From Monocercomonoides exilis PA203 (lineage: Eukaryota; Protista; Preaxostyla), in NCBI GenBank assembly GCA_001643675.2, contig LSRY02000050.1:1-64000 (forward strand): 64,000 nt of DNA, written 5' to 3'. This document shows, piece after piece, positions 1 to 64,000 of the stretch; positions within the stretch are counted from its first letter, which is position 1; each line of letters opens with the position of its first letter. The notes beneath the pieces are model-generated. The model had not been told where the DNA came from and did not search any database. It saw only the letters and a program-made list of their open reading frames with translations. The position numbers and the translations under genes are program-made.

Positions 1-3000
1 TCCCACCCAAAAATATCAATGAAATATTTCTCAAAACTTCACCAAGTGATGTGACAATGCAAGAGAGTGTGATGGGAGAGCGTTGCAAGGCGCTCCCACT
101 CTCGACGAGCCGGAAGGAACGCTGCGCGCTGCCCTAGGCCTTTTCCAGTCAATTTCTTATTAACCATTTTCTTTGTTTTTTTTTTGCGGGGCGGAGGGCG
201 CGGTGAGTGGTGTGGCCTGCTGTGCAGCCACAGGAGCCAGGGGCTATTTACACAAATTTTGTAATTTTTGTCGAAAAAGAAGTATTGAGAATAATTGGTG
301 TTGAGTGATATTTCGGGTGAGGGCCTCTCAGAGGGAAAAGCCTTCCCACCCAAAAATATCAATGAAATATTTCTCAAAACTTCACCAAGTGATGTGACAA
401 TGCAAGAGAGTGTGATGGAGAGCGTTGCGCTCCCCACCTCGACGAGCCGGAAGGAACGCGCTGCGCGCTGCCCTAGGCCTTTTCCAGTCAATTTCCTTAT
501 TAACCGAATTTTCTTTGTTTTTTTTTTGCGGGGCGGGGAGGGCGCGTGAGTGGTGTGGCCTGCACAGCAGGCCACAGGAGCCAGGGGGCTATTTACACAA
601 ATTTTGTAATTTTTGTCGAAAAAGAAGTATTGAGAATAATTGGTTTGAGTGATATTTCGGGTGAGAGGGTCAGAGGGAAAAGCCTTCCCACCCAAAATAT
701 CAATGAAATATTTCTCAAAACTTCACCAAGTGATGTGACAATGCAAGAGAGTGTGATGGGGCGTTGCAAGGCTCCCCACTCTCTCGACGAGCCGGAAGGA
801 ACGAAGCTGCGCGCTGCCCTAGGCCTTTTCCAGTCAATTTCCTTATTAACCGAATTTGTTTTTTTTTGCGGGGCGGGGAGGGCGCGGTGAGTGGTGTGGC
901 CTGCACAGGCCACAGGAGCCAGGGGGCTATTTACACAAATTTTGTAATTTTGTCGAAAAGAAGCATTGAGAATAATTGGTGTTGAGTGATATTTCGGGTG
1001 AGAGGGCCTCTCAGGGAAAAGCCTTCCCACCCAAAATATCAATGAAATATTTCTCAAAACTTCACCAAGTGATGTGACAATGCAAGAGAGTGTGAGGAGA
1101 GCGTTGCAAGGCGCCTCACCTCGACGAGCCGGAAGGAACGCGCTGCGCGCTGCCCTAGGCCTTTCCAGTCAATTTCCCTTATTAACCGAATTTTCTTTGT
1201 TTTTTTGCGGGGCGAGGGCGCGGTGAGTGGCCTGCTGCACAGCCACAGGAGCCAGGGGGCTATTTAACAAATTTTGTAATTTTTGTCGAAAAGAAGTATT
1301 GAGAATAATTGTTGAGTGATATTTCGGGTGAGAGGGCCTTCTCAGAGGGAAAAGCCTTCCCACCCAAAAATATCAATGAAATATTTCTCAAAACTTCACC
1401 AAGTGATGTGACAATGCAAGAGAGTGTGATGGGAGAGCGTTGCAAGGCGCTCCCCACCTCGACGAGCCGGAAGGAACGCTGCGCGCTGCCCTAGGCCTTT
1501 TCCAGTCAATTTCCTTATTAACCGAATTTTCTTTGTTTTTTTTTTGCGGGGCGGGGAGGGCAGAGTGGTGTGGCCTGCACAGCAGGCCACAGGAGCCAGG
1601 GGCTATTTTTGCAAATTTTGTAATTTTTGTCGAAAAAGAAGTATTGAGAATAATTGGTGTTGTGATATTTCGGGTGAGAGGGCCTCTCTCAGAGGGAAAA
1701 AGCCTTCCCACCCAAAAATATCAATGAAATATTTCTCAAAACTTCACCAAGTGATGTGACAATGCAAGAGAGTGTGATGGGAGAGCGTTGCAAGGCGCTC
1801 CCACTCTCGACGAGCCGGAAGGAACGAAGCCGCGCGCTGCCCTAGGCCTTTTCCAGTCAACCTTATTAACCGAATTTTCTCGTTTTTTTTTGCGGGGCGG
1901 GAGGGTGTGATGGTGTGGCCTGCTGTGCAGGCCACAGGAGCCAGGGGCTATTTACACAAATTTTGTAATTTTGTCGAAAAGAAGTATTGAGAATAATTGG
2001 TGTTGAGTGATATTTCGGGTGAGAGGGCCTCTCAGAGGGAAAGCCTTCCACCCAAAAATATCAATGAAATATTTCTCAAAACTTCACCAAGTGATGTGAC
2101 AATGCAAGAGAGTGTGATGGAGAGCGGCAAGGCGCTCCCCACTCTCGACGAGCCGGAAGGAACGCTGCGCGCTGCCCTAGGCCTTTTCCAGTCAATTTCC
2201 TTATTAACCGAATTTTCTTTGTTTTTTTTTGCGGGGCGGAGGCGGTGGTGGTGTGGCCTGCACAGCAGGCCACAGGAGCCAGGGGGCTATTTACACAATT
2301 TTGTAATTTTTGTCGAAAAGAAGTATTGAGAATAATTGGTGTTGAGTGATATTTCGGGTGAGAGGGCCTTCTCAGAGGGGAAAAGCCTTCCCACCCAAAA
2401 ATATCAATGAAATATTTCTCAAAACTTCACCAAGTGATGTGACAATGCAAGAGAGTGTGATGGGAGAGGCAAGGCGCTCCCCACTCGACGAGCCGGAAGG
2501 AACGAATGCGCCGCCCTAGGCCTTTTCCAGTCAATTTCCTTATTAACCGAATTTTCTTTGTTTTTTTGCGCGGGAGGGCGTGAGTGGTGTGGCCTGCACA
2601 GCAGGCCACAGGAGCCAGGGGGCTATTTACACAAATTTTGTAATTTTGTCGAAAAGAAGTATTGAGAATAATTGGTGTTGAGTGATATTTCGGGTGAGAG
2701 GGCCTCTCAGAGGGAAAAGCCTTCCCAACCAAAAAAATACTCAATGAAATATTTCTCAAAACTTCACCAAGTGATGTGACAATGCAAGAGAGTGTGATGG
2801 GAGAGCGTTGCAAGGCGCTCCCCACCTCGACGAGCTGGAAGGAACGCGCTGCGCGCTGCCCTAGGCCTCTTCCAAGTCAATTTTATTAACCGAATTTTCT
2901 TTGTTTTTTTTGCGGGGCGGGAGTGGTGAGTGGTGTGGCCTGGCACAAGCAGGCCACAGGAGCCAGGGGGCTTACACAATTTTGTAATTTTTGTCGAAAA

Positions 3001-6000
3001 AGAAGTATTGAGAATAATTGGTGTTGAGTGATATTTCGTGTGAGAGGGCCTCTCAGAGGGAAAGCCTTCCCACCCAAAAATATCAATGAAATATTTCTCA
3101 AAACTTCACCAAGTGATGTGACAATGCAAGAGAGTGTGATGGGAGAGCGTTGCAAGGCGCTCCCCCACTCTCGACGGAAGGAACGCGCTGCGCGCTGCCC
3201 TAGGCCTTTTCCAGTCAATTTCCCTTATTAACCGAATTTTTGTTTTTTTGCGGGGCGGGGAGGGCGCGGTGAAGGTGTGGCCTGCCGTGCAGGCCACAGG
3301 AGCCAGGGGGCTATTTACACAAATTTTGTAATTTTTGTCGAAAAAGAAGTATTGAGAATAATTGGTGTTGAGTGATATTTCGGGTGAGAGGGCCTTCTGA
3401 GGGAAAAGCCTTCCCACCCAAAAATATCAATGAAATATTTCTCAAACTTCACCAAGTGATGTGACAATGCAAGAGAGTGTGATGGAGGTTGTAAGGCGCT
3501 CCCACTCTCGACGAGCCGGAAGGAACGTGCTGCGCGCGCCCAGGCCTTTTCCAGTCAATTTCCCTTTATTAACCGAATTTTCTTTGTTTTTTTTTTGCGG
3601 GGCGGGAGGGCGCGGTGAGTGGTGTGGCCTGCACAGCAGGGCCAGGAGCCAGGGGGCTATTTACACAAATTTTGTAATTTTTGTCGAAAAAGAAGTATTG
3701 AGAATATTGGTGTTGAGTGATATTTCGGGTGAGAGGGCCCTCTCAGAGGGAAAAGCCTTCCCACCCAAAAATATCAATGAAATATTTCTCAAAAACTTCA
3801 CCAAGTGATGTGACAATGAGAGTGATGGAGAGCGTTGCAAGGCGCTCCCACCTCGACGAGCTTTGAAAGGAACGCGCTGCGCGCTGCCCTAGGCCTTTTC
3901 CAGTCAATTTCCTTATTAACCGAATTTCTTTTGTTTTTTTTTGCGGGCGGGGAGGGCGGCAGGTGGTGTGGCCTGCATAGCAGGCCACAGGAGCCAGGGG
4001 GGGCTATTTACACAAATTTTGTAATTTTTGTCGAAAAGAAGCATTGAGAATAATTGGTGTTGAGTGATATTTCGGGTGAGGGCCTTCTCAGAGGGAAAGC
4101 CTTCCCACCCCAAAATATCAATGAAATATTTCTCAAAACTTCACCAAGTGATGTGAGACAATGCAAGAGAGTGTGATGGGAGAGCGTTGCAAGGCGCTCC
4201 CCACTCTCGACGAGCCGGAAGGAACGCTGCGCCGCCCTAGGCCTTTCCAGTCAATTTCCCTTATTAACCGAATTTTCTTTGTTTTTGCGGGGCGGGGAGG
4301 GCGGTGAGTGGTGTGGCCTGCACAGCAGGCCACAGGAGCCAGGGGGCTATTTACACAAATTTTGTAATTTTTGTCGAAAAAGAAGTATTGAGAATAATTG
4401 GTGTTGAGTGATACTAGAGAGGGCCTTCTCAGAGGGAAAAAGCCTCCCACCCAAAAATATCAATGAAATATTTCTCAAAACTTCACCAAGTGATGTGACA
4501 ATGCAAGAGAGTGATGGGAGAGCGTTGCAAGGCGCCCCACTCGACGAGCCGGAAGGAACGCGCTGCGCGCTGCCCTAGGCCTTTTCCAGTCAATTTCCCT
4601 TATTAACCGAATTTTCTTTGTTTTTTTTTTTTGCGGGGCGGGGAGGGCGCGGGGAGGGGTGTCCGCACAGCAGGGCCACAGGAGCCAGGGGGCTATTTAC
4701 ACAAATTTTGTAATTTTTGTCGAAAAAGAAGTTGAGAATAATGTTGAGTGATATTTCTGAGAGGGCCTTCTCGAGGGAAAAAAGCCTTCCACCCAAAAAA
4801 TATCAATGAAATATTTCTCAAAACTTCACCAAGTGATGTGACAATGCAAGAGAGTGTGATGGGAGAGCGTTGCAAGGCGCTCCCCACTCTGAGCGGAAGG
4901 AACGCTGCGCGCTGCCCTAGGCCTTTTCCAGTCAATTTCCTTATTAACCGAATTTTCTTTGTTTTTTTTTTTTGCGGGGCGGGAGGGCGCGGTGGTGTGG
5001 CCTGCACAGCAGGCCACAGGAGCCAGGGGGCTATTTACACAAATTTTGTAATTTTTGTCGAAAAGAAGTATTGAGAATAATTGGTGTTGAGTGATATTTC
5101 GGGTGAGAGGGCCTTCTCAGAGGGAAAAGCCTTCCCACCCAAAAATATCAATGAAATATTTCTCAAAACTTCACCAAGTGATGTGACAATGCAAGAGAGT
5201 GTGATGGAGAGCGTTGCAAGGCGCTCCCACTCGACGAGCTGGAAGGAACGCTGCGCGCTGCCCTAGGCCTTTTCCAGTCAATTTCCCTTATTAACCGAAT
5301 TTTCTTTGTTTTTTTGCGGGGCGGGGAGGGCGCGGTGAGTGGTGTGGCCTGCACAGCAGGCCACAGGAGCCAGGGGGCTATTTACACAAATTTTGTAATT
5401 TTTGTCGAAAAGAAGTATTGAGAATAATTGGTGTTGAGTGATATTTCGGGTGAGAGGGCCTTCTCAGGGAAAGCCTTCCCACCCAAAAATATCAATGAAA
5501 TATTTCTCAAAACTTCACCAAGTGATGTGTAATGCAATGCAGAGTGTGATGGGAGAGCGTTGCAAGGCGCTCCCCACCTCGACGAGCCGGAAGGAACGCG
5601 CGCTGCCCTAGGCCTTTTCCAGTCAATTTCCCTTATTAACCGAATTTTCTTTGTTTTTTTGCGGGGCGGGGAGGGGCGGTGAGTGGTGTGGCCTGCACAG
5701 CAGGCCACAGGAGCCAGGGGGCTATTTACACAAATTTTGTAATTTTTTGTCGAAAAAGAAGTATTGAGAATAATTGGTGTTGAGTGATATTTCGGGTGAG
5801 AGGGCCTTCTCAGAGGAAAAGCCTTCCCACCCAAAATATCAATGAAATATTTCTCAAAACTTCACCAAGTGATGTGACAATGCAAGAGAGTGTGATGGGA
5901 GAGCGTTGCAAGGCGCTCCCCACTCGACGAGCCGGAACGCGCTGCGCGCTGCCCTAGGCCTTTCCAGTCAATTTCCCTTATTAACCGAATTTTCTTTGTT

Positions 6001-9000
6001 TTTTTTTTTGCGGGGAGGGCGCGGGGAGGTGTGGCCTGCACAGCAGGCCACAGGAGCCAGGGGGCTATTTACACAAATTTTGTAATTTTTGTCGAAAAAG
6101 AAGTATTGAGAATAATTGGTGTTGAGTGATATTTCGGGTGAGAGGGCCTTCTCAGAGGGAAAAAGCCTTCCCACCCAAAAATATCAATGAAATATTTCTC
6201 AAAACTTCACCAAGTGATGTGACAATGCAAGAGAGTGTGATGGAGAGCGTTGCAAGGCGCTCCCCACTCGACGAGCCGGAAGGAACGCTGCGCGCTGCCC
6301 TAGGCCTTTTCCAGTCAATTTCCTTATTAACCGAATTTTCTTTGTTTTTTTTTTGCGGGGCGGGGAGGGCGCGGTAGTGTGGCCTGCAGGCCACAGGAGC
6401 CAGGGGGCTATTTACACAAATTTTGTAATTTTTGTCGAAAAAGAAGTATTGAGAATAATTGGTGTTGAGTGATATTTCGGGTGAGAGGGCCTTCTCAGAG
6501 GGAAAAGCCTTCCCACCCAAAAATATCAATGAAATATTTCTCAAACTTCACCAAGTGATGTGACAATGCAAGAGAGTGTGATGGGAGAGCGTTGCAAGGC
6601 GCTCCCCACTCTCGACGAGCCGGAAGGAACGCGCTGCGCGCTGCCCTAGGCCTTTTCCAGTCAATTTCCCTTATTAACCGAATTTTCTTTGTTTTTTTGC
6701 GGGGCGGGGAGGGCGCGGTGAGGTGTGGCCTGCACAGCAGGCCACAGAGCTCAGGGGGCTATTTACACAAATTTTGTAATTTTTGTCGAAAGAAGTATTG
6801 AGAATAATTGGTGTTGAGTGATATTTCGGGTGAGAGGGCCTTCTCAGAGGAAAAAGCCTTCCCACCCAAAAATATCAATGAAATATTTCTCAAAACTTCA
6901 CCAAGTGATGTGACAATGCAAGAGAGTGTGATGGGAGAGCGTTGCAAGGCGCTCCCCACTCGACGAGCCGGAAGGAACGCGCTGCGCGCTGCCCTAGGCC
7001 TTTTCCAGTCAATTTCCCTTATTAACCGAATTTTCTTTGTTTTTTTTGCGGGGCGGGGAGGGCGCGGTGAGTGGTGTGGCCTGCACAGCAGGCCACAGGA
7101 GCCAGGGGGCTATTTACACAAATTTTGTAATTTTTGTCGAAAAGAAGTATTGAGAATAATTGGTGTTGAGTGATATTTCGGGTGAGAGGGCCTTCTCAGA
7201 GGGAAAAGCCTTCCCACCCAAAAATATCAATGAAATATTTCTCAAAACTTCACCAAGTGATGTGACAATGCAAGAGAGTGTGATGGGAGAGCGTTGCAAG
7301 GCGCTCCCCACTCGACGAGCCGGAAGGAACGCGCTGCGCGCTGCCCTAGGCCAGTCAATTTCCCTTATTAACCGAATTTTCTTTGTTTTTTTGCGGGGCG
7401 GGGAGGGCGCGGTGGTGGTGTGGCCTGCTGCAGGCCACAGGAGCCAGGGGGCTATTTACACAAATTTTGTAATTTTTGTCGAAAAGAAGTATTGAGAATA
7501 ATTGGTGTTGAGTGATATTTCGGGTGAGAGGGCCTTCTCAGAGGAAAAGCCTTCCCACCCAAAAATATCAATGAAATATTTCTCAAAACTTCACCAAGTG
7601 ATGTGACAATGCAAGAGAGTGTGATGGGAGAGCGTTGCAAGGCGCTCCCCACTCTCGACGAGCCGGAAGGAACGCGCTGCGCGCTGCCCTAGGCCTTTTC
7701 CAGTCAATTTCCCTTATTAACCGAATTTTCTTTGTTTTTTTGCGGGGCGGGGAGGGCGCGGTGAGTGGTGTGGCCTGCTGTGTAGCAGGCCACAGACAGG
7801 GGGCTATTTACACAAATTTTGTAATTTTTGTCGAAAAGAAGTATTGAGAATAATTGGTGTTGAGTGATATTTCGGGTGAGAGGGCCTTCTCAGAGGGAAA
7901 AGCCTTCCCACCCAAAAATATCAATGAAATATTTCTCAAAACTTCACCAAGTGATGTGACAATGCAAGAGAGTGTGATGGGAGAGCGTTGCAAGGCGCTC
8001 CCCACTCTCGACGAGCCGGAAGGAACGCTGCGCGCTGCCCTAGGCCTTTTCCAGTCAATTTCCCTTATTAACCGAATTTTCTTTGTTTTTGCGGGGCGGG
8101 GAGGGCGCGGTGAGTGGTGTGGCCTGCACAGCAGGCCACAGGAGCCAGGGGGCTATTTACACAAATTTTGTAATTTTTGTCGAAAAGAAGTATTGAGAAT
8201 AATTGGTGTTGAGTGATATTTCGGGTGAGAGGGCCTTCTCAGAGGAAAAAGCCTTCCCACCCAAAAATATCAATGAAATATTTCTCAAAACTTCACCAAG
8301 TGATGTGACAATGCAAGAGAGTGTGATGGGAGAGCGTTGCAAGGCGCTCCCCACTCGACGAGCCGGAAGGAACGCGCTGCGCGCTGCCCTAGGCCTTTTC
8401 CAGTCAATTTCCCTTATTAACCGAATTTTCTTTGTTTTTTTTGCGGGGCGGGGAGGGCGCGGTGAGTGGTGTGGCCTGCTGTGCAGGCCACAGGAGCCAG
8501 GGGGCTATTTACACAAATTTTGTAATTTTTGTCGAAAAAGAAGTATTGAGAATAATTGGTGTTGAGTGATATTTCGGGTGAGAGGGCCTTCTCAGAGGAA
8601 AAAGCCTTCCCACCCAAAAATATCAATGAAATATTTCTCAAAACTTCACCAAGTGATGTGACAATGCAAGAGAGTGTGATGGGAGAGCGTTGCAAGGCGC
8701 TCCCCACTCTCGACGAGCCGGAAGGAACGCGCTGCGCGCTGCCCTAGGCCTTTTCCAGTCAATTTCCCTTATTAACCGAATTTTCTTTGTTTTTTTGCGG
8801 GGCGGGGAGGGCGCGGTGAGTGGTGTGGCCTGCTGTGCAGGCCACAGGAGCCAGGGGGCTATTTACACAAATTTTGTAATTTTTGTCGAAAAGAAGTATT
8901 GAGAATAATTGGTGTTGAGTGATATTTCGGGTGAGAGGGCCTTCTCAGAGGGAAAAAGCCTTCCCACCCAAAAATATCAATGAAATATTTCTCAAAACTT

Positions 9001-12000
9001 CACCAAGTGATGTGACAATGCAAGAGAGTGTGATGGGAGAGCGTTGCAAGGCGCTCCCCACTCCTCGACGAGCCGGAAGGAACGCGCTGCGCGCTGCCCT
9101 AGGCCTTTTCCAGTCAATTTCCCTTATTAACCGAATTTTCTTTGTTTTTTTTTTTTGCGGGGCGGGGAGGGCGCGGTGAGTGGTGTGGCCTGCTGTGCAG
9201 GCCACAGGAGCCAGGGGGCTATTTACACAAATTTTGTAATTTTTGTCGAAAAGAAGTATTGAGAATAATTGGTGTTGAGTGATATTTCGGGTGAGAGGGC
9301 CTTCTCAGAGGGAAAAAAGCCTTCCCACCCAAAAATATCAATGAAATATTTCTCAAAACTTCACCAAGTGATGTGACAATGCAAGAGAGTGTGATGGGAG
9401 AGCGTTGCAAGGCGCTCCCCACTCTCGACGAGCCGGAAGGAACGCGCTGCGCGCTGCCCTAGGCCTTTTCCAGTCAATTTCCTTATTAACCGAATTTTCT
9501 TTGTTTTTTTGCGGGGCGGGGAGGGCGCGGTGAGTGGTGTGGCCTGCTGTGCAGGCCACAGGAGCCAGGGGGCTATTTACACAAATTTTGTAATTTTTGT
9601 CGAAAAAGAAGTATTGAGAATAATTGGTGTTGAGTGATATTTCGGGTGAGAGGGCCTTCTCAGAGGGAAAAGCCTTCCCACCCAAAAATATCAATGAAAT
9701 ATTTCTCAAAACTTCACCAAGTGATGTGACAATGCAAGAGAGTGTGATGGGAGAGCGTTGCAAGGCGCTCCCCACTCGACGAGCCGGAAGGAACGCTGCG
9801 CGCTGCCCTAGGCCTTTTCCAGTCAATTTCCCTTATTAACCGAATTTTCTTTGTTTTTTGCGGGGCGGGGAGGGCGCGGTGAGTGGTGTGGCCTGCTGCA
9901 GGCCACAGGAGCCAGGGGGCTATTTACACAAATTTTGTAATTTTTGTCGAAAAAGAAGTATTGAGAATAATTGGTGTTGAGTGATATTTCGGGTGAGAGG
10001 GCCTTCTCAGAGGAAAAAGCCTTCCCACCCAAAAATATCAATGAAATATTTCTCAAAACTTCACCAAGTGATGTGACAATGCAAGAGAGTGTGATGGGAG
10101 AGCGTTGCAAGGCGCTCCCCACTCTCGACGAGCCGGAAGGAACGCGCTGCGCGCTGCCCTAGGCCTTTTCCAGTCAATTTCCCTTATTAACCGAATTTTC
10201 TTTGTTTTTTGCGGGGCGGGGAGGGCGCGGTGAGTGGTGTGGCCTGCTGTGCAGGCCACAGGAGCCAGGGGGCTATTTACACAAATTTTGTAATTTTTGT
10301 CGAAAAAGAAGTATTGAGAATAATTGGTGTTGAGTGATATTTCGGGTGAGAGGGCCTTCTCAGAGGAAAAAGCCTTCCCACCCAAAAATATCAATGAAAT
10401 ATTTCTCAAAACTTCACCAAGTGATGTGACAATGCAAGAGAGTGTGATGGGAGAGCGTTGCAAGGCGCTCCCCACTCTCGACGAGCCGGAAGGAACGCGC
10501 TGCGCGCTGCCCTAGGCCTTTTCCAGTCAATTTCCCTTATTAACCGAATTTTCTTTTGTTTTTTTTTTTTGCGCGGGAGGGGCGCGGTGAGTGGTGTGGC
10601 CTGCTGTGCAGGCCACAGGAGCCAGGGGGCTATTTACACAAATTTTGTAATTTTTGTCGAAAAAGAAGTATTGAGAATAATTGGTGTTGAGTGATATTTC
10701 GGGTGAGAGGGCCTTCTCAGAGGGAAAAGCCTTCCCACCCAAAAATATCAATGAAATATTTCTCAAAACTTCACCAAGTGATGTGACAATGCAAGAGAGT
10801 GTGATGGGAGAGCGTTGCAAGGCGCTCCCCACTCTCGACGAGCCGGAAGGAACGCTGCGCGCTGCCCTAGGCCTTTTCCAGTCAATTTCCCTTATTAACC
10901 GAATTTTCTTTGTTTTTTTTGCGGGGCGGGGAGGGCGCGGTGAGTGGTGTGGCCTGCTGTGCAGGCCACAGGAGCCAGGGGCTATTTACACAAATTTTGT
11001 AATTTTTGTCGAAAAGAAGTATTGAGAATAATTGGTGTTGAGTGATATTTCGGGTGAGAGGGCCTTCTCAGAGGGAAAAGCCTTCCCACCCAAAAATATC
11101 AATGAAATATTTCTCAAAACTTCACCAAGTGATGTGACAATGCAAGAGAGTGTGATGGGAGAGCGTTGCAAGGCGCTCCCACTCTCGACGAGCCGGAAGG
11201 AACGCGCTGCGCGCTGCCCTAGGCCTTTTCCAGTCAATTTCCCTTATTAACCGAATTTTCTTTGTTTTTTTGCGGGGCGGGGAGGGCGCGGTGAGTGGTG
11301 TGGCCTGCTGTGCAGGCCACAGGAGCCAGGGGGCTATTTACACAAATTTTGTAATTTTTGTCGAAAAAGAAGTATTGAGAATAATTGGTGTTGAGTGATA
11401 TTTCGGGTGAGAGGGCCTTCTCAGAGGGAAAAAGCCTTCCCACCCAAAAATATCAATGAAATATTTCTCAAAACTTCACCAAGTGATGTGACAATGCAAG
11501 AGAGTGTGATGGGAGAGCGTTGCAAGGCGCTCCCCACTCTCGACGAGCCGGAAGGAACGCGCTGCGCGCTGCCCTAGGCCTTTTCCAGTCAATTTCCCTT
11601 ATTAACCGAATTTTCTTTGTTTTTTTGCGGGGCGGGGAGGGCGCGGTGAGTGGTGTGGCCTGCTGTGCAGGCCACAGGAGCTCAGGGGGCTATTTACACA
11701 AATTTTGTAATTTTTGTCGAAAAAGAAGTATTGAGAATAATTGGTGTTGAGTGATATTTCGGGTGAGAGGGCCTTCTCAGAGGGAAAAGCCTTCCCACCC
11801 AAAAATATCAATGAAATATTTCTCAAAACTTCACCAAGTGATGTGACAATGCAAGAGAGTGTGATGGGAGAGCGTTGCAAGGCGCTCCCCACTCTCGACG
11901 AGCCGGAAGGAACGCGCTGCGCGCTGCCCTAGGCCTTTTCCAGTCAATTTCCCTTATTAACCGAATTTTCTTTGTTTTTTGCGGGGCGGGGAGGGCGCGG

Positions 12001-15000
12001 TGAGTGGTGTGGCCTGCTGTGCAGGCCACAGGAGCTCAGGGGGCTATTTACACAAATTTTGTAATTTTTGTCGAAAAGAAGTATTGAGAATAATTGGTGT
12101 TGAGTGATATTTCGGGTGAGAGGGCCTTCTCAGAGGAAAAAGCCTTCCCACCCAAAAATATCAATGAAATATTTCTCAAAACTTCACCAAGTGATGTGAC
12201 AATGCAAGAGAGTGTGATGGGAGAGCGTTGCAAGGCGCTCCCCACTCTCGACGAGCCGGAAGGAACGCTGCGCGCTGCCCTAGGCCTTTTCCAGTCAATT
12301 TCCCTTATTAACCGAATTTTCTTTGTTTTTTTTGCGGGGCGGGGAGGGCGCGGTGAGTGGTGTGGCCTGCTGTGCAGGCCACAGGAGCCAGGGGGCTATT
12401 TACACAAATTTTGTAATTTTTGTCGAAAAAGAAGTATTGAGAATAATTGGTGTTGAGTGATATTTCGGGTGAGAGGGCCTTCTCAGAGGGAAAAAGCCTT
12501 CCCACCCAAAAATATCAATGAAATATTTCTCAAAACTTCACCAAGTGATGTGACAATGCAAGAGAGTGTGATGGGAGAGCGTTGCAAGGCGCTCCCCACT
12601 CTCGACGAGCCGGAAGGAACGCGCTGCGCGCTGCCCTAGGCCTTTTCCAGTCAATTTCCTTATTAACCGAATTTTCTTTGTTTTTTTGCGGGGCGGGGAG
12701 GGCGCGGTGAGTGGTGTGGCCTGCTGTGCAGGCCACAGGAGCTCAGGGGGCTATTTACACAAATTTTGTAATTTTTGTCGAAAAAGAAGTATTGAGAATA
12801 ATTGGTGTTGAGTGATATTTCGGGTGAGAGGGCCTTCTCAGAGGGAAAAGCCTTCCCACCCAAAAATATCAATGAAATATTTCTCAAAACTTCACCAAGT
12901 GATGTGACAATGCAAGAGAGTGTGATGGGAGAGCGTTGCAAGGCGCTCCCCACTCTCGACGAGCCGGAAGGAACGCGCTGCGCGCTGCCCTAGGCCTTTT
13001 CCAGTCAATTTCCCTTATTAACCGAATTTTCTTTGTTTTTTTTTTTTGCGGGGCGGGGAGGGCGCGGTGAGTGGTGTGGCCTGCTGTGCAGGCCACAGGA
13101 GCTCAGGGGGCTATTTACACAAATTTTGTAATTTTTGTCGAAAAAGAAGTATTGAGAATAATTGGTGTTGAGTGATATTTCGGGTGAGAGGGCCTTCTCA
13201 GAGGGAAAAGCCTTCCCACCCAAAAATATCAATGAAATATTTCTCAAAACTTCACCAAGTGATGTGACAATGCAAGAGAGTGTGATGGGAGAGCGTTGCA
13301 AGGCGCTCCCCACTCTCGACGAGCCGGAAGGAACGCGCTGCGCGCTGCCCTAGGCCTTTTCCAGTCAATTTCCCTTATTAACCGAATTTTCTTTGTTTTT
13401 TTGCGGGGCGGGGAGGGCGCGGTGAGTGGTGTGGCCTGCTGCAGGCCACAGGAGCTCAGGGGGCTATTTACACAAATTTTGTAATTTTTGTCGAAAAAGA
13501 AGTATTGAGAATAATTGGTGTTGAGTGATATTTCGGGTGAGAGGGCCTTCTCAGAGGGAAAAAGCCTTCCCACCCAAAAATATCAATGAAATATTTCTCA
13601 AAACTTCACCAAGTGATGTGACAATGCAAGAGAGTGTGATGGGAGAGCGTTGCAAGGCGCTCCCCACTCTCGACGAGCCGGAAGGAACGCGCTGCGCGCT
13701 GCCCTAGGCCTTTTCCAGTCAATTTCCCTTATTAACCGAATTTTCTTTGTTTTTTTGCGGGGCGGGGAGGGCGCGGTGAGTGGTGTGGCCTGCTGTGCAG
13801 GCCACAGGAGCCAGGGGGCTATTTACACAAATTTTGTAATTTTTGTCGAAAAGAAGTATTGAGAATAATTGGTGTTGAGTGATATTTCGGGTGAGAGGGC
13901 CTTCTCAGAGGGAAAAGCCTTCCCACCCAAAAATATCAATGAAATATTTCTCAAAACTTCACCAAGTGATGTGACAATGCAAGAGAGTGTGATGGGAGAG
14001 CGTTGCAAGGCGCTCCCCACTCTCGACGAGCCGGAAGGAACGCGCTGCGCGCTGCCCTAGGCCTTTTCCAGTCAATTTCCCTTATTAACCGAATTTTCTT
14101 TGTTTTTTTGCGGGGCGGGGAGGGCGCGGTGAGTGGTGTGGCCTGCTGTGCAGGCCACAGGAGCTCAGGGGCTATTTACACAAATTTTGTAATTTTTGTC
14201 GAAAAAGAAGTATTGAGAATAATTGGTGTTGAGTGATATTTCGGGTGAGAGGGCCTTCTCAGAGGGAAAAAGCCTTCCCACCCAAAAATATCAATGAAAT
14301 ATTTCTCAAAACTTCACCAAGTGATGTGACAATGCAAGAGAGTGTGATGGGAGAGCGTTGCAAGGCGCTCCCCACTCTCGACGAGCCGGAAGGAACGCGC
14401 TGCGCGCTGCCCTAGGCCTTTTCCAGTCAATTTCCCTTATTAACCGAATTTTCTTTGTTTTTTTTTGCGGGGCGGGGAGGGCGCGGTGAGTGGTGTGGCC
14501 TGCTGTGCAGGCCACAGGAGCCAGGGGGCTATTTACACAAATTTTGTAATTTTTGTCGAAAAGAAGTATTGAGAATAATTGGTGTTGAGTGATATTTCGG
14601 GTGAGAGGGCCTTCTCAGAGGGAAAAGCCTTCCCACCCAAAAATATCAATGAAATATTTCTCAAAACTTCACCAAGTGATGTGACAATGCAAGAGAGTGT
14701 GATGGGAGAGCGTTGCAAGGCGCTCCCCACTCTCGACGAGCCGGAAGGAACGCGCTGCGCGCTGCCCTAGGCCTTTTCCAGTCAATTTCCCTTATTAACC
14801 GAATTTTCTTTGTTTTTTTGCGGGGCGGGGAGGGCGCGGTGAGTGGTGTGGCCTGCTGTGCAGGCCACAGGAGCTCAGGGGCTATTTACACAAATTTTGT
14901 AATTTTTGTCGAAAAAGAAGTATTGAGAATAATTGGTGTTGAGTGATATTTCGGGTGAGAGGGCCTTCTCAGAGGGAAAAAGCCTTCCCACCCAAAAATA

Positions 15001-17972
15001 TCAATGAAATATTTCTCAAAACTTCACCAAGTGATGTGACAATGCAAGAGAGTGTGATGGGAGAGCGTTGCAAGGCGCTCCCCACTCTCGACGAGCCGGA
15101 AGGAACGCGCTGCGCGCTGCCCTAGGCCTTTTCCAGTCAATTTCCCTTATTAACCGAATTTTCTTTGTTTTTTTGCGGGGCGGGGAGGGCGCGGTGAGTG
15201 GTGTGGCCTGCTGTGCAGGCCACAGGAGCTCAGGGGGCTATTTACACAAATTTTGTAATTTTTGTCGAAAAAGAAGTATTGAGAATAATTGGTGTTGAGT
15301 GATATTTCGGGTGAGAGGGCCTTCTCAGAGGGAAAAAAGCCTTCCCACCCAAAAATATCAATGAAATATTTCTCAAAACTTCACCAAGTGATGTGACAAT
15401 GCAAGAGAGTGTGATGGGAGAGCGTTGCAAGGCGCTCCCCACTCTCGACGAGCCGGAAGGAACGCGCTGCGCGCTGCCCTAGGCCTTTTCCAGTCAATTT
15501 CCCTTATTAACCGAATTTTCTTTTGTTTTTTTTTTTTTGCGGGGCGGGGAGGGCGCGGTGAGTGGTGTGGCCTGCTGTGCAGGCCACAGGAGCCAGGGGG
15601 CTATTTACACAAATTTTGTAATTTTTGTCGAAAAAGAAGTATTGAGAATAATTGGTGTTGAGTGATATTTCGGGTGAGAGGGCCTTCTCAGAGGGAAAAA
15701 GCCTTCCCACCCAAAAATATCAATGAAATATTTCTCAAAACTTCACCAAGTGATGTGACAATGCAAGAGAGTGTGATGGGAGAGCGTTGCAAGGCGCTCC
15801 CCACTCTCGACGAGCCGGAAGGAACGCGCTGCGCGCTGCCCTAGGCCTTTTCCAGTCAATTTCCCTTATTAACCGAATTTTCTTTGTTTTTTTTTTTTGC
15901 GGGGCGGGGAGGGCGCGGTGAGTGGTGTGGCCTGCTGTGCAGGCCACAGGAGCTCAGGGGGCTATTTACACAAATTTTGTAATTTTTGTCGAAAAAGAAG
16001 TATTGAGAATAATTGGTGTTGAGTGATATTTCGGGTGAGAGGGCCTTCTCAGAGGGAAAAAGCCTTCCCACCCAAAAATATCAATGAAATATTTCTCAAA
16101 ACTTCACCAAGTGATGTGACAATGCAAGAGAGTGTGATGGGAGAGCGTTGCAAGGCGCTCCCCACTCTCGACGAGCCGGAAGGAACGCGCTGCGCGCTGC
16201 CCTAGGCCTTTTCCAGTCAATTTCCCTTATTAACCGAATTTTCTTTGTTTTTTTTTTTGCGGGGCGGGGAGGGCGCGGTGAGTGGTGTGGCCTGCTGTGC
16301 AGGCCACAGGAGCTCAGGGGGCTATTTACACAAATTTTGTAATTTTTGTCGAAAAAGAAGTATTGAGAATAATTGGTGTTGAGTGATATTTCGGGTGAGA
16401 GGGCCTTCTCAGAGGGAAAAAGCCTTCCCACCCAAAAATATCAATGAAATATTTCTCAAAACTTCACCAAGTGATGTGACAATGCAAGAGAGTGTGATGG
16501 GAGAGCGTTGCAAGGCGCTCCCCACTCTCGACGAGCCGGAAGGAACGCGCTGCGCGCTGCCCTAGGCCTTTTCCAGTCAATTTCCCTTATTAACCGAATT
16601 TTCTTTGTTTTTTTTTTTGCGGGGCGGGGAGGGCGCGGTGAGTGGTGTGGCCTGCTGTGCAGGCCACAGGAGCCAGGGGGCTATTTACACAAATTTTGTA
16701 ATTTTTGTCGAAAAGAAGTATTGAGAATAATTGGTGTTGAGTGATATTTCGGGTGAGAGGGCCTTCTCAGAGGGAAAAAGCCTTCCCACCCAAAAATATC
16801 AATGAAATATTTCTCAAAACTTCACCAAGTGATGTGACAATGCAAGAGAGTGTGATGGGAGAGCGTTGCAAGGCGCTCCCCACTCTCGACGAGCCGGAAG
16901 GAACGCGCTGCGCGCTGCCCTAGGCCTTTTCCAGTCAATTTCCCTTATTAACCGAATTTTCTTTGTTTTTTTTTGCGGGGCGGGGAGGGCGCGGTGAGTG
17001 GTGTGGCCTGCTGTGCAGGCCACAGGAGCTCAGGGGGCTATTTACACAAATTTTGTAATTTTTGTCGAAAAAGAAGTATTGAGAATAATTGGTGTTGAGT
17101 GATATTTCGGGTGAGAGGGCCTTCTCAGAGGGAAAAAGCCTTCCCACCCAAAAATATCAATGAAATATTTCTCAAAACTTCACCAAGTGATGTGACAATG
17201 CAAGAGAGTGTGATGGGAGAGCGTTGCAAGGCGCTCCCCACTCTCGACGAGCCGGAAGGAACGCGCTGCGCGCTGCCCTAGGCCTTTTCCAGTCAATTTC
17301 CCTTATTAACCGAATTTTCTTTGTTTTTTTTTTTGCGGGGGCGGGGAGGGCGCGGTGAGTGGTGTGGCCTGCTGTGCAGGCCACAGGAGCCAGGGGGCTA
17401 TTTACACAAATTTTGTAATTTTTGTCGAAAAAGAAGTATTGAGAATAATTGGTGTTGAGTGATATTTCGGGTGAGAGGGCCTTCTCAGAGGGAAAAAGCC
17501 TTCCCACCCAAAAATATCAATGAAATATTTCTCAAAACTTCACCAAGTGATGTGACAATGCAAGAGAGTGTGATGGGAGAGCGTTGCAAGGCGCTCCCCA
17601 CTCTCGACGAGCCGGAAGGAACGCTGCGCGCTGCCCTAGGCCTTTTCCAGTCAATTTCCCTTATTAACCGAATTTTCTTTGTTTTTTTTTTTTGCGGGGC
17701 GGGGAGGGCGCGGTGAGTGGTGTGGCCTGCTGTGCAGGCCACAGGAGCCAGGGGGCTATTTACACAAATTTTGTAATTTTTGTCGAAAAAGAAGTATTGA
17801 GAATAATTGGTGTTGAGTGATATTTCGGGTGAGAGGGCCTTCTCAGAGGGAAAAAGCCTTCCCACCCAAAAATATCAATGAAATATTTCTCAAAACTTCA
17901 CCAAGTGATGTGACAATGCAAGAGAGTGTGATGGGAGAGCGTTGCAAGGCGCTCCCCACTCTCGACGAGCCG
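1..17972. repeat. Head-to-tail tandem array (complex satellite), ~355-bp unit, ~51 full copies plus a partial last copy; it starts at base 1 and may continue left of the window
   Basis: The marker TCCCACCCAAAAATATCAATG recurs at about 1, 344, 686 ... 17142, 17502, 17860 (52 occurrences counted by eye). The period is ~335-350 bp on the left and ~353-360 bp on the right. Differences are mostly homopolymer indels. Identity with the unit stops after ...CTCGACGAGCCG at ~17972. Confidence 0.98.
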
Positions 17973-18060
17973 AAGTCACGTCGCTTCGCACAAAATGCTC
18001 GCTTCGCTCGCATTTCGTGCTCGCTCCTTAGACTTTTGCTCGTCGAGCTTAGGGGAGCGC
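17949..18060 (-). other. Long fold-back hairpin at the array/unique-sequence junction
   Basis: Nested inverted repeats: GCGCTCCCC/GGGGAGCGC, CTCGACGAGC/GCTCGTCGAG and AAGTC/GACTT. On the minus strand the core reads GCACGAAATGC-GA-GC-GAA-GC-GA-GCATTTTGTGC. Confidence 0.9.
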
Positions 18061-20778
18061 TATTATTTTTTTTTTTTTTTAATTTTTAAATTTTTATTTT
18101 ATCATTTTGCATCGAATGTATTTATTTTATATTTTTTTGAAAATTATCAAAAATACCATATTATAATTTTATGTAATATAGCATTTGCAAAAACTATGAA
18201 ACGAATTGATTTTGAGTGATACATCCTCAACATTCGTTAACAAATCATTCTTACGTCTTGTTTCATGTATGTGCTGTTTTCTTTACATTTATTTTTCCGT
18301 TCTGATATGTTGCACATTTTGTGATAGATTTCTTGACTAGCTGTTTGTATTTCGTGCAATCATCGTAATATTCATTACAAATCTTTTACAGACAAAAGAT
18401 CTTCATCACTAAATTTTATTCTTCATCCGATTTCATTCCATCATAACAATTCGCAATAATTGTGACATTATTTTTTCAGATCTCAATGAATGCAACAAAT
18501 CAAGAGAAATCTTAAAGAAAATATTTTATCGTTCATTCAATAATTGTTTTTCAAACCTTTATGCAACAAACAACAAGTATCTCTTCTAGTCCTTTGTTTT
18601 CCGAAAGTTCGTAAGCAATTTCATGATAATTTGAGAAATACTACATTTCATTTTATATCACTCTCAATAAAAAGTCAAAAAAATTATCAAATAAATTGAA
18701 TATTTTTATTTTTTATTAAATATTGATGTCAAACCTTGATTTCATTAAAACTTCAAATAAAACTAGACTGAATTCAAGTAATCATAATGACATTAATCAA
18801 TGAACTTCAATGAAAATGTATATTCTTATTATTATCAACAGTTTATCTTGTTGATAATGAAAATCATCGATGATGTCCTTTCAATTAACGTAATGTCCTT
18901 CTTGATTTCATTTCAAGCTCATTCCAGCCAATTCTTTTCTTCCACAACAGATCCGAATAATATCATCAATTGTTTTTCACAACGAATTTGTGCCAATGCG
19001 TTGAGAAAAAATGTCGACTGTCATTCATGTTTCATATTCGATCAAACTTCATTTCATGAAAATTTTTTCTTTAGTGGATTTTCCTTTATCAGCATTTTTC
19101 CATCTTTGCATCTTGTTCCAGCTTAACAAATTACTTTTTTCTTTTTGCGCTATCTTCGTTCATCTTTTAACTTCATCACAGCTATTTCGTTTGCTCAAAA
19201 CATAAATTCTTTCTTTTAATGTCATTAATCAATGAAAATATAAACATTTATAAAATAACTTTCGCTAACAATGCACACACTTTTTATATCATCTAATGTT
19301 TGAATGACTGCTTGACAAAATTCTGATTTGTTTGAAAAAAACTTGCTGTATCAAATTATGATCACAATGAATACCATACAAAAAAATATATAGAACAAAA
19401 CATTCAATAACAATTTATTTATCGAAATCAGCAAAGTGAAATAAAAATGAAACGCAAAATCCTTATTTTGTTTGAAAATTATTCTTCAATTATGTTAAAA
19501 TCTGTAATAGTGCAGTCTGATTCACATATTTTTTGTCTCATTTATTTTGTATTTTGTTCTGCTTTCTTCCTCATGCAAATATCGAACATCTCTATTCAAT
19601 AGAGTGAATGCAAAGATTTATCCATGCGCACTGTTGAGAATTACCTTTGAAACAGAGATTATTTGAAAAAACCAAACCAAGTTATGTGTTCAAACAGAAT
19701 TGAAAGAAACTGATTCTGATTCAAAACTTTTGCTATTCGTTGTGCTTTGTTATTTGGTATTTGGATGCATCGTGAAATATCTTTTCTGCATTCAGATTGA
19801 ATGAAGATGCTCCAACAAAATGATTAAAGAAAGCAATCATTCACATTTCACATGATTCAAATGAATTTTCCAATTTCATCATTCAGCAGTTTTTGGTGAA
19901 ATAGTACTTTGCCCATTTTTGTGTTATCATGAATAACTTTTCTTTAACTAAAACAATTCAATTTTGCTTTTGTTTTCTCGTTAGAATAATCGATAACAAC
20001 ATGATCTTCCAAAAACCAATTCATTATTCTTTGTACTTGATGATTGTTTCATTCGACTTTCTTTAATTCCTCTTGTTCAGATGACAAAGAAATTAATTAT
20101 CATCGCCATTTTCAACGATCGAACGGAGACAAAAAACAAATCTTTCTAAGAACATTTCTCGAATCGCCATTTGTTTCTTTTGCAAAACAAATGAATAACA
20201 AAAACTCTTGATAAACTCAATTTCTGAAAAATGTTGCAATGCATTTGATTGTGAATATATCTCATTTAAAGAAGAAACGATGATGAATGACTTGAATGAA
20301 CTCATTGATATTTAATGATCAACCATCACAATTCATTTGTTTGTGATCATCGTATTCGTTCATTAAATATGCGTTTCATGGATTCCTATTCTAATTAGCT
20401 TTCATTGTGCTGTCTGCAACCTCCTTCCATCATTGAGAATGTTCACCAGGCTTAAAACGTCAACAACAAGTTTGCTTTTGTTTTCCTACTCAAATCTAAT
20501 TAAATTATCCTTCATTTGTTGCAACATTTATCTCAGTCCACATATATAATCTTTTGTCACAGAAAGATTGGTGTTTTTAATGTTGCAAAACACGAAAAAT
20601 TAAAAACTCAATTTAAAACATTTCACGCTTTTATTAAAACCTCTCTTTTTATCGGAATGTTTGTGTATGAATTAATAAAAAACAATTGTACTGATTGAAT
20701 ATGAAAAAAAGATAATGAGAATATAAACAAACAGTAAGCGCCCTGTGGAAATGAACTTCCAAACAATAATAAAGAGTG

Positions 20779-23155
20779 TCAATTCTTCTCTCCTCCTTTC
20801 TCTTTCTCAGGTGCAGAGTTCAAGTTTCCCAATTGTGGATGATCCGTCTTAAATTGTTCATATTTTGTCATGGATTTTGAATAGTCACTCATTGATCTAT
20901 CTTTCGTGATGTGTCGTATTCTATCTCTGCAAGAGTTTGCAGTTCTTTCGAATAATTGCTGACTTGCAGTTTTGAAATCTCCAGACTGCAAAAAACTTTT
21001 CATCAGTATCCGATCTTCTTCTGCTGTCCATCTGCGTCTTGATTTTGTTCCAAGTATCTTGTTGATGGGTCTATTCTCTCTAAGTGGAACTTTTTCTTTT
21101 GGTCTATGAAATTTGAGTTTCGTGCTTCCATTCAAATACTCTTGTATTCCTGCTAAATATAAACGTACTGCTTCCACAACATTTTTATTCTTCTTCAGTT
21201 TCTGTAATAAATCGATTCTAGCTTGCTTCATGAATGTGTTTCCCTTTTCACACTTAACATTATGATTATTCAAATACGATGAAGCAGCCAACCGATTCAA
21301 TCGGATTACGCAATTATATGGATAAAAGAACTCACTGCACGTGGCTTTTATTATTTCGAGAACATAAAAGTCAAATGCAAGTATAATTGATTCCTCCTTC
21401 CAAATTGGCTCATTTAATTTGATGTTGTGATATATTGCAGGACTTGTTAAAGTCATATCATAGTAATCATCGGATTCAATTGCTTCATCCTGGAATCCAA
21501 GCCTATTACCAATTATTACAGCCTTCTCAGTCTCTTTCACATATTCCCACTGGGATTTTTGAAATGAAGGCCCAATTACCTACAAAAGCTGTCGCCTCAA
21601 GCACCTGTTTCCTTTTTCCTGGTTTTCCCCTGCTTTTAGCAAAGCTGAGCAAATAAAACCCGACCTAAAGGAATGAAAGCCAAACAGGTTATCAGGATAA
21701 CCTGCTTGGACAGCTCTTTTTCAGTCGAACTCTCATTGCACCCTTTCTAAGTTGCCAGATAAATTGCTCCTCCAACTCCTTAAGCTCCCATTTGTCAAAA
21801 TTGGTTAGGGAGAGTCCAAACTCCTCCACCAAATACTGCTCCAGCCACCATATTACGTTAAGTTGATGCTTTTCGTTAATTGCTCCTTCCACCGTAACAC
21901 AGTGATTGTCACCATTCCACCCTTTCCCACACTCAAGATTAAACGTAACTTTGATAAAATTTGAGTTGGGAGGAGAGTAAACTCGGATGATATCCTTCAA
22001 TCTTATATGAGCACATGTTTGTGCTCTCGCTCCCGTTGAAAGAGCAAACAAGAACAAGGAAGCCTCTTGGGGCTTCTCAACTATCCAGTCGGGATAGCAT
22101 TCTAAAATACGTTGCAAATCTGATACGATGAGAGGCTGTTTTTTCCATTTATTTTCATTCTCCTCTCTCATTTTTGGCAAAGGCAATCCTTTCTTCTTTC
22201 TTTTTCTGATCCATGTTTTGATTTCCATTAATGCTCGATGAACTTTCATTCTGACTTTATCCTTCACAGGTTTTCCAGTTTTTGTCTCAGATATATTGAA
22301 AAGAGATGATCGAATGCCATTCTTTATTGTTTCAACAGAATAACCGACTGCAGTTCCAAGCAACTTCATAAATCCATACACAGGTTTTGCCTTCAATGGG
22401 AAAGGTTCCTTCTTTGCCATTTTGCAATAATCAATGAACATTCCACAAACCCATTTGTGTGTTTTAACAGTTTCGTCACAGAATGGTAAACCCTTCTCCA
22501 CATATGGTTGTAACTCTTCTCTTGAATAGGATCTCAACATATCTGAAAACTTTGTAGGAGAATCATAAGCATATCTTTGTGTTGTCAATGCAGGGTTTGT
22601 TGAAGGTGATGAAGAATTGTCTGGAAGAATATCTAACATTGTTGCATTAATATTTCCATATAAGTCTTTGAAATCAAGAGCGAATGCATCTTTTGATTCA
22701 AATGAAACTTTTTCAGATATCGCCTTTTCCTTTTTCTCCAATTCATCCAATTTTTCAGAAATAATTGACAAATTCTTATCATTGACAAGAACTGAGACCT
22801 TTCTTCTTTTGGATGATTGCATTGCGGACCAAATTGAAGATTTTCTATCTTTGTGCCTAATTTTTGAAGGATGGCAATCACAATATTGAAAATCACAATT
22901 TGTTTCTGTTGATTCGGAATCTTTCATTTCATCATCGTCTGTGTTTTCTTTTGTTGATAGAGAAGATGAAAACTCTTCATAGCATGAATTGGCATTTTCC
23001 ATGTCTGTTTGGCAATCATAAGTGTTATCATCTGTATCAGTTTGAGAATCTTCAAAAGATGACTTTATAAGAGAAGGAAGTTTTTTCATAAAATCAATCT
23101 TTGATTTCCTTTGAGTTGTGCTGCAGTCGACTTCAAAGCATTCATTATCTTCCAA
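20779..23155 (-). CDS. Tyrosine recombinase with C-terminal Myb/SANT domain (YR-Myb copy 1); three frameshifts in A-runs, so either sequencing errors or a young pseudogene
   Basis: ORF 23155-21692 has EASLFLFALSTGARAQT (catalytic R) and GKG. Frame-hopping through 21720-21541 gives AGYPDNLFGFHSFRSGFICSALLKAG..KQVLEATAFVGNW..WEYVKE (HxxR, W, Y), which joins ORF 21540-20779. That ORF ends with the Myb repeat RRRWTAEEDRILMKSFLQSGDFKTASQQLFERTANSCRDRIRHI. It is colinear with the 25178-26920 protein. Confidence 0.88.
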
Positions 23156-23204
23156 CGAAATATTTTCTTCGTTTTGACTGTCAGGTTTTGTCTTTAAATT
23201 TTCT

Positions 23205-24314
23205 TCAAGAATTTTCTCTCTTTTTCGCTCTTCTTTTCAATTTTATTCGAAATAAACTCGGTTCCATCTTCTTCCATGAATATTCTTTCAAAAGTGTCAC
23301 AACAAATGTTGCTCGTTGAAATCGAACAAGATGCAGAAGCCGAAGCTGAATTTCTTTGATTGCATATCGATTCTGTAAATGGATTTTCTGAGATTTCTGA
23401 GAAAACATTATCTTTTTCTTTTTTTGAAAAGTTAAAGAATGAGATTAACTTAGATTTAAACGCAAACCATTTTCTGAGGAATTTGATTTCTTTTCTGAAT
23501 ATTTCGCTCTTCTGTGTTTTCTTTTTTTATTGCTTGTTCTTTTCTTCTCATTCTGCTCATGTGCAGTTTGAGAAGATGGGTGCGATTTCTTCAAATTGAA
23601 TTCCTGTTTTTCCTCTGCCTTATTCTGTTTCGCGTTTGTGCAAGTATCGTCTGAAGATTCCATGTGTTCCAAACATTTCTTGTCCAAATTTTCTTTTCGG
23701 GATATAAAAAGAGGTCTCGGATATGGAGATTTATGTTGATAATCTCGAAGGTGATCTAATGAAGGTTGTGGTGAAAGATTTTTTAACAGCGTTGAATAAT
23801 AATCCACAGAAGGAATTTCATCTTCTTTCATGAAATTTAGAAGCCAGTTTGAAATTGAATCTGAATAAGGCTTTTTCTCTATTTCTTTTTCATTGGACAC
23901 TGCTTCTTCTTTTTCTTGATCATGTTGTTTTTTATAAGCCAACCTTGGGCAATAAAACATTGGTGTCGAAATTACAGATTCGTATTCTTGTGTAGTTGAA
24001 GCCAGATGCAATGGAGAGCTCGGACAAGGAATTGAAGAAGAAGATGAAGGAGAAAATGGAGGTGAAAAAGAGTGAGAATATGATGATCGCGGTGATGGAG
24101 AATGAGAAGGAGAATGATGAAAATAAACTGGAGAGAATGGCGGAGGAGAAAAAAAACCAGGTTGTGAAGGGGAAAGAATTGCATCGGATGTTGTTTCATC
24201 ACTTTCATCGCTGTCGCTGCTGTCATCTTCCGAAGAAAATGTTTCTTTCTGAATTTTCCTGATTTTTTCTATTATTGAAGTTGATAATAAAATTAATATT
24301 ATAATTTTAAACAT
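23205..24314 (-). CDS. Ser/Pro- and charge-rich low-complexity coding segment; possibly upstream exons of YR-Myb copy 1 or a separate accessory gene
   Basis: ORFs 24314-23445 and 23408-23205 lie on the same strand directly upstream of the YR ORF. Candidate GT..AG introns are near 24330-24270 and 23448-23400. No recognisable domain. Confidence 0.4.
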
Positions 24315-25126
24315 TAAATCAAATACAAACTTCCGATTTTTGTATTCTTATGACTGTAATCCAGAAGCAATTCAGAATTAGTTTACAAATCATTAGAATA
24401 TGAAGTGCATACGTATTAATGCGATAGGCTTGAAAGCTTTGCATTCAAATTGTTTGCTCAGTAATAAAAAATATTCTTTTCTTTATTAATATTTTTGATC
24501 AAATCACAATATTCATATTTTTTGTGAACAATTAGAAAATTTTAATATTGAAATCATGCAAATAATTATTCGCTATAAAGTTATTTATTATAGTCAATTG
24601 GAATTATCTTCCAAGTCAGTTTTTCAGAGCAAAGAAAAAGTTCATAAGTTCAAAATAATTGTTCATTGTTGTTTATAGACTTTTTAATTGAAAAAAGAAC
24701 CTGCCAAACAGCTATAAAATTTATACAAATCAGATGATTCTGTTGAATTGAAATGTTAAAAGGCTCACTGTTAATGGATATCAATAACTTTGCTTTTATT
24801 TTCAATTTTCATATGCATATAAGAAAAAGAAACAATCAATAGTCAATAATGTTTTTTATTAAAAACGACTTCACACCCGCTTAAAACACTGAAACACTGA
24901 TATTGATAAGTGTACGTAAACCAGTCAATTAAAACCTTTTCTGTTGAAAAAATTTAAATACATTATGATCAAACTTTATTATAAAAATGATATTTAAAAA
25001 ATCATAAATCTCTCTATGATTTGTATTTTACTCCAAATATACCGGTTCAAAAAATGAGCAAATTTTGTTAATCAATATTTTGCTACGATCTGGATCGTCA
25101 GATCAAAAATTTAATCAAAAAAAACG

Positions 25127-25140
25127 TAACCCTAACCTAA
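25127..25140. promoter_or_regulatory. Telomere-like motif TAACCCTAACCTAA just upstream of YR-Myb copy 2
   Basis: The sequence is directly visible. A second CCTAACCCTAAC lies at ~28488-28499. Function is inferred only. Confidence 0.35.
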
Positions 25141-25177
25141 ATACAAGGACCAGTCTGCAGCACTTGAAGAACAAAAT

Positions 25178-26920
25178 GTGTCATTGGATAGAAAAAGAAC
25201 AAAGCCAACATTTTTGGAAAATGCATTGAACGTGGTCAGCAAAAACAGAATATTGAAATATTTTGATGAGCCACGTCACTATTCCAATTCAACTTTAAAA
25301 AAACACACTTGGGTTTTTCGTTTGTACAATTCATTTGCTCAATGTTTCGATTTTTTACCATTTCCTATGAATAAAAAATGTATAAGAGGATTTTTACGTT
25401 TTTTAGGACATGATTGTAAATACTGCATTTTTTCTATTGAGTGTGTTATTGTTCCATCTTTGAAACGAATTCAACAAAGAATGTTTAACGAATCAATTGA
25501 CAAAGATTTGGACAGTGAAATCAATGGAATAGTCAGAGAACTTAAAATGAACAAATCTTTGAAGCAAAGAGGTGAAGGAAAGCAACCTCTTGTAACTTTC
25601 GATATGAGTTACTTAATTGACAGCATTCCTGACTATTTCGCTGACAAAGCTTCAGAGGCATCTTTGTTTTTATTCTCTCTTCATACAGGAGCAAGAGCAG
25701 TGACATGTGGAGGTGTAAGATTATGTGATATCAGAAAAGTCATAATTCAAGATGATGATTCGATATTTGTCAAAATCAGACTTATGAGAAACAAAGGAAA
25801 TGTGAACTGGAATCATGTAATAACGTTGGAAAATCAAAAAGCTGACAACAAATCATTGGATGCAGTTTATTGGCTCAGACAACACATACAATCTCAATTC
25901 AACATGGATTTGTTTGAACCGTCTTTATGGCCAGTCGAAGAGAAAGATGAAAGAGTATTATGGAAGTGGGACACTGAAAACATGAGAACAAGATTGAAAC
26001 AAAGACTTGAAATGGCAGGCTTTCCACCAGCATTGTTTGGATTTCATTCTCTCAGATCAGGATTTCTGTGTTCAGCTGTTATAAAAGCAGGATCAGATAT
26101 CAAACAAAGACAAGCAGTCTTGGAAACTTGTGCATTTGTGGCAGGCTGGATTCCATTCTCGCATGCTGAAATGGTTTATGTGAAAAAAGCTTGCGTTCAA
26201 ACAATAATTGCATCAAGAGTGATCATGCTCAACAAAGATAATGAGAAACAATCAGTGATGGACAACAGATTATTAACAATTGAGGATTTTCATGGAATAA
26301 CTCTCAGAAAGAACAAATGGAATAGTGAAATCATTTTTGCATCATTCTCAAGAATCATTTTGGATCAATTGAAAAAGGATAGAGTTGGAGTCAAAAATAC
26401 ACCTGATTCAAATAAATATATATTGCAACTTGGGTTGAATAAATATGTTGAAACAAATGAAGAGTTGGAGGAGCTGGCAAAAGTCAAATATGATCCATTG
26501 ATTCTTAAATCAACACCTCAATTTTTCTGTGGAATTCGAATAAACGCAAGAGCTGAAGTTGCAAGAAAGGATATCATCAAAATATTGCTGAGAGATCCAA
26601 AAATATTGAAACAGCAAGCTGAAACATTCATTGCATTCATGAAAGAACAAGAAATTTGGTTGAAGGAGGTGAAAACATACAAGCACAGAGTTGAAAAAGT
26701 TAGTACAACAAACAAGATACTTGAAACAAGAGAAAAGGATGAAAAAGGAAATAGAAAGAGAATCAAGTGGACTGAAGAAGAAGATAAAACATTGAAATTT
26801 CATAAAGAAAGAAATGAAACTTGGGTTCAAATATCAAAACATTTAACAGGAAGAACTCCTGGTGATTGCTCAGATAGATGGAGAAACTTGAAAAAGAAAT
26901 TAGAAAGAGAAAAAAAGTGA
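25178..26920 (+). CDS. Tyrosine recombinase with C-terminal Myb/SANT domain (YR-Myb copy 2), uninterrupted; exact start uncertain
   Basis: 580-aa ORF with EASLFLFSLHTGARAVT (R), NKG (K), FGFHSLRSGFLCSA (HxxR), VAGW (W) and MVYVKK (Y). The C-terminus RIKWTEEEDKTLKFHKERNETWVQISKHLTGRTPGDCSDRWRNLKKK is a three-Trp Myb repeat. Confidence 0.93.
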   Translation: MSLDRKRTKPTFLENALNVVSKNRILKYFDEPRHYSNSTLKKHTWVFRLYNSFAQCFDFLPFPMNKKCIRGFLRFLGHDCKYCIFSIECVIVPSLKRIQQRMFNESIDKDLDSEINGIVRELKMNKSLKQRGEGKQPLVTFDMSYLIDSIPDYFADKASEASLFLFSLHTGARAVTCGGVRLCDIRKVIIQDDDSIFVKIRLMRNKGNVNWNHVITLENQKADNKSLDAVYWLRQHIQSQFNMDLFEPSLWPVEEKDERVLWKWDTENMRTRLKQRLEMAGFPPALFGFHSLRSGFLCSAVIKAGSDIKQRQAVLETCAFVAGWIPFSHAEMVYVKKACVQTIIASRVIMLNKDNEKQSVMDNRLLTIEDFHGITLRKNKWNSEIIFASFSRIILDQLKKDRVGVKNTPDSNKYILQLGLNKYVETNEELEELAKVKYDPLILKSTPQFFCGIRINARAEVARKDIIKILLRDPKILKQQAETFIAFMKEQEIWLKEVKTYKHRVEKVSTTNKILETREKDEKGNRKRIKWTEEEDKTLKFHKERNETWVQISKHLTGRTPGDCSDRWRNLKKKLEREKK

Positions 26921-27058
26921 TCTGTTTTTATTGTTTTTTTAATTGTTTTTCTTTTTATTTTTTCTATTTTTAACTTTAATTGTCTGTTCGTTTTCTTTAT
27001 ATTTTTTACTCTTTTTATTTAGAGTTTTTTTTTTGTTTTCTTAAAAAATACGCAAAAT

Positions 27059-27495
27059 TCAAATAATAACTTGATAAAAAACTTTAAAATGCTCTTCTAT
27101 TTTCTTTTTTATAAAAAGATACTTCTCAATAATCAACTTCCGAAAATCGTGCTCCTCCGAATCAGCTGATTGATCTGCTCCGTCAACGATATGATCACAC
27201 GACAGCAAGTGTTCTTCATTTGGCTCAACGAAATCATGCACATCATTTTCGAAACTTGAATGATAACGCATCTCTTGATTGTCTTTTTCTGAATCTGATT
27301 CATCCACCTTCCTTCTTTTGATTGTTGCAATCGATTGACCTGTTTCAGAATGCTGATGAAATATGTCATTTGCAGCAGATTCTTATTCATGACTGTTGCA
27401 TTCATCACATGATGAATCTTCATCAAAATTGAGCTCAATATCAAACGTTTCTTGTAATTTATCTTCAGTCGATGTTTTTTTTTTGTTTTTTTCAA
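27059..27495 (-). pseudogene. Fragmented acidic ORF of unknown function, convergent with YR-Myb copy 2
   Basis: Overlapping short ORFs (MDESDSEKDNQEMRYHSSFENDVHDF...) in different frames; no domain recognised. Confidence 0.3.
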
Positions 27496-28331
27496 AAATT
27501 TTCAAATTAAAAAATATTCATTTTTCATTAATGATTTCTTTTCTTTACAAATAAACATCTGAATTTGATAATATTTTATGTTAAGAGAATATCATCGCTG
27601 ATGCTTCTTAATCGCTAAGTTGAATGGTCGAAGCCACATACCAGCTGAAGTTATCAATGATTTTTGTCAATAGAATTTTAAAATTTTCAGTCAAAAATAT
27701 TTTTCAATGTTTTTTTGATATCTCACCAAATATAAGAGATATTGAAATTTCAATAATTTTCCCGTTGTTAACTATTAATGTCCTTTCCATTCATATTCAT
27801 TGAAAGAATTTCAAAAAATAAATTTTCACTTTCATTTTTTCCAATTTTTCCATTGACTTTCACATGTGAGAAATATTGACTTTCTTTTTGTTTTTTTCAA
27901 AATTCTCACAAATCAAGATATCGTTTGAAAAAGTACAAAACAGCATGAAATAATCAAATTCACATTGTATTCAACAATATACATCATTATATCGATTTTC
28001 AACAAAAATTCAAAAAATTCATTTTTTCATTGAAATTCAGTCAATCACATATTTCATCAAAAACTTTCATTATTCTTGACAGTTCAAAAGAAATCCTTTG
28101 GAACGATAAAATACTTGTGTTTGTTATCCAAATGAAGCAGAGACAGTGTTTGAATCATTGAGAAATGTCTCAGTTCAATCATTCAAAAAAGTGATTTTTT
28201 CGAAAAAAATACTTTTTTTTTCTCTGCTTTTATTCACTATATCTGATGTTGTTATGCATGTTTGAGCATCGCACATGTCAATATGAGTTAAAAAAGTTGC
28301 TTTTCATGAAGATTTCTGAATTTGTTGCAAA

Positions 28332-28499
28332 ATATTGCATGGGTTGGCAGGTTATTCAAGGTTAACTCCAATTTGTGAGGGTTAACTCATTGACCAAGGT
28401 TGTTTTCAGCCAACCAACAAAAAATCGTAAAAATCATGTGCCAACCATTACAATATTAAAATTTCCAAGGCTTTTTTAGTTGAATTGCCTAACCCTAAC
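28332..28499. promoter_or_regulatory. Cluster of GGTT/AACC motifs, mostly within an imperfect inverted repeat
   Basis: GGTT at 28342, 28350, 28360, 28380 and 28398; AACC at 28412, 28443 and 28491. ATATTGCATGGGTTGGCA pairs with TGCCAACCATTACAATAT (15/18). GGTTAACTC occurs twice. Confidence 0.55.
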
Positions 28500-29599
28500 A
28501 AACAAAAAATTGGAAAGCTATGTAAATCCCTTTTTTCATTCCATTTCTTTCAATTTTTCGCTTCCCTTATTTCACAAAAAATCATCTTTCCGCAAAAATA
28601 ATTCTTCGCCAAAGGTTAATGCCAGGCATCTTTGATTAATCTTATATTTCGCTAACCTTCTTTTCATTTTTCTTCCCTGCTTTCCTTATTCAAAGCCATA
28701 TAATCGCTCATTCTTTCAATAGCCTGAATGAAAAAGAAAGATCACTTCAAAATAAATAACAACAACAAACTTTCAGAACATTTTTATAAGCAATTTTCCA
28801 ACTTTTTCCCCCTAGGCACCCGTTTTCCTCCAATTCAATTTTTTTATTCCTTCCTTTTTCGTGTTTATTCAATTGATTCTTCAATTTAACTTCCAAATCC
28901 CTTCATCCTGGGCACTTTCCATATGTACTCGCTGTCTAAACTTGATGGTTATCCTTCATTACGAGATATCAAACTTTCATTCATTTCCATCTCCGATCCT
29001 GAAAAAAACATAAAACCTATCAATAGGCAAATTTTTTTTAATGCAAACCAATCAACTTTCCTTTAATGAAAGCTTATAATTGAAAAGAAAAAAATATTTC
29101 TCAGAATAAATATAATATGAATAATTATTCATTTTTTGGAACTGAACCAACAACAAAGTCATTTGTCATAGTTGAAAATAGCTGAATTAATTATATGAAA
29201 AGATATCCTTGATTTAAAGCCTTTATAAATATAGATTTAAAAAAAAACATTCCAACGTAAAAAAAATTTTGCTGACTGACGAAACCATCGATTTTTCTAT
29301 CCGTCACCCAGGCTAAAATTTTTTTGTTTTATCTTTCACTTTATCAACAAAAAAATTGAAAAATTCTAAAAAAGTGAGATTTTTCTTTTTTCTTTCACAT
29401 AATTTGATATATGTTAAAGAAGACTTTATATTACAAATAGAGAGCGAAACATCGAAAATAAATAATTTTTTCTTGTTCCTCTACTCTATTTTTAACTTTT
29501 TCACATTTATTTGTTCTCTGTGTAATAAAATATCTAAAATAAAAATTTATTTCTTTTGATGTTCGCAGTGTAATCCACAATAAACAAAGCAAATATTCT

Positions 29600-32500
29600 T
29601 GAAGCGCTTATCCGAGTATACAGATTGATGCAGATTTCATCTTTGCCACTTTCTCCGTTGAACGGATATGTTTCATTTTCATTGATTGATTTTTTAAAGG
29701 CCACTCTTCATTCATCTTCTCTCTCTCCATTTCTATTCTCTCCTCCACTGCCCTTCCAGTAATATCTCCATCGTCACCATTTTAAATGCCTTTGGATCTT
29801 TTCTGATGTTGTCATTTTCAATCTCTTTCATATCTTCTGCTTCATTCTATGCTTTCCTCCAACGAACAGCAAATATAATTGAAACAATGAGAACAATCAA
29901 AAGAATTGCAACAAGCACAATCGCAATTACAATAATCGGCCATCTCGATTTTCCTTCTTTTCCACTTTCAACAAGTTTTTCATCTCCCTTTTGCTCAGAT
30001 TCAGTTCTGTTCTTCGGGATGAATGACTCCGTTCATGAAAGGGAATCAATCTTTCCAAGCAGGATCTTAACAGATACTTACGTTTCCTCAGATGCATTGC
30101 TACAATTGATGCTGGAATGGCTTCATTATTCTCTATTTCACCAACAAACTCTTCTGACAGATGCAGATACAACTGGAGTTCGTGAACCATTCAATCGAAG
30201 GAATCGACCTGGAGAGCCAAGTAGCAATGCAGAAGCAAGGAACCGGTATGATCAATTGAAAGAGTACTCCCTAACTGGCGAGATATCACTTATTTCAGAT
30301 ACGGAATGAAGAACGGAGAGGCCCTTTCTGAAGCGACAATAGAAAAATTGCATTCCAAATTCAAAGCCCAAAGTGATGAGTTCTCTTTTAAGCCATCTCC
30401 GCCTTTCGGGCTTTGAATATTCAGAAGCGCATGACTAGAGCAGGCGAAATTGTTCCTCATGTTCGGATAACCCACTGTAATCGGCTGTTGTTGACAAATA
30501 ATACAAAATGAACGGAAATGCTTCCGCCAGAGATCGACAGCCATCTCTTGGATGAATTGACAATGCTCATGTCTTTTATTCTTCACGATCAATTCTGAAG
30601 ATCAACCATTGATCCAATCCACTGGCACAGCTCTTCTGATCGATCATCGCTCGCTCTCAACTCTGGTTCGCTTGTTGCTCCGTCAAACACACACGAAGAC
30701 ATGCAACCATCTGCCAAATCTGCCAATGCTGCAATGCTCCCTTTTTTAGATCGCGAAGTACACTTTTTGTTCGAGCAGTTCTCCAAATCCAGCAACAAAG
30801 ACGAAGATGAAGCATCCAAGCAACACGGACCAAGCCAATCTCGGGTCAAGTTTAGAAATGAAGACTGCTTAAAATGGAATGTCGAAACATTCGATATCAC
30901 GCTCATTGCACACCCATCCCCAAGCACTGTGTTTGAGATAGCCAAAAATTTCATCTGAATATCTGAATCTTGGCATTCAACAGAAAGCAAAGAACCAGAT
31001 AGCACAGAAATGGTATCGAATTCCGAATGATTGTATTGGATGTTTGAATGGCCTCCTGAACCGTCTGAGGAAAGCACAATCAAGCTTGCTTTGCTCTCTG
31101 CATTTCTGAATTGAACCTTCTGCAGCTGAGAGTCTTTGCAATTGAAAAGGATAAGGGCGGATTGTTCAAGTGTGCAACTGGAAATTAGCACTTGCTGCGT
31201 TGAAATGTTTACCAGATTGCGGAAGTCCAACAACACAACAGAATTCGCATCAGAATATTAAAGTTCATAAATGAGCAATATTGTCCGCCTCTTGCACCCA
31301 CGCAAGAAGAACTGAGATGAATACAAGTTAAAGTGCACCCGTTTGTTGATAGTCTTCCATTCTCGAGGAGAATGATGGAGCAATTCAATTTGTGTTCGGT
31401 GTTTCCACTCCAATCTTCTTGAGCAAATATTGTGTCTGCAATCAACAAGTTGCCATCAGTCAGTGATAGCAAACTTGAATGAGAAGAAGAAAAAGCGCTT
31501 CCAAACAAAAACAATAGAGATTCCATTTTCACTCTTGACGAGCACGAAACGATGCTGCTCCTCTTGCTTCCGATGCTGCTGTTCAGCAATATATTCTTCC
31601 TTACACCTTCCGCATCCAGCGATTTGATCGTCACATCATGTGTACTTGCTTCCCCTGATACCACAGCGCTTTTGTTATTCAGAAAATTGCTGTAAACTGA
31701 AGGAATGGTGTGGGGCAGAGCAACATTCAAGGAAATGCAAGGTTCGCTTATTCCACCGCACTGGGGTGAATCGGAGGAGTTGTCATATGAAGAAGATGCA
31801 AATATCGCGCTCCGATACACAACGACAAGCAGCAGCAAATCTTGCTCATCAGCATAGTCAGGTGCTGTGCATCCCCACATAGCAAACTCCCGAACAAACG
31901 GTGCTCTGAAATCGAGCTCGAATAACTCTGCGCCTATTTGAGTTTTGACATTCGCGCATTTGACATACAAGTCTCACCCCTTATACGCCTTGATATTTAT
32001 GAAAGTTGTGCTTTCCAACAGAAAAGGAAGTAGGCCATCTTGTGTGATCGAAGAGCAGTCCAGGAATATCGCGCATCCTCTTCCAGTTGCGGAGCAGAAG
32101 CATTCAGAGATCGAACAAAAGCTGCAGTGGAATAACGAGCCTTCGCTCAATTTCAAAGCAATGCATCCGCCATTCTCACTCAGGCTGCTTCCGCTGCTCT
32201 TGATCAACGTGTTTTGCACAGACACGCTGGAAGGCTTGCTGCAGGTGTAGCTGATGACGGATGGCTCAGATGGTGCATTTCAGAGGGGCGAATGGAGCGT
32301 GCTGCATTTCAATTGCACTGTTGGACTGCCATCTTCATTTAATCTCTGAGACTCTCCTCTTCACTCAGCCTGCACCAACACAGCTTCAATGCTTCCGAAC
32401 ATCAGCTCCATGTTACCCATTGATACATTTGTCAAGTCAATGCTGCTTCCATGTAATGCAGTTAGAACGTTGCCTCCACATTCGATGGATTGAAACTGTT

Positions 32501-32610
32501 GGAATAATATTTCGCATATTTAAAACAGGAAACCTCTAACGCAAAAAGGAATGTCTGTGCAAGATGCTCGGGCAAATAGCAAGAGAATAGCTTTTGGGTT
32601 TTATTCATTA
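29600..32610 (-). pseudogene. Frameshifted pseudogene of a large Cys/Ser-rich type-I membrane surface protein
   Basis: Successive minus-strand ORF pieces (32225-31974, 31970-31209, 31236-30589) have beta-helix-like motifs (GGCIALKLS..CSFCSISECFCSATGRG; SSDSPQCGGISEPCISL). A TM segment and basic stop-transfer (VLVAILLIVLIVSIIFAVRWRKA) lie near 29930-29850. Many stops and frameshifts. Confidence 0.7.
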
Positions 32611-33135
32611 TTTTTTGAAATGATGAAAACAATCAATTTTGTTAAAAAATCCGTTTTTTATAAATATCGATCACAGTAATGTGTTTATGATTTTTTTCCG
32701 GTCTTTTAATGTTATTAGCCAAAGCCGAGCAGAAATAAAGTTGTTTGCACATTCATTGACACAATCCAACACATTATTCAGCATTATTTTAATTAACATT
32801 ATTTGCGATAATTAAAAAATGCAAAACATTTCATAATTCATGAAATTCTTCTTTTTTTCAATTTTAAACGCATGTTGAAACATGTGGATTATAAAGTTTG
32901 AAAGTTAAATAATCAACGAATATGTTGAAGATGTGTTTTGAATCGTTTATTGGTGCAAAAGAATTTTGTCAGTTTTCTTAACTTATTGATCCTTTTGATC
33001 TTTGAAAAAATTTGACGAAAACAACAAAAATCATTTCCAAAACAACATTTACAATATTCAAATAATATTTATTTGTTTTTGCAATCAATTTTATAAACAT
33101 GAAAAATATTTGTTTTTTATCTTAATTTTCGTAAC

Positions 33136-33255
33136 TCAAATAAACTCAGTCTATCTCAAATGAACTCGGTTTATTCAAATGAACTTGATCTATTCGAATA
33201 AACATGAGTTCATTTGAATAAACCTGGTTTATTCAAATAAAAAAATCTATTCAAA
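33136..33255. repeat. Minisatellite of about six 19-20-bp quasi-palindromic units
   Basis: Units such as TCAAATGAACTCGGTTTAT, TCAAATGAACTTGATCTAT and TTGAATAAACCTGGTTTAT. Includes a perfect 13-bp-arm palindrome ATTTGAATAAACC-T-GGTTTATTCAAAT at 33212-33238. Confidence 0.85.
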
Positions 33256-33479
33256 ATTCATCTATTGTTTTCTTCATTATCAATTATTTGAAATGACGAG
33301 GAAGAAGTTATTTTTTTCGATTTGCAATGATCACAAATCTTATGTTTTTTTTTTCTTTTTCATATTTTCTTTCACAATTTTCATCTTTTCTTCATTTTTT
33401 TCTTTATTAATCTTTTTTTCTGTTTTTTTAAACATTCATAAATAAAAATTGAACATTAAAAATTAAATATCAAAAACAA

Positions 33480-34150
33480 GACATACTTTTCTTTTGTCTT
33501 CATTGGTTGAGGCAGCTGAATGAGCTATGGCTCAACAGCCAATTTTCCACTTTAATTTTTCGATCTGTTGTTGTTAATGTGTGAAATTTTATAGAAAACA
33601 GGAGATTTATTAAAACATTATATATAACAATAAATTAAATAATTATAATAACCTGCGTTGTCAGAGCTGTTTTGGTCTTTATAGTTTTTTTCGAGAACCT
33701 AAGCTTCTTTTCTCTTTTCCAGGGAATAGTAATATTCCCCTCGGGAAAGAGAAAAACCTTTTTCATTCAACTCTGCCATTGAACAAACGGAAGAAGCACA
33801 AGAAAGAATTGAAACACGATCCTTATTCCCGGGCGTTTTATAAAGATCCACAAGATTGTTAAAAATCTTTGCAGTTTTCTCTTTCAATATGGAAAAAAAT
33901 ATATAAATAAAATTGTTTCATCAAATATTTAATCATAGAAATGAAAAAAAAACAATAAAAAAAACAAAACTTAACGAAACAGCTTCGAGGAAGGGCTTTC
34001 CCAATTTGGAATGGAAAAGGAGGTGCATTAAGCACCATTCATGATCATCGCCGGATTAATTTCGAATTTTTTCAAAAATTTTTTTTGCATGACAGCTTTT
34101 TGTTGCGCGTGGACGAGTGTAATATGGATGGCAATAAATTTCGTTTTCCA
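33480..34150 (-). pseudogene. Intron-containing gene fragment of unknown function
   Basis: Coding-like blocks (e.g. 33887-33699 KEKTAKIFNNLVDLYKTPGNKDRVSILSCASSVCS...) alternate with AT-rich intron-like spacers and are interrupted by stops. Confidence 0.3.
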
Positions 34151-37100
34151 TATTTTTGCTTATAATTTCAAAAAAAGTGTGATAAAACAATAAAGAAAGC
34201 TCGTATTTGTCAATGATGCTGTTATTAGAGAAAAAATAATTATCATTTTTGAGAACAAAAATACACTATATTTTTCTTTTTCTTCTCTATCCGTAAAAAT
34301 CCAGTCTTTTCGAACTTTTCAAACGATTCACTTTAGCCACGTTGATCCTCCAGTTCCAGCTTAAGCTCCAGTTGATATTAATCATTTGCTGCACTATTCC
34401 CTTCTCACATATCTTCAACTACTTCATATTAATCACTGCAGACGAAATAGAGAAGGATAACAATGACGGAGAAGAAGAAGACATAATGCTGGATAAGCAT
34501 TCGTTAAAAGAGAAGATGTTGCAGTATTGGCAGATATGATTGTTACAACAATTCCCCCAAACTGAGAAAAAGAAAGGCAGATAAAAGAGAAGAGTCAGAA
34601 AAAGTGAAGGAAAAGAGATTAAAAGAGAGCAGGATTCCTGAAGTGCCTGGTGCAAAGAAGAGTTGCTGTTGAAAAGCTTAACTACTTCAAACAACATCAT
34701 ATAGCTCTTTGAAGAACAGGCAACCAGAAGAAGAGTAGGCAGAATGAACAGAAGTGGTGCAGGAAGGGCTTTTCGATACAATGAATCATTTGCGAACACG
34801 AAAGGCAAATTTGAACGAACAAGAGAAATGAAGAGTTCTGGGATTATCCAAGGCACAGAATTTCGATTTAAGCTAACGGCTTTTTTGATGAGAAGCAGTA
34901 GTTATCAACTTGAATACTATAACAATGCCATTAGAAAAATTCACCTCTTTAGTCAAATTGCCTTTCTGTCTAATTCCTAAACAGGAATCTCGAACAAAGA
35001 AATAATCCCTTCTCCTTTCTTCGGTAGAGAACGAATATATATCAGCAGATGAGACTGAAGAGCATTCCAAAAGCAGATATTGCCATCTGCAACGAATGTG
35101 AAGTGCACATCTCGATAGATACGCAAAGATCGAATGTTAAAGTTAGTGATGCATCGTGCTCTCTTCTTCAGCTGCAAAACGGGATGTGCCAATGTGTTTT
35201 GTGTGTTTTGTGCTTGTTTTGAAGGCTGGGAAGATGAAAAAAATGAGTCATGTGGTTGTATTGTTGAAGAAAGCTCAGAATATAAAGAAGACGAATCCTA
35301 ATTCACTCCGAAATGTGTATGAAAGAGCAGTTTTGTCTGTTTGAAGAAGTGAGCCAGTAACTGTGTAAAATGATGCATGAGTCGAAGGGAGGAATTTCGT
35401 TAAATTCTGTGAATCGAGCAAGTCAAATCTATATGGTTCATCATTGTCCTTCTCTCCTTTTTTGTCTGTCTCGTTCTCTTCAGAAAGAAGAAGTTATTGC
35501 ACTTTCCTAAAGAACAATGCATAGGCTGCATCGTCTTCATTGTAGCTGTCTTCTGCTTTCCTCATCGACTGTTGTTTCTCTATTTCCTGTACGGCTTCCT
35601 CCAAATATGCTAGCATCTTCCTTGCTATCTGTTAAATCTCATTCTTTCTCATTTTCTCCTCACCTCCATCTTCTTCTTATTCATATGCTTCCTCAGATGT
35701 TGACAAGAGATTTAAAGCTGTTTTTAACAAAGCTGTTGTCTAAGTGCCACAACACAACCAGTCCTTCAGCAGATGCTGTTACAAAAAGAGAAGAAAAGCT
35801 TTTCGATTCAATTGAAACATCTCCTTTTCACCTTCCATTTGTGATTGGACTAAAGAATATGCGCTATGGGACTATGGTGGACGATCACACATTTAACGAT
35901 AACTGAGACGGTTTGGTAGAAAATGAAGGAATAACAAGGAGTGAATAACCAGCTGTATTCTGCACAACCTCGAAGGAGAAGGAGCCATTCTGCTCTTTTT
36001 CATTCTTTGTTTCCGTCATGTGCAGTGTAAACTTTCTCTGCTCCCTTTTCACTTCCTCCTTCGAGCTTTGCTATGAAAACTTTGAAATAAAAATGAGGAA
36101 GTTGAGCTGCATGCACTTTTTCGCTGAGTTAAACGAAATGTGGATTTTCGACTCAAGAGGCAGCTGAGGCTTTTCGACACAGTGTTCGTTGCTCCTCCAA
36201 CCGACTGCGAAAACGAGCTGCAAGTTTGAAAGGATGATTGCATACACCATATCGCAATCGCCTGTCAGCGGGTGAGATATGGCGTATGCATTTTCAAAGT
36301 TGATCCCATTGTTGTTGTTTGATATGACTTTCCCCTTCCGCAGTTGCAACAGATAATCTGTCTCTCACTCTATTTCAGATAAATTCAGAGTGAGAGTTGA
36401 AGAGCGGAAAAGTGAAGTTGAAAGCCATCTCCCCTGCCGCCACCTTCCACACATTCACCACACAGCTGGTATCAATTGTAATGAGTTTGCAGAAGATGGT
36501 GCTTTTGATGATGAAGTCGATGCATGTTCAGTCGAATATGTCACAACGGACGGAGAAGATGATGACGCGCCACACGAACAGCCGCTTGCTTCGCATCACG
36601 ATCACATTCTTTTTCATTTTAAGCATCTTCTTTATCGAAACCAGGTGCTTTGACTTCTTGACTCCTTTTTATTTCTTTTTCTTTTTCTCTTTTCCTTCTC
36701 TTCTAACATTCATCTTGTTTCAATCTTCCACTTTTCCATGGATTCAATGCGGTTACAGAACAAGCAGAGTTGTTTCTGTTGTTGCTTTCCTGCTCCAGTT
36801 CTTCTCTCTCTCTCTCTTTCTTTCTTTTATTTTTTTTGCTTCATTAAAGTGTTAAAGCATCGTTATTGGAGTTATGAATAACTGTAACGCTTCTTCGAAT
36901 GAAGACACCATCTATCCACATATCTGCTACAGGATACCAACATTCTTGCTGTTGTATCGAAAAAGAAAAAAATCAGATTATCCCCATCCAATCTAGCTGA
37001 CCTTTTCAATTCTTCAAGAAAGTTGAGCATGCTTAGGTTCCATAGCAGAATCCTCCCTCCAAATTCAGCTTTATCCAAAAGAGACACCTTCCTCATCAAT

Positions 37101-40100
37101 TTTATTCACAACACGCCTCTCTTTTGAGCGGGGAGGAGAGCTTAACGAGAGAGCCTGTTGAAGATGAAGAAGGCATAGATTGTTATGAACTCCTTGCATG
37201 AATAGCAGTGCGTTTTTTGTTTTGTTTTTGAAGTTCTTTTCATATCATAGTCTTTGGCAATAGGTGCATTGGCAGCTCTCATTTTCTCCCGTTGCATGTT
37301 TTATTAACCAAATCATTTCGAGCATTTCAATTGGTAGGAACTTCACAATGGAGTTATAAGAGGTATAATCAGGAACTATTCCTCTTCAGCATTGAACAGT
37401 GTGGTGATTGCTTTAATACATACATGCATTGAAAAATTTTCATCTGTTGCACAATCATCAAGACGAGGGCACAAACTGCTTTCAAATGAGAAAGATGAGG
37501 AAGATAATGATTGTCATGCTGGAGAAGAGAAGTGAGGGGAGTTGCGAGATAAATGTCAGCGAGATGATAAAGAAAAAGAAAAAGAAAATAATGATGAAGT
37601 GTAATGAAAATAAGATAGAGCAGAGGATGAGAAGAAAAAGAAGGCAGTGTCATAAGAGAGAAGAGGTTGATTTCAAAAGAAAACAATGAGAAAAATTTTA
37701 AAGAACAACAATTATTAATAAAAAATAAAACAAAATGTTTTCATATTGATGAAAGAATTCAAAGACTCTAAAGATAATCATAATGATATTTCATACATAA
37801 TTTTATAAATCATGCAAAAAGCATTTTAATTAAGATTGCAAGTTGGGAAAGTTGGAGTGCGAGCACTGAGAAGAGGGTCCAGATAAGTGATTACGATAGA
37901 GATGAGTCTGAAGAGGCGGACGAAGAATGAATAGAGCAAAGAGATAAACACAGAAACTTTGTCTTCTGCAGATCAGATTGAGTGAACGATGAAGAAGAGG
38001 ACGAGGTGGCGTATGAGAGCAGATGAAAGAAAGGTGCGTTCTATGGAGAGAAGGTCCGGGGTGGATAGATTCCTGGAGAAAGAGAAGTTAAAAAAAAGAA
38101 TGTTAATTGTTTTAAATTAAAAAAGTAGATCGTATTTATATATTCGAAAGGATCATAAAAAATATGAGAAGACAAACATCAAAATTTTTATCACTTTCAA
38201 TTCAAAACAAACAAATAAAAAAATACATACCACCTAATACAACACGGTTGCCGATGAGAATTCATTGTTGCTCATGTCCGTTTATTCTATGTGATTGTCC
38301 AATTCTCACAAAAAAACTTGCTGTTCTCTCGTCCAAAATGGAGCTAATTTGCAAAGAAGAAACAGAAGATTGCGAATAGAAGCTGTATTGTTCATCCCAC
38401 ATTCCTCCTCATGTTCCTCTTCCTCTTCTTGCAATGTTGTTGTTGTTGCCTTTCCTGCTATTTGCAGAATCACTTGATTGACTATTATCATCACTTGCAA
38501 AAGGTTTTCTATTACCATCAAAATTGATATTGATATTCTCAGTGCCAAAAGCAGAGATCTGAGAATAGAGCGAGTCTGCTGAGCGGATTATCTCAACAGC
38601 ACAAAATAAGGAGGCAACTTCGTTTGCAAGAAGGATGAGATGCGCATTGAGACGAGTGCTGAGCGAGGCAATAACTGAAACAGGATCTGAAAAGCAGAGC
38701 CGAGCAAGAAAGAGAGATTCAAGAGTTTCAGCGGTACCGCTGCTGAGTGGATGTCGAAGAAGATGGCCTGTCGCAGGAAGGCGAGAGAAGAAGAAGAATA
38801 GGATGAAGAGGAAGAGGAAGAGGGAGAGGGAGAGGAAGAGGGAGAGGAAGAGGAAGAGGAAGGAGACTTTGGTTGGAGCCTCGCATTATGCTTGCCAAAC
38901 AACAACAACTAAGAAACTGATGATGGAGCAGACCAATGTGTGGTGGGCGTGAAAGATTTACTTGATAGAGTCACTTTGAACAACTCTGAAAAGATCTTCT
39001 CCAGCTGGTGCTTCTCAATTTGGATAATTGATGGCCTTTTCGACGGAAGCAGGAAAACTGGAAGTGGAAGAAAGTGAGGCACATTGGAGAAGGGCGATGG
39101 GTCAGAAGAGGAGGAGGCTACAGAAGAAGATGAAGACGATGACACTGTTGGAGACAATGTTGATGATGCAATAGAAGAAGAGGAAGATGTTGTCACTAAC
39201 TTTGGAATCTGTATCATTGCCTCCAAGTCCATATACTTTTGCAGCGAGCTTGTTTCAAATACCGAAGAAGATGAAATATAAAACGAGCGAGAAGACGAAA
39301 AAGACGAAGAAGAACACGAATGTTAACCAGAGAAGCTTCTGTTTTTCATCTCAAAAACCATCGAATTCAGTGAAGATGATCCTTTCATCTCTCTTGCCTT
39401 CAACCCATCCATTTTCCATTGCGTTGCTTGCCCATTCTTATCCAATACAGATTCCACCACGCATGCCACGTTTCATTCTTTCTATATCCTTTTCGTTAAT
39501 TCATCATCCAATTTCTACAATGTCTTTTTTTCTTTTATATCAAAAGAAGGCTATAATCGCCACTGGCTTCGTATTGTCTCAATGAAATTTCTTTCAATAT
39601 ACGTGAGACTTCTTATGAAAGAAGAAGACAGAGAAAAGAAGGAGATGAAAAAAGACAAAAAGCAAAATAGGTTGTGATTCCTCTTCTCCATTATTTTGCA
39701 ATGTTTAAACTTTTTTTTTCTTCGCTGCTTTCAGCTTCTTCTTTTTCTTCTTTTCGTTTCCTGAATAAAATATTGAATTCTGTGTCTCCCAAATTATCGC
39801 TTCAACTTTCAATTCACGTTTGAATGATTAATTTTTCTTTATTCAACAATAACTAATTCGTACAAAATATCTCTCATATATACAAACCTTCAAATGTCAC
39901 TTGGACAATTCGATTATGTTTATAATCATATCATTCATATTTGCAAATACTAATAATAATTTTTGTCTCTCATTTTCGATTCTTTTTCCAAATATTTCTT
40001 TTTATATTGAATTGTTTCTTAAACTCAAAATTAACATTTATTATGGAATTGTTTTCTATTCCTTTTTTTGTTTCATTGGACTATAAACATTATAACCAGA

Positions 40101-40416
40101 ATGCAGAATAAGTTTTGAACATCACATGGTTTTTTCATTAATGAAAAATTATGCCCCAAATATATTTTTCTGATTGATTTCCTTATGGTTTGATCAAAGA
40201 GAAAAAACATTTGCTTTTCTATTCTTTCTCAGCCGAGACCATTTACTTTCGGTGAACAATCTTATTTTCACACTTATTTTTATAAAACGAAGCAATTGAT
40301 TTTGTGTTTGTTATTTTTTCATTTAACAAAGCTATCAATGATATTTTTATTTGCCTTTTATTTCGTTAAGTGACGAAAAATATCAAACAGTTTGAGAAAT
40401 TATTGCTATAAATAGA

Positions 40417-41858
40417 ATGAGTTCATATAATGCTGATGAGTGCACTGGGGCAATTCTGGAGATGTCCAGAAAAGAAAAGTTTTCTGGTTTGAAAACATTC
40501 ATTTGAATTTTCTGATTATAATGATTATTGTTTTTTTTCAGAAATATTTTCTGAGCTTGAAAGATGTGACGGAAATGCGCAGAAGCAGAAAATCCAGGAA
40601 ACGAATGAAATAGTTGATGGAATGAACCACGAAGAATTCAATTCAATTTTCACAAGAGAACTGTTCAACAAAATAGAAAAAATGATTGAAGAAAAGAAAA
40701 TATCAATGGAAAATACAATTTTGCTGCTGAAGTGCATTATATATTACACGACATTGAAAAGAGTTGATGTTTCTGACTTTGAAAGATCTTCGTTGAACGA
40801 AAGATTTAAAAAGATGATTATTGAAGAAGAAAAGAAAAATGAAGGAAAAAATGAAAAGCTTCTGACTGATCTCTGTGAATGCTATTTTTTTCTCACTTAC
40901 GACTTCACTTCGGAAATGCTTTCAATTTGCGTGCCTTGCCTTCTGAAAGTTGCATTGCACAAAGAGGAAAGCGAGAAGGATCAAAAGGATGTGGAAATGG
41001 CTTTATTGGCTTTGCGCGAAATAGGATTTTTTGTATGTGCACTTCTTTTTCATTTTTATTATGCTTGCTTTTTTCCCCTTTATTTCTGATTAGGAAATGA
41101 AACAAGAACTTTATTTGAAAGAAATTACGGAAATCATTGAACATCAACAGAAACACAGAAATCTCACAAAACTTGCTTATCAGTGTGCTTGGCTATTTTT
41201 GATTTTCAGGTTTTGGGATGACAATAGCTTGGAAGAAGTTATTGTGAATGAGCTGCATTTTGTCGGAGAAGCAGCAAGAGAACTGGAAGAGCTGACAAGA
41301 AATGTGAATTGGAAGAAGAAAGAAGAGGAAATGAACAAAGAAGAAGCGAAAGAAGAATTTGCATTGATGAGATGGGTCGAAACGTTGAGGATTTATTTCT
41401 TCTTATGCTCATTGTGTAACGAAGAAAATGTTGAGCTAATCAATAGCATTGTTCAGGTATATCGAGCAGCAAAAGGGAATAATGGAGTAATTAGCAATCA
41501 ATGCATTTCCCCCTTGAGAAATGCAGCAGAATATGGAGTTGTGAAAGTCAAAGACTTGTTGAAAAGTGGTGCTATTGATGCTATTTTGGAGGAGATACAT
41601 CAGCCAACGTTGGATGATAGAATGTTATTTGAATGCTTGCTATTCTTTTTGAATATTTCAGAAAGATTGAAAGAAAAGGAGGATGGAGAAACTACAGAAA
41701 CAAAACGAAAAGAGTTGAAAAGAAAGATATTTGAAAAGATGGAAGAAGAAGGATATGAAGATACAATCGCATGCTTTCATAAAATATTTGGATTTCTCTA
41801 TAACAAATTTTTTCGTGAACTATCGTTGAAAATTTCTGATTATTTTGTGAATATTTGA
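40417..41858 (+). CDS. Lineage-specific alpha-helical (ARM-like) family protein, ~441 aa, 3 exons (40417-40486, 40542-41032, 41094-41858)
   Basis: GT..AG introns at 40487-40541 and 41033-41093 join in the correct phases into one frame ending in TGA. Motifs KMIEEKKISMEN, DLCECY, CVPCLLKVA, KIFEKMEEEGYED are shared with paralogs in this window. Confidence 0.85.
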
Positions 41859-42799
41859 GAAAATGAAATTCAGAGATAATTTTGTTTTTTGAATTTTTCT
41901 TTTTCTTTTTCCATCATTTCACAGTTCAACGAACAATTGAGTTATATTGTGAAAAAGACTTTTTTTCACAACATTGAAATGAAACAAAGCAATAAAAAAG
42001 ATAAAAAAGAAGAATAACAACAAAATCACATTAAAAGAGATAATTATTTTTGGATCAAAAAATTATTAAGCAGACTGTTTCAATCAGATTTTTCAGGCTT
42101 TTGAGTTGTGGAAAATTGAAGTTGTTGTGAAAACTTTCTTTCTCGCTATTTTCTTTTTTAAAATATTTTTTGTTGAAAACTCTTCAGATCACAAATACAA
42201 CAAAAAGATTTGTAAATAGCATTAGTGTTGTAATTCTCCAAAACTTCTTTGAAGAATAATACATTTTGACCTTCCGCATTATCAACTAGGAATATCGACT
42301 TCTGATCTTTAATTATGTTTGAAATTCATTCGTGTGTTTGCAATGTATTTTTCTAATATAATTATAATAAAAATGATAATAATAAATACATGCCTCTTAT
42401 AATTTCTTCTCCTCACAAAGTTTCTTCAAATTTCTTTCTCTTGTGCCTCTTCAAGCATCGACATTTCCCTTCGGCAAGCCCGTCTGCCCTGTCTCAGCTG
42501 TCTATCTTATAGCTTATATAATCTTTTTCGTTCTGCTTCCATTCCAATAACTTCAATATCAAAAAACCATTTCATTTGATTTGGAGGAAGTGGAAAGCGA
42601 AGAAGTCTAAGAAGGCGAAGAAGATTAAGAGGAAAATGATAATGACAGAGAAGTGGGCGGGGGAGGGGGGTATTTAATTTCATTTGTCGAGGAGGTGCAT
42701 ATGAAAACAATGACGGCGAAGAAGAAGATGATGAAAAACAAGACAAAAATGTTATGGAGATCTATACGAACGGATATAATATGTAAAAAGATATTACAA

Positions 42800-43660
42800 G
42801 CATAGCAATCTCGATGACGGAAGGCTGAAGATAAAGGAAAAGCGACTCAAATCCATTTTGCCTATCATTTGCCTCCAGCTGCCTGTATAACGCCTAACTG
42901 TCTGTTTTTCTCATATTTATGGTTCTTAAGCCAAGTAATCAAATCCAGTTCCATCGCTCCCCTCAGTCCATAAAATCAATGTCTTGCCCTTCTCATCCCA
43001 AGAAATGTACCTTGTTCTGCTCCAGCTGCCTCCAATGTCCTGTTTCAGTCACTTGCCCCAATCTCTCCAACAAAATATTTTTGAAAATGTCCCCACCATC
43101 TTCAAAAAGGTGTTCCCTATTCATAGAAATTGGCTGTTCTTCCTTTTGGCCTGGATATCTTCCAACCCCCTTGATTTCTGCTCCAACACAATTCATTTTT
43201 CATCGAATTTCTATCGATTGTGCATGTTGAGTCCAAAATAATTGCCATAAATATTTATGATAAAATACATTCATGCCCTAATAATATATTTGTAAAATAA
43301 TGTTTGGCTCGCTTCCTCGCTGTTCTGCTCTGCATGGAATAAATTGTCCATTTTATATAAATCGTCAGTATCACCACTTTGGAGAGGATACGGATGGTAA
43401 TGACTTCATGGTCAATAGAACTATAAAAATTACACACATTACATCTTTTTGTGTAATTTATGAAAGTGTTGTATTTCCTTGGCCATCAAATCTCCAAAAA
43501 TCATCAAATGGTATTTCAAAATCAATGCATAACCACTATTGTCTGTAACCTCCACAAAAAATAATATTTCAAATTCTACAGATATTGTTCACTCATGGAA
43601 TTCACATTCTGTGAATGGAAAATTTCGTTCTTTCAAATCGGATGATCATGGAATCCATTA
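42800..43660 (-). pseudogene. Heavily degraded reverse transcriptase remnant, possibly DIRS-like
   Basis: Frame-broken similarity to RT motifs, e.g. VILTIY..MDNLF resembling the YxDD region. Weak, by eye only. Confidence 0.25.
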
Positions 43661-43949
43661 TAAATAAAGATAAGTTGTTTTTCATTGTTTCCACTCATTA
43701 TCCTTTGTTAAAAATGTCAATAAAAGACAAACAAGTGTGGAAGAATATATTTTATAAATATTTTGAGTGTTTGTTTTTCATTAATTTCTTCAATCCAAAC
43801 ATATGCGAATTCAATTTGAATATCAAAATTTTGTTGTTTAATATTTTCAACATATTTTCAAAAAATCAGGAAACAGAATAATAGAAAAGTTCAATAGTCT
43901 GCATTCATTTTTGCATTTTAATTCTTATCTATTGAATTTCTTTCTTTGA

Positions 43950-45160
43950 AGAATTATATTCAAAACTGGAGCATTGCAGCGAAGATGAACAGAGAAAGAA
44001 AATTATTGAAATGAATGAAATGATTAATGAAATGGAAAGAGAAAAATTTAAATCCATTTTCATTGTTAAAATATTCAACAAAATATCAAAAATGATTGAA
44101 GAAAAGAAAATGTCAATGGAAAATGTAATTTTGTTTCTGAAGTATGTGGGATATTGCAGAATATTGAAAAGTTTGTTCAACCTACACTTTGATGAATCTT
44201 CACTGAGCAGAAGATTCAAACAGATGATTGCTGATGAAGATAAGAAAAAAGAAAGAAAGAACGAAAAGCTTTTGATTGATCTTTGCGAATGCTATCTTTT
44301 GCTGAACGGGTGTGCTTCTTCAGAGTTGATTTCAACTTGCGTGCCTTGCCTCCTGAAAGCTGCCTCAAAGAAAGAGGAAAATGAGGAGACTCAGAAAGAA
44401 GTGGAAATTGCTTTGCTGGCTTTGAGCAGGATCAACAGGTATTACGTATGAACGTTGTTATTTCATTTTTGATATTGATATTATTTTTCTTATTTCTAAT
44501 TAGTTTTTTAGGCAAGAACTGTATTTGAATGACATGAAAGAAATCATCAAATATCATCAGGAACATCGCAACCTAACACAACTTGCCTATCAATCTGCTT
44601 GGCAATTTTTTGTAAACAGATTACTCAACGATAAAAGTAAGGAAATGGTAATTGCGAACGAGCTATGTTTTATCAGAGAGTCAAGAAGAGAATTGGAAGA
44701 ATTGAGAAAAAATGTGGATTGGAAGAAGAAAGAAGAGGAAAGAGAAAAAGAAACAAAAGAAGAGCTTGCTTTATCAAGATGGTTTAATGTAATTGCAAAT
44801 TTCTTATCATGGTTCAAATTGAGTAATGAAGAACTTACTGGACTCATCAGCAGCATTGTGAGTATGTTTAGAGCAGCAAAGGATAATTTCGGATATTCAA
44901 TCAACTGGTGCATTCATTCGTTAAGAAAAGCAACTGATAACGGAGCAGCGAAAATTGATTTTTTGATGAAAGGAGGAGCAATTGATCTCATCTTGGAGGA
45001 GACTCAGAGACAAACATTGAATAACGATATTACACATGATTGCTTAATATTTTTAATTTATGTTTCACAGAAATTGAAAGAAGAGGAAGACGGAGAAGAG
45101 GAAGAAGGAGAAGAGGAAGATGAAGATGAAGGAGGAGAAGAAGAAGAAGAAGAAGAATAA
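43950..45160 (+). pseudogene. Paralog of the 40417-41858 family; degenerate 5' end, C-terminus replaced by Glu-rich microsatellite
   Basis: ORFs 44011-44451 and 44525-45160 carry KMIEEKKMSMEN, DLCECY, CVPCLLKAA and LAYQSAW. Intron-like GTATG..TAG at ~44446-44503. The conserved final ~50 aa are missing and the frame runs into GAA repeats and (TAA)n. Confidence 0.7.
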
Positions 45161-45521
45161 TAATAATAATAATAATAAAAAGAAGAAGAAAAAGAGGAAG
45201 AAGAGGAAGAAGAGGAAGAAGAAGAAAGAGAGAAAGAGGAAGAAGAAGAAGAATTCAAAGAAGTATTTGAGGCAGAAGAAGAAGAGAAAGAAAGAGATAA
45301 AGAAGATAAAAGAGAAGAGAAAGAAGAAGAAATATCGAAGCATTCCAAAAAAGGCGTATCAAAACATTCAACTTCGGAGAAAATAGTTAGACAAATGAAT
45401 GAACCTCAGCATCATCATCAGCATCGGAGTAATAATTCTGCTTTATCTTCTTCTTCTTCCTCTTCCTCTTCCTCTTCCTCTTCCTCTTCCTCTTCCTCTT
45501 CCTCTTCCTCTTCCTCTTCTT
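45078..45521. repeat. Low-complexity GAA/GAG tract, (TAA)n and (TCCTCT)n microsatellites
   Basis: Directly visible. The purine tract at 45078-45330 is followed by a pyrimidine tract at 45447-45521. Confidence 0.9.
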
Positions 45522-47721
45522 CGACAACTTCATTGATTGCCTTATATAGCCATCGCAAAGTACAAATGAAGAAGAGGCTGATGCAGAACAAAAATGAACA
45601 TTTTGCGAAGATGTTAAAGAGGACAAATGCATAATCACTCCAGAATGGAGAAGCTGGAAAAGGAAAAAATGGCTTCATTTCGTTCCTAATAGCAAGAGGC
45701 AATGAATGCGATTCATTGAATGGAATGCACTGAACCTCTTTCTACTCGTTAATAAACTTCCTCTTCATATTCTTCATTTTAACTTCCTCTCAATTTCTCC
45801 TTTTGTTCCAAATCCTTTTCTGTTTTATCCTTCTCTGCATTCGCCTGTTCTTGATTGAATTTACTTGATACTTTATTTGATGGCAATGGATGAGGAAAAA
45901 AAAGCTATTAGCTCTAAAGTGGATACAATAACTTTGAAATTGGTGGAATAGAATCTTAGCATATAGCTGAACAAGAGGAAATGGATGAAGATGAAAAAAT
46001 AAGAGGAAAAAAAAGGAAGAATTGGAAAATGATAGAGAATTCCGTTTTGATAAAAGGAAATTGAATAAGTTGAAAGCATGTTTGCAGATTGAAGCTGTTG
46101 AATTTGATAAGCGTTGCCATATGAATCCATTTTATTCAGATAAGTGAAGATTCTGACAACATAAGGCTAATGCTTCGGAGACGAACAGGCGGAATATGCA
46201 GAGCAAAAAGAGAAAGAATAAATTACTGAAGCATCAGCTTCAAATACAGTCACAGCGATAAACTTATAATTCTCAGTTTATGAAGCGCTTCTGTTTTGTT
46301 GAAGCTCAAATGAGTTTAGAAATTCATTTCTTCTTCTTTTTTTTTTTGAGTTCATTGAACCATCGCCTTCTTCTTCCCATCCAGATATTCAACTTACCAT
46401 CCTTTCAATCTTCTCTGGAGCTAATTTTCCGAATGACATTTTAATATCTTCTACTTCAATAATCTTATAAAAGATTTATCAATAGTTTTATTCCAACTTT
46501 CAGAGCAGTTTTTTTCCAGTGAAAATTCCGAAACTCAGTCGAAAACAGACTTGTCATATGGAAGTGAAATGAAGCATGCGAAATCGATCGAAGAAGCACA
46601 CACAAAGGAAGCAAATGTGAAGAAGAAGGGGAATAAAGGAGAAGATAAAGAGAAAAGAAAGACAAAAAAGTGGAAGAAGAAGTTTTCATTTGAAAATTGA
46701 ATCAAAGTTGGAAGTTCAATGAGAATTTAACAACCACTTTTCAATTGAGCAGTTTTGTAGCTTCAAAATCTGCTTCATCACAAACTTAATCATCAGATGC
46801 TTCAATTTTTAAAAAAATTCAATTGCATCTTCTGAAATTCTTCAATATTTCATTCATCAATCGGTTCCACCATTGTTTTCCTCTTTTCCAATTGTCACGC
46901 AGAGATAACATCGTTTTCAAGAGAATATTTCTCATATTTTCTAAAATTCATCACATTGCATCAATCATCCGTGTGAAAAGCATCATTCGTTGCTTTTCTT
47001 CCTTCTCATTCACATCTATCATCACTTTCAATGGAAGAGCATGAATCACAATCAGAATGTTGGTTTATTTGACTTCTGAATTAATCAGTTTTGCTTAATC
47101 TCTGCTCCGTGAACGAATTTGTGCTGTTTGAGGAATATTTAGCTGTTGAAGAATGATGAAAAATAAAAATGAAAGCCTTTGGACAGAAAACACAAACCAG
47201 TCAAGAGAATGTTATTTTTTTGTATTCATCGTTTCTTGTTTTCTTTATTTCTCTTGCTCATTGGGAATTGACTGAGGATATCATATTTTTGATGAACATT
47301 TTGCAAAGCAAGTTGGACTGAAATACAGAAAGAAAAAGCGAGAATGAGAAAATGTCTGCGATGAGAAGCTTCAATAAACACACAAACGACCAATAGAAGA
47401 ACGCTATCTTTCCATTCAAATTCATCTTGCAAATCCTCAATTTTTTTAAAGGAGTTTTTATTTCTCTTTTTCAGTTCGATGAAATCTAAAGGAATGTGGA
47501 AAAAAAAGAAAGAAGTGAGAGAAACACAAAACTGCTGAAAAGAACAGAGGAGAAGATTTCAAAATTGATGAATGAACAAGTGAATATTGATTTTTAACAT
47601 ATTTTTTTTAAGTTGACAATTCGTTCAACAAAGATTCTTGATGAAAAGAAAAGAAAAGAATGAAATTTTTGATTTTTCTTTTTTTATTCTCCAAAAAAGC
47701 AAAAACATGATTTAAATGATC

Positions 47722-47724
47722 CAT

Positions 47725-47767
<43 letters not shown>

Positions 47768-47769
47768 TT
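47722..47769. repeat. (ATTT)n microsatellite
   Basis: Directly visible. Confidence 0.95.
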
Positions 47770-47850
47770 TTTTCATTTTGTGAAACGAATAAAAAAGAAT
47801 AAAAAATTTCTGAGTTACAAAATCAAATAAAAAAAATGTGTTTCATTTTT

Positions 47851-49184
47851 TCAAATATTTATAAAATAATCATAAATATTCAAAGATAAACCATCATTAT
47901 ATCTTCTGTAAAGAAAAGAAACTACATCGTGAAAGCCAGCTATGACATCTTCGTATCCTTCTTCTTCCATCTTTTCAAATATCTTCCTTTTCAACTCTTT
48001 TCTTTTCGCTTCTTCCATTTTTTCTATCTTTTCCCTCTTCAACCGCATTGAAATATGAACAAAAAATATCAAGCCATGGTATGTTATTTCGTAATTCAAT
48101 GTTGGTCGCTGCATCTCCTCCAAAACAGCATCAATAGCACCACTTTTCAACAAGTCTTCAACTGGTACAAATCCGTTACCCGCTGCATTTCTCAAGGAAG
48201 AAATGCACCAGTAGCTAATTTCTTTGAATTTATCCTTCACTGTTCGATATTCCTGAACAATGCTGCTGATGAGTTCGACAAATTCTTCATTCCACAATTT
48301 GCATGAGTCAAAAAAGGACTTTATTGTTTTCATCCATCCCGTGATTACAAGCACTTCATTCGCTTCTTCTTTGCTCATTTCTTCTTCTTTCATCTTCCAG
48401 TCAATGCATCTTGTCAGATCTTCCAATTCTCTTGCTGCTTCTCTCGCTAAATGCAGCTCATTCACAATAACTTCTTCCAAACTATTGTCAGCCAAACGTC
48501 GGTGAATCAAAAACTCCCAAGCAGACTGACAGGCAAGTCGTGTTAGATTCTGATATTCCTGATGATACAGAATTATCTCTTTGATTTCATTCAAATACAG
48601 TTCTTTTGGCACTGCCTAATAAAAATCGGAAAAAATCAATTACGTCAAAAATGAAATAGAAATAAACATACATTAAATACAATATTGCTCAAAGCCAGTA
48701 AAGCCATTTCTACTTCTTTTTGAATTTCCTCGTCTTCATCTTTCTTTAATGAAACTTTCAAAAGACAAGGTACACAAATTAAAATCAACTCCCATGGGAA
48801 GAAGAAGCTCAAAGAAACAAAGCATTCGCACAGATCAACAAGTAGATTTTTTTCACTTTCTTTATTTTTCTTTTCCTCTTCAATAATCACATTTTTTAAT
48901 CTATACCTCAAAGAAGATTCTTCAATGCCATAAATAAACATTCTTCTCGAGGTTTTCAAATATCCAATGTGCTTCAGCAGCAAAATTGCATTCACCATTG
49001 ACATTTTCTTTTCTTCAATCATTTTTTCTATTTTGTTGAATGTTTCTTTGCTGAAAATATCCTTAATTTCTTCTTTATTCATTCCATCAACTATTTCATT
49101 CATTTCTCCAATTTTCTGTTTCTGTTCATCTTCATTGCAATCTTCCAACCGTGAAAATTTCTCTAAAAAAATTGAAAAATCCAA
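47851..49184 (-). CDS. Paralog of the 40417-41858 helical family; intron at 48671-48616, first exon not resolved
   Basis: ORFs 49184-48645 and 48612-47851 join in frame through a 56-nt GTATG..TAG intron at the same position as in the paralog. Same motifs (KMIEEKKMSM, CVPCLLKVS, KIFEKMEEEGYED). Confidence 0.8.
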
Positions 49185-49399
49185 AGAGTTTAAAACACTC
49201 GTTTATTTATTTAACCATTCATTTCTTATAAACTCTGGCAAACCGAGAAATATTTGTCTTTTTAAAGATAACTGTGAAATTGTAAGTTGAATTAAAAACA
49301 ACAAATAAATCCATTTTCGAAATATTCGTTGAATAATCGCATCAAATGAATTGAAAATACAAAATCAAATATCTAACAACATAAAAGTCCATACGTTTT

Positions 49400-50740
49400 T
49401 AGGTGACTTCGATGTCTTTTGCATCAAAACAAGCAAAATTTTGAAACAAAATAATCTTGTTTTTGTGCAAATAAATAAGGGTGACCAACCTATAATTTTA
49501 TAAGTGAAGATTTTTGATTGGTGATTGTCTGCGATAAGGACATGTTTGAGCTGCTTGGGTGAATGGCCAAGGATGCGCCCATGCGAGATATAGCAATGCA
49601 GAAGAACAATGATTTTGTTTACAGATGAAGGAGCGAGTAGCTGTTTTGCAATATTGCTTGCAAAAAGAGAATTGGTGGGGGAAATTGCATGGAATTTGAA
49701 CTTGGTTATATATTGCAAAACATATGAGGTAACATCGGCTGCTATATTTTGAATGAAAAATAATTCTAGCAAGATGCAGAAAAGGCGAGGAGAATGTTTC
49801 TGAAAGATTGAATTGAACCACTTGTTCAATTTGTGGGAAATGTTGTGAACTTGGCATATCTATTGGGCAAGACTTGTTTTGTGTGATTTTTTGAGGGAAA
49901 GATGATTTTGTGGAAAAGGAAAGGAAATTGGGGGGTTGGACAATAGAGGAAACGAGTTGAGCGAGACACCCAACAGGCCTTTACAACTATCGCGTTTGCA
50001 TTTCACATGAATCCTGCAGGAAAGCCATCAGCGAAGATTTGACGTTGAATTGAGCTTTGAAAAGGTGTTAATTTGGAGGATAACTGTTTTCATCTGATAT
50101 AATGATTGGTTTCACAATGGATTTTCTGCTTTCGATGACGTATTATGCAAGTCTTTATTGTCCAGTTGTCTGCTTTTTTATGTGGCAGGAGGCAATTTTG
50201 GAGAACGAGAAATCCAGCTGGACTGATAATTACCAATCCATTAGAGATGGGAAAGTATTTCAAGACCAAAAAATGGTTTGACTTTTTTTATTTCATTCAT
50301 TTTTCTTTAAAAGACTTCTTTGATAAATTCAGAATAACTATGAACCGAAATGTTGCTGAATGAAGCCTTTTTATCTTTTTTCAAAAGATTCAGAAGTTAA
50401 TGAGATTAATCTTGTTTGCATCGCATTCAACGATTGCATTCATTTCTTCCGCAATCTGCCTTGCATGCATAGCATGACAATGCTTGACATGAGCTTGAAA
50501 GAGAAAAGCAGTTTGTTTGGCTCATTTGTTGAGGGTATTTGGCAGAAGCGACTTATTTGTCGGAGCAGATGGGCTGGCTGGGCATTCGCATTCAAAAAGC
50601 ATCCAACTTTTTTTGTGATTTGTCATAACTCTTTGCCATTTCCAGAATGGTTTGATGGGAACAGCCAATTTTTTGCTTTAATGGCAGATTTGCAATACTG
50701 GTGAAATATGCAGAATTGAATGAAATGTGAAAGGAACTAT
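49400..50740 (-). mobile_element. Degraded DIRS-type retrotransposon pol remnant (RT - RNase H - methyltransferase-like)
   Basis: Ordered degenerate motifs: YQYC/NLP (RT MPFG region), IQNIAADV (RNase H N..AD.LSR), SLFASN (DLFAS) and LAWAHPWPF (xPP motif). Many stops. Recognised by eye. Confidence 0.45.
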
Positions 50741-51597
50741 GATATTTTAAACCAAAGTTGAAATTGGAATACTTCCAAAAAGAGGAGAGAAAAGGAGGGA
50801 AGATGAAGCGATGGACAAGAAAACAAGGGGAAAATGGTTGTGAACAAGAAAAGTGAATTTGAAGAAGACGAAGAAGAAAAGAGAAGAGAGAAAGAGGAAA
50901 TAAGCTATTTTTAAAAGAAGAATATGATATTTTCTAATGAATGAAATGAAAGAAGGAAAGATGTTCCTCATTACGAGGAAAGAAAGTTCAGAGAAAGAAC
51001 TTTGCTATTTTTTATTGGAGAAAGAGAGAGAAGAGAAAGAAAGGAAGAGAGAAGAAGAAGACTTCTTTGAAATCAGCTTTGAGAAAAGAAGGGGGAAAAA
51101 ATATTTGAATTAATTATTCCGGCAAACTTCCAAAAAGATGAGCGGAAAGCTGGAATTTTCATGGAGAAAAATGAGTGAAGTGGATTAGAAGAAAAAGAAG
51201 AAGAAGATAAAAAGGCAAAAGAGGAGAAAATCAAGCAAAGAGGGATATTTCTCCGGATGATACTAATTCTCCGGAAGTGGTTCTCTTTCATAAACATGAG
51301 GAATTTTGAGGATATCAGCAGGAAAAGAGAAGAGTAATTTTAAAAGGAAGAAAAATAGGAAAGGAGTTATTTCTCATCAGATGATTTGTGCGAAGAGGTT
51401 TCAAATTTTTATAACAGGTTAAAGAGAGAAAGAGAAAAGATTACCCAATGAAATATAAATAAAGAAGGAAAAAGATGAATAGAAATGAGAGAAAGGAAGA
51501 AAAAAAAGGGAAAGTTGAAATGGAAAAATATAAGGAAAAAGAAAGTTATTTCTCCGTTTTCTCTCAATTTGCATAAAAGGTGGAGAGTATGATTACT

Positions 51598-51783
51598 CTT
51601 CCGCTTCTTTTTCTTCTTCTTCTTCTCCTCCTTCTCCTTCTTCTCCTTCTCCTTCTTCTTCTTCTCCTTCTTCTCTTTCTTCTTCATCTTCATCATCATC
51701 ATCTTCTTCTTCTTCTTCTAAACCTTCTTCTTCAAATGCTTATCATCGCCTTCTTTATTACCTTCTTCTTAACCTTCTTCATC
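51598..51783. repeat. CTT/CTC-rich low-complexity tract
   Basis: Directly visible. Confidence 0.9.
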
Positions 51784-52363
51784 TGCTGATAGCGAAGCAC
51801 TGATCGCATCAAGCATCATTATTATTATTATTATCGCGTCACTCACTCACTCCCTCCTTCGAAATGTCTCGAATAAAGCTTGCTCTTCAGATGTGCCAGC
51901 TTCAATCAACTTTCTTCCTCATTCAACGTGCAATTCATTCAAGAACTCTTTCATCGTCTGCTCTTATGCCATCTCCTTCTCTTGTCTCTCTCCATTCGCG
52001 CTCCTCTTCCATCCAGCCACCTCTGCCTCGTCCTCTCCAAAAGGGATCTTCAGTTTCAGTCACTTCCACAGCACCATCCCAATTGAGAATGGAGCTGATT
52101 CTTTTGCTGCTTCCTTGTTCTTGTTCATCTGCTGTTCTGATTGTCTTCATCCTCAAACACTCCTTCCTGTTCTCATCTTCATCCTCAAAGGCCGATGGAG
52201 GAAGAGGATATTTTGTGAACATCTTGCTCTTCACAGAAATATTGGAGGAAGATTCAATCAGCTGTGGAAGTCAAAGAGAAGAAAGAAGCATCTGAATCAT
52301 CTGATGAGCAGTCAGAAGAAAAGGGAATGATAACAAGCCATATGCCAAGAGAATTCATAAGAT

Positions 52364-53060
52364 TTGTGGAATCAGATTCCTCAAAAGAGGGGGAAGGCTG
52401 TCTTCCTCATCCTCAAAGGCATGAAGAGCCTCATTCACCACACGGAACATGGTCTGGATGGCAGAATGCTCTTCATTTGTTCGTTCTTTCAATCATCACA
52501 AATATTGATGGAAAGGAGAATATGCTGTCTTTTCATTGAAAATAGACAAATCGGATTCAATTTATTTTATGAATGGCATGCATTCAAACAGAAGAACAGT
52601 GAAAGAGCGTTTGAAGTGAAAGTATCAGATGATAGAGATTCCAAAATAATGGAAAGAATTAATAGAAAGAAAGAAAGAAAGAAAAAGGAAGAGCGATATC
52701 GATCTGAGGAACTAGGAATCTGCGCAGCTGTATGGAAAGGAAAGAAAAAAGGAATATTGCCAGAATCCGTCAAAGTGGGAACAAATTGGCAATGTGCTAT
52801 GATATTTAATGGTTCGGATGGAATTTTGCCATTTTTCCGGGCAGTATCAGGATTGATGCGCCGTTCGTTAGTAAGCTCTTACAGCTGAATTTCTCTATTT
52901 TGTGCGCTGTTGAGGGAATCTTTCTGGAGACAGCTGCTTTATATTTGGCATGTTGCATGAGGACAGATATCGGAGAGGAAGGCATAAGTGATGAAAATAT
53001 AGTTGGAGCGAAAAGGTTTGATCAAAGTGAATTTTGGAGGCCGCAGCAGAAGATGCAAAC
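52364..53060 (+). pseudogene. Degraded RT remnant, possibly DIRS-like
   Basis: KAVFLILKG (F.IPK motif), WQCAMIFNG..ILPFFR (MPFG..P..F region) and QSEFWR-like (..EFLG) appear in RT order. Weak. Confidence 0.3.
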
Positions 53061-54228
53061 AAACAGGAGAAGAGAGTGAAGAAGACAGAGAAAAAGAGGC
53101 AACAAGTGAGAGAGAAAATGGAAAGAAGGTGGGGAAAAGAGTAAGGGTGATGCATGAGAATAAGGAATGAAAAAGGAGGGAGAGAAAGAGGAAAGGTGGA
53201 ATGGAATGAATAGAAAATGCCATTTCAGGAAGGAGACTGATGTTGGAGCAGCTGACACGATTTGGCAGAAAAGCGAAGAAGAGGAAAGAGGGAAAGGGAA
53301 AAAGGAATGAAGCAGAAAAAGGATCAGCAATCAACAGGGGTCTTTATTTGCTAAAAGGAGAATGAAGTGAGGAGCAGAGGGAAGCTCTGTTTCAAAGAGA
53401 GCATCACTCAGAAATCCATCTTGTCTTCCATTCCTTCCTCCACCTCATTTCAGCTGCTTTCTTGTAATTTTTTTTTTTCATTTCCTGAAGAAACTGCTTT
53501 TGCAGCATCAAACTTGGGGGATGAGCTTCCTCTTTGAAATAAAATAAAAAAAAGATTTGTTTTGTTTTTTATGTTTTTATTCTTGTTCATCGGCACACAT
53601 TCCTGTGCTCCAAACAAAGTGAGCTGCGAAACAAAGCATCCAAGTCATTTCACTTTGATTGATGTGCCAGTCAAATAATTGAAAAATGAAAAAAAAAAAA
53701 AAAAAAAAATAAGTTAAATATATCCAATCCGGCAGAGGAAGGAGGACTTTGCGACTTTCCTGCTGATGCAAAGTGCTTTCTCCTGAGCAACTCAAAAGCG
53801 AATAGTGAAAATCAAAAAACAACGGAATAAATGAACAAATGAACAAAAATAAAAATATAAATATAAATATAAGCAATGACAAAAGTTATAACTACAAAAA
53901 ATAAAATCATCATTGGAAAGATCGAGTTAAACTACCCTTCAAAATACACAAATCAAAAATACAATAAAACGTCTAATAATCTTTAACCATCACAAATATC
54001 AAATATCAAAAGCCTTTCTCTCCTCTTCCCCTTCTTCTCCTCCACCCTCAAACTCATCCCAAGGCTTTTTTTTGTAAATAGTGAATGGTGAGTGATGTAT
54101 AGTGAATAGTGAATAGTGAACAGAGAATAGTGAGCATATACAATTAAAGCACATATATACATACGAATATGTATTTTCTTTCACCATCAGCAACTATATT
54201 GTGAACGGTTAATTATACAAAGTACAAA

Positions 54229-54292
54229 ATACAAAATGCAAAATGCAAAATGCAAAATGCTAAATGCAAAATGCACAATGCAAAATGCAAAA
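54229..54292. repeat. (TGCAAAA)n heptamer repeat
   Basis: AAATGCA units repeated about 8 times. Confidence 0.85.
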
Positions 54293-54463
54293 ATAAAAAT
54301 ATCAATAAAAATTTAAGAATATTACCCCTCTCCTCCTTTTTCCTTTTTTCCCTTTCTTTTTTTCTTCTTCATTTCCTCCTCTCCTCCTCTCCTCCTCTCC
54401 TCCTTTTTTCCATTTCTTCTTTCTCCCCTCCCCTCCTTCTCCGCTTCTCTGATGCCATCTCTC

Positions 54464-57400
54464 TTACATATTGCTACTCATCTCCTGTTCCTTGTCTCTT
54501 CCAACACCATCCGAGTTGTGCTTCGATCTTCTCTTCTTCACAACCACCACCACCACCACAATCACTATCACAACCACTGCTATCACAAACACAATCGGCA
54601 CCACAACCGCCACAGCAATCACTCCTGTGTTTGTCTTCCGTTCGTCTTTCTTCTCTGGTTCAGGTTCTGGCACTGGTTCAGGCTCTGGCTCCTTCTTTTC
54701 CTTCAGATACTTCTCATACACATCCACTGGCTCAGCATTCTCATCTGCTGCTCCAACAACCCACCCTGCTTTCCCTTCATCGTAGCTCTTTGCAAACTCA
54801 AATGCATTATCCTGCTTGCTGAATGAGTCAAAATCTGGAGCCACAATGCACAACGACGCTCCTGATGTTCCTTTCCCGCTGTTCGTCCCATCAATCTCCA
54901 GTTTGTTCTCTCCTGGAAGCTCAAGATTCCCACTCACATGCTCCATCTCAATATATATCGCTCCCGACTTTCCATTTTCTGCCTTGCACTCCTTGAATGT
55001 GCATGCCTTTTTCCTTCCCATCTTCACCTTCGAATTCTCCTCTCCCAGCGATATCTCCACCCCTGCTGCATTCCCACTCTTCGACTTCACCTCTTCCATC
55101 TTCAGCCCTTCAACAACCACAATCGTCCCTTTTGTCTCTTCTGTCCCTTCTGTCCCTTCATTCTTTTTGTTCTCTTTTCCCTCTCCTTTAATTCCATTCT
55201 TGATGCTCATTGCTGCTCCCTCTTCCACTTCCACCTTCTTCACTTCCACATCCTCAATCACAACTTTCTTTGCTCCTTCAACCAAAAATGGTATCACTGA
55301 AAATTTCACTTCGTCATCCGAAGTGCATTCAACCTGATTCATTGTCAATGAACCTGCACTCACTTTCACAAGATGAATTCCAATTTCTCCCTCTGTCGGT
55401 CGAGCAAACTCACAGTTGTCAATTGAAAGTGATGTTGACTCTGCAGCCGCGTGTATAAGCGCTGATGGATCTATGTTTGCCTTCAATCCTTCTGTTTCTT
55501 CACTTAATGTTGTTGGGAAGTCAAATATCAAGTATCTAAATGAAACTTCTTTCTTGCATGTGAAAAGATCATTATTTGATTTCGCATCGCAACCAATCTT
55601 AACTTTTTCATTTGCATCCGCTGAACTTCCAACTCCCTCGATCATAATAGGCGATTCTTTCTCAAACGTAATTGCTTTGACCTCCAATGCATTGCTATCT
55701 TTGATAACTTTTATTTGAAATCCTCCTGAATTTGTTCCCTCTTTCAACAAATTGTATGCTTCGCTTATCGAGCCAGCTGGTTTTCCATATTCCGTCCCCA
55801 AACCATTTCCTCCTTTTTTTGCATACGCAATGTCGTATAAATCAATAAACTTCGTCACAAAGTCAACATCACTGTTACCATCTTTTTTCGCAGCAATAAA
55901 CCATTTGTTTGATTCTATTTTGTAATCTGCTGCAAAACTTTTCTTCATCGCTGCTGCGATCTCCTCATGAAGTCCAACTGGTACATCCAGATACAACCCA
56001 GTATTCTTGATTGAATTCGAAGTTTCTTCTGCTTCTCCCGCTGTGCATTTAGAAAATACCAAATTTTCTTTTGTTGATGGCCAACTTAATTTGGAAGCTG
56101 TAATTTTGTCCATTTTCAGATAGATTCCTCCTGATTTTCCATTTTCGCAAGTGCAATTTTCAAACTTTGTTTCACCTTTATCCACAATAGTGAATGAACT
56201 TTCAGCATTTTCGCTTTCAACATAAAGTGCTCCACTTGTAGCTGTTGCTGTTTCTATATCGCCAGAAACACATTCTGTAAATGTGCAGCTGTCCAACGAA
56301 ACCTCAATTTTGTTTGTACTTGTGATTTTCATTACGGCACTTGAACTTGATGCAATCTTCTTTAAATTTAATGATGTCAATGAAACTTTTGAAGCAGTTC
56401 CCTCAACCAAAAACGGTGTTGCTGCGAATGAAATTGCACTTTCGCCTCCCTCGCATTTGACTCCTGTCATCGTCAATGAGCCTGCACTCACTTTCACAAG
56501 ATGAATTCCAACTGTTTCTTCATCGGCATTTGATAGCATCACAGTTGGAGGAGCAACTGCTGTTGTCCGAACAAATCTGCAGTTCACAATGCTCAATTCT
56601 GCGCCTTCACCTTCAGTAGTTATCAATGCAAATGGTCCTGTTGCTGTCTCTGGATTGTCATCATTCTGAACTTGTTCTGGTTCAGTAGGCTGAGAAGTTT
56701 GATCCAACGAAATTGGGAAATTGAATGCCAGACTCCTGAACTCAACTTTCTTCTTGCATGTGAATAAGTCGCTTCCTGTTTTAGCATCGCAATCAATCTC
56801 CACTTCTGTCTCAATCACTTTGGCTTCTCCATTTTCTTCATCATTTTCACCCAGTCTAACTCCCATAATCGTTATTCCTGATGCTTTGTCAAATGTAATT
56901 GCTTCAGCTTTAAGAGCATCAGTTTCAGTTTCAGCTTTGATAACTTTTATTGTGAGCCCACCTTCATTTGTTCCTGCAAGCAATTCATACGCTCCTTGTA
57001 AACTTCCAATAGGCCCATCTTGAGAAACTCCTTCTCCTGTCCCTTCCCTCTTCACAAATACCTCTGTCGGTTGATCAAAATATTTTAACGTGAAGTCAAC
57101 ATCTTTGCCCTCACTTTCATTAGCAGCTACAAACCATCTATTATCATTAAGTGTGTAATCTGCCGCAAAACTGCTTTTCATCGCTTCAGCAATGGTTTTA
57201 TGAAGTTCGGCATTCACTTCTAGATACAATCCGGTGTGTCTACTTGAGGTTGCTGTGCACTCGGAAAATGTCAAGTTGGTTCCTTTTGTCGGCCAACTTA
57301 ATTTGGAAGCTTCTGTTATTCCCGTCATTTTCAGATAGATTCCTCCTGATTTTCCATTTTCGCAAGTGCAATTTTCAAACTTTGTTTCACCATTATCTCC

Positions 57401-58300
57401 AATAGTGAATGAACTTTCAGCATTTTCGCTCTCAACATAAAGCGCTCCACTTGTTTCATCGTTTGAATTGCATTCTGTGAATGTGCAGCCATCCAATGTC
57501 ACTGAAATAGCTGTGTCTTTTTTACCGACAATTTTCACCACAGCGCTTGTGGTTGAGGTAATCTTGCTCAATGTCAATAATGTCAATGAAACTTTTGATG
57601 CTTCTTCGAACAAAAATGGCGTTACTGTGAATGAAACCGCATTGCCTTCGTCCGTACACTCAACTTCTTTCATTGTCAATGAACCAGCGCTCACTTTCAT
57701 AAGATGGATTCCAATATTACCCTCAGAGCCAGGTCGCTTAAACACGCAGGTCTCTATTGTTAATGATTCTGATCCTGATCCTGCTTCATCTCCTGATTCT
57801 GGCTCTTCTTCATTTTCTGTTCCTGCAACAGCGTGAATCAGCGCGAATGGGCCCACATTTATATTAGATTCATCTGCATCTTGTTCTGGTGTTGCTGTGA
57901 TATCAAAAATTAAATATTTGAACGAAACTTTATTCTTGCACGTGAATAAATCGCTTCCTGTTATTGCATCGCAATCAATCTCAACTTTCCCATTTGTTCC
58001 TTCTGCCTCTGTAATACCTTCAATCGTGATTCCAGACGTTTTATCAAATGAAATTGCATCTGGTTTCAGAGCTGCGGTTCCTTCATCTGCTTTAATAACT
58101 TTTATTGTGAGTTCACCTTCTTCTGCTTCAGCAAGCAACTCATACGCTTCTGATAAAGAATTCTTCGGATTATCAAATGAGGTTCCATTTCCATCAGTTG
58201 TCCCGCTTTTGACATATACAGTTGTCTCCGTATTCGCTAGATCAGTTGCTTGAGAAAAAACAGAAAATGCAACAAATATCGCTGAAATAATTCCTGTCAT
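54464..58300 (-). CDS. Large (~1278 aa) intronless type-I membrane surface protein with three internal ~400-aa repeats, likely parallel beta-helix
   Basis: N-terminal signal peptide (MTGIISAIFVAFSVFSQA). Three repeats begin VYVKSG / VFVKREG / AYAKKGG and share IDCDA..GSDLFTCK, IHL(V/M)KVSAGSLTM and ENGKSG. These are followed by a PEPEP linker, a Val-rich TM helix, KKRR and a short tail. Confidence 0.9.
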   Translation of the reverse strand: MTGIISAIFVAFSVFSQATDLANTETTVYVKSGTTDGNGTSFDNPKNSLSEAYELLAEAEEGELTIKVIKADEGTAALKPDAISFDKTSGITIEGITEAEGTNGKVEIDCDAITGSDLFTCKNKVSFKYLIFDITATPEQDADESNINVGPFALIHAVAGTENEEEPESGDEAGSGSESLTIETCVFKRPGSEGNIGIHLMKVSAGSLTMKEVECTDEGNAVSFTVTPFLFEEASKVSLTLLTLSKITSTTSAVVKIVGKKDTAISVTLDGCTFTECNSNDETSGALYVESENAESSFTIGDNGETKFENCTCENGKSGGIYLKMTGITEASKLSWPTKGTNLTFSECTATSSRHTGLYLEVNAELHKTIAEAMKSSFAADYTLNDNRWFVAANESEGKDVDFTLKYFDQPTEVFVKREGTGEGVSQDGPIGSLQGAYELLAGTNEGGLTIKVIKAETETDALKAEAITFDKASGITIMGVRLGENDEENGEAKVIETEVEIDCDAKTGSDLFTCKKKVEFRSLAFNFPISLDQTSQPTEPEQVQNDDNPETATGPFALITTEGEGAELSIVNCRFVRTTAVAPPTVMLSNADEETVGIHLVKVSAGSLTMTGVKCEGGESAISFAATPFLVEGTASKVSLTSLNLKKIASSSSAVMKITSTNKIEVSLDSCTFTECVSGDIETATATSGALYVESENAESSFTIVDKGETKFENCTCENGKSGGIYLKMDKITASKLSWPSTKENLVFSKCTAGEAEETSNSIKNTGLYLDVPVGLHEEIAAAMKKSFAADYKIESNKWFIAAKKDGNSDVDFVTKFIDLYDIAYAKKGGNGLGTEYGKPAGSISEAYNLLKEGTNSGGFQIKVIKDSNALEVKAITFEKESPIMIEGVGSSADANEKVKIGCDAKSNNDLFTCKKEVSFRYLIFDFPTTLSEETEGLKANIDPSALIHAAAESTSLSIDNCEFARPTEGEIGIHLVKVSAGSLTMNQVECTSDDEVKFSVIPFLVEGAKKVVIEDVEVKKVEVEEGAAMSIKNGIKGEGKENKKNEGTEGTEETKGTIVVVEGLKMEEVKSKSGNAAGVEISLGEENSKVKMGRKKACTFKECKAENGKSGAIYIEMEHVSGNLELPGENKLEIDGTNSGKGTSGASLCIVAPDFDSFSKQDNAFEFAKSYDEGKAGWVVGAADENAEPVDVYEKYLKEKKEPEPEPVPEPEPEKKDERKTNTGVIAVAVVVPIVFVIAVVVIVIVVVVVVVKKRRSKHNSDGVGRDKEQEMSSNM

Positions 58301-59049
58301 CAAAACCGATTTATCACTCTTTAAAAAAGTAATATGATCAATTTACGTATACAATTTATTATGAATGGTTCACATTAAGGTTCAAAATTTTCGTAATCAA
58401 TATGAATACAATTTCAGACTGCAAATGCATCAAGGTATGCCAATACAGTGTCCGGAGGAGAACGGAATAACTCGGAATAATCGTGTTCCATAAAAAAGTA
58501 TTGCAAGAAATGTTTTATCGGCTGGGGGACTGATGCTGCATTTTCGCAAGCTAATTTAGGGCAAGCACGCAAATGGAGTGTATTTTATTGCTGATGGGCG
58601 GAGGGATAATTTTTTGGAGAATGAAATGTTCTCGAAGGAGGAGATGAAAAATCAATATTTTTGTGGTATCTTTTTTGATGGATTTTTGTGTGGAATTTTC
58701 TGGATGTGGCTGCTTGCCTGTACCAGTGGAGCTTGAGGAATGTGTTGTTTCTTTCTCGGGAGCTTTCAGAAGGTGTGTTTTGAGTTGTTTGGGTTTGACA
58801 TATTTTTTTTTTGAATTATTTTATTTTTCAGAGGAAATCGTAGAAGTTTATTTTTTTGCTTATATGGCCATTTCTGAGAGTGACAAAGCCCGGAGCAGAA
58901 GATGGCTGGAAATGGCAGGTGGAATGGAAGAGAAGGGCTTGAATGGATTATTCTCAATTGTTTGTGGTGGTTCTGTGGCTGCTGCTTCTGCTGCTGAAAA
59001 AGCCGGCGGTCGTTGGGAAAGATCCTTTTATAGTCCTGTTGCAGCAGGA

Positions 59050-59620
59050 GCATTTTTTGCCGAGATGCTGAAAGAAATTATCTTATTGGTGCTGGATTTG
59101 AAGCAAATTTGGGAAGAAGATTGGCTCGAAAAAGCCTTTAAAACGAAAGAGGAAAGGCTGAACAGACCCTTTGTTTGTTGACTGAACGATGCGAATGCTA
59201 TGTGTCATCAGATGCAAATTTGCACATTCCATCAGCAGAAGAACTGTTATTTTGAGTATTTCGATATTTGAGAATTGCTTGGAAGAAAGAGGAGAATGAG
59301 GAAACTCAAATGGAAACAGAAATGTCTTTTCTGTGCTTGAGTGAAACAAAAAGAATAACGGTATGAACTTGTTTCTTTTTTGAATTTTTGATTTTGAAAA
59401 TTATCTTTATTTTAATCAGGATTAAGTCAAAAGAAGTTGGTAAAAAGGATGTTACAGAAACAATAAAAAGCCTTCAAGAACATCTGTATTTGAGACATCT
59501 TGTTTGACAGTTGGACGCAAGAGAGTTGGAAGAGCAATCAATATGAGTGGAGTGGAATTGGAAAAAAGTGGAATGAATATTATAATCATTAAAATCTCGT
59601 GGAATACTTGGAGCTTTTTC
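59050..59620 (+). pseudogene. Highly degraded fourth copy of the helical family
   Basis: Remnants TERCECY and EMSFLCLS, an intron-like GTATG..CAG, and ARELEE..W..KK in the family order. Confidence 0.45.
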
Positions 59621-59990
59621 AATTGACAATTTTGATGAAGTTGAATTCAAGCAGTTTGCTGAATGGGTGGCTCGAGGGCTGTTGAATGTTGTGGAGCTGC
59701 TTGGGAAAGTTTGATTGGATCTCTCGTTTCGCAGGAAGCCAACCATTGTTGTGAAATGTCATTTGAATTGTAGCTTTTCGGGGTTGCGGTTCTTTTCTAA
59801 GTTCCAAAGAGATTGAAAGAATGCTCATTCTGTTTTGATGGCAGGGCAAGTGGTCAGTTTTGGATTGAAAGAATTTTGTGTTTGAGGAAATTGGACAAGA
59901 TGGATTCACAGCAATTGTTTGAGTTGTTTTGAAGCATGACTTGTTGATTGAAAATGTGATGGTTTTTTGTTTCTTTTTTATTATTTTCAC
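59619..59990 (-). pseudogene. RT C-terminal remnant, possibly DIRS-like
   Basis: TFSINKSCFKTTQTI resembles the IN.EKS...PTQ.I.FLG motif of DIRS RTs. Confidence 0.3.
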
Positions 59991-60718
59991 ATTTCGTTCA
60001 ATTAATAAGAATGCAAGAAATGGAATACAATTGAAAATGGATTATTTTTCTTTTCTGATTAAAATAATTGAATTATTGTAAGATGGAGTTGGAATAGAAT
60101 TATTTAATTCCAATGAAAACAGCAAGATAAAATTTACAATGTTTATTCGAATTAAATATATGAAATTAGAATAAAAAAGTCAATTGGAATAATGTTAGTC
60201 TTTTCCGAATAACTTTTAACAAATTATTTATTTCTTATGATATTTGAAATCTTTTCAATGATTCCTTCCACAAAAATCATTTGTAAATGAATTTGTTATG
60301 AGAAAATAAATATCAAATGCTTATTTGAATGAAAAGTTTGACTACAAAACAACTTGGAAAAAAAAAAAACAAACAATAAAAGATGGTGTTTTCTCTATGG
60401 GTTCTGGCAAATCGCCTTATCCAACATAACCTTATTTTACACAATCGAAACAGATCAACAATTCACCAAATAGCATTATTGGATGAAATTTGAATACACT
60501 TCTTCAATTGAAATAAACCTATTTAATTCAAATAATATTCGTTTATTTCAAATTAAGATTGCTTTTGCAAATAAACACAGAAATCCAGCAGAAAATCTAA
60601 TCTGAAATATCACACTTGCTTTGCATAATGATTCTTGAAGCAAAAATGTGATATTAGAAAGCGATTTAATAAGGGAACTGAACAAAAAAATTATCTAAAT
60701 TTGTTAGTATAAATTTTT

Positions 60719-60907
60719 TTGTTTAATTTTCAGACAAAGAAAATATTTCATATTTCGATAAAATTTCTGTTCCCGCTCATGAAACTTTTCTTGAATGGAA
60801 ATTATAACATTGTCGAAATTTTGTTTTCATAACAGTAAAATTTGTTGACTGGGAACAGAAATGTAATCGAAATAGGAAATTTTTTTCTTTATTTGAAAAT
60901 TAAACAA
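60719..60907. mobile_element. Foldback / MITE-like element with ~56-bp imperfect inverted arms
   Basis: TTGTTTAATTTTCAGACAAAGAAAATATTTCATATTTCGATAAAATTTCTGTTCCC (60719-60774) pairs with GGGAACAGAAATGTAATCGAAATAGGAAATTTTTTTCTTTATTTGAAAATTAAACAA (60851-60907). Confidence 0.75.
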
Positions 60908-62335
60908 TAGGAACTTTTCAAAAAAATTTTGATATGTGATCAAAATATATTTTACAGAATTTCTTAGAACAAAGCGTATTTCAAATAATGTTTCGAAAAA
61001 AAAAACTCTGTCTGGGAGTTCCTAAGTTGGCTATCTTTCATTTTCACACATAGACTTTTGGAAAGAAATATTCATGTTTTCGTGTTTGGAAAAAAAAGAC
61101 AGAATCAAAAACAAAACTTTGGACATTTTATGTGCTTCAATCACAAAATAATCGAAAGCACTTTTAATTAAGTGATATTTGCAATTTTTTTAATATTTTT
61201 CGTAAAAATCTGTGCTGAAATTACAACGTTCAATTCACATTGTCAATGCGATACAATAAAAATCAACTGACCTCTTTCAAACGAATCAGGTTTTAATTTA
61301 AGTTTCAATTCATTGTTTCAAAATTTCAATGAGTCTGGAAATTAAAACAATGTGGAAGAACTAATTTTCCAAGTTGACAAAAATCAAAATCTGAAAAAGA
61401 AGAAGATTTTTTTATCGTTTGTAATTACAGACTTTGACACTTTGTATTATTCTCTCAAAAATAAATAAACGCTATTTTCATAGTCAGATTTGAAACAAAA
61501 ATGAACTGGTGTTCTTTGACTTTCAATGGAAAACTCAAAGAATCACATTGAATTAATTGATTTGCAAAAAATTGATGTTTGGGGAAACATTTTTGGAATT
61601 GAAGAAAATAGAGCATACACTTATTCCACTCATATTTCACTTTATATCTTGATTTTTTCAAATCTTTTTCATTCATAAACAGATATATTAGCTTTTGTTC
61701 AGATTCATCTCTTTCGACTATTATCTTTTGCACTTTGCCGATGAAAACGTTTCTAATCTTTCCTGTTATTGTTATTTGCATTCAATTATGATAAAATCTC
61801 GAAGACAAAACTGTAAAGCTCCTGAGATTCATTTAGATATTTTTTTTTGTTACATATTTTGACGCAAACACAAGTTTTATCATGCACACTTTTCATTTTT
61901 GGAATAGTGCACTTGTTTATAAATGATTCCCTTTCCAAGAAATGGATAAAAAAGAGTTTAATAACAATAATTGCTTGGTAAAAAAATTCACTTTTCTATA
62001 TGACATTCTCATAGAAATGCAACAAAAAAAAGTTTCCATGAAACAACATTGCAGTTCTTCCTTCCTCAATTCATCAATAGAATCTCTTCACTCGCTTTCA
62101 AGTATGGCTCTTGATCAATCATCAAATCATTTGATAACTGAAAACAAGAGTTCATTGTAAGTTGCTTCGCTATTTTGTTCATCTTCTTTCAATTGCATTT
62201 GTCAACAAGAGATTATTTCTGAATCATCGGAAGAATGCATTTTCACTTCGAAATTATCTCCTTTTCATCGCTCATAATCGTTATTATTAAACAAAAAAAT
62301 CTTTATCGTCCGAAATCAACAAAAAGTGCAACAAG

Positions 62336-63175
62336 GTGATTGCATATCAAAAAGATACACTTCCAGATCATGAAATTTTACATCAAAAAAGGAAACAGTT
62401 ACTAAAAATATTGAAAAATGCTACGAATAAGATGAGAGCAGTGAAAATAGTTCCGATTCTAACGGATTTATCTTTAAAATGCTTTTTTTTAATCAAAAAA
62501 AAGATTTCTTTCAATTACCACCTGAAAGTCTTATGGAAAAAGGGAATCAAATATTAACTGTTCTTCAAATTGATTTGAAAAGAAGATTGAAAAGAAAAAT
62601 CACAGCTCATGTTGAATTGGAGATATTTTTTGATTTGCTATTAAATAACACGAGTGAGAAAAAAATCACTTTTTTCTTTGGATTTTATCAATCCGTGGTA
62701 TCCAACAGCACAATTGAAACTTATATTCATTTTCTTGATGCTCTAATCAACATGTTTTCAAATTCTCCTCTCCCTCAATCTGTCACAACTGAAGAATTTT
62801 CACACTTTGAGTTGCTTGTAGATGCAACAACGATTAAGGTACCAACTTCACTCAAAAAAATGATAGATGCAAAAAATCTATATGACGGTCAACATTCGGT
62901 ATATTGTATGAAAATTGAAGTTGCTGCTTCTTCTTGGACTCCGTACAAAGCACTTTTTGTAACTTATGCGGTTCCAAACAGAGAGCATGATGTTTCATTA
63001 TTCAGTCTTGGGCTTCGTCGAGATGTGCAATTCTATAAAAAAACTGAAGAGAAAAAACCGTATTCAACAAAAGAAATGAAGAACAACAGATAAAGAATCA
63101 TTGCTGACAAAGGATACGAAGGGCATTTTCCAGATATAAGACATATCACTCCAATAAAAAAGTTCATCAAAGTGT
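62336..63175 (+). mobile_element. PIF/Harbinger/ISL2EU-type (DDE_Tnp_4-like) transposase remnant
   Basis: LLVDATTIKV (first Asp), LYDGQHSVYCMKIEVA and EHDVSLF. After an in-frame TAA at 63091-63093 the frame continues RIIADKGYEG (DxGY). Frameshifted at the 5' side and truncated by low-complexity sequence at ~63180. Confidence 0.75.
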
Positions 63176-64000
63176 TAAAGTTATTTATCCTTTTCTTCTC
63201 CTTCATATTTTTCTTCCTCTTCTTCCTCTTCCTTCTTTTCTTCATCTTCTTCTATTTCAAATTTTTCATCTTCTTCTTATTCAGAATCCTCATATTTGTT
63301 TCCATTGTCTTTGTTTTCTTCTTCTTCTTCTACTTCCAATTCAAGAAGCATTTCTTATTTCAAATTCTTTTCAAAAAGCCCATCAACTTAAATGAACAAT
63401 TCGGCTTCGATTATTTTTTTTTTTATTCTTCTCTCTTTCTCTTTCAATCTTCAAGGGATGCATCAAAACTCCCATCAGAATTTCTTCCACTTCTCCGATT
63501 TTCAAATAAAACATTTTTTTGTTGCCTTCAGATGCTGCAAACGGATTGTTTTAACTTTTGGAGATGGAAATGATGAAGAATGGATAAACAGGCAGAGGAA
63601 AGCGTTTGGGTTGAATGCTTCTCTTCACTTGAAGCAGCATCAACATCGTTGTTTGCTGTTTTTGTTGTGTTTTCAACATTCTCTGAGGGTTTCTGATATT
63701 CCTTGAAAGCAAAGGAAGCATTGAGAAAACACAATTTTCTTTTTGCGAATGAGCTGAAAAGAGGTTGTTTTTCTCAAAACAATCAAAAGAATGAATGAAG
63801 ACTTTAAAATAAATAATATTTGTTAACTCATTTTGGGAAGAACTTTGGTGAAAGAAAGAAGAAAATGGAGAAATTTATAATTTTTAATATTTAAATTTGG
63901 AAAAAAAAATTCAATTTTTTTTTTGTTGTTATTTCTTCACTTCATTTTGATGAATCTGGATGACAAATCACTTTAAGCAAACATATGAAAATTAATTTTT

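Follow-up and report, generated by a model that had tools for sequence, protein, structure and literature searches.

Organisation of the chromosome end

The window, the stretch of 64,000 nucleotides with which contig C48 of Monocercomonoides exilis begins, opens with a telomere-associated satellite array (positions 1 to 17972, plus strand) of about 51 units of about 355 bp, which runs off the contig start. An imperfect palindrome of 112 bp (17949-18060) lies at the inner end of the array, its left arm being the last partial unit, and an AT-rich spacer (18061-18175, plus strand) follows. Two genes come next, each encoding a tyrosine recombinase joined to a Myb domain: one on the minus strand, read toward the telomere (20779-24314), and one on the plus strand, read toward the centromere (25178-26920). 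Short C-strand telomere-repeat seeds, written on the plus strand, lie between the two genes (25127-25141) and beyond the second (28488-28500). The latter is the inner limit of the chromosome-end domain, and the DNA inward of 28500 is made up of families that are dispersed inside chromosomes.

A sequence-only reading of the same DNA had taken the array, its hairpin and both genes for a single Crypton-like system, possibly at a chromosome end. The location and the recombinase-only, Crypton-like character of the genes, which lack a reverse transcriptase (RT), have been upheld; the single element, and with it the array as terminus or minicircle of that element, has not. The best explanation, which we regard as likely when taken as a whole, is that the window represents the left-hand end of an M. 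exilis chromosome, in which independent pieces are stacked, that the array and the two recombinase genes are not one system, and that the two genes are separate modules of one family. Together with the other array-bearing contigs it gives a first anatomy of an oxymonad chromosome end, in the order telomere, recombinase module, seed, satellite array, conserved palindromic spacer, and then stacked recombinase modules separated by telomere-repeat seeds.

The satellite array

Tandem Repeats Finder assigned a period of 353 and 51.3 copies, with 95% matches, to positions 1-17972, in agreement with the earlier description of an array of about 18 kb of near-identical units. The array has 48% GC, against about 30% in the region. 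When cut at an anchor, the units of the inner 11 kb measured 353-362 bp and those of the first 6 kb about 343 bp; the latter are noisier, and their shortness and noise probably stem from a poor consensus at the contig start. The units had also been described as self-complementary, which is only partly true: each contains three short palindromes, one of them a perfect 10-bp stem with a 3-nt loop, and the unit folds at z = -3.0 relative to shuffles. The loop reads ACA in distal units and TGT in proximal units, with the two variants distributed in blocks. Flip/flop of this small palindrome as a sign of hairpin replication was rejected because of this blockwise distribution, which fits one loop-inversion event that spread locally.

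Nine contigs carry the array (C48, C49, C5, C64, C19, C86, C7, C9 and C100), although only about one chromosome end in ten does so. Its polarity is fixed, with plus-strand arrays at left contig ends and minus-strand arrays at right ends, and the C-rich telomere strand is on the same strand as the array. On C9 a terminal telomere (1-2311) is followed by the array from about 2350, and on C100 one recombinase module of 4.4 kb and a seed lie between the array and a terminal telomere of 4 kb. Array lengths range from 5 to >28 kb. Unit identity is 96-99% within an array or flank type and 81-90% between the four array lineages. The outer ends, compared with the distal ends of the C49, C5 and C86 arrays set aside, are joined to telomere repeats at variable unit phases (positions of about 118, 280 and 333). 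In one stretch of C9 telomere repeats overwrite units in register; consensus building may have produced this mosaic artificially, so that it is a weak argument for a second array having been added onto a telomere. In all of this the array is a subtelomeric satellite of the ordinary type.

A conserved palindromic island at the inner end of the array

As DNA the palindrome folds at -33 kcal/mol (z = -4.2), with none of 200 shuffles as good, so that the fold-back hairpin reported to lie exactly at the array end is confirmed. Its apex on the minus strand is GCGAAGC. A short-read contig of 111 bp matches positions 17944-18054 without any difference, and the palindrome is therefore no artefact of long-read assembly. 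The dyad is imperfect, since 11 nt at the centre and two inner segments do not pair in the fold, and a hairpin-telomere resolution site, which calls for a perfect dyad through the centre, was rejected on this ground.

The inner junction of the array is the same at eight loci, where the innermost unit is cut at a constant phase and a conserved non-repeated spacer follows; the ninth, on C31, breaks off within the island, where telomere repeats cap it. This 89-bp island (17972-18060) consists of the loop and right arm of the palindrome; it is 95-100% identical across the four array lineages, whereas identity is 67-79% in the neighbouring unit sequence and 55-65% in the linker. For an array of ordinary type, the palindromic spacer at its inner end is thus unusually conserved. 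The spacer cannot be read as a diverged unit, a possibility that we rejected because past 17989 only a 23-bp inverted arm matches the unit and the rest is at shuffle level. Apart from this 23-bp inverted copy, the loop and right arm are missing from the array units, and the junction site is therefore not carried by each unit. The spacer also contains a conserved box of 18 bp (18145-18162) with ten occurrences in the genome; as eight of these are at array ends, the box was rejected as a common terminus of the recombinase elements. Homology of the C48 spacer to other array ends stops at about 18172-18180, and among the array ends spacer homology stops at nested points between 110 and 753 bp (about 115, about 170 and 753). 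Telomere seeds were looked for at these homology junctions and none was found; nested ends lacking a seed would be the expected trace of template-switch or break-induced copying.

No compensatory change between the palindrome arms was found among the eight loci. At five of them the left arm tracks the local unit variant and the right arm is constant, which lowers the stability of the fold from -32 to about -24 kcal/mol. Metagenomes gave no match to an exact 34-mer of the island.

From this anatomy we infer, at every step, a history of local turnover and copying between ends. The satellite would be homogenised locally by unequal exchange or local duplication and would pass from one chromosome end to another by ectopic recombination or break-induced replication, and a broken array would be capped by telomerase. 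The centromere-side end of each array keeps the same unit phase and is followed by the palindromic island, the AT-rich linker and the short conserved box, and beyond the spacer of the window lie two separate mobile modules, each with a Cre-like tyrosine recombinase fused to Myb. By analogy with the Spacer of green-algal subtelomeres, the spacer with its island may act as a functional boundary or a promoter-like cis element, and is probably not a recombinase site.

A passive satellite does not account for the extreme conservation of the island, its palindromic form or its GCGAAGC apex. It is conceivable, if doubtful, that the island serves chromosome-end maintenance as a cis element dedicated to this task; it could, for example, be the site at which a chromosome-end protein, possibly a member of the recombinase-Myb family, anchors, regrows or delimits the array. 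If this were true, a DNA-based end-building system made up of array, island and telomere-repeat-specific recombinase elements would exist beside telomerase.

We consider it unlikely that the array is a backup or alternative chromosome cap, grown from a unit circle or a sister array through rolling-circle or break-induced copying, with the island as a fixed priming or fold-back point for regrowth. Such growth would suit the fixed inner junction and variable outer ends, the stable fold-back at the inner end, and the great length of the arrays and their internal homogeneity of 98-99%. The arrays also resemble those of Chironomus, in which a terminal satellite of 340-350 bp replaces telomerase repeats, both being long end arrays of complex units of a few hundred base pairs. 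However, unlike those of Chironomus, the M. exilis arrays are capped by canonical telomeres of the telomerase type, TTAGGG (PMC6759080), they are found at few ends, and fold-back priming at the island would yield inverted, not direct, arrays.

A similarly low probability attaches to the island being a small structured RNA gene, for instance a Pol III unit ending at the T-run 18066-18080. This would account for its conservation, and a GC-rich structured segment of about 110 nt is indeed followed directly by a run of 15 T. A likeness to Plasmodium RUF6 is weak and below threshold (25 bits, where the gathering score is 70; E 0.37). The search of 15-34 kb with permissive E-values gave no Rfam match at threshold and only chance-level miRNA-like and RUF6-like hits, and ARAGORN found no tRNA. 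Nor are the changes in the left arm balanced by the right arm, the variation being too small for a covariation test.

Two recombinase-Myb genes in separate modules

The plus-strand gene encodes a protein of 580 residues and starts 37 bp past the first seed. The minus-strand gene, which extends from 20779 to about 23530 or beyond, is in three ORF pieces (20779-21540, 21692-23155 and 23445-24314), and the two are head-to-head, as had been noted. The plus protein was modelled with AlphaFold (pLDDT 82.5), and the 28 top-ranking PDB matches of the model are without exception Cre or Cre-derived chains (E 6e-7, TM 0.65 by target); integron integrase, XerA, lambda Int and XerH come after them. In a comparison of 20 homologues the catalytic residues Arg173, Lys206, His290, Arg293, Trp324 and Tyr334 are either invariant or conserved at 90% or more, and the C-terminal Myb domain scores above the Pfam threshold. 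The Pfam profile PF00589 (Phage_integrase) had no match in the window proteins and weak matches in five of 20 family members (best E 2e-4), and a profile search of PDB sequences found the Myb domain only, not the recombinase. The Crypton-derived DUF3504 had no match in 20 family members at E up to 1. A Pfam scan of the seven ORFs of at least 120 residues between 20.8 and 32 kb gave Myb models only, with no RT, RNase H or gag, which bears out the earlier remark that no RT or gag ORF is visible.

In the window the minus-strand gene looks broken, owing to homopolymer indels of a single base at 21556, 21612, 21716 and 23220. These positions are contradicted by all four sets of short-read contigs, as well as by the 99.7% identical copy on C49, which is an open frame of 916 residues with the catalytic R, K, H, R, W and Y all present.

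The minus-strand gene lies in a block of 7.1 kb (18029-25140, minus strand) that is duplicated on C49 and C31, with 99.4-99.75% identity among the three copies. Within it, the 2.55-kb segment 18200-20750 occurs only at these three loci. The block ends exactly at the seed 25127-25141 between the two genes, a boundary between modules made of about two telomere repeats (13-15 bp), and beyond this seed the three copies differ in their neighbours: C48 has the head-to-head recombinase, C49 has none within 2.3 kb, and C31 has a recombinase in the same orientation. The two genes of the window are accordingly not one element, as had been supposed.

The plus-strand gene has a seed on either side. A cluster of GGTTA, GGTTG and GGGTTAA motifs, read directly in the sequence at 28340-28450 (plus strand), lies near the inner end of its module and directly before the second seed; this is the GGTT/AACC cluster of the earlier reading. 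The two seeds are the only ones in the 64-kb window, and 0.12 would be expected in a shuffled version of the 46 kb beyond the array. Seeds also flank relatives of these genes in the metagenome contigs L076 and L078. The genome holds at least 77 copies of the family, most of them read toward the telomere, and all 40 loci that were fetched are within 51 kb of a contig end. The recombinase-Myb elements are thus apparently a mobile family restricted to chromosome ends, one without a known description. Seeds of two or three telomere repeats delimit its members, and this fits integration within telomere repeats: the elements would insert by recombination there, with the Myb domain as the likely targeting part. 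They appear to be telomere-repeat-specific DNA transposons, a kind of which the literature that we searched gave no example.

The array and the recombinase lineages are independent

The array does not follow any one recombinase lineage. In a quick tree of 48 of the at least 77 copies, in which X stands for the in-frame stops of five rows and C86 and C7 were left out as identical to C19 over 230 residues, the palindrome-adjacent recombinases fall in both deep clades of the family, and this label changes four times, against a mean of 4.8 when shuffled. Co-inheritance of the array with one lineage is not seen in these 48 rows. Metagenome contigs with relatives of the recombinase contain seeds and nothing similar to the unit or the palindrome. 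The linkage of array and hairpin to the recombinase genes that had been proposed thus falls away by the refuting conditions set out with that proposal. The order array, palindrome, outward-reading recombinase does hold at seven of seven loci, but as most of the recombinase genes face the telomere this constancy is weakly informative either way.

These observations bear on the model in which the neighbouring recombinases act on the array in cis, either inserting circles of about 355 bp head to tail or amplifying the terminus of a two-recombinase element, with the palindrome as recombination site. We find this quite improbable. The recombinase genes are 2.5-4 kb from the palindrome at seven of seven full loci checked, the palindrome centre can be read as inverted arms of about 13 bp around a 7-bp asymmetric core, like lox or FRT, and the island is under strong constraint. 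Yet the adjacent recombinases are about 30% identical to one another and scattered on the tree, whereas the island hardly varies, and the palindrome is present at only nine of the at least 77 loci of the family. The elements themselves end at telomere-repeat seeds and not at the palindrome, and the gene pair is not kept among the three block copies. Integration of circles would further be expected to leave the border site in every unit and both borders at the same phase; the units lack the loop and right arm, and the outer ends vary in phase, which tells against both the amplified terminus and the minicircle. That the locus is a long-read assembly artefact at a repetitive contig end is extremely improbable, for although the first units are short and noisy, the homopolymer indels of the window are absent from short-read contigs and the C9 mosaic looks like a blended consensus, the array, island and spacer are alike on nine contigs with four different flanks, and short-read contigs reproduce the palindrome and its flank exactly.

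With stacked, independent pieces as the favoured reading, what is linked can now be told from what is merely adjacent: the array is not a product of the recombinases, and the conserved island and the recombinase family become two separate questions.

Comparison with other chromosome ends and mobile elements

The closest analogue of this chromosome end is the array-spacer-transposon subtelomere of green algae, in which a telomere-adjacent array is followed by a conserved, transcribed Spacer and then by transposons; named cases are the class A subtelomeres of Chlamydomonas reinhardtii (Sultan array, Spacer and transposons) and the Subrel array and spacer of Coccomyxa (PMC8287924). In these algae repeats from the same end resemble each other more closely than repeats from different ends, and a single truncated spacer abuts the telomere (PMC8287924). 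The M. exilis ends share with them a species-specific tandem array beside the telomere in fixed orientation, a repeat identity that is higher within than between ends, an innermost repeat that always breaks off at the same position, a conserved non-repeated spacer after it, transposons further in, and one truncated spacer that abuts telomere repeats (C31). The sequences, however, are unrelated, and the unit is 355 bp long in place of about 850 bp. Arrays are at about one in ten ends, against 27 of 34 (PMC8287924). The M. exilis spacer opens with the 112-bp palindrome, and its transposons, which are of the recombinase-Myb type, are also found on the distal side of the array (C100). Recurrence in a very distant eukaryote of an array-plus-conserved-spacer layout so far known from green algae argues for a convergent functional design of subtelomeres. 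Plant subtelomeric satellites, such as those of potato and the 528-bp khipu repeat, likewise form long arrays of complex units at chromosome ends (PMC3276127, PMC3797529).

Like Cryptons, the recombinase-Myb elements are recombinase-only, without RT, RNase H or gag, and some Cryptons have an extra C-terminal DNA-binding domain (Kojima and Jurka 2011, PMC3212892). They differ in lacking a DUF3504 match, the comparison being with this profile, in having Cre as closest structure and a Myb as DNA-binding domain, and in that their copies are restricted to chromosome ends and bounded by seeds, not dispersed; telomere-linked Cryptons are not described in PMC3212892. The telomere-repeat seeds could be the equivalent of Crypton terminal direct repeats. 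Retroelements of the DIRS, Ngaro and VIPER kind differ in the reverse transcriptase and RNase H that are missing beside the M. exilis recombinases.

The Cre-like fold, the catalytic residues and the palindromic DNA nearby recall Cre/loxP and protelomerase sites, but the centre of the M. exilis palindrome is no perfect dyad and the palindrome accompanies a small minority of the gene copies. A further likeness is to the Y' elements of Saccharomyces cerevisiae, multi-kilobase coding subtelomeric elements that are stacked with short interstitial telomere-repeat tracts between copies. Y' elements encode a helicase and spread by recombination only; the M. exilis elements are likewise protein-coding, stacked at chromosome ends and accompanied by telomere-repeat tracts, but encode a recombinase.

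A satellite array at chromosome ends

The left chromosome end studied here is most simply accounted for as a telomere-associated satellite with a conserved spacer, set among stacked recombinase elements bounded by telomere repeats. Tandem Repeats Finder detects a single array spanning 1-17972 (period 353, 51 copies), in agreement with the ~18-kb array described in the sequence-only reading, with a GC content of 48% against ~30% in the flank. The consensus unit is 355 bp long and includes three short palindromes; to this extent the units are self-complementary, as had been claimed, and they fold moderately better than shuffles (z -3.0). The loop of the unit's perfect palindrome carries a three-base inversion whose variants, ACA and TGT, are arranged in blocks, which argues for one event spreading locally. 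Units at 1-6000 are ~343 bp long and ~90% alike, versus 355 bp and 98% further in, which probably reflects poor consensus where the contig begins, not a real gradient.

A Nanopore assembly of M. exilis has been published (PMC8767320); the genome searched here comprises 101 contigs and 82.3 Mb, and its proteins bear MONOS names. The unit is present on C48, the 658,552-bp contig whose first 64,000 bases are the window, and on C49, C100, C5, C64, C19, C86, C7 and C9, which fall into four flank-sharing groups (C48/C49/C100; C5/C64; C19/C86/C7; C9). Unit identity is 96-99% inside an array and inside a group, and 81-90% between groups. All arrays lie within ~50 kb of a contig end, on the plus strand at left ends and the minus strand at right ends, and range from 5 to >28 kb, with five contigs breaking off within the array. 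Those outer ends that were read lie at differing unit phases and are joined to telomere repeats (TTAGGG in M. exilis; PMC6759080), the pattern that telomerase healing of breaks would leave. A backup-cap model of the array is possible, though improbable.

The 15,135-bp contig C100 consists of a minus-strand array (1-6725), a 45-bp TTAGGG seed (a short run of telomere repeats), a 4.4-kb recombinase-Myb module and, at the terminus, a 4-kb telomere. Identity between its units and the window's is 98%, and the ACA loop is found in the window's distal units and in 18 of 18 C100 units, with TGT in all others. This common loop sequence suggests that C100 supplies the distal end that C48 lacks.

The telomere that terminates C9 (1-2311) passes straight into the array. 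Blocks of CCCTAA seem to overwrite array units in register at 2300-2460 and 8500-9700, and an identical telomere-to-array junction occurs twice (~2350 and ~9745), a 1.1-kb interstitial telomere tract separating two arrays. This mosaic either reflects a true duplication of a capped end or arose when reads with telomeres healed at different positions were merged in the consensus.

A conserved island at the inner end of the array

The terminal hairpin of the sequence-only reading is present at the array's inner end as a 112-bp imperfect palindrome (17949-18060; -33 kcal/mol, z -4.2). Short-read contigs from four DNA runs of one sample reproduce 17944-18054 and the following 5 kb, so the palindrome structure is not a long-read artefact. 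On the minus strand, the apex at the palindrome centre (18004) reads GCGAAGC, a heptamer known to fold into a DNA mini-hairpin of exceptional stability.

The palindrome's loop and right arm make up an 89-bp island (17972-18060) that is not contained in the array units. In the whole genome they are present, with the AT-rich linker and 18-bp box behind them, at just nine loci, every one an array end; on contig C31, telomere repeats are joined within the island, in place of the array and the palindrome's left half. Identity across the four array lineages is 95-100% for the island, 67-79% for the unit sequence directly before it and 55-65% for the linker behind it. The left arm tracks the local unit variant and the right arm shows no compensating change, so that, on sequence comparison, the long stem does not seem to be the conserved feature. 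Homology between lineages beyond the island stops at nested points, ~115 bp (C48 type), ~170 bp (C9) and 753 bp (C5 versus C19), and no telomere seed was found at these junctions. The 2.55 kb behind the window's spacer is confined to the three copies of a block described below.

Green-algal subtelomeres have the same layout, including a spacer truncated against the telomere, and their spacer serves as a promoter and chromatin boundary (PMC8287924). Given this common layout, the island's likeliest function would be a boundary or promoter-like role; a small-RNA model of the island is possible at best, and has little probability.

Two recombinase genes that do not form a pair

The window carries two recombinase genes arranged head-to-head, as noted in the sequence-only reading: a plus-strand ORF (25178-26920) and a minus-strand gene. 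Neither RT nor gag was found among the recombinase-region ORFs scanned, which also bears out the earlier reading. The plus-strand protein (580 aa) has a Myb domain at its C-terminus, and the 28 best PDB matches to its modelled fold are Cre recombinase; R173, K206, H290, R293, W324 and Y334 are conserved in an alignment of 20 homologues. The Pfam integrase model matched five of 20 family members, weakly (best E 2e-4), and the Crypton-derived DUF3504 model matched none of the 20.

In the window, the minus-strand gene lies in three ORF pieces (within 20779-24314) split by single-base indels. Its copy on C49 has an open 916-aa frame, 29% identical to the plus-strand protein, that retains all catalytic residues and the Myb domain. 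At 19379, 19665, 20199, 21556, 21612, 21716 and 23220 the window has homopolymer indels of one or two bases, where all four short-read contig sets, as well as the copies on C49 and C31, read differently; these indels break the minus-gene frame and resemble consensus errors of long reads. Since the short-read contigs collapse three near-identical block copies, the frameshift correction is likely, rather than proven, for the window's own copy.

The proposal that both genes belong to one two-recombinase element did not hold. The block carrying the minus-strand gene (18029-25140) recurs on C49 and C31 with 99.4-99.75% identity and ends at the telomere-repeat seed between the genes, past which the copies diverge: the window has the head-to-head recombinase, C31 a same-orientation recombinase, and C49 none in the next 2.3 kb. 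Judged from these copies, the two genes are not a pair.

A telomere-linked recombinase-Myb family

A six-frame genome search gave at least 77 family matches among 180 candidates. Each of the 40 family loci retrieved is no more than 51 kb from a contig end, and about two thirds of the family genes, by position, read toward the nearer end. The whole window contains just two runs of at least two telomere repeats (25127-25141 and 28488-28500, both C-strand), against a chance expectation of 0.12 from the shuffled 46 kb beyond the array, and they enclose the 3.35-kb plus-gene module. The sequence at 29300-32500 is a member of a very large family scattered through chromosome interiors (1,272 candidates at first look; identity 69-84% in the 40 that were scored); the seed at 28488-28500 thus bounds the chromosome-end-specific domain on its inner side.

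Relatives on metagenome contigs (L072 and L075-L078; 33-39% identical) have TTAGGG-type repeats, two or three of them, close to the gene, and in L076 (91-108 and ~4400) and L078 (573-584, 4042-4053 and 4116-4127) these flank it on either side; nothing resembling the 355-bp unit or the palindrome was found on these contigs. No description of telomere-linked recombinase-only elements was found in the literature searched.

The array had been proposed to belong with the neighbouring recombinases, as an amplified terminus or as integrated minicircles. In a quick tree of 48 recombinase cores, from at least 77 copies (C86 and C7 omitted, being identical to C19 over 230 aa), palindrome-adjacent genes fall in both deep clades, and the palindrome-adjacency label needs 4 changes versus 4.8 for shuffled labels. 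By this tree the array is not tied to any one recombinase lineage, and a minicircle or amplified-terminus model of the array, while possible, is improbable.

Other features of the window

A 19-bp tandem and inverted repeat at 33127-33245 forms a long AT-rich hairpin, whose sub-threshold matches to miRNA models (mir-651, 36 bits versus a gathering score of 106) are most likely due to chance. The minus strand at 54464-58303 holds a 1,279-aa ORF, probably for a surface-type protein, in which a right-handed beta-helix domain is combined with a tail of repetitive, acidic or proline-rich sequence.

Follow-up and report, generated by a model that had tools for sequence, protein, structure and literature searches.

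The closest described counterparts of the locus studied here are the subtelomeres of green algae, in which a shared 'Spacer' comes after arrays of Sultan, Subrin, Subrecs and Subrel repeats (Chaux-Jukic et al. 2021, PMC8287924). As in Monocercomonoides exilis, the array lies next to the telomere and always faces one way, the unit nearest the centromere is cut short at a position common to every end, and similarity among arrays is higher within one end than from end to end. The Spacer, too, is non-repetitive, common to subtelomeres and highly conserved at its array-side start, and in Coccomyxa one truncated spacer abuts telomere repeats, like the M. exilis copy on contig C31 described below (PMC8287924). 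The green-algal and M. exilis spacers have, however, no sequence relation, and only 8 of roughly 85 assembled M. exilis ends carry the 353-bp satellite considered here. The text of PMC8287924 contains neither 'hairpin' nor 'palindrom', whereas in M. exilis the boundary lies inside a palindrome formed between unit and flank, and this in two satellites.

The array edge and its fold

The window, that is, the whole stretch of DNA analysed, comprises 64,000 nucleotides of contig LSRY02000050.1 of M. exilis PA203. The site is the centromere-side edge of a telomere-associated satellite block, in which the telomere repeats, (CCCTAA)n, are followed by the 353-bp array, an imperfect palindrome of 114 nt and about 110 nt of AT-rich DNA. 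The palindrome and the AT-rich stretch form a spacer of about 200 nt, common to all ends bearing the 353-bp satellite. The features are listed below.

1-17972, plus strand: 353-bp telomere-associated satellite array (TRF period 353, 51.3 copies), cut by the contig start.
17949-17972, no strand assigned: left outer arm, GCGCTCCCC-ACT-CTCGACGAGC-CG, the end of the last, truncated unit; it is present in every unit, with 29-47 copies of the arm words in the array.
17973-18037, no strand assigned: junction-specific core, which folds, with a 5-bp stem (17973-17977 / 18031-18035), an 11-bp stem (17988-17998 / 18010-18020) and an 11-nt centre (17999-18009).
18029, no strand assigned: position equivalent to the break in C31, where (CCCTAA)13 is joined directly to TAGACTTTTGCTCGTCGAG...
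18038-18062, no strand assigned: right outer arm, GCTCGTCGAG-CTTA-GGGGAGCGC, an inverted copy of the unit end with one TTAGGG hexamer (18049-18054).
18063-18170, no strand assigned: AT-rich rest of the common spacer, delimited by the alignment and identity profile, with a T-run (18066-18080) and, near 18141-18157, the semi-conserved motif AAATTATCAAAAATACC.
20779-26920: two tyrosine-recombinase-like/Myb genes with Pfam Myb matches, one as minus-strand ORF pieces (20779-24314), the other on the plus strand (25178-26920); context only.
28487-28498, plus strand: buried telomere seed, GCCTAACCCTAA, in the same orientation as the terminal telomere; context only.

TRF places the last base of the array at 17972, ending in ...GACGAGCCG, and GC content is 48% in the array against about 30% in the flank. 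On the sister contigs C19, C9 and C49 the array is capped by (CCCTAA)n, the telomere coming first and the array after it. The palindrome (17949-18062) spans this edge. Its left outer arm is formed by the closing bases of the last 353-bp unit, its right arm by the inverted copy in the flank; GCGCTCCCC at 17949-17957 faces GGGGAGCGC at 18052-18060, and CTCGACGAGC at 17961-17970 faces GCTCGTCGAG at 18038-18047. The right-arm words were absent from the whole 353-bp array. The junction core was also considered as a diverged remnant of the unit and rejected as such, its local alignment score against the rest of the unit being at shuffle level.

The fold is made of 9 + 10 + 5-6 + 11 bp, with a minimum free energy, as DNA, of -33.0 kcal/mol on the plus strand and -37.2 kcal/mol on the minus strand; on both strands z is -5.3, and 0 of 200 shuffles were as stable. 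The inner 66-nt hairpin alone has no significant stability in the nearest-neighbour model (z -0.6 / -1.9), so that the significance of the whole comes from the pairing of the unit-derived arm with the flank. The array boundary, 17972/17973, coincides with the foot of this inner hairpin. GCGAAGC occurs on the minus strand at the apex (18001-18007) and again at 17983-17989, and the minus-strand apex consists of an 11-bp stem with one G.T pair, then GA/GA, then GC-GAA-GC. Both the fold-back at the array end and this apex had been described in a first-pass annotation of the sequence, which also noted that d(GCGAAGC) is an unusually stable mini-hairpin; the inverted unit copy was indeed found in the flank, the apex is as claimed, and the stability of the heptamer is documented (PMC13037366).

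Copies at eight chromosome ends and a second satellite

The boundary base is identical in all eight arrays of the assembly (GAGCCG/AAGTC, the slash marking the boundary), which have four types of flank. The expectation that arrays always end at one base was thereby confirmed, as all eight stop inside the palindrome and none at a random position. In the assembly the boundary 17-mer is present at these eight array ends and nowhere else, 353-bp arrays are found solely at ends that bear it, and their orientation relative to the contig end is the same in 8/8. Flanks are shared within three groups of contigs (C48/C49, C86/C19/C7 and C64/C5), and different chromosome ends bear different subfamilies of the unit.

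Over the 90 junction-specific bases, loops included, identity between flank types is 96.7%, compared with 67% over the next 100 nt and then about 36%, the level of unrelated flanks; the variable segments of the 353-bp units are about 65% identical. Homology between ends extends about 110 nt past the hairpin, stopping at about 18170. The excess of junction identity (96.7%) over the adjacent DNA (67%) suggests purifying selection or biased conversion, and function may therefore sit on top of history. A single deletion (in C7) and a single substitution (in C9) are the only changes in the right arm, whose TTAGGG hexamer is kept in every copy. The left arm varies with the array subfamily, CTCGACGAGC being changed to CTCTCCGAGC in 5/8 copies while the right arm stays fixed. 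At the apex GCGAAGC is intact in five copies and mutated in three, and the second heptamer (17983-17989) is intact in all eight. T-run or T-rich DNA follows the hairpin directly in all copies. No intermediate or single-copy ancestral locus of the junction was found. A metagenome scan with a 22-nt junction word returned one match, in the coding region of an unrelated contig without repeats, which was taken as chance.

The C31 copy, the flank of which is about 100% identical over 2.6 kb, broke within the palindrome and was then healed by telomere repeats; this is a single case. Inside the 353-bp unit there is in addition a perfect palindrome whose 3-nt loop is inverted, reading TGT in 26 units and ACA in 12, blockwise, and this inversion is a signature of template switching (PMC8604942).

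A second telomere-adjacent satellite, of 347 bp and unalignable with the 353-bp one, also ends in a palindrome between unit and flank (96 nt, z -5.4 to -7.4, 3 copies). GCGAAGC lies beside it on the same strand as at the 353-bp junction; subtelomeric loci have few copies of the heptamer (6 per 163 kb). The left arm drifts here too, with T.T versus A.T between C34 and C92, and the boundary is found not at the foot of the stem but 4 bp into it. The core geometry is 14-11-14 or 17-7-17, compared with 11-bp arms (10/11 paired) around an 11-nt centre at the 353-bp junction, and the two cores share no sequence. The tandem arrays bounded by palindromes span 17-46 kb. The two satellites have in common only a motif with which every unit of both finishes, a T-run followed by a G-rich stretch (score 36 versus a shuffle maximum of 31), so that they may or may not share a common descent.

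Origin of the boundary and alternative readings

No compensatory change was found in the stems among 6 distinct copies; 4 pairs are broken, and 33 of the 37 pairs never vary. Every change that touches a pair in the palindrome breaks it, and in 5/8 copies the outer stem carries two adjacent uncompensated mismatches. A selected single-strand DNA structure at the junction is not supported by these comparisons. The first-pass annotation had proposed a functional single-stranded signal that fixes the end of the array. What stands of this proposal is the common boundary, the conserved junction and a second satellite with the same geometry and heptamer; the selected structure, and with it the covariation of stems, does not. 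Nothing demonstrates a dedicated single-strand signal, and hairpins do seem to set where the array stops, because the second, unalignable array ends likewise.

We tentatively favour, at a little short of an even chance, a history in which tandem amplification was seeded at a hairpin-prone boundary, template switching enlarged the array, and copies of the whole block then passed between chromosome ends. The palindrome would be a hairpin-prone DNA site that both seeds and bounds the amplification. Its hairpin, with the GCGAAGC mini-hairpins, would stall DNA synthesis at the hairpin base, on the strand running 5' to 3' toward the telomere; forks moving toward the chromosome end would use this strand as lagging-strand template, and end resection would leave it single-stranded. 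Polymerase pausing at mini-hairpins of the GCGAAGC type is documented (PMC13037366). We infer a slippage step at this point, in which the nascent strand would re-align upstream, so duplicating about 350 bp. The inverted arm may have been made or lengthened by intrastrand template switching, the array would have expanded via unequal exchange, and the whole block would later have spread between chromosome ends by recombination. The hairpin would thus fix the array end as a mutational cause, not as a dedicated recombination or origin signal, and the right arm would be a fossil of the ancestral unit end.

We prefer this reading because the boundary base is shared by 8/8 ends and lies at the inner-hairpin foot, because the left arm drifts with the homogenisation of the array while the right arm is fixed and no compensation occurs, because the palindrome of the 347-bp satellite is built alike with the rare heptamer on the same strand, and because of the TGT/ACA loop inversion and the C31 break healed by telomere addition. 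Weighing against it are the high conservation of the junction, the failure to find an intermediate or ancestral locus, the 347-bp boundary 4 bp inside the stem, and the small number of cases, two satellite families and a single healed break.

That GCGAAGC-bearing G-strand palindromes are functional modules of oxymonad chromosome ends, delimiting subtelomeric satellites and acting on single-stranded DNA, we consider unlikely; they might then be a recombination site for the tyrosine-recombinase (YR)/Myb proteins that reside near telomeres, or a programmed point of stop, break and healing in resection or replication, the shape having been kept across two satellites with unrelated sequences.

Equally doubtful is that the array edge carries a transcription signal, be it a hairpin-plus-T-run terminator for transcripts of the array, a promoter comparable to the Chlamydomonas Spacer, or a silencing hairpin RNA with an arm matching every unit. 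The T-run or T-rich DNA after the hairpin in all copies would suit such a signal, as would the T-run and G-rich motif that end the units of both satellites, and green-algal spacers at the equivalent position are promoters (PMC8287924). Rfam gave no match at the gathering threshold over the whole window and, at an E-value threshold, sub-threshold matches only, namely to microRNA models inside the unit and to RUF6-5, a hairpin-plus-T-tract RNA; the latter likeness is weak, its 25 bits being far under the threshold of 70. The right arm mismatches the left arm of its own array at 5/8 ends, which speaks against a silencing trigger, and no common downstream gene exists, since the flanks are unrelated after about 18170.

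The neighbouring genes bring up another reading, distinctly unlikely in our estimate, in which the palindrome is a recombination site for YR/Myb proteins, as a lox/FRT-like duplex or an attC-like folded strand, and exchange there swaps or homogenises array blocks between ends. YR-like genes with the R-K-H-R-W-Y invariants (R173, K206, H290, R293, W324 and Y334) lie 2.4-7 kb from every junction; they are putative recombinases because of these invariant residues, a PDB profile search of the family having matched the Myb domain only. This Myb domain resembles TRF-type Myb domains, and the right arm keeps TTAGGG in all eight copies. A core in which an 11-nt centre separates two inverted arms of 11 bp (14-11-14 in the 347-bp satellite), and a junction conserved between differing flanks, would also fit such a site. 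The family, however, numbers at least 77 copies in the genome, most of them at contig ends, and is present at most chromosome ends, nearly all of which lack the palindrome; the two satellite cores have no common sequence, covariation is absent, and homology between ends runs on for 110 nt past the palindrome. In lox/FRT-type sites two inverted arms of some 11-14 bp flank an asymmetric centre that is typically 6-8 bp, which 11 nt exceeds. Nothing ties the site to tyrosine recombinases, and the earlier suggestion of a recombination substrate found no backing. An attC-like folded site in particular is not supported, as there are 0 compensatory pairs and no cassettes, and most ends have the recombinase genes but lack the site. 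The recurrence of the shape across two satellites is the sole point for conservation of an attC-like structure.

Very unlikely, in our view, is a G-strand single-strand DNA signal for replication or end processing, whether it primes synthesis, blocks forks, protects a resected end by folding back or marks a programmed point of breakage and healing. The strand that resection or lagging-strand synthesis leaves single-stranded is the one with the more stable fold and with every copy of GCGAAGC, single-stranded phage origins contain mini-hairpins (PMC13037366), and one break with telomere healing lies within the palindrome; yet the apex mini-hairpin is mutated in 3/8 copies, the healed break is one case, and most chromosome ends lack such an element. 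An assembly artefact (fold-back chimera or misjoin) is extremely unlikely: some of the eight contig ends, those sharing flanks, may be redundant haplotigs, but the junction recurs on 8 contigs that have 4 different flanks and left arms specific to the subfamily, which argues strongly against an artefact, as do the truncated copy within C31 and the 24-nt arms, a chimeric read being expected to yield a long palindrome.

Three further identities were rejected. A Helitron 3' end has a short hairpin 10-12 nt before CTRR and homology that ends there, whereas here the hairpin is followed by TATTA(G/T)TTT and homology continues for about 110 nt, which also disposes of the element terminus once suggested for this site. 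A MITE or fold-back transposon does not fit 8 copies plus 1 truncated one, all at or derived from array ends, with no duplication flanking 17949-18062. A hairpin-telomere resolution site is at odds with an imperfect palindrome that has an asymmetric 11-nt centre and bulges.

Comparison with known systems

We know of no described determinant of the inner edge in subtelomeric satellites with a shared spacer. The M. exilis junctions offer a testable link between DNA hairpins and the birth and limits of tandem arrays at chromosome ends, which in this organism are also crowded with recombinase elements; if functional, the palindrome would be a cis-element of a kind new to chromosome ends.

Inverted repeats are known to undergo template-switch mutagenesis, which corrects quasipalindromes, extends arms and inverts spacers (PMC8604942, PMC8794818). 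The short inverted copy in M. exilis adjoins its source, the 3-nt TGT/ACA loop is inverted and the arm size fits the process; the difference is that here a tandem array of 17-46 kb stops at the palindrome, and in two instances. That events of this sort seeded a satellite we infer ourselves and do not draw from PMC8604942 or PMC8794818. With the single-stranded phage origins that contain d(GCGAAGC) (PMC13037366) the site shares the exact heptamer, flanked by GA/GA at the apex and on the strand expected to be single-stranded, but M. exilis has a eukaryotic chromosome, the apex copy is mutated in 3/8 and any folding in vivo is putative. Integron attC and lox/FRT sites resemble it in that an imperfect palindrome lies near YR-like genes and its shape recurs, with unrelated sequence, in the 347-bp satellite; they differ in that M. 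exilis has no cassettes, no extrahelical bases conserved across families, an 11-nt centre, and YR genes also at ends without the site.

Telomeres of the Chironomus type consist of complex repeats of 340-350 bp, and different ends carry different unit subfamilies. Unit length and end-specific subfamilies are similar in M. exilis, but its arrays are capped by ordinary (TTAGGG)n telomeres, (CCCTAA)n as read here, which rules out a complex-repeat telomere; they are therefore subtelomeric and not a telomere replacement. A satellite followed by a shared spacer is already known from green algae; in M. exilis, two unalignable satellites of one genome stop inside a palindrome between unit and flank.

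The 353-bp satellite at chromosome ends

Features of the window:
1-17972, 353-bp tandem array, 51.3 copies with 95% matches (Tandem Repeats Finder)
20779-26920, a divergent pair of recombinase-like genes, each with a C-terminal Myb domain

The array, with a GC content of 48% vs about 30% for the remainder of the window, closes with ...CTCGACGAGCCG at 17972, inside a palindrome of about 114 nt (17949-18062) whose left arm lies in the last unit and whose right arm lies in the flank. A search of the 82.3-Mb assembly (101 contigs) returned eight occurrences of this junction, on C48, whose start is the window, and on C49, C86, C19, C7, C64, C5 and C9, all near contig ends and each with the array facing outward. 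Consistent with eight arrays, a conserved unit word gave 444 genomic matches; one subfamily word was limited to C7, C19 and C86, and a 17-nt boundary word matched only the eight junctions, plus one chance-level match with 2 mismatches. Because the flanks of the eight junctions sort into only four types, part of these copies may be redundant haplotigs.

TTAGGG telomeres have been reported on 85 contig ends of the published ONT assembly of M. exilis (82 Mb, 101 contigs; PMC8767320, PMC6759080), the species in which a protein encoded in the window has its paralogues. Here, (CCCTAA)n starts C19, C9 and C49 and runs straight into the array, so the array is a telomere-associated satellite, and its role as a replacement telomere is ruled out by these caps. 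At the other chromosome ends examined, the telomere mostly abuts unique or recombinase sequence directly.

Several details of the telomere side were also recorded. At the start of C9, telomere repeats are interspersed among the most distal array units (L012:2395-2520), giving a ragged outer edge vs the fixed inner one, and on C19 the telomere is joined within a unit at CCAGGAGC. At many ends (stretches L020, L023, L025, L026, L028 and L031) the innermost telomere-side letters are AACCTAG(TT), and CAAACTAGG may represent an aberrant telomere unit templated by telomerase RNA. A buried 12-nt telomere seed, GCCTAACCCTAA (window 28487-28498), is co-oriented with the terminal telomere; array, palindrome and the two recombinase-Myb genes lie distal to it.

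Fold and conservation of the junction palindrome

The 90 bases from 17973 to 18062 are absent from the whole array, and they align with the remaining unit sequence no better than shuffles do. They close with the right-arm words GCTCGTCGAG (18038-18047) and GGGGAGCGC (18052-18060), which match, in reverse complement, CTCGACGAGC (17961-17970) and GCGCTCCCC (17949-17957) of the last unit, which bears out the inverted unit copy that the first-pass annotation had placed in the flank. The minus-strand apex also matches that annotation exactly: above an 11-bp stem containing one G.T come GA facing GA and finally GC-GAA-GC. At 17983-17989, 18 nt from the apex copy, the same strand holds a further GCGAAGC. 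Folding of a 131-nt stretch with DNA parameters, as had been proposed for both strands, gave -33.0 kcal/mol for the plus and -37.2 kcal/mol for the minus strand, with a z-score of -5.3 on either strand; none of 200 shuffles folded as stably. By itself, the inner 66-nt hairpin has unremarkable modelled energies (z -0.6 and -1.9), and the fold signal comes from the unit-derived arm pairing with the flank.

A single TTAGGG hexamer sits in a right-arm bulge (18049-18054) in all eight copies, inverted relative to the terminal telomere, with CCCCACT at the matching place of the left arm. Window 17950-18084 weakly resembles Plasmodium RUF6-5, an RNA with hairpin and T-tract (Rfam 25 bits vs a gathering score of 70, E 0.027), a resemblance that is probably generic. 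A metagenome scan for the junction gave a chance match only.

Every one of the eight arrays stops at the same base, between GAGCCG and AAGTC, as had been anticipated.

Identity averaged over pairs of the four end types:
Junction-specific sequence (90 bases): 96.7%
Last unit: 84%, a patchwork of ~100% and ~65% blocks
AT-rich flank, first 100 nt: 67%
Flank beyond ~18170: ~36%, unrelated

This identity profile delimits a block common to the ends, made up of array, palindrome and ~110 nt of flank, its spacer being about 200 nt long. Covariation of the stems, sought in 37 pairs, did not materialize: no pair had changed on both sides, 33 were invariant and 4 were broken in some copies. In five of the eight copies the outer-stem CTCGACGAGC is replaced by CTCTCCGAGC, which all units of those arrays carry, while the right arm is unaltered and the fold is weaker (z -2.5 to -4.4). 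C64, C5 and C9 have mutations in the apex GCGAAGC; the second one is intact in 8/8. The constant boundary base fits the proposal that a hairpin fixes the array end, but a selected single-strand structure finds no support in covariation or in the apex.

A second satellite and signs of hairpin-linked mutation

A different satellite, of 347-348 bp, was seen on C34, on C92 and at the right-hand end of C25.

Window 17683-17720 and L037:2514-2545 (from C34), T-run plus G(C/T)GGGGCGG(A)GGAGG, the sole likeness of the two satellites
L037:2775-2880 (C34:11774-11879) and L038:1610-1715 (C92), second-satellite palindrome, 96 nt

Both units have in common a T-run that leads into GGGGCGG(A)GGAGG, with a local score of 36 where the best of 200 shuffles reached 31; each unit of both satellites therefore ends in a T-run. 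The junction follows this motif after 278 nt in the 353-bp satellite and after about 290 nt in the other. In the second satellite, a hairpin lies upstream of the unit's T-run. Its palindrome opens with the 48 nt that end the final unit (GCTTTTTTCCCCGCCCTCACACCTAATTTTTGAA), continues through a short centre and closes with their inverted copy in the flanking DNA (...GCGTTTCAAAAATTTTTCGTGTTCGGGGCGGAAAAAAGC); it exists in three copies, and folds range from -27.8 to -34.8 kcal/mol (z -5.4 to -7.4). A unit-wide change of the left arm (T vs A) alters pairing and the right arm is fixed. Directly after this palindrome stands GCTTCGC, which puts GCGAAGC on the strand that bears it in the first satellite. 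The heptamer is rare, with 6 occurrences across 163 kb of subtelomeric sequence, of which two belong to these junctions; in the window, 6 were observed vs 4.9 expected.

Within the 353-bp unit, a perfect palindrome GGCCTGC-NNN-GCAGGCC (one site per unit, window 557-17740) carries TGT as its loop in 26 units, the proximal block, and the inverted ACA in 12 units, the distal block. Polymerase template switching at inverted repeats yields spacer inversion, arm homogenisation and arm extension (PMC8604942), and the TGT/ACA inversion is typical of such switching, with later spread in blocks.

The C48-type flank recurs on C31, about 19 kb from the contig end, with ~100% identity along 2.6 kb.

C31:1055554-1055587 plus ~80 nt distal (L009, minus strand), truncated palindrome copy

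All that is left of the palindrome is its right third, joined to (CCCTAA)13 at the base matching window 18029. This chromosome end broke within the palindrome, was healed through addition of telomere repeats and became buried afterwards.

Proposed origin of the boundary and known systems

The facts are best fitted by an array seeded by a hairpin-prone boundary, a reading that we hold tentatively, at a little short of an even chance. The array edge lies at the foot of the inner hairpin, and the stable strand with the GCGAAGC motifs, running telomere-ward, would serve outward forks as lagging-strand template and be exposed by resection; polymerases pause at GCGAAGC-type mini-hairpins (PMC13037366). 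The right arm behaves like a fossil of the ancestral unit end, the left arm drifting with the array, and the block would subsequently have been copied among chromosome ends. Seeding thus explains the recurrence in two satellites without selection for pairing. Alone, it leaves unexplained why the junction, loops included, is conserved far above the adjacent AT-rich DNA, and this excess gives room for a sequence-specific function. A transcription signal, suggested by the hairpin with its T-run and by analogy with the algal Spacer promoter (PMC8287924), is unlikely.

We consider a recombinase site improbable. Recombinase-like genes lie near every junction, their family alignment retaining the R-K-H-R-W-Y invariants (R173, K206, H290, R293, W324 and Y334), and the nearest paralogues of the window's pair (55% identity) adjoin the second satellite. 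However, such genes also occur at many ends without the palindrome; the recombinase-Myb genes number at least 77 genomic copies, mostly <20 kb from contig ends. That the palindrome signals replication or end processing is very doubtful, and an artefactual junction is scarcely credible.

The palindrome does not qualify as an attC-like site, a Helitron end, a MITE or a hairpin-telomere site, nor does the array qualify as a complex-repeat telomere. In the literature we found no description of an array boundary inside a unit-versus-flank palindrome, found again in a second satellite along with an identical rare mini-hairpin motif, and both satellites are undescribed in the M. exilis genome papers (PMC8767320, PMC6759080). 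In architecture, the ends are like the array-plus-spacer subtelomeres of green algae (PMC8287924), including a proximal unit cut at a fixed base.
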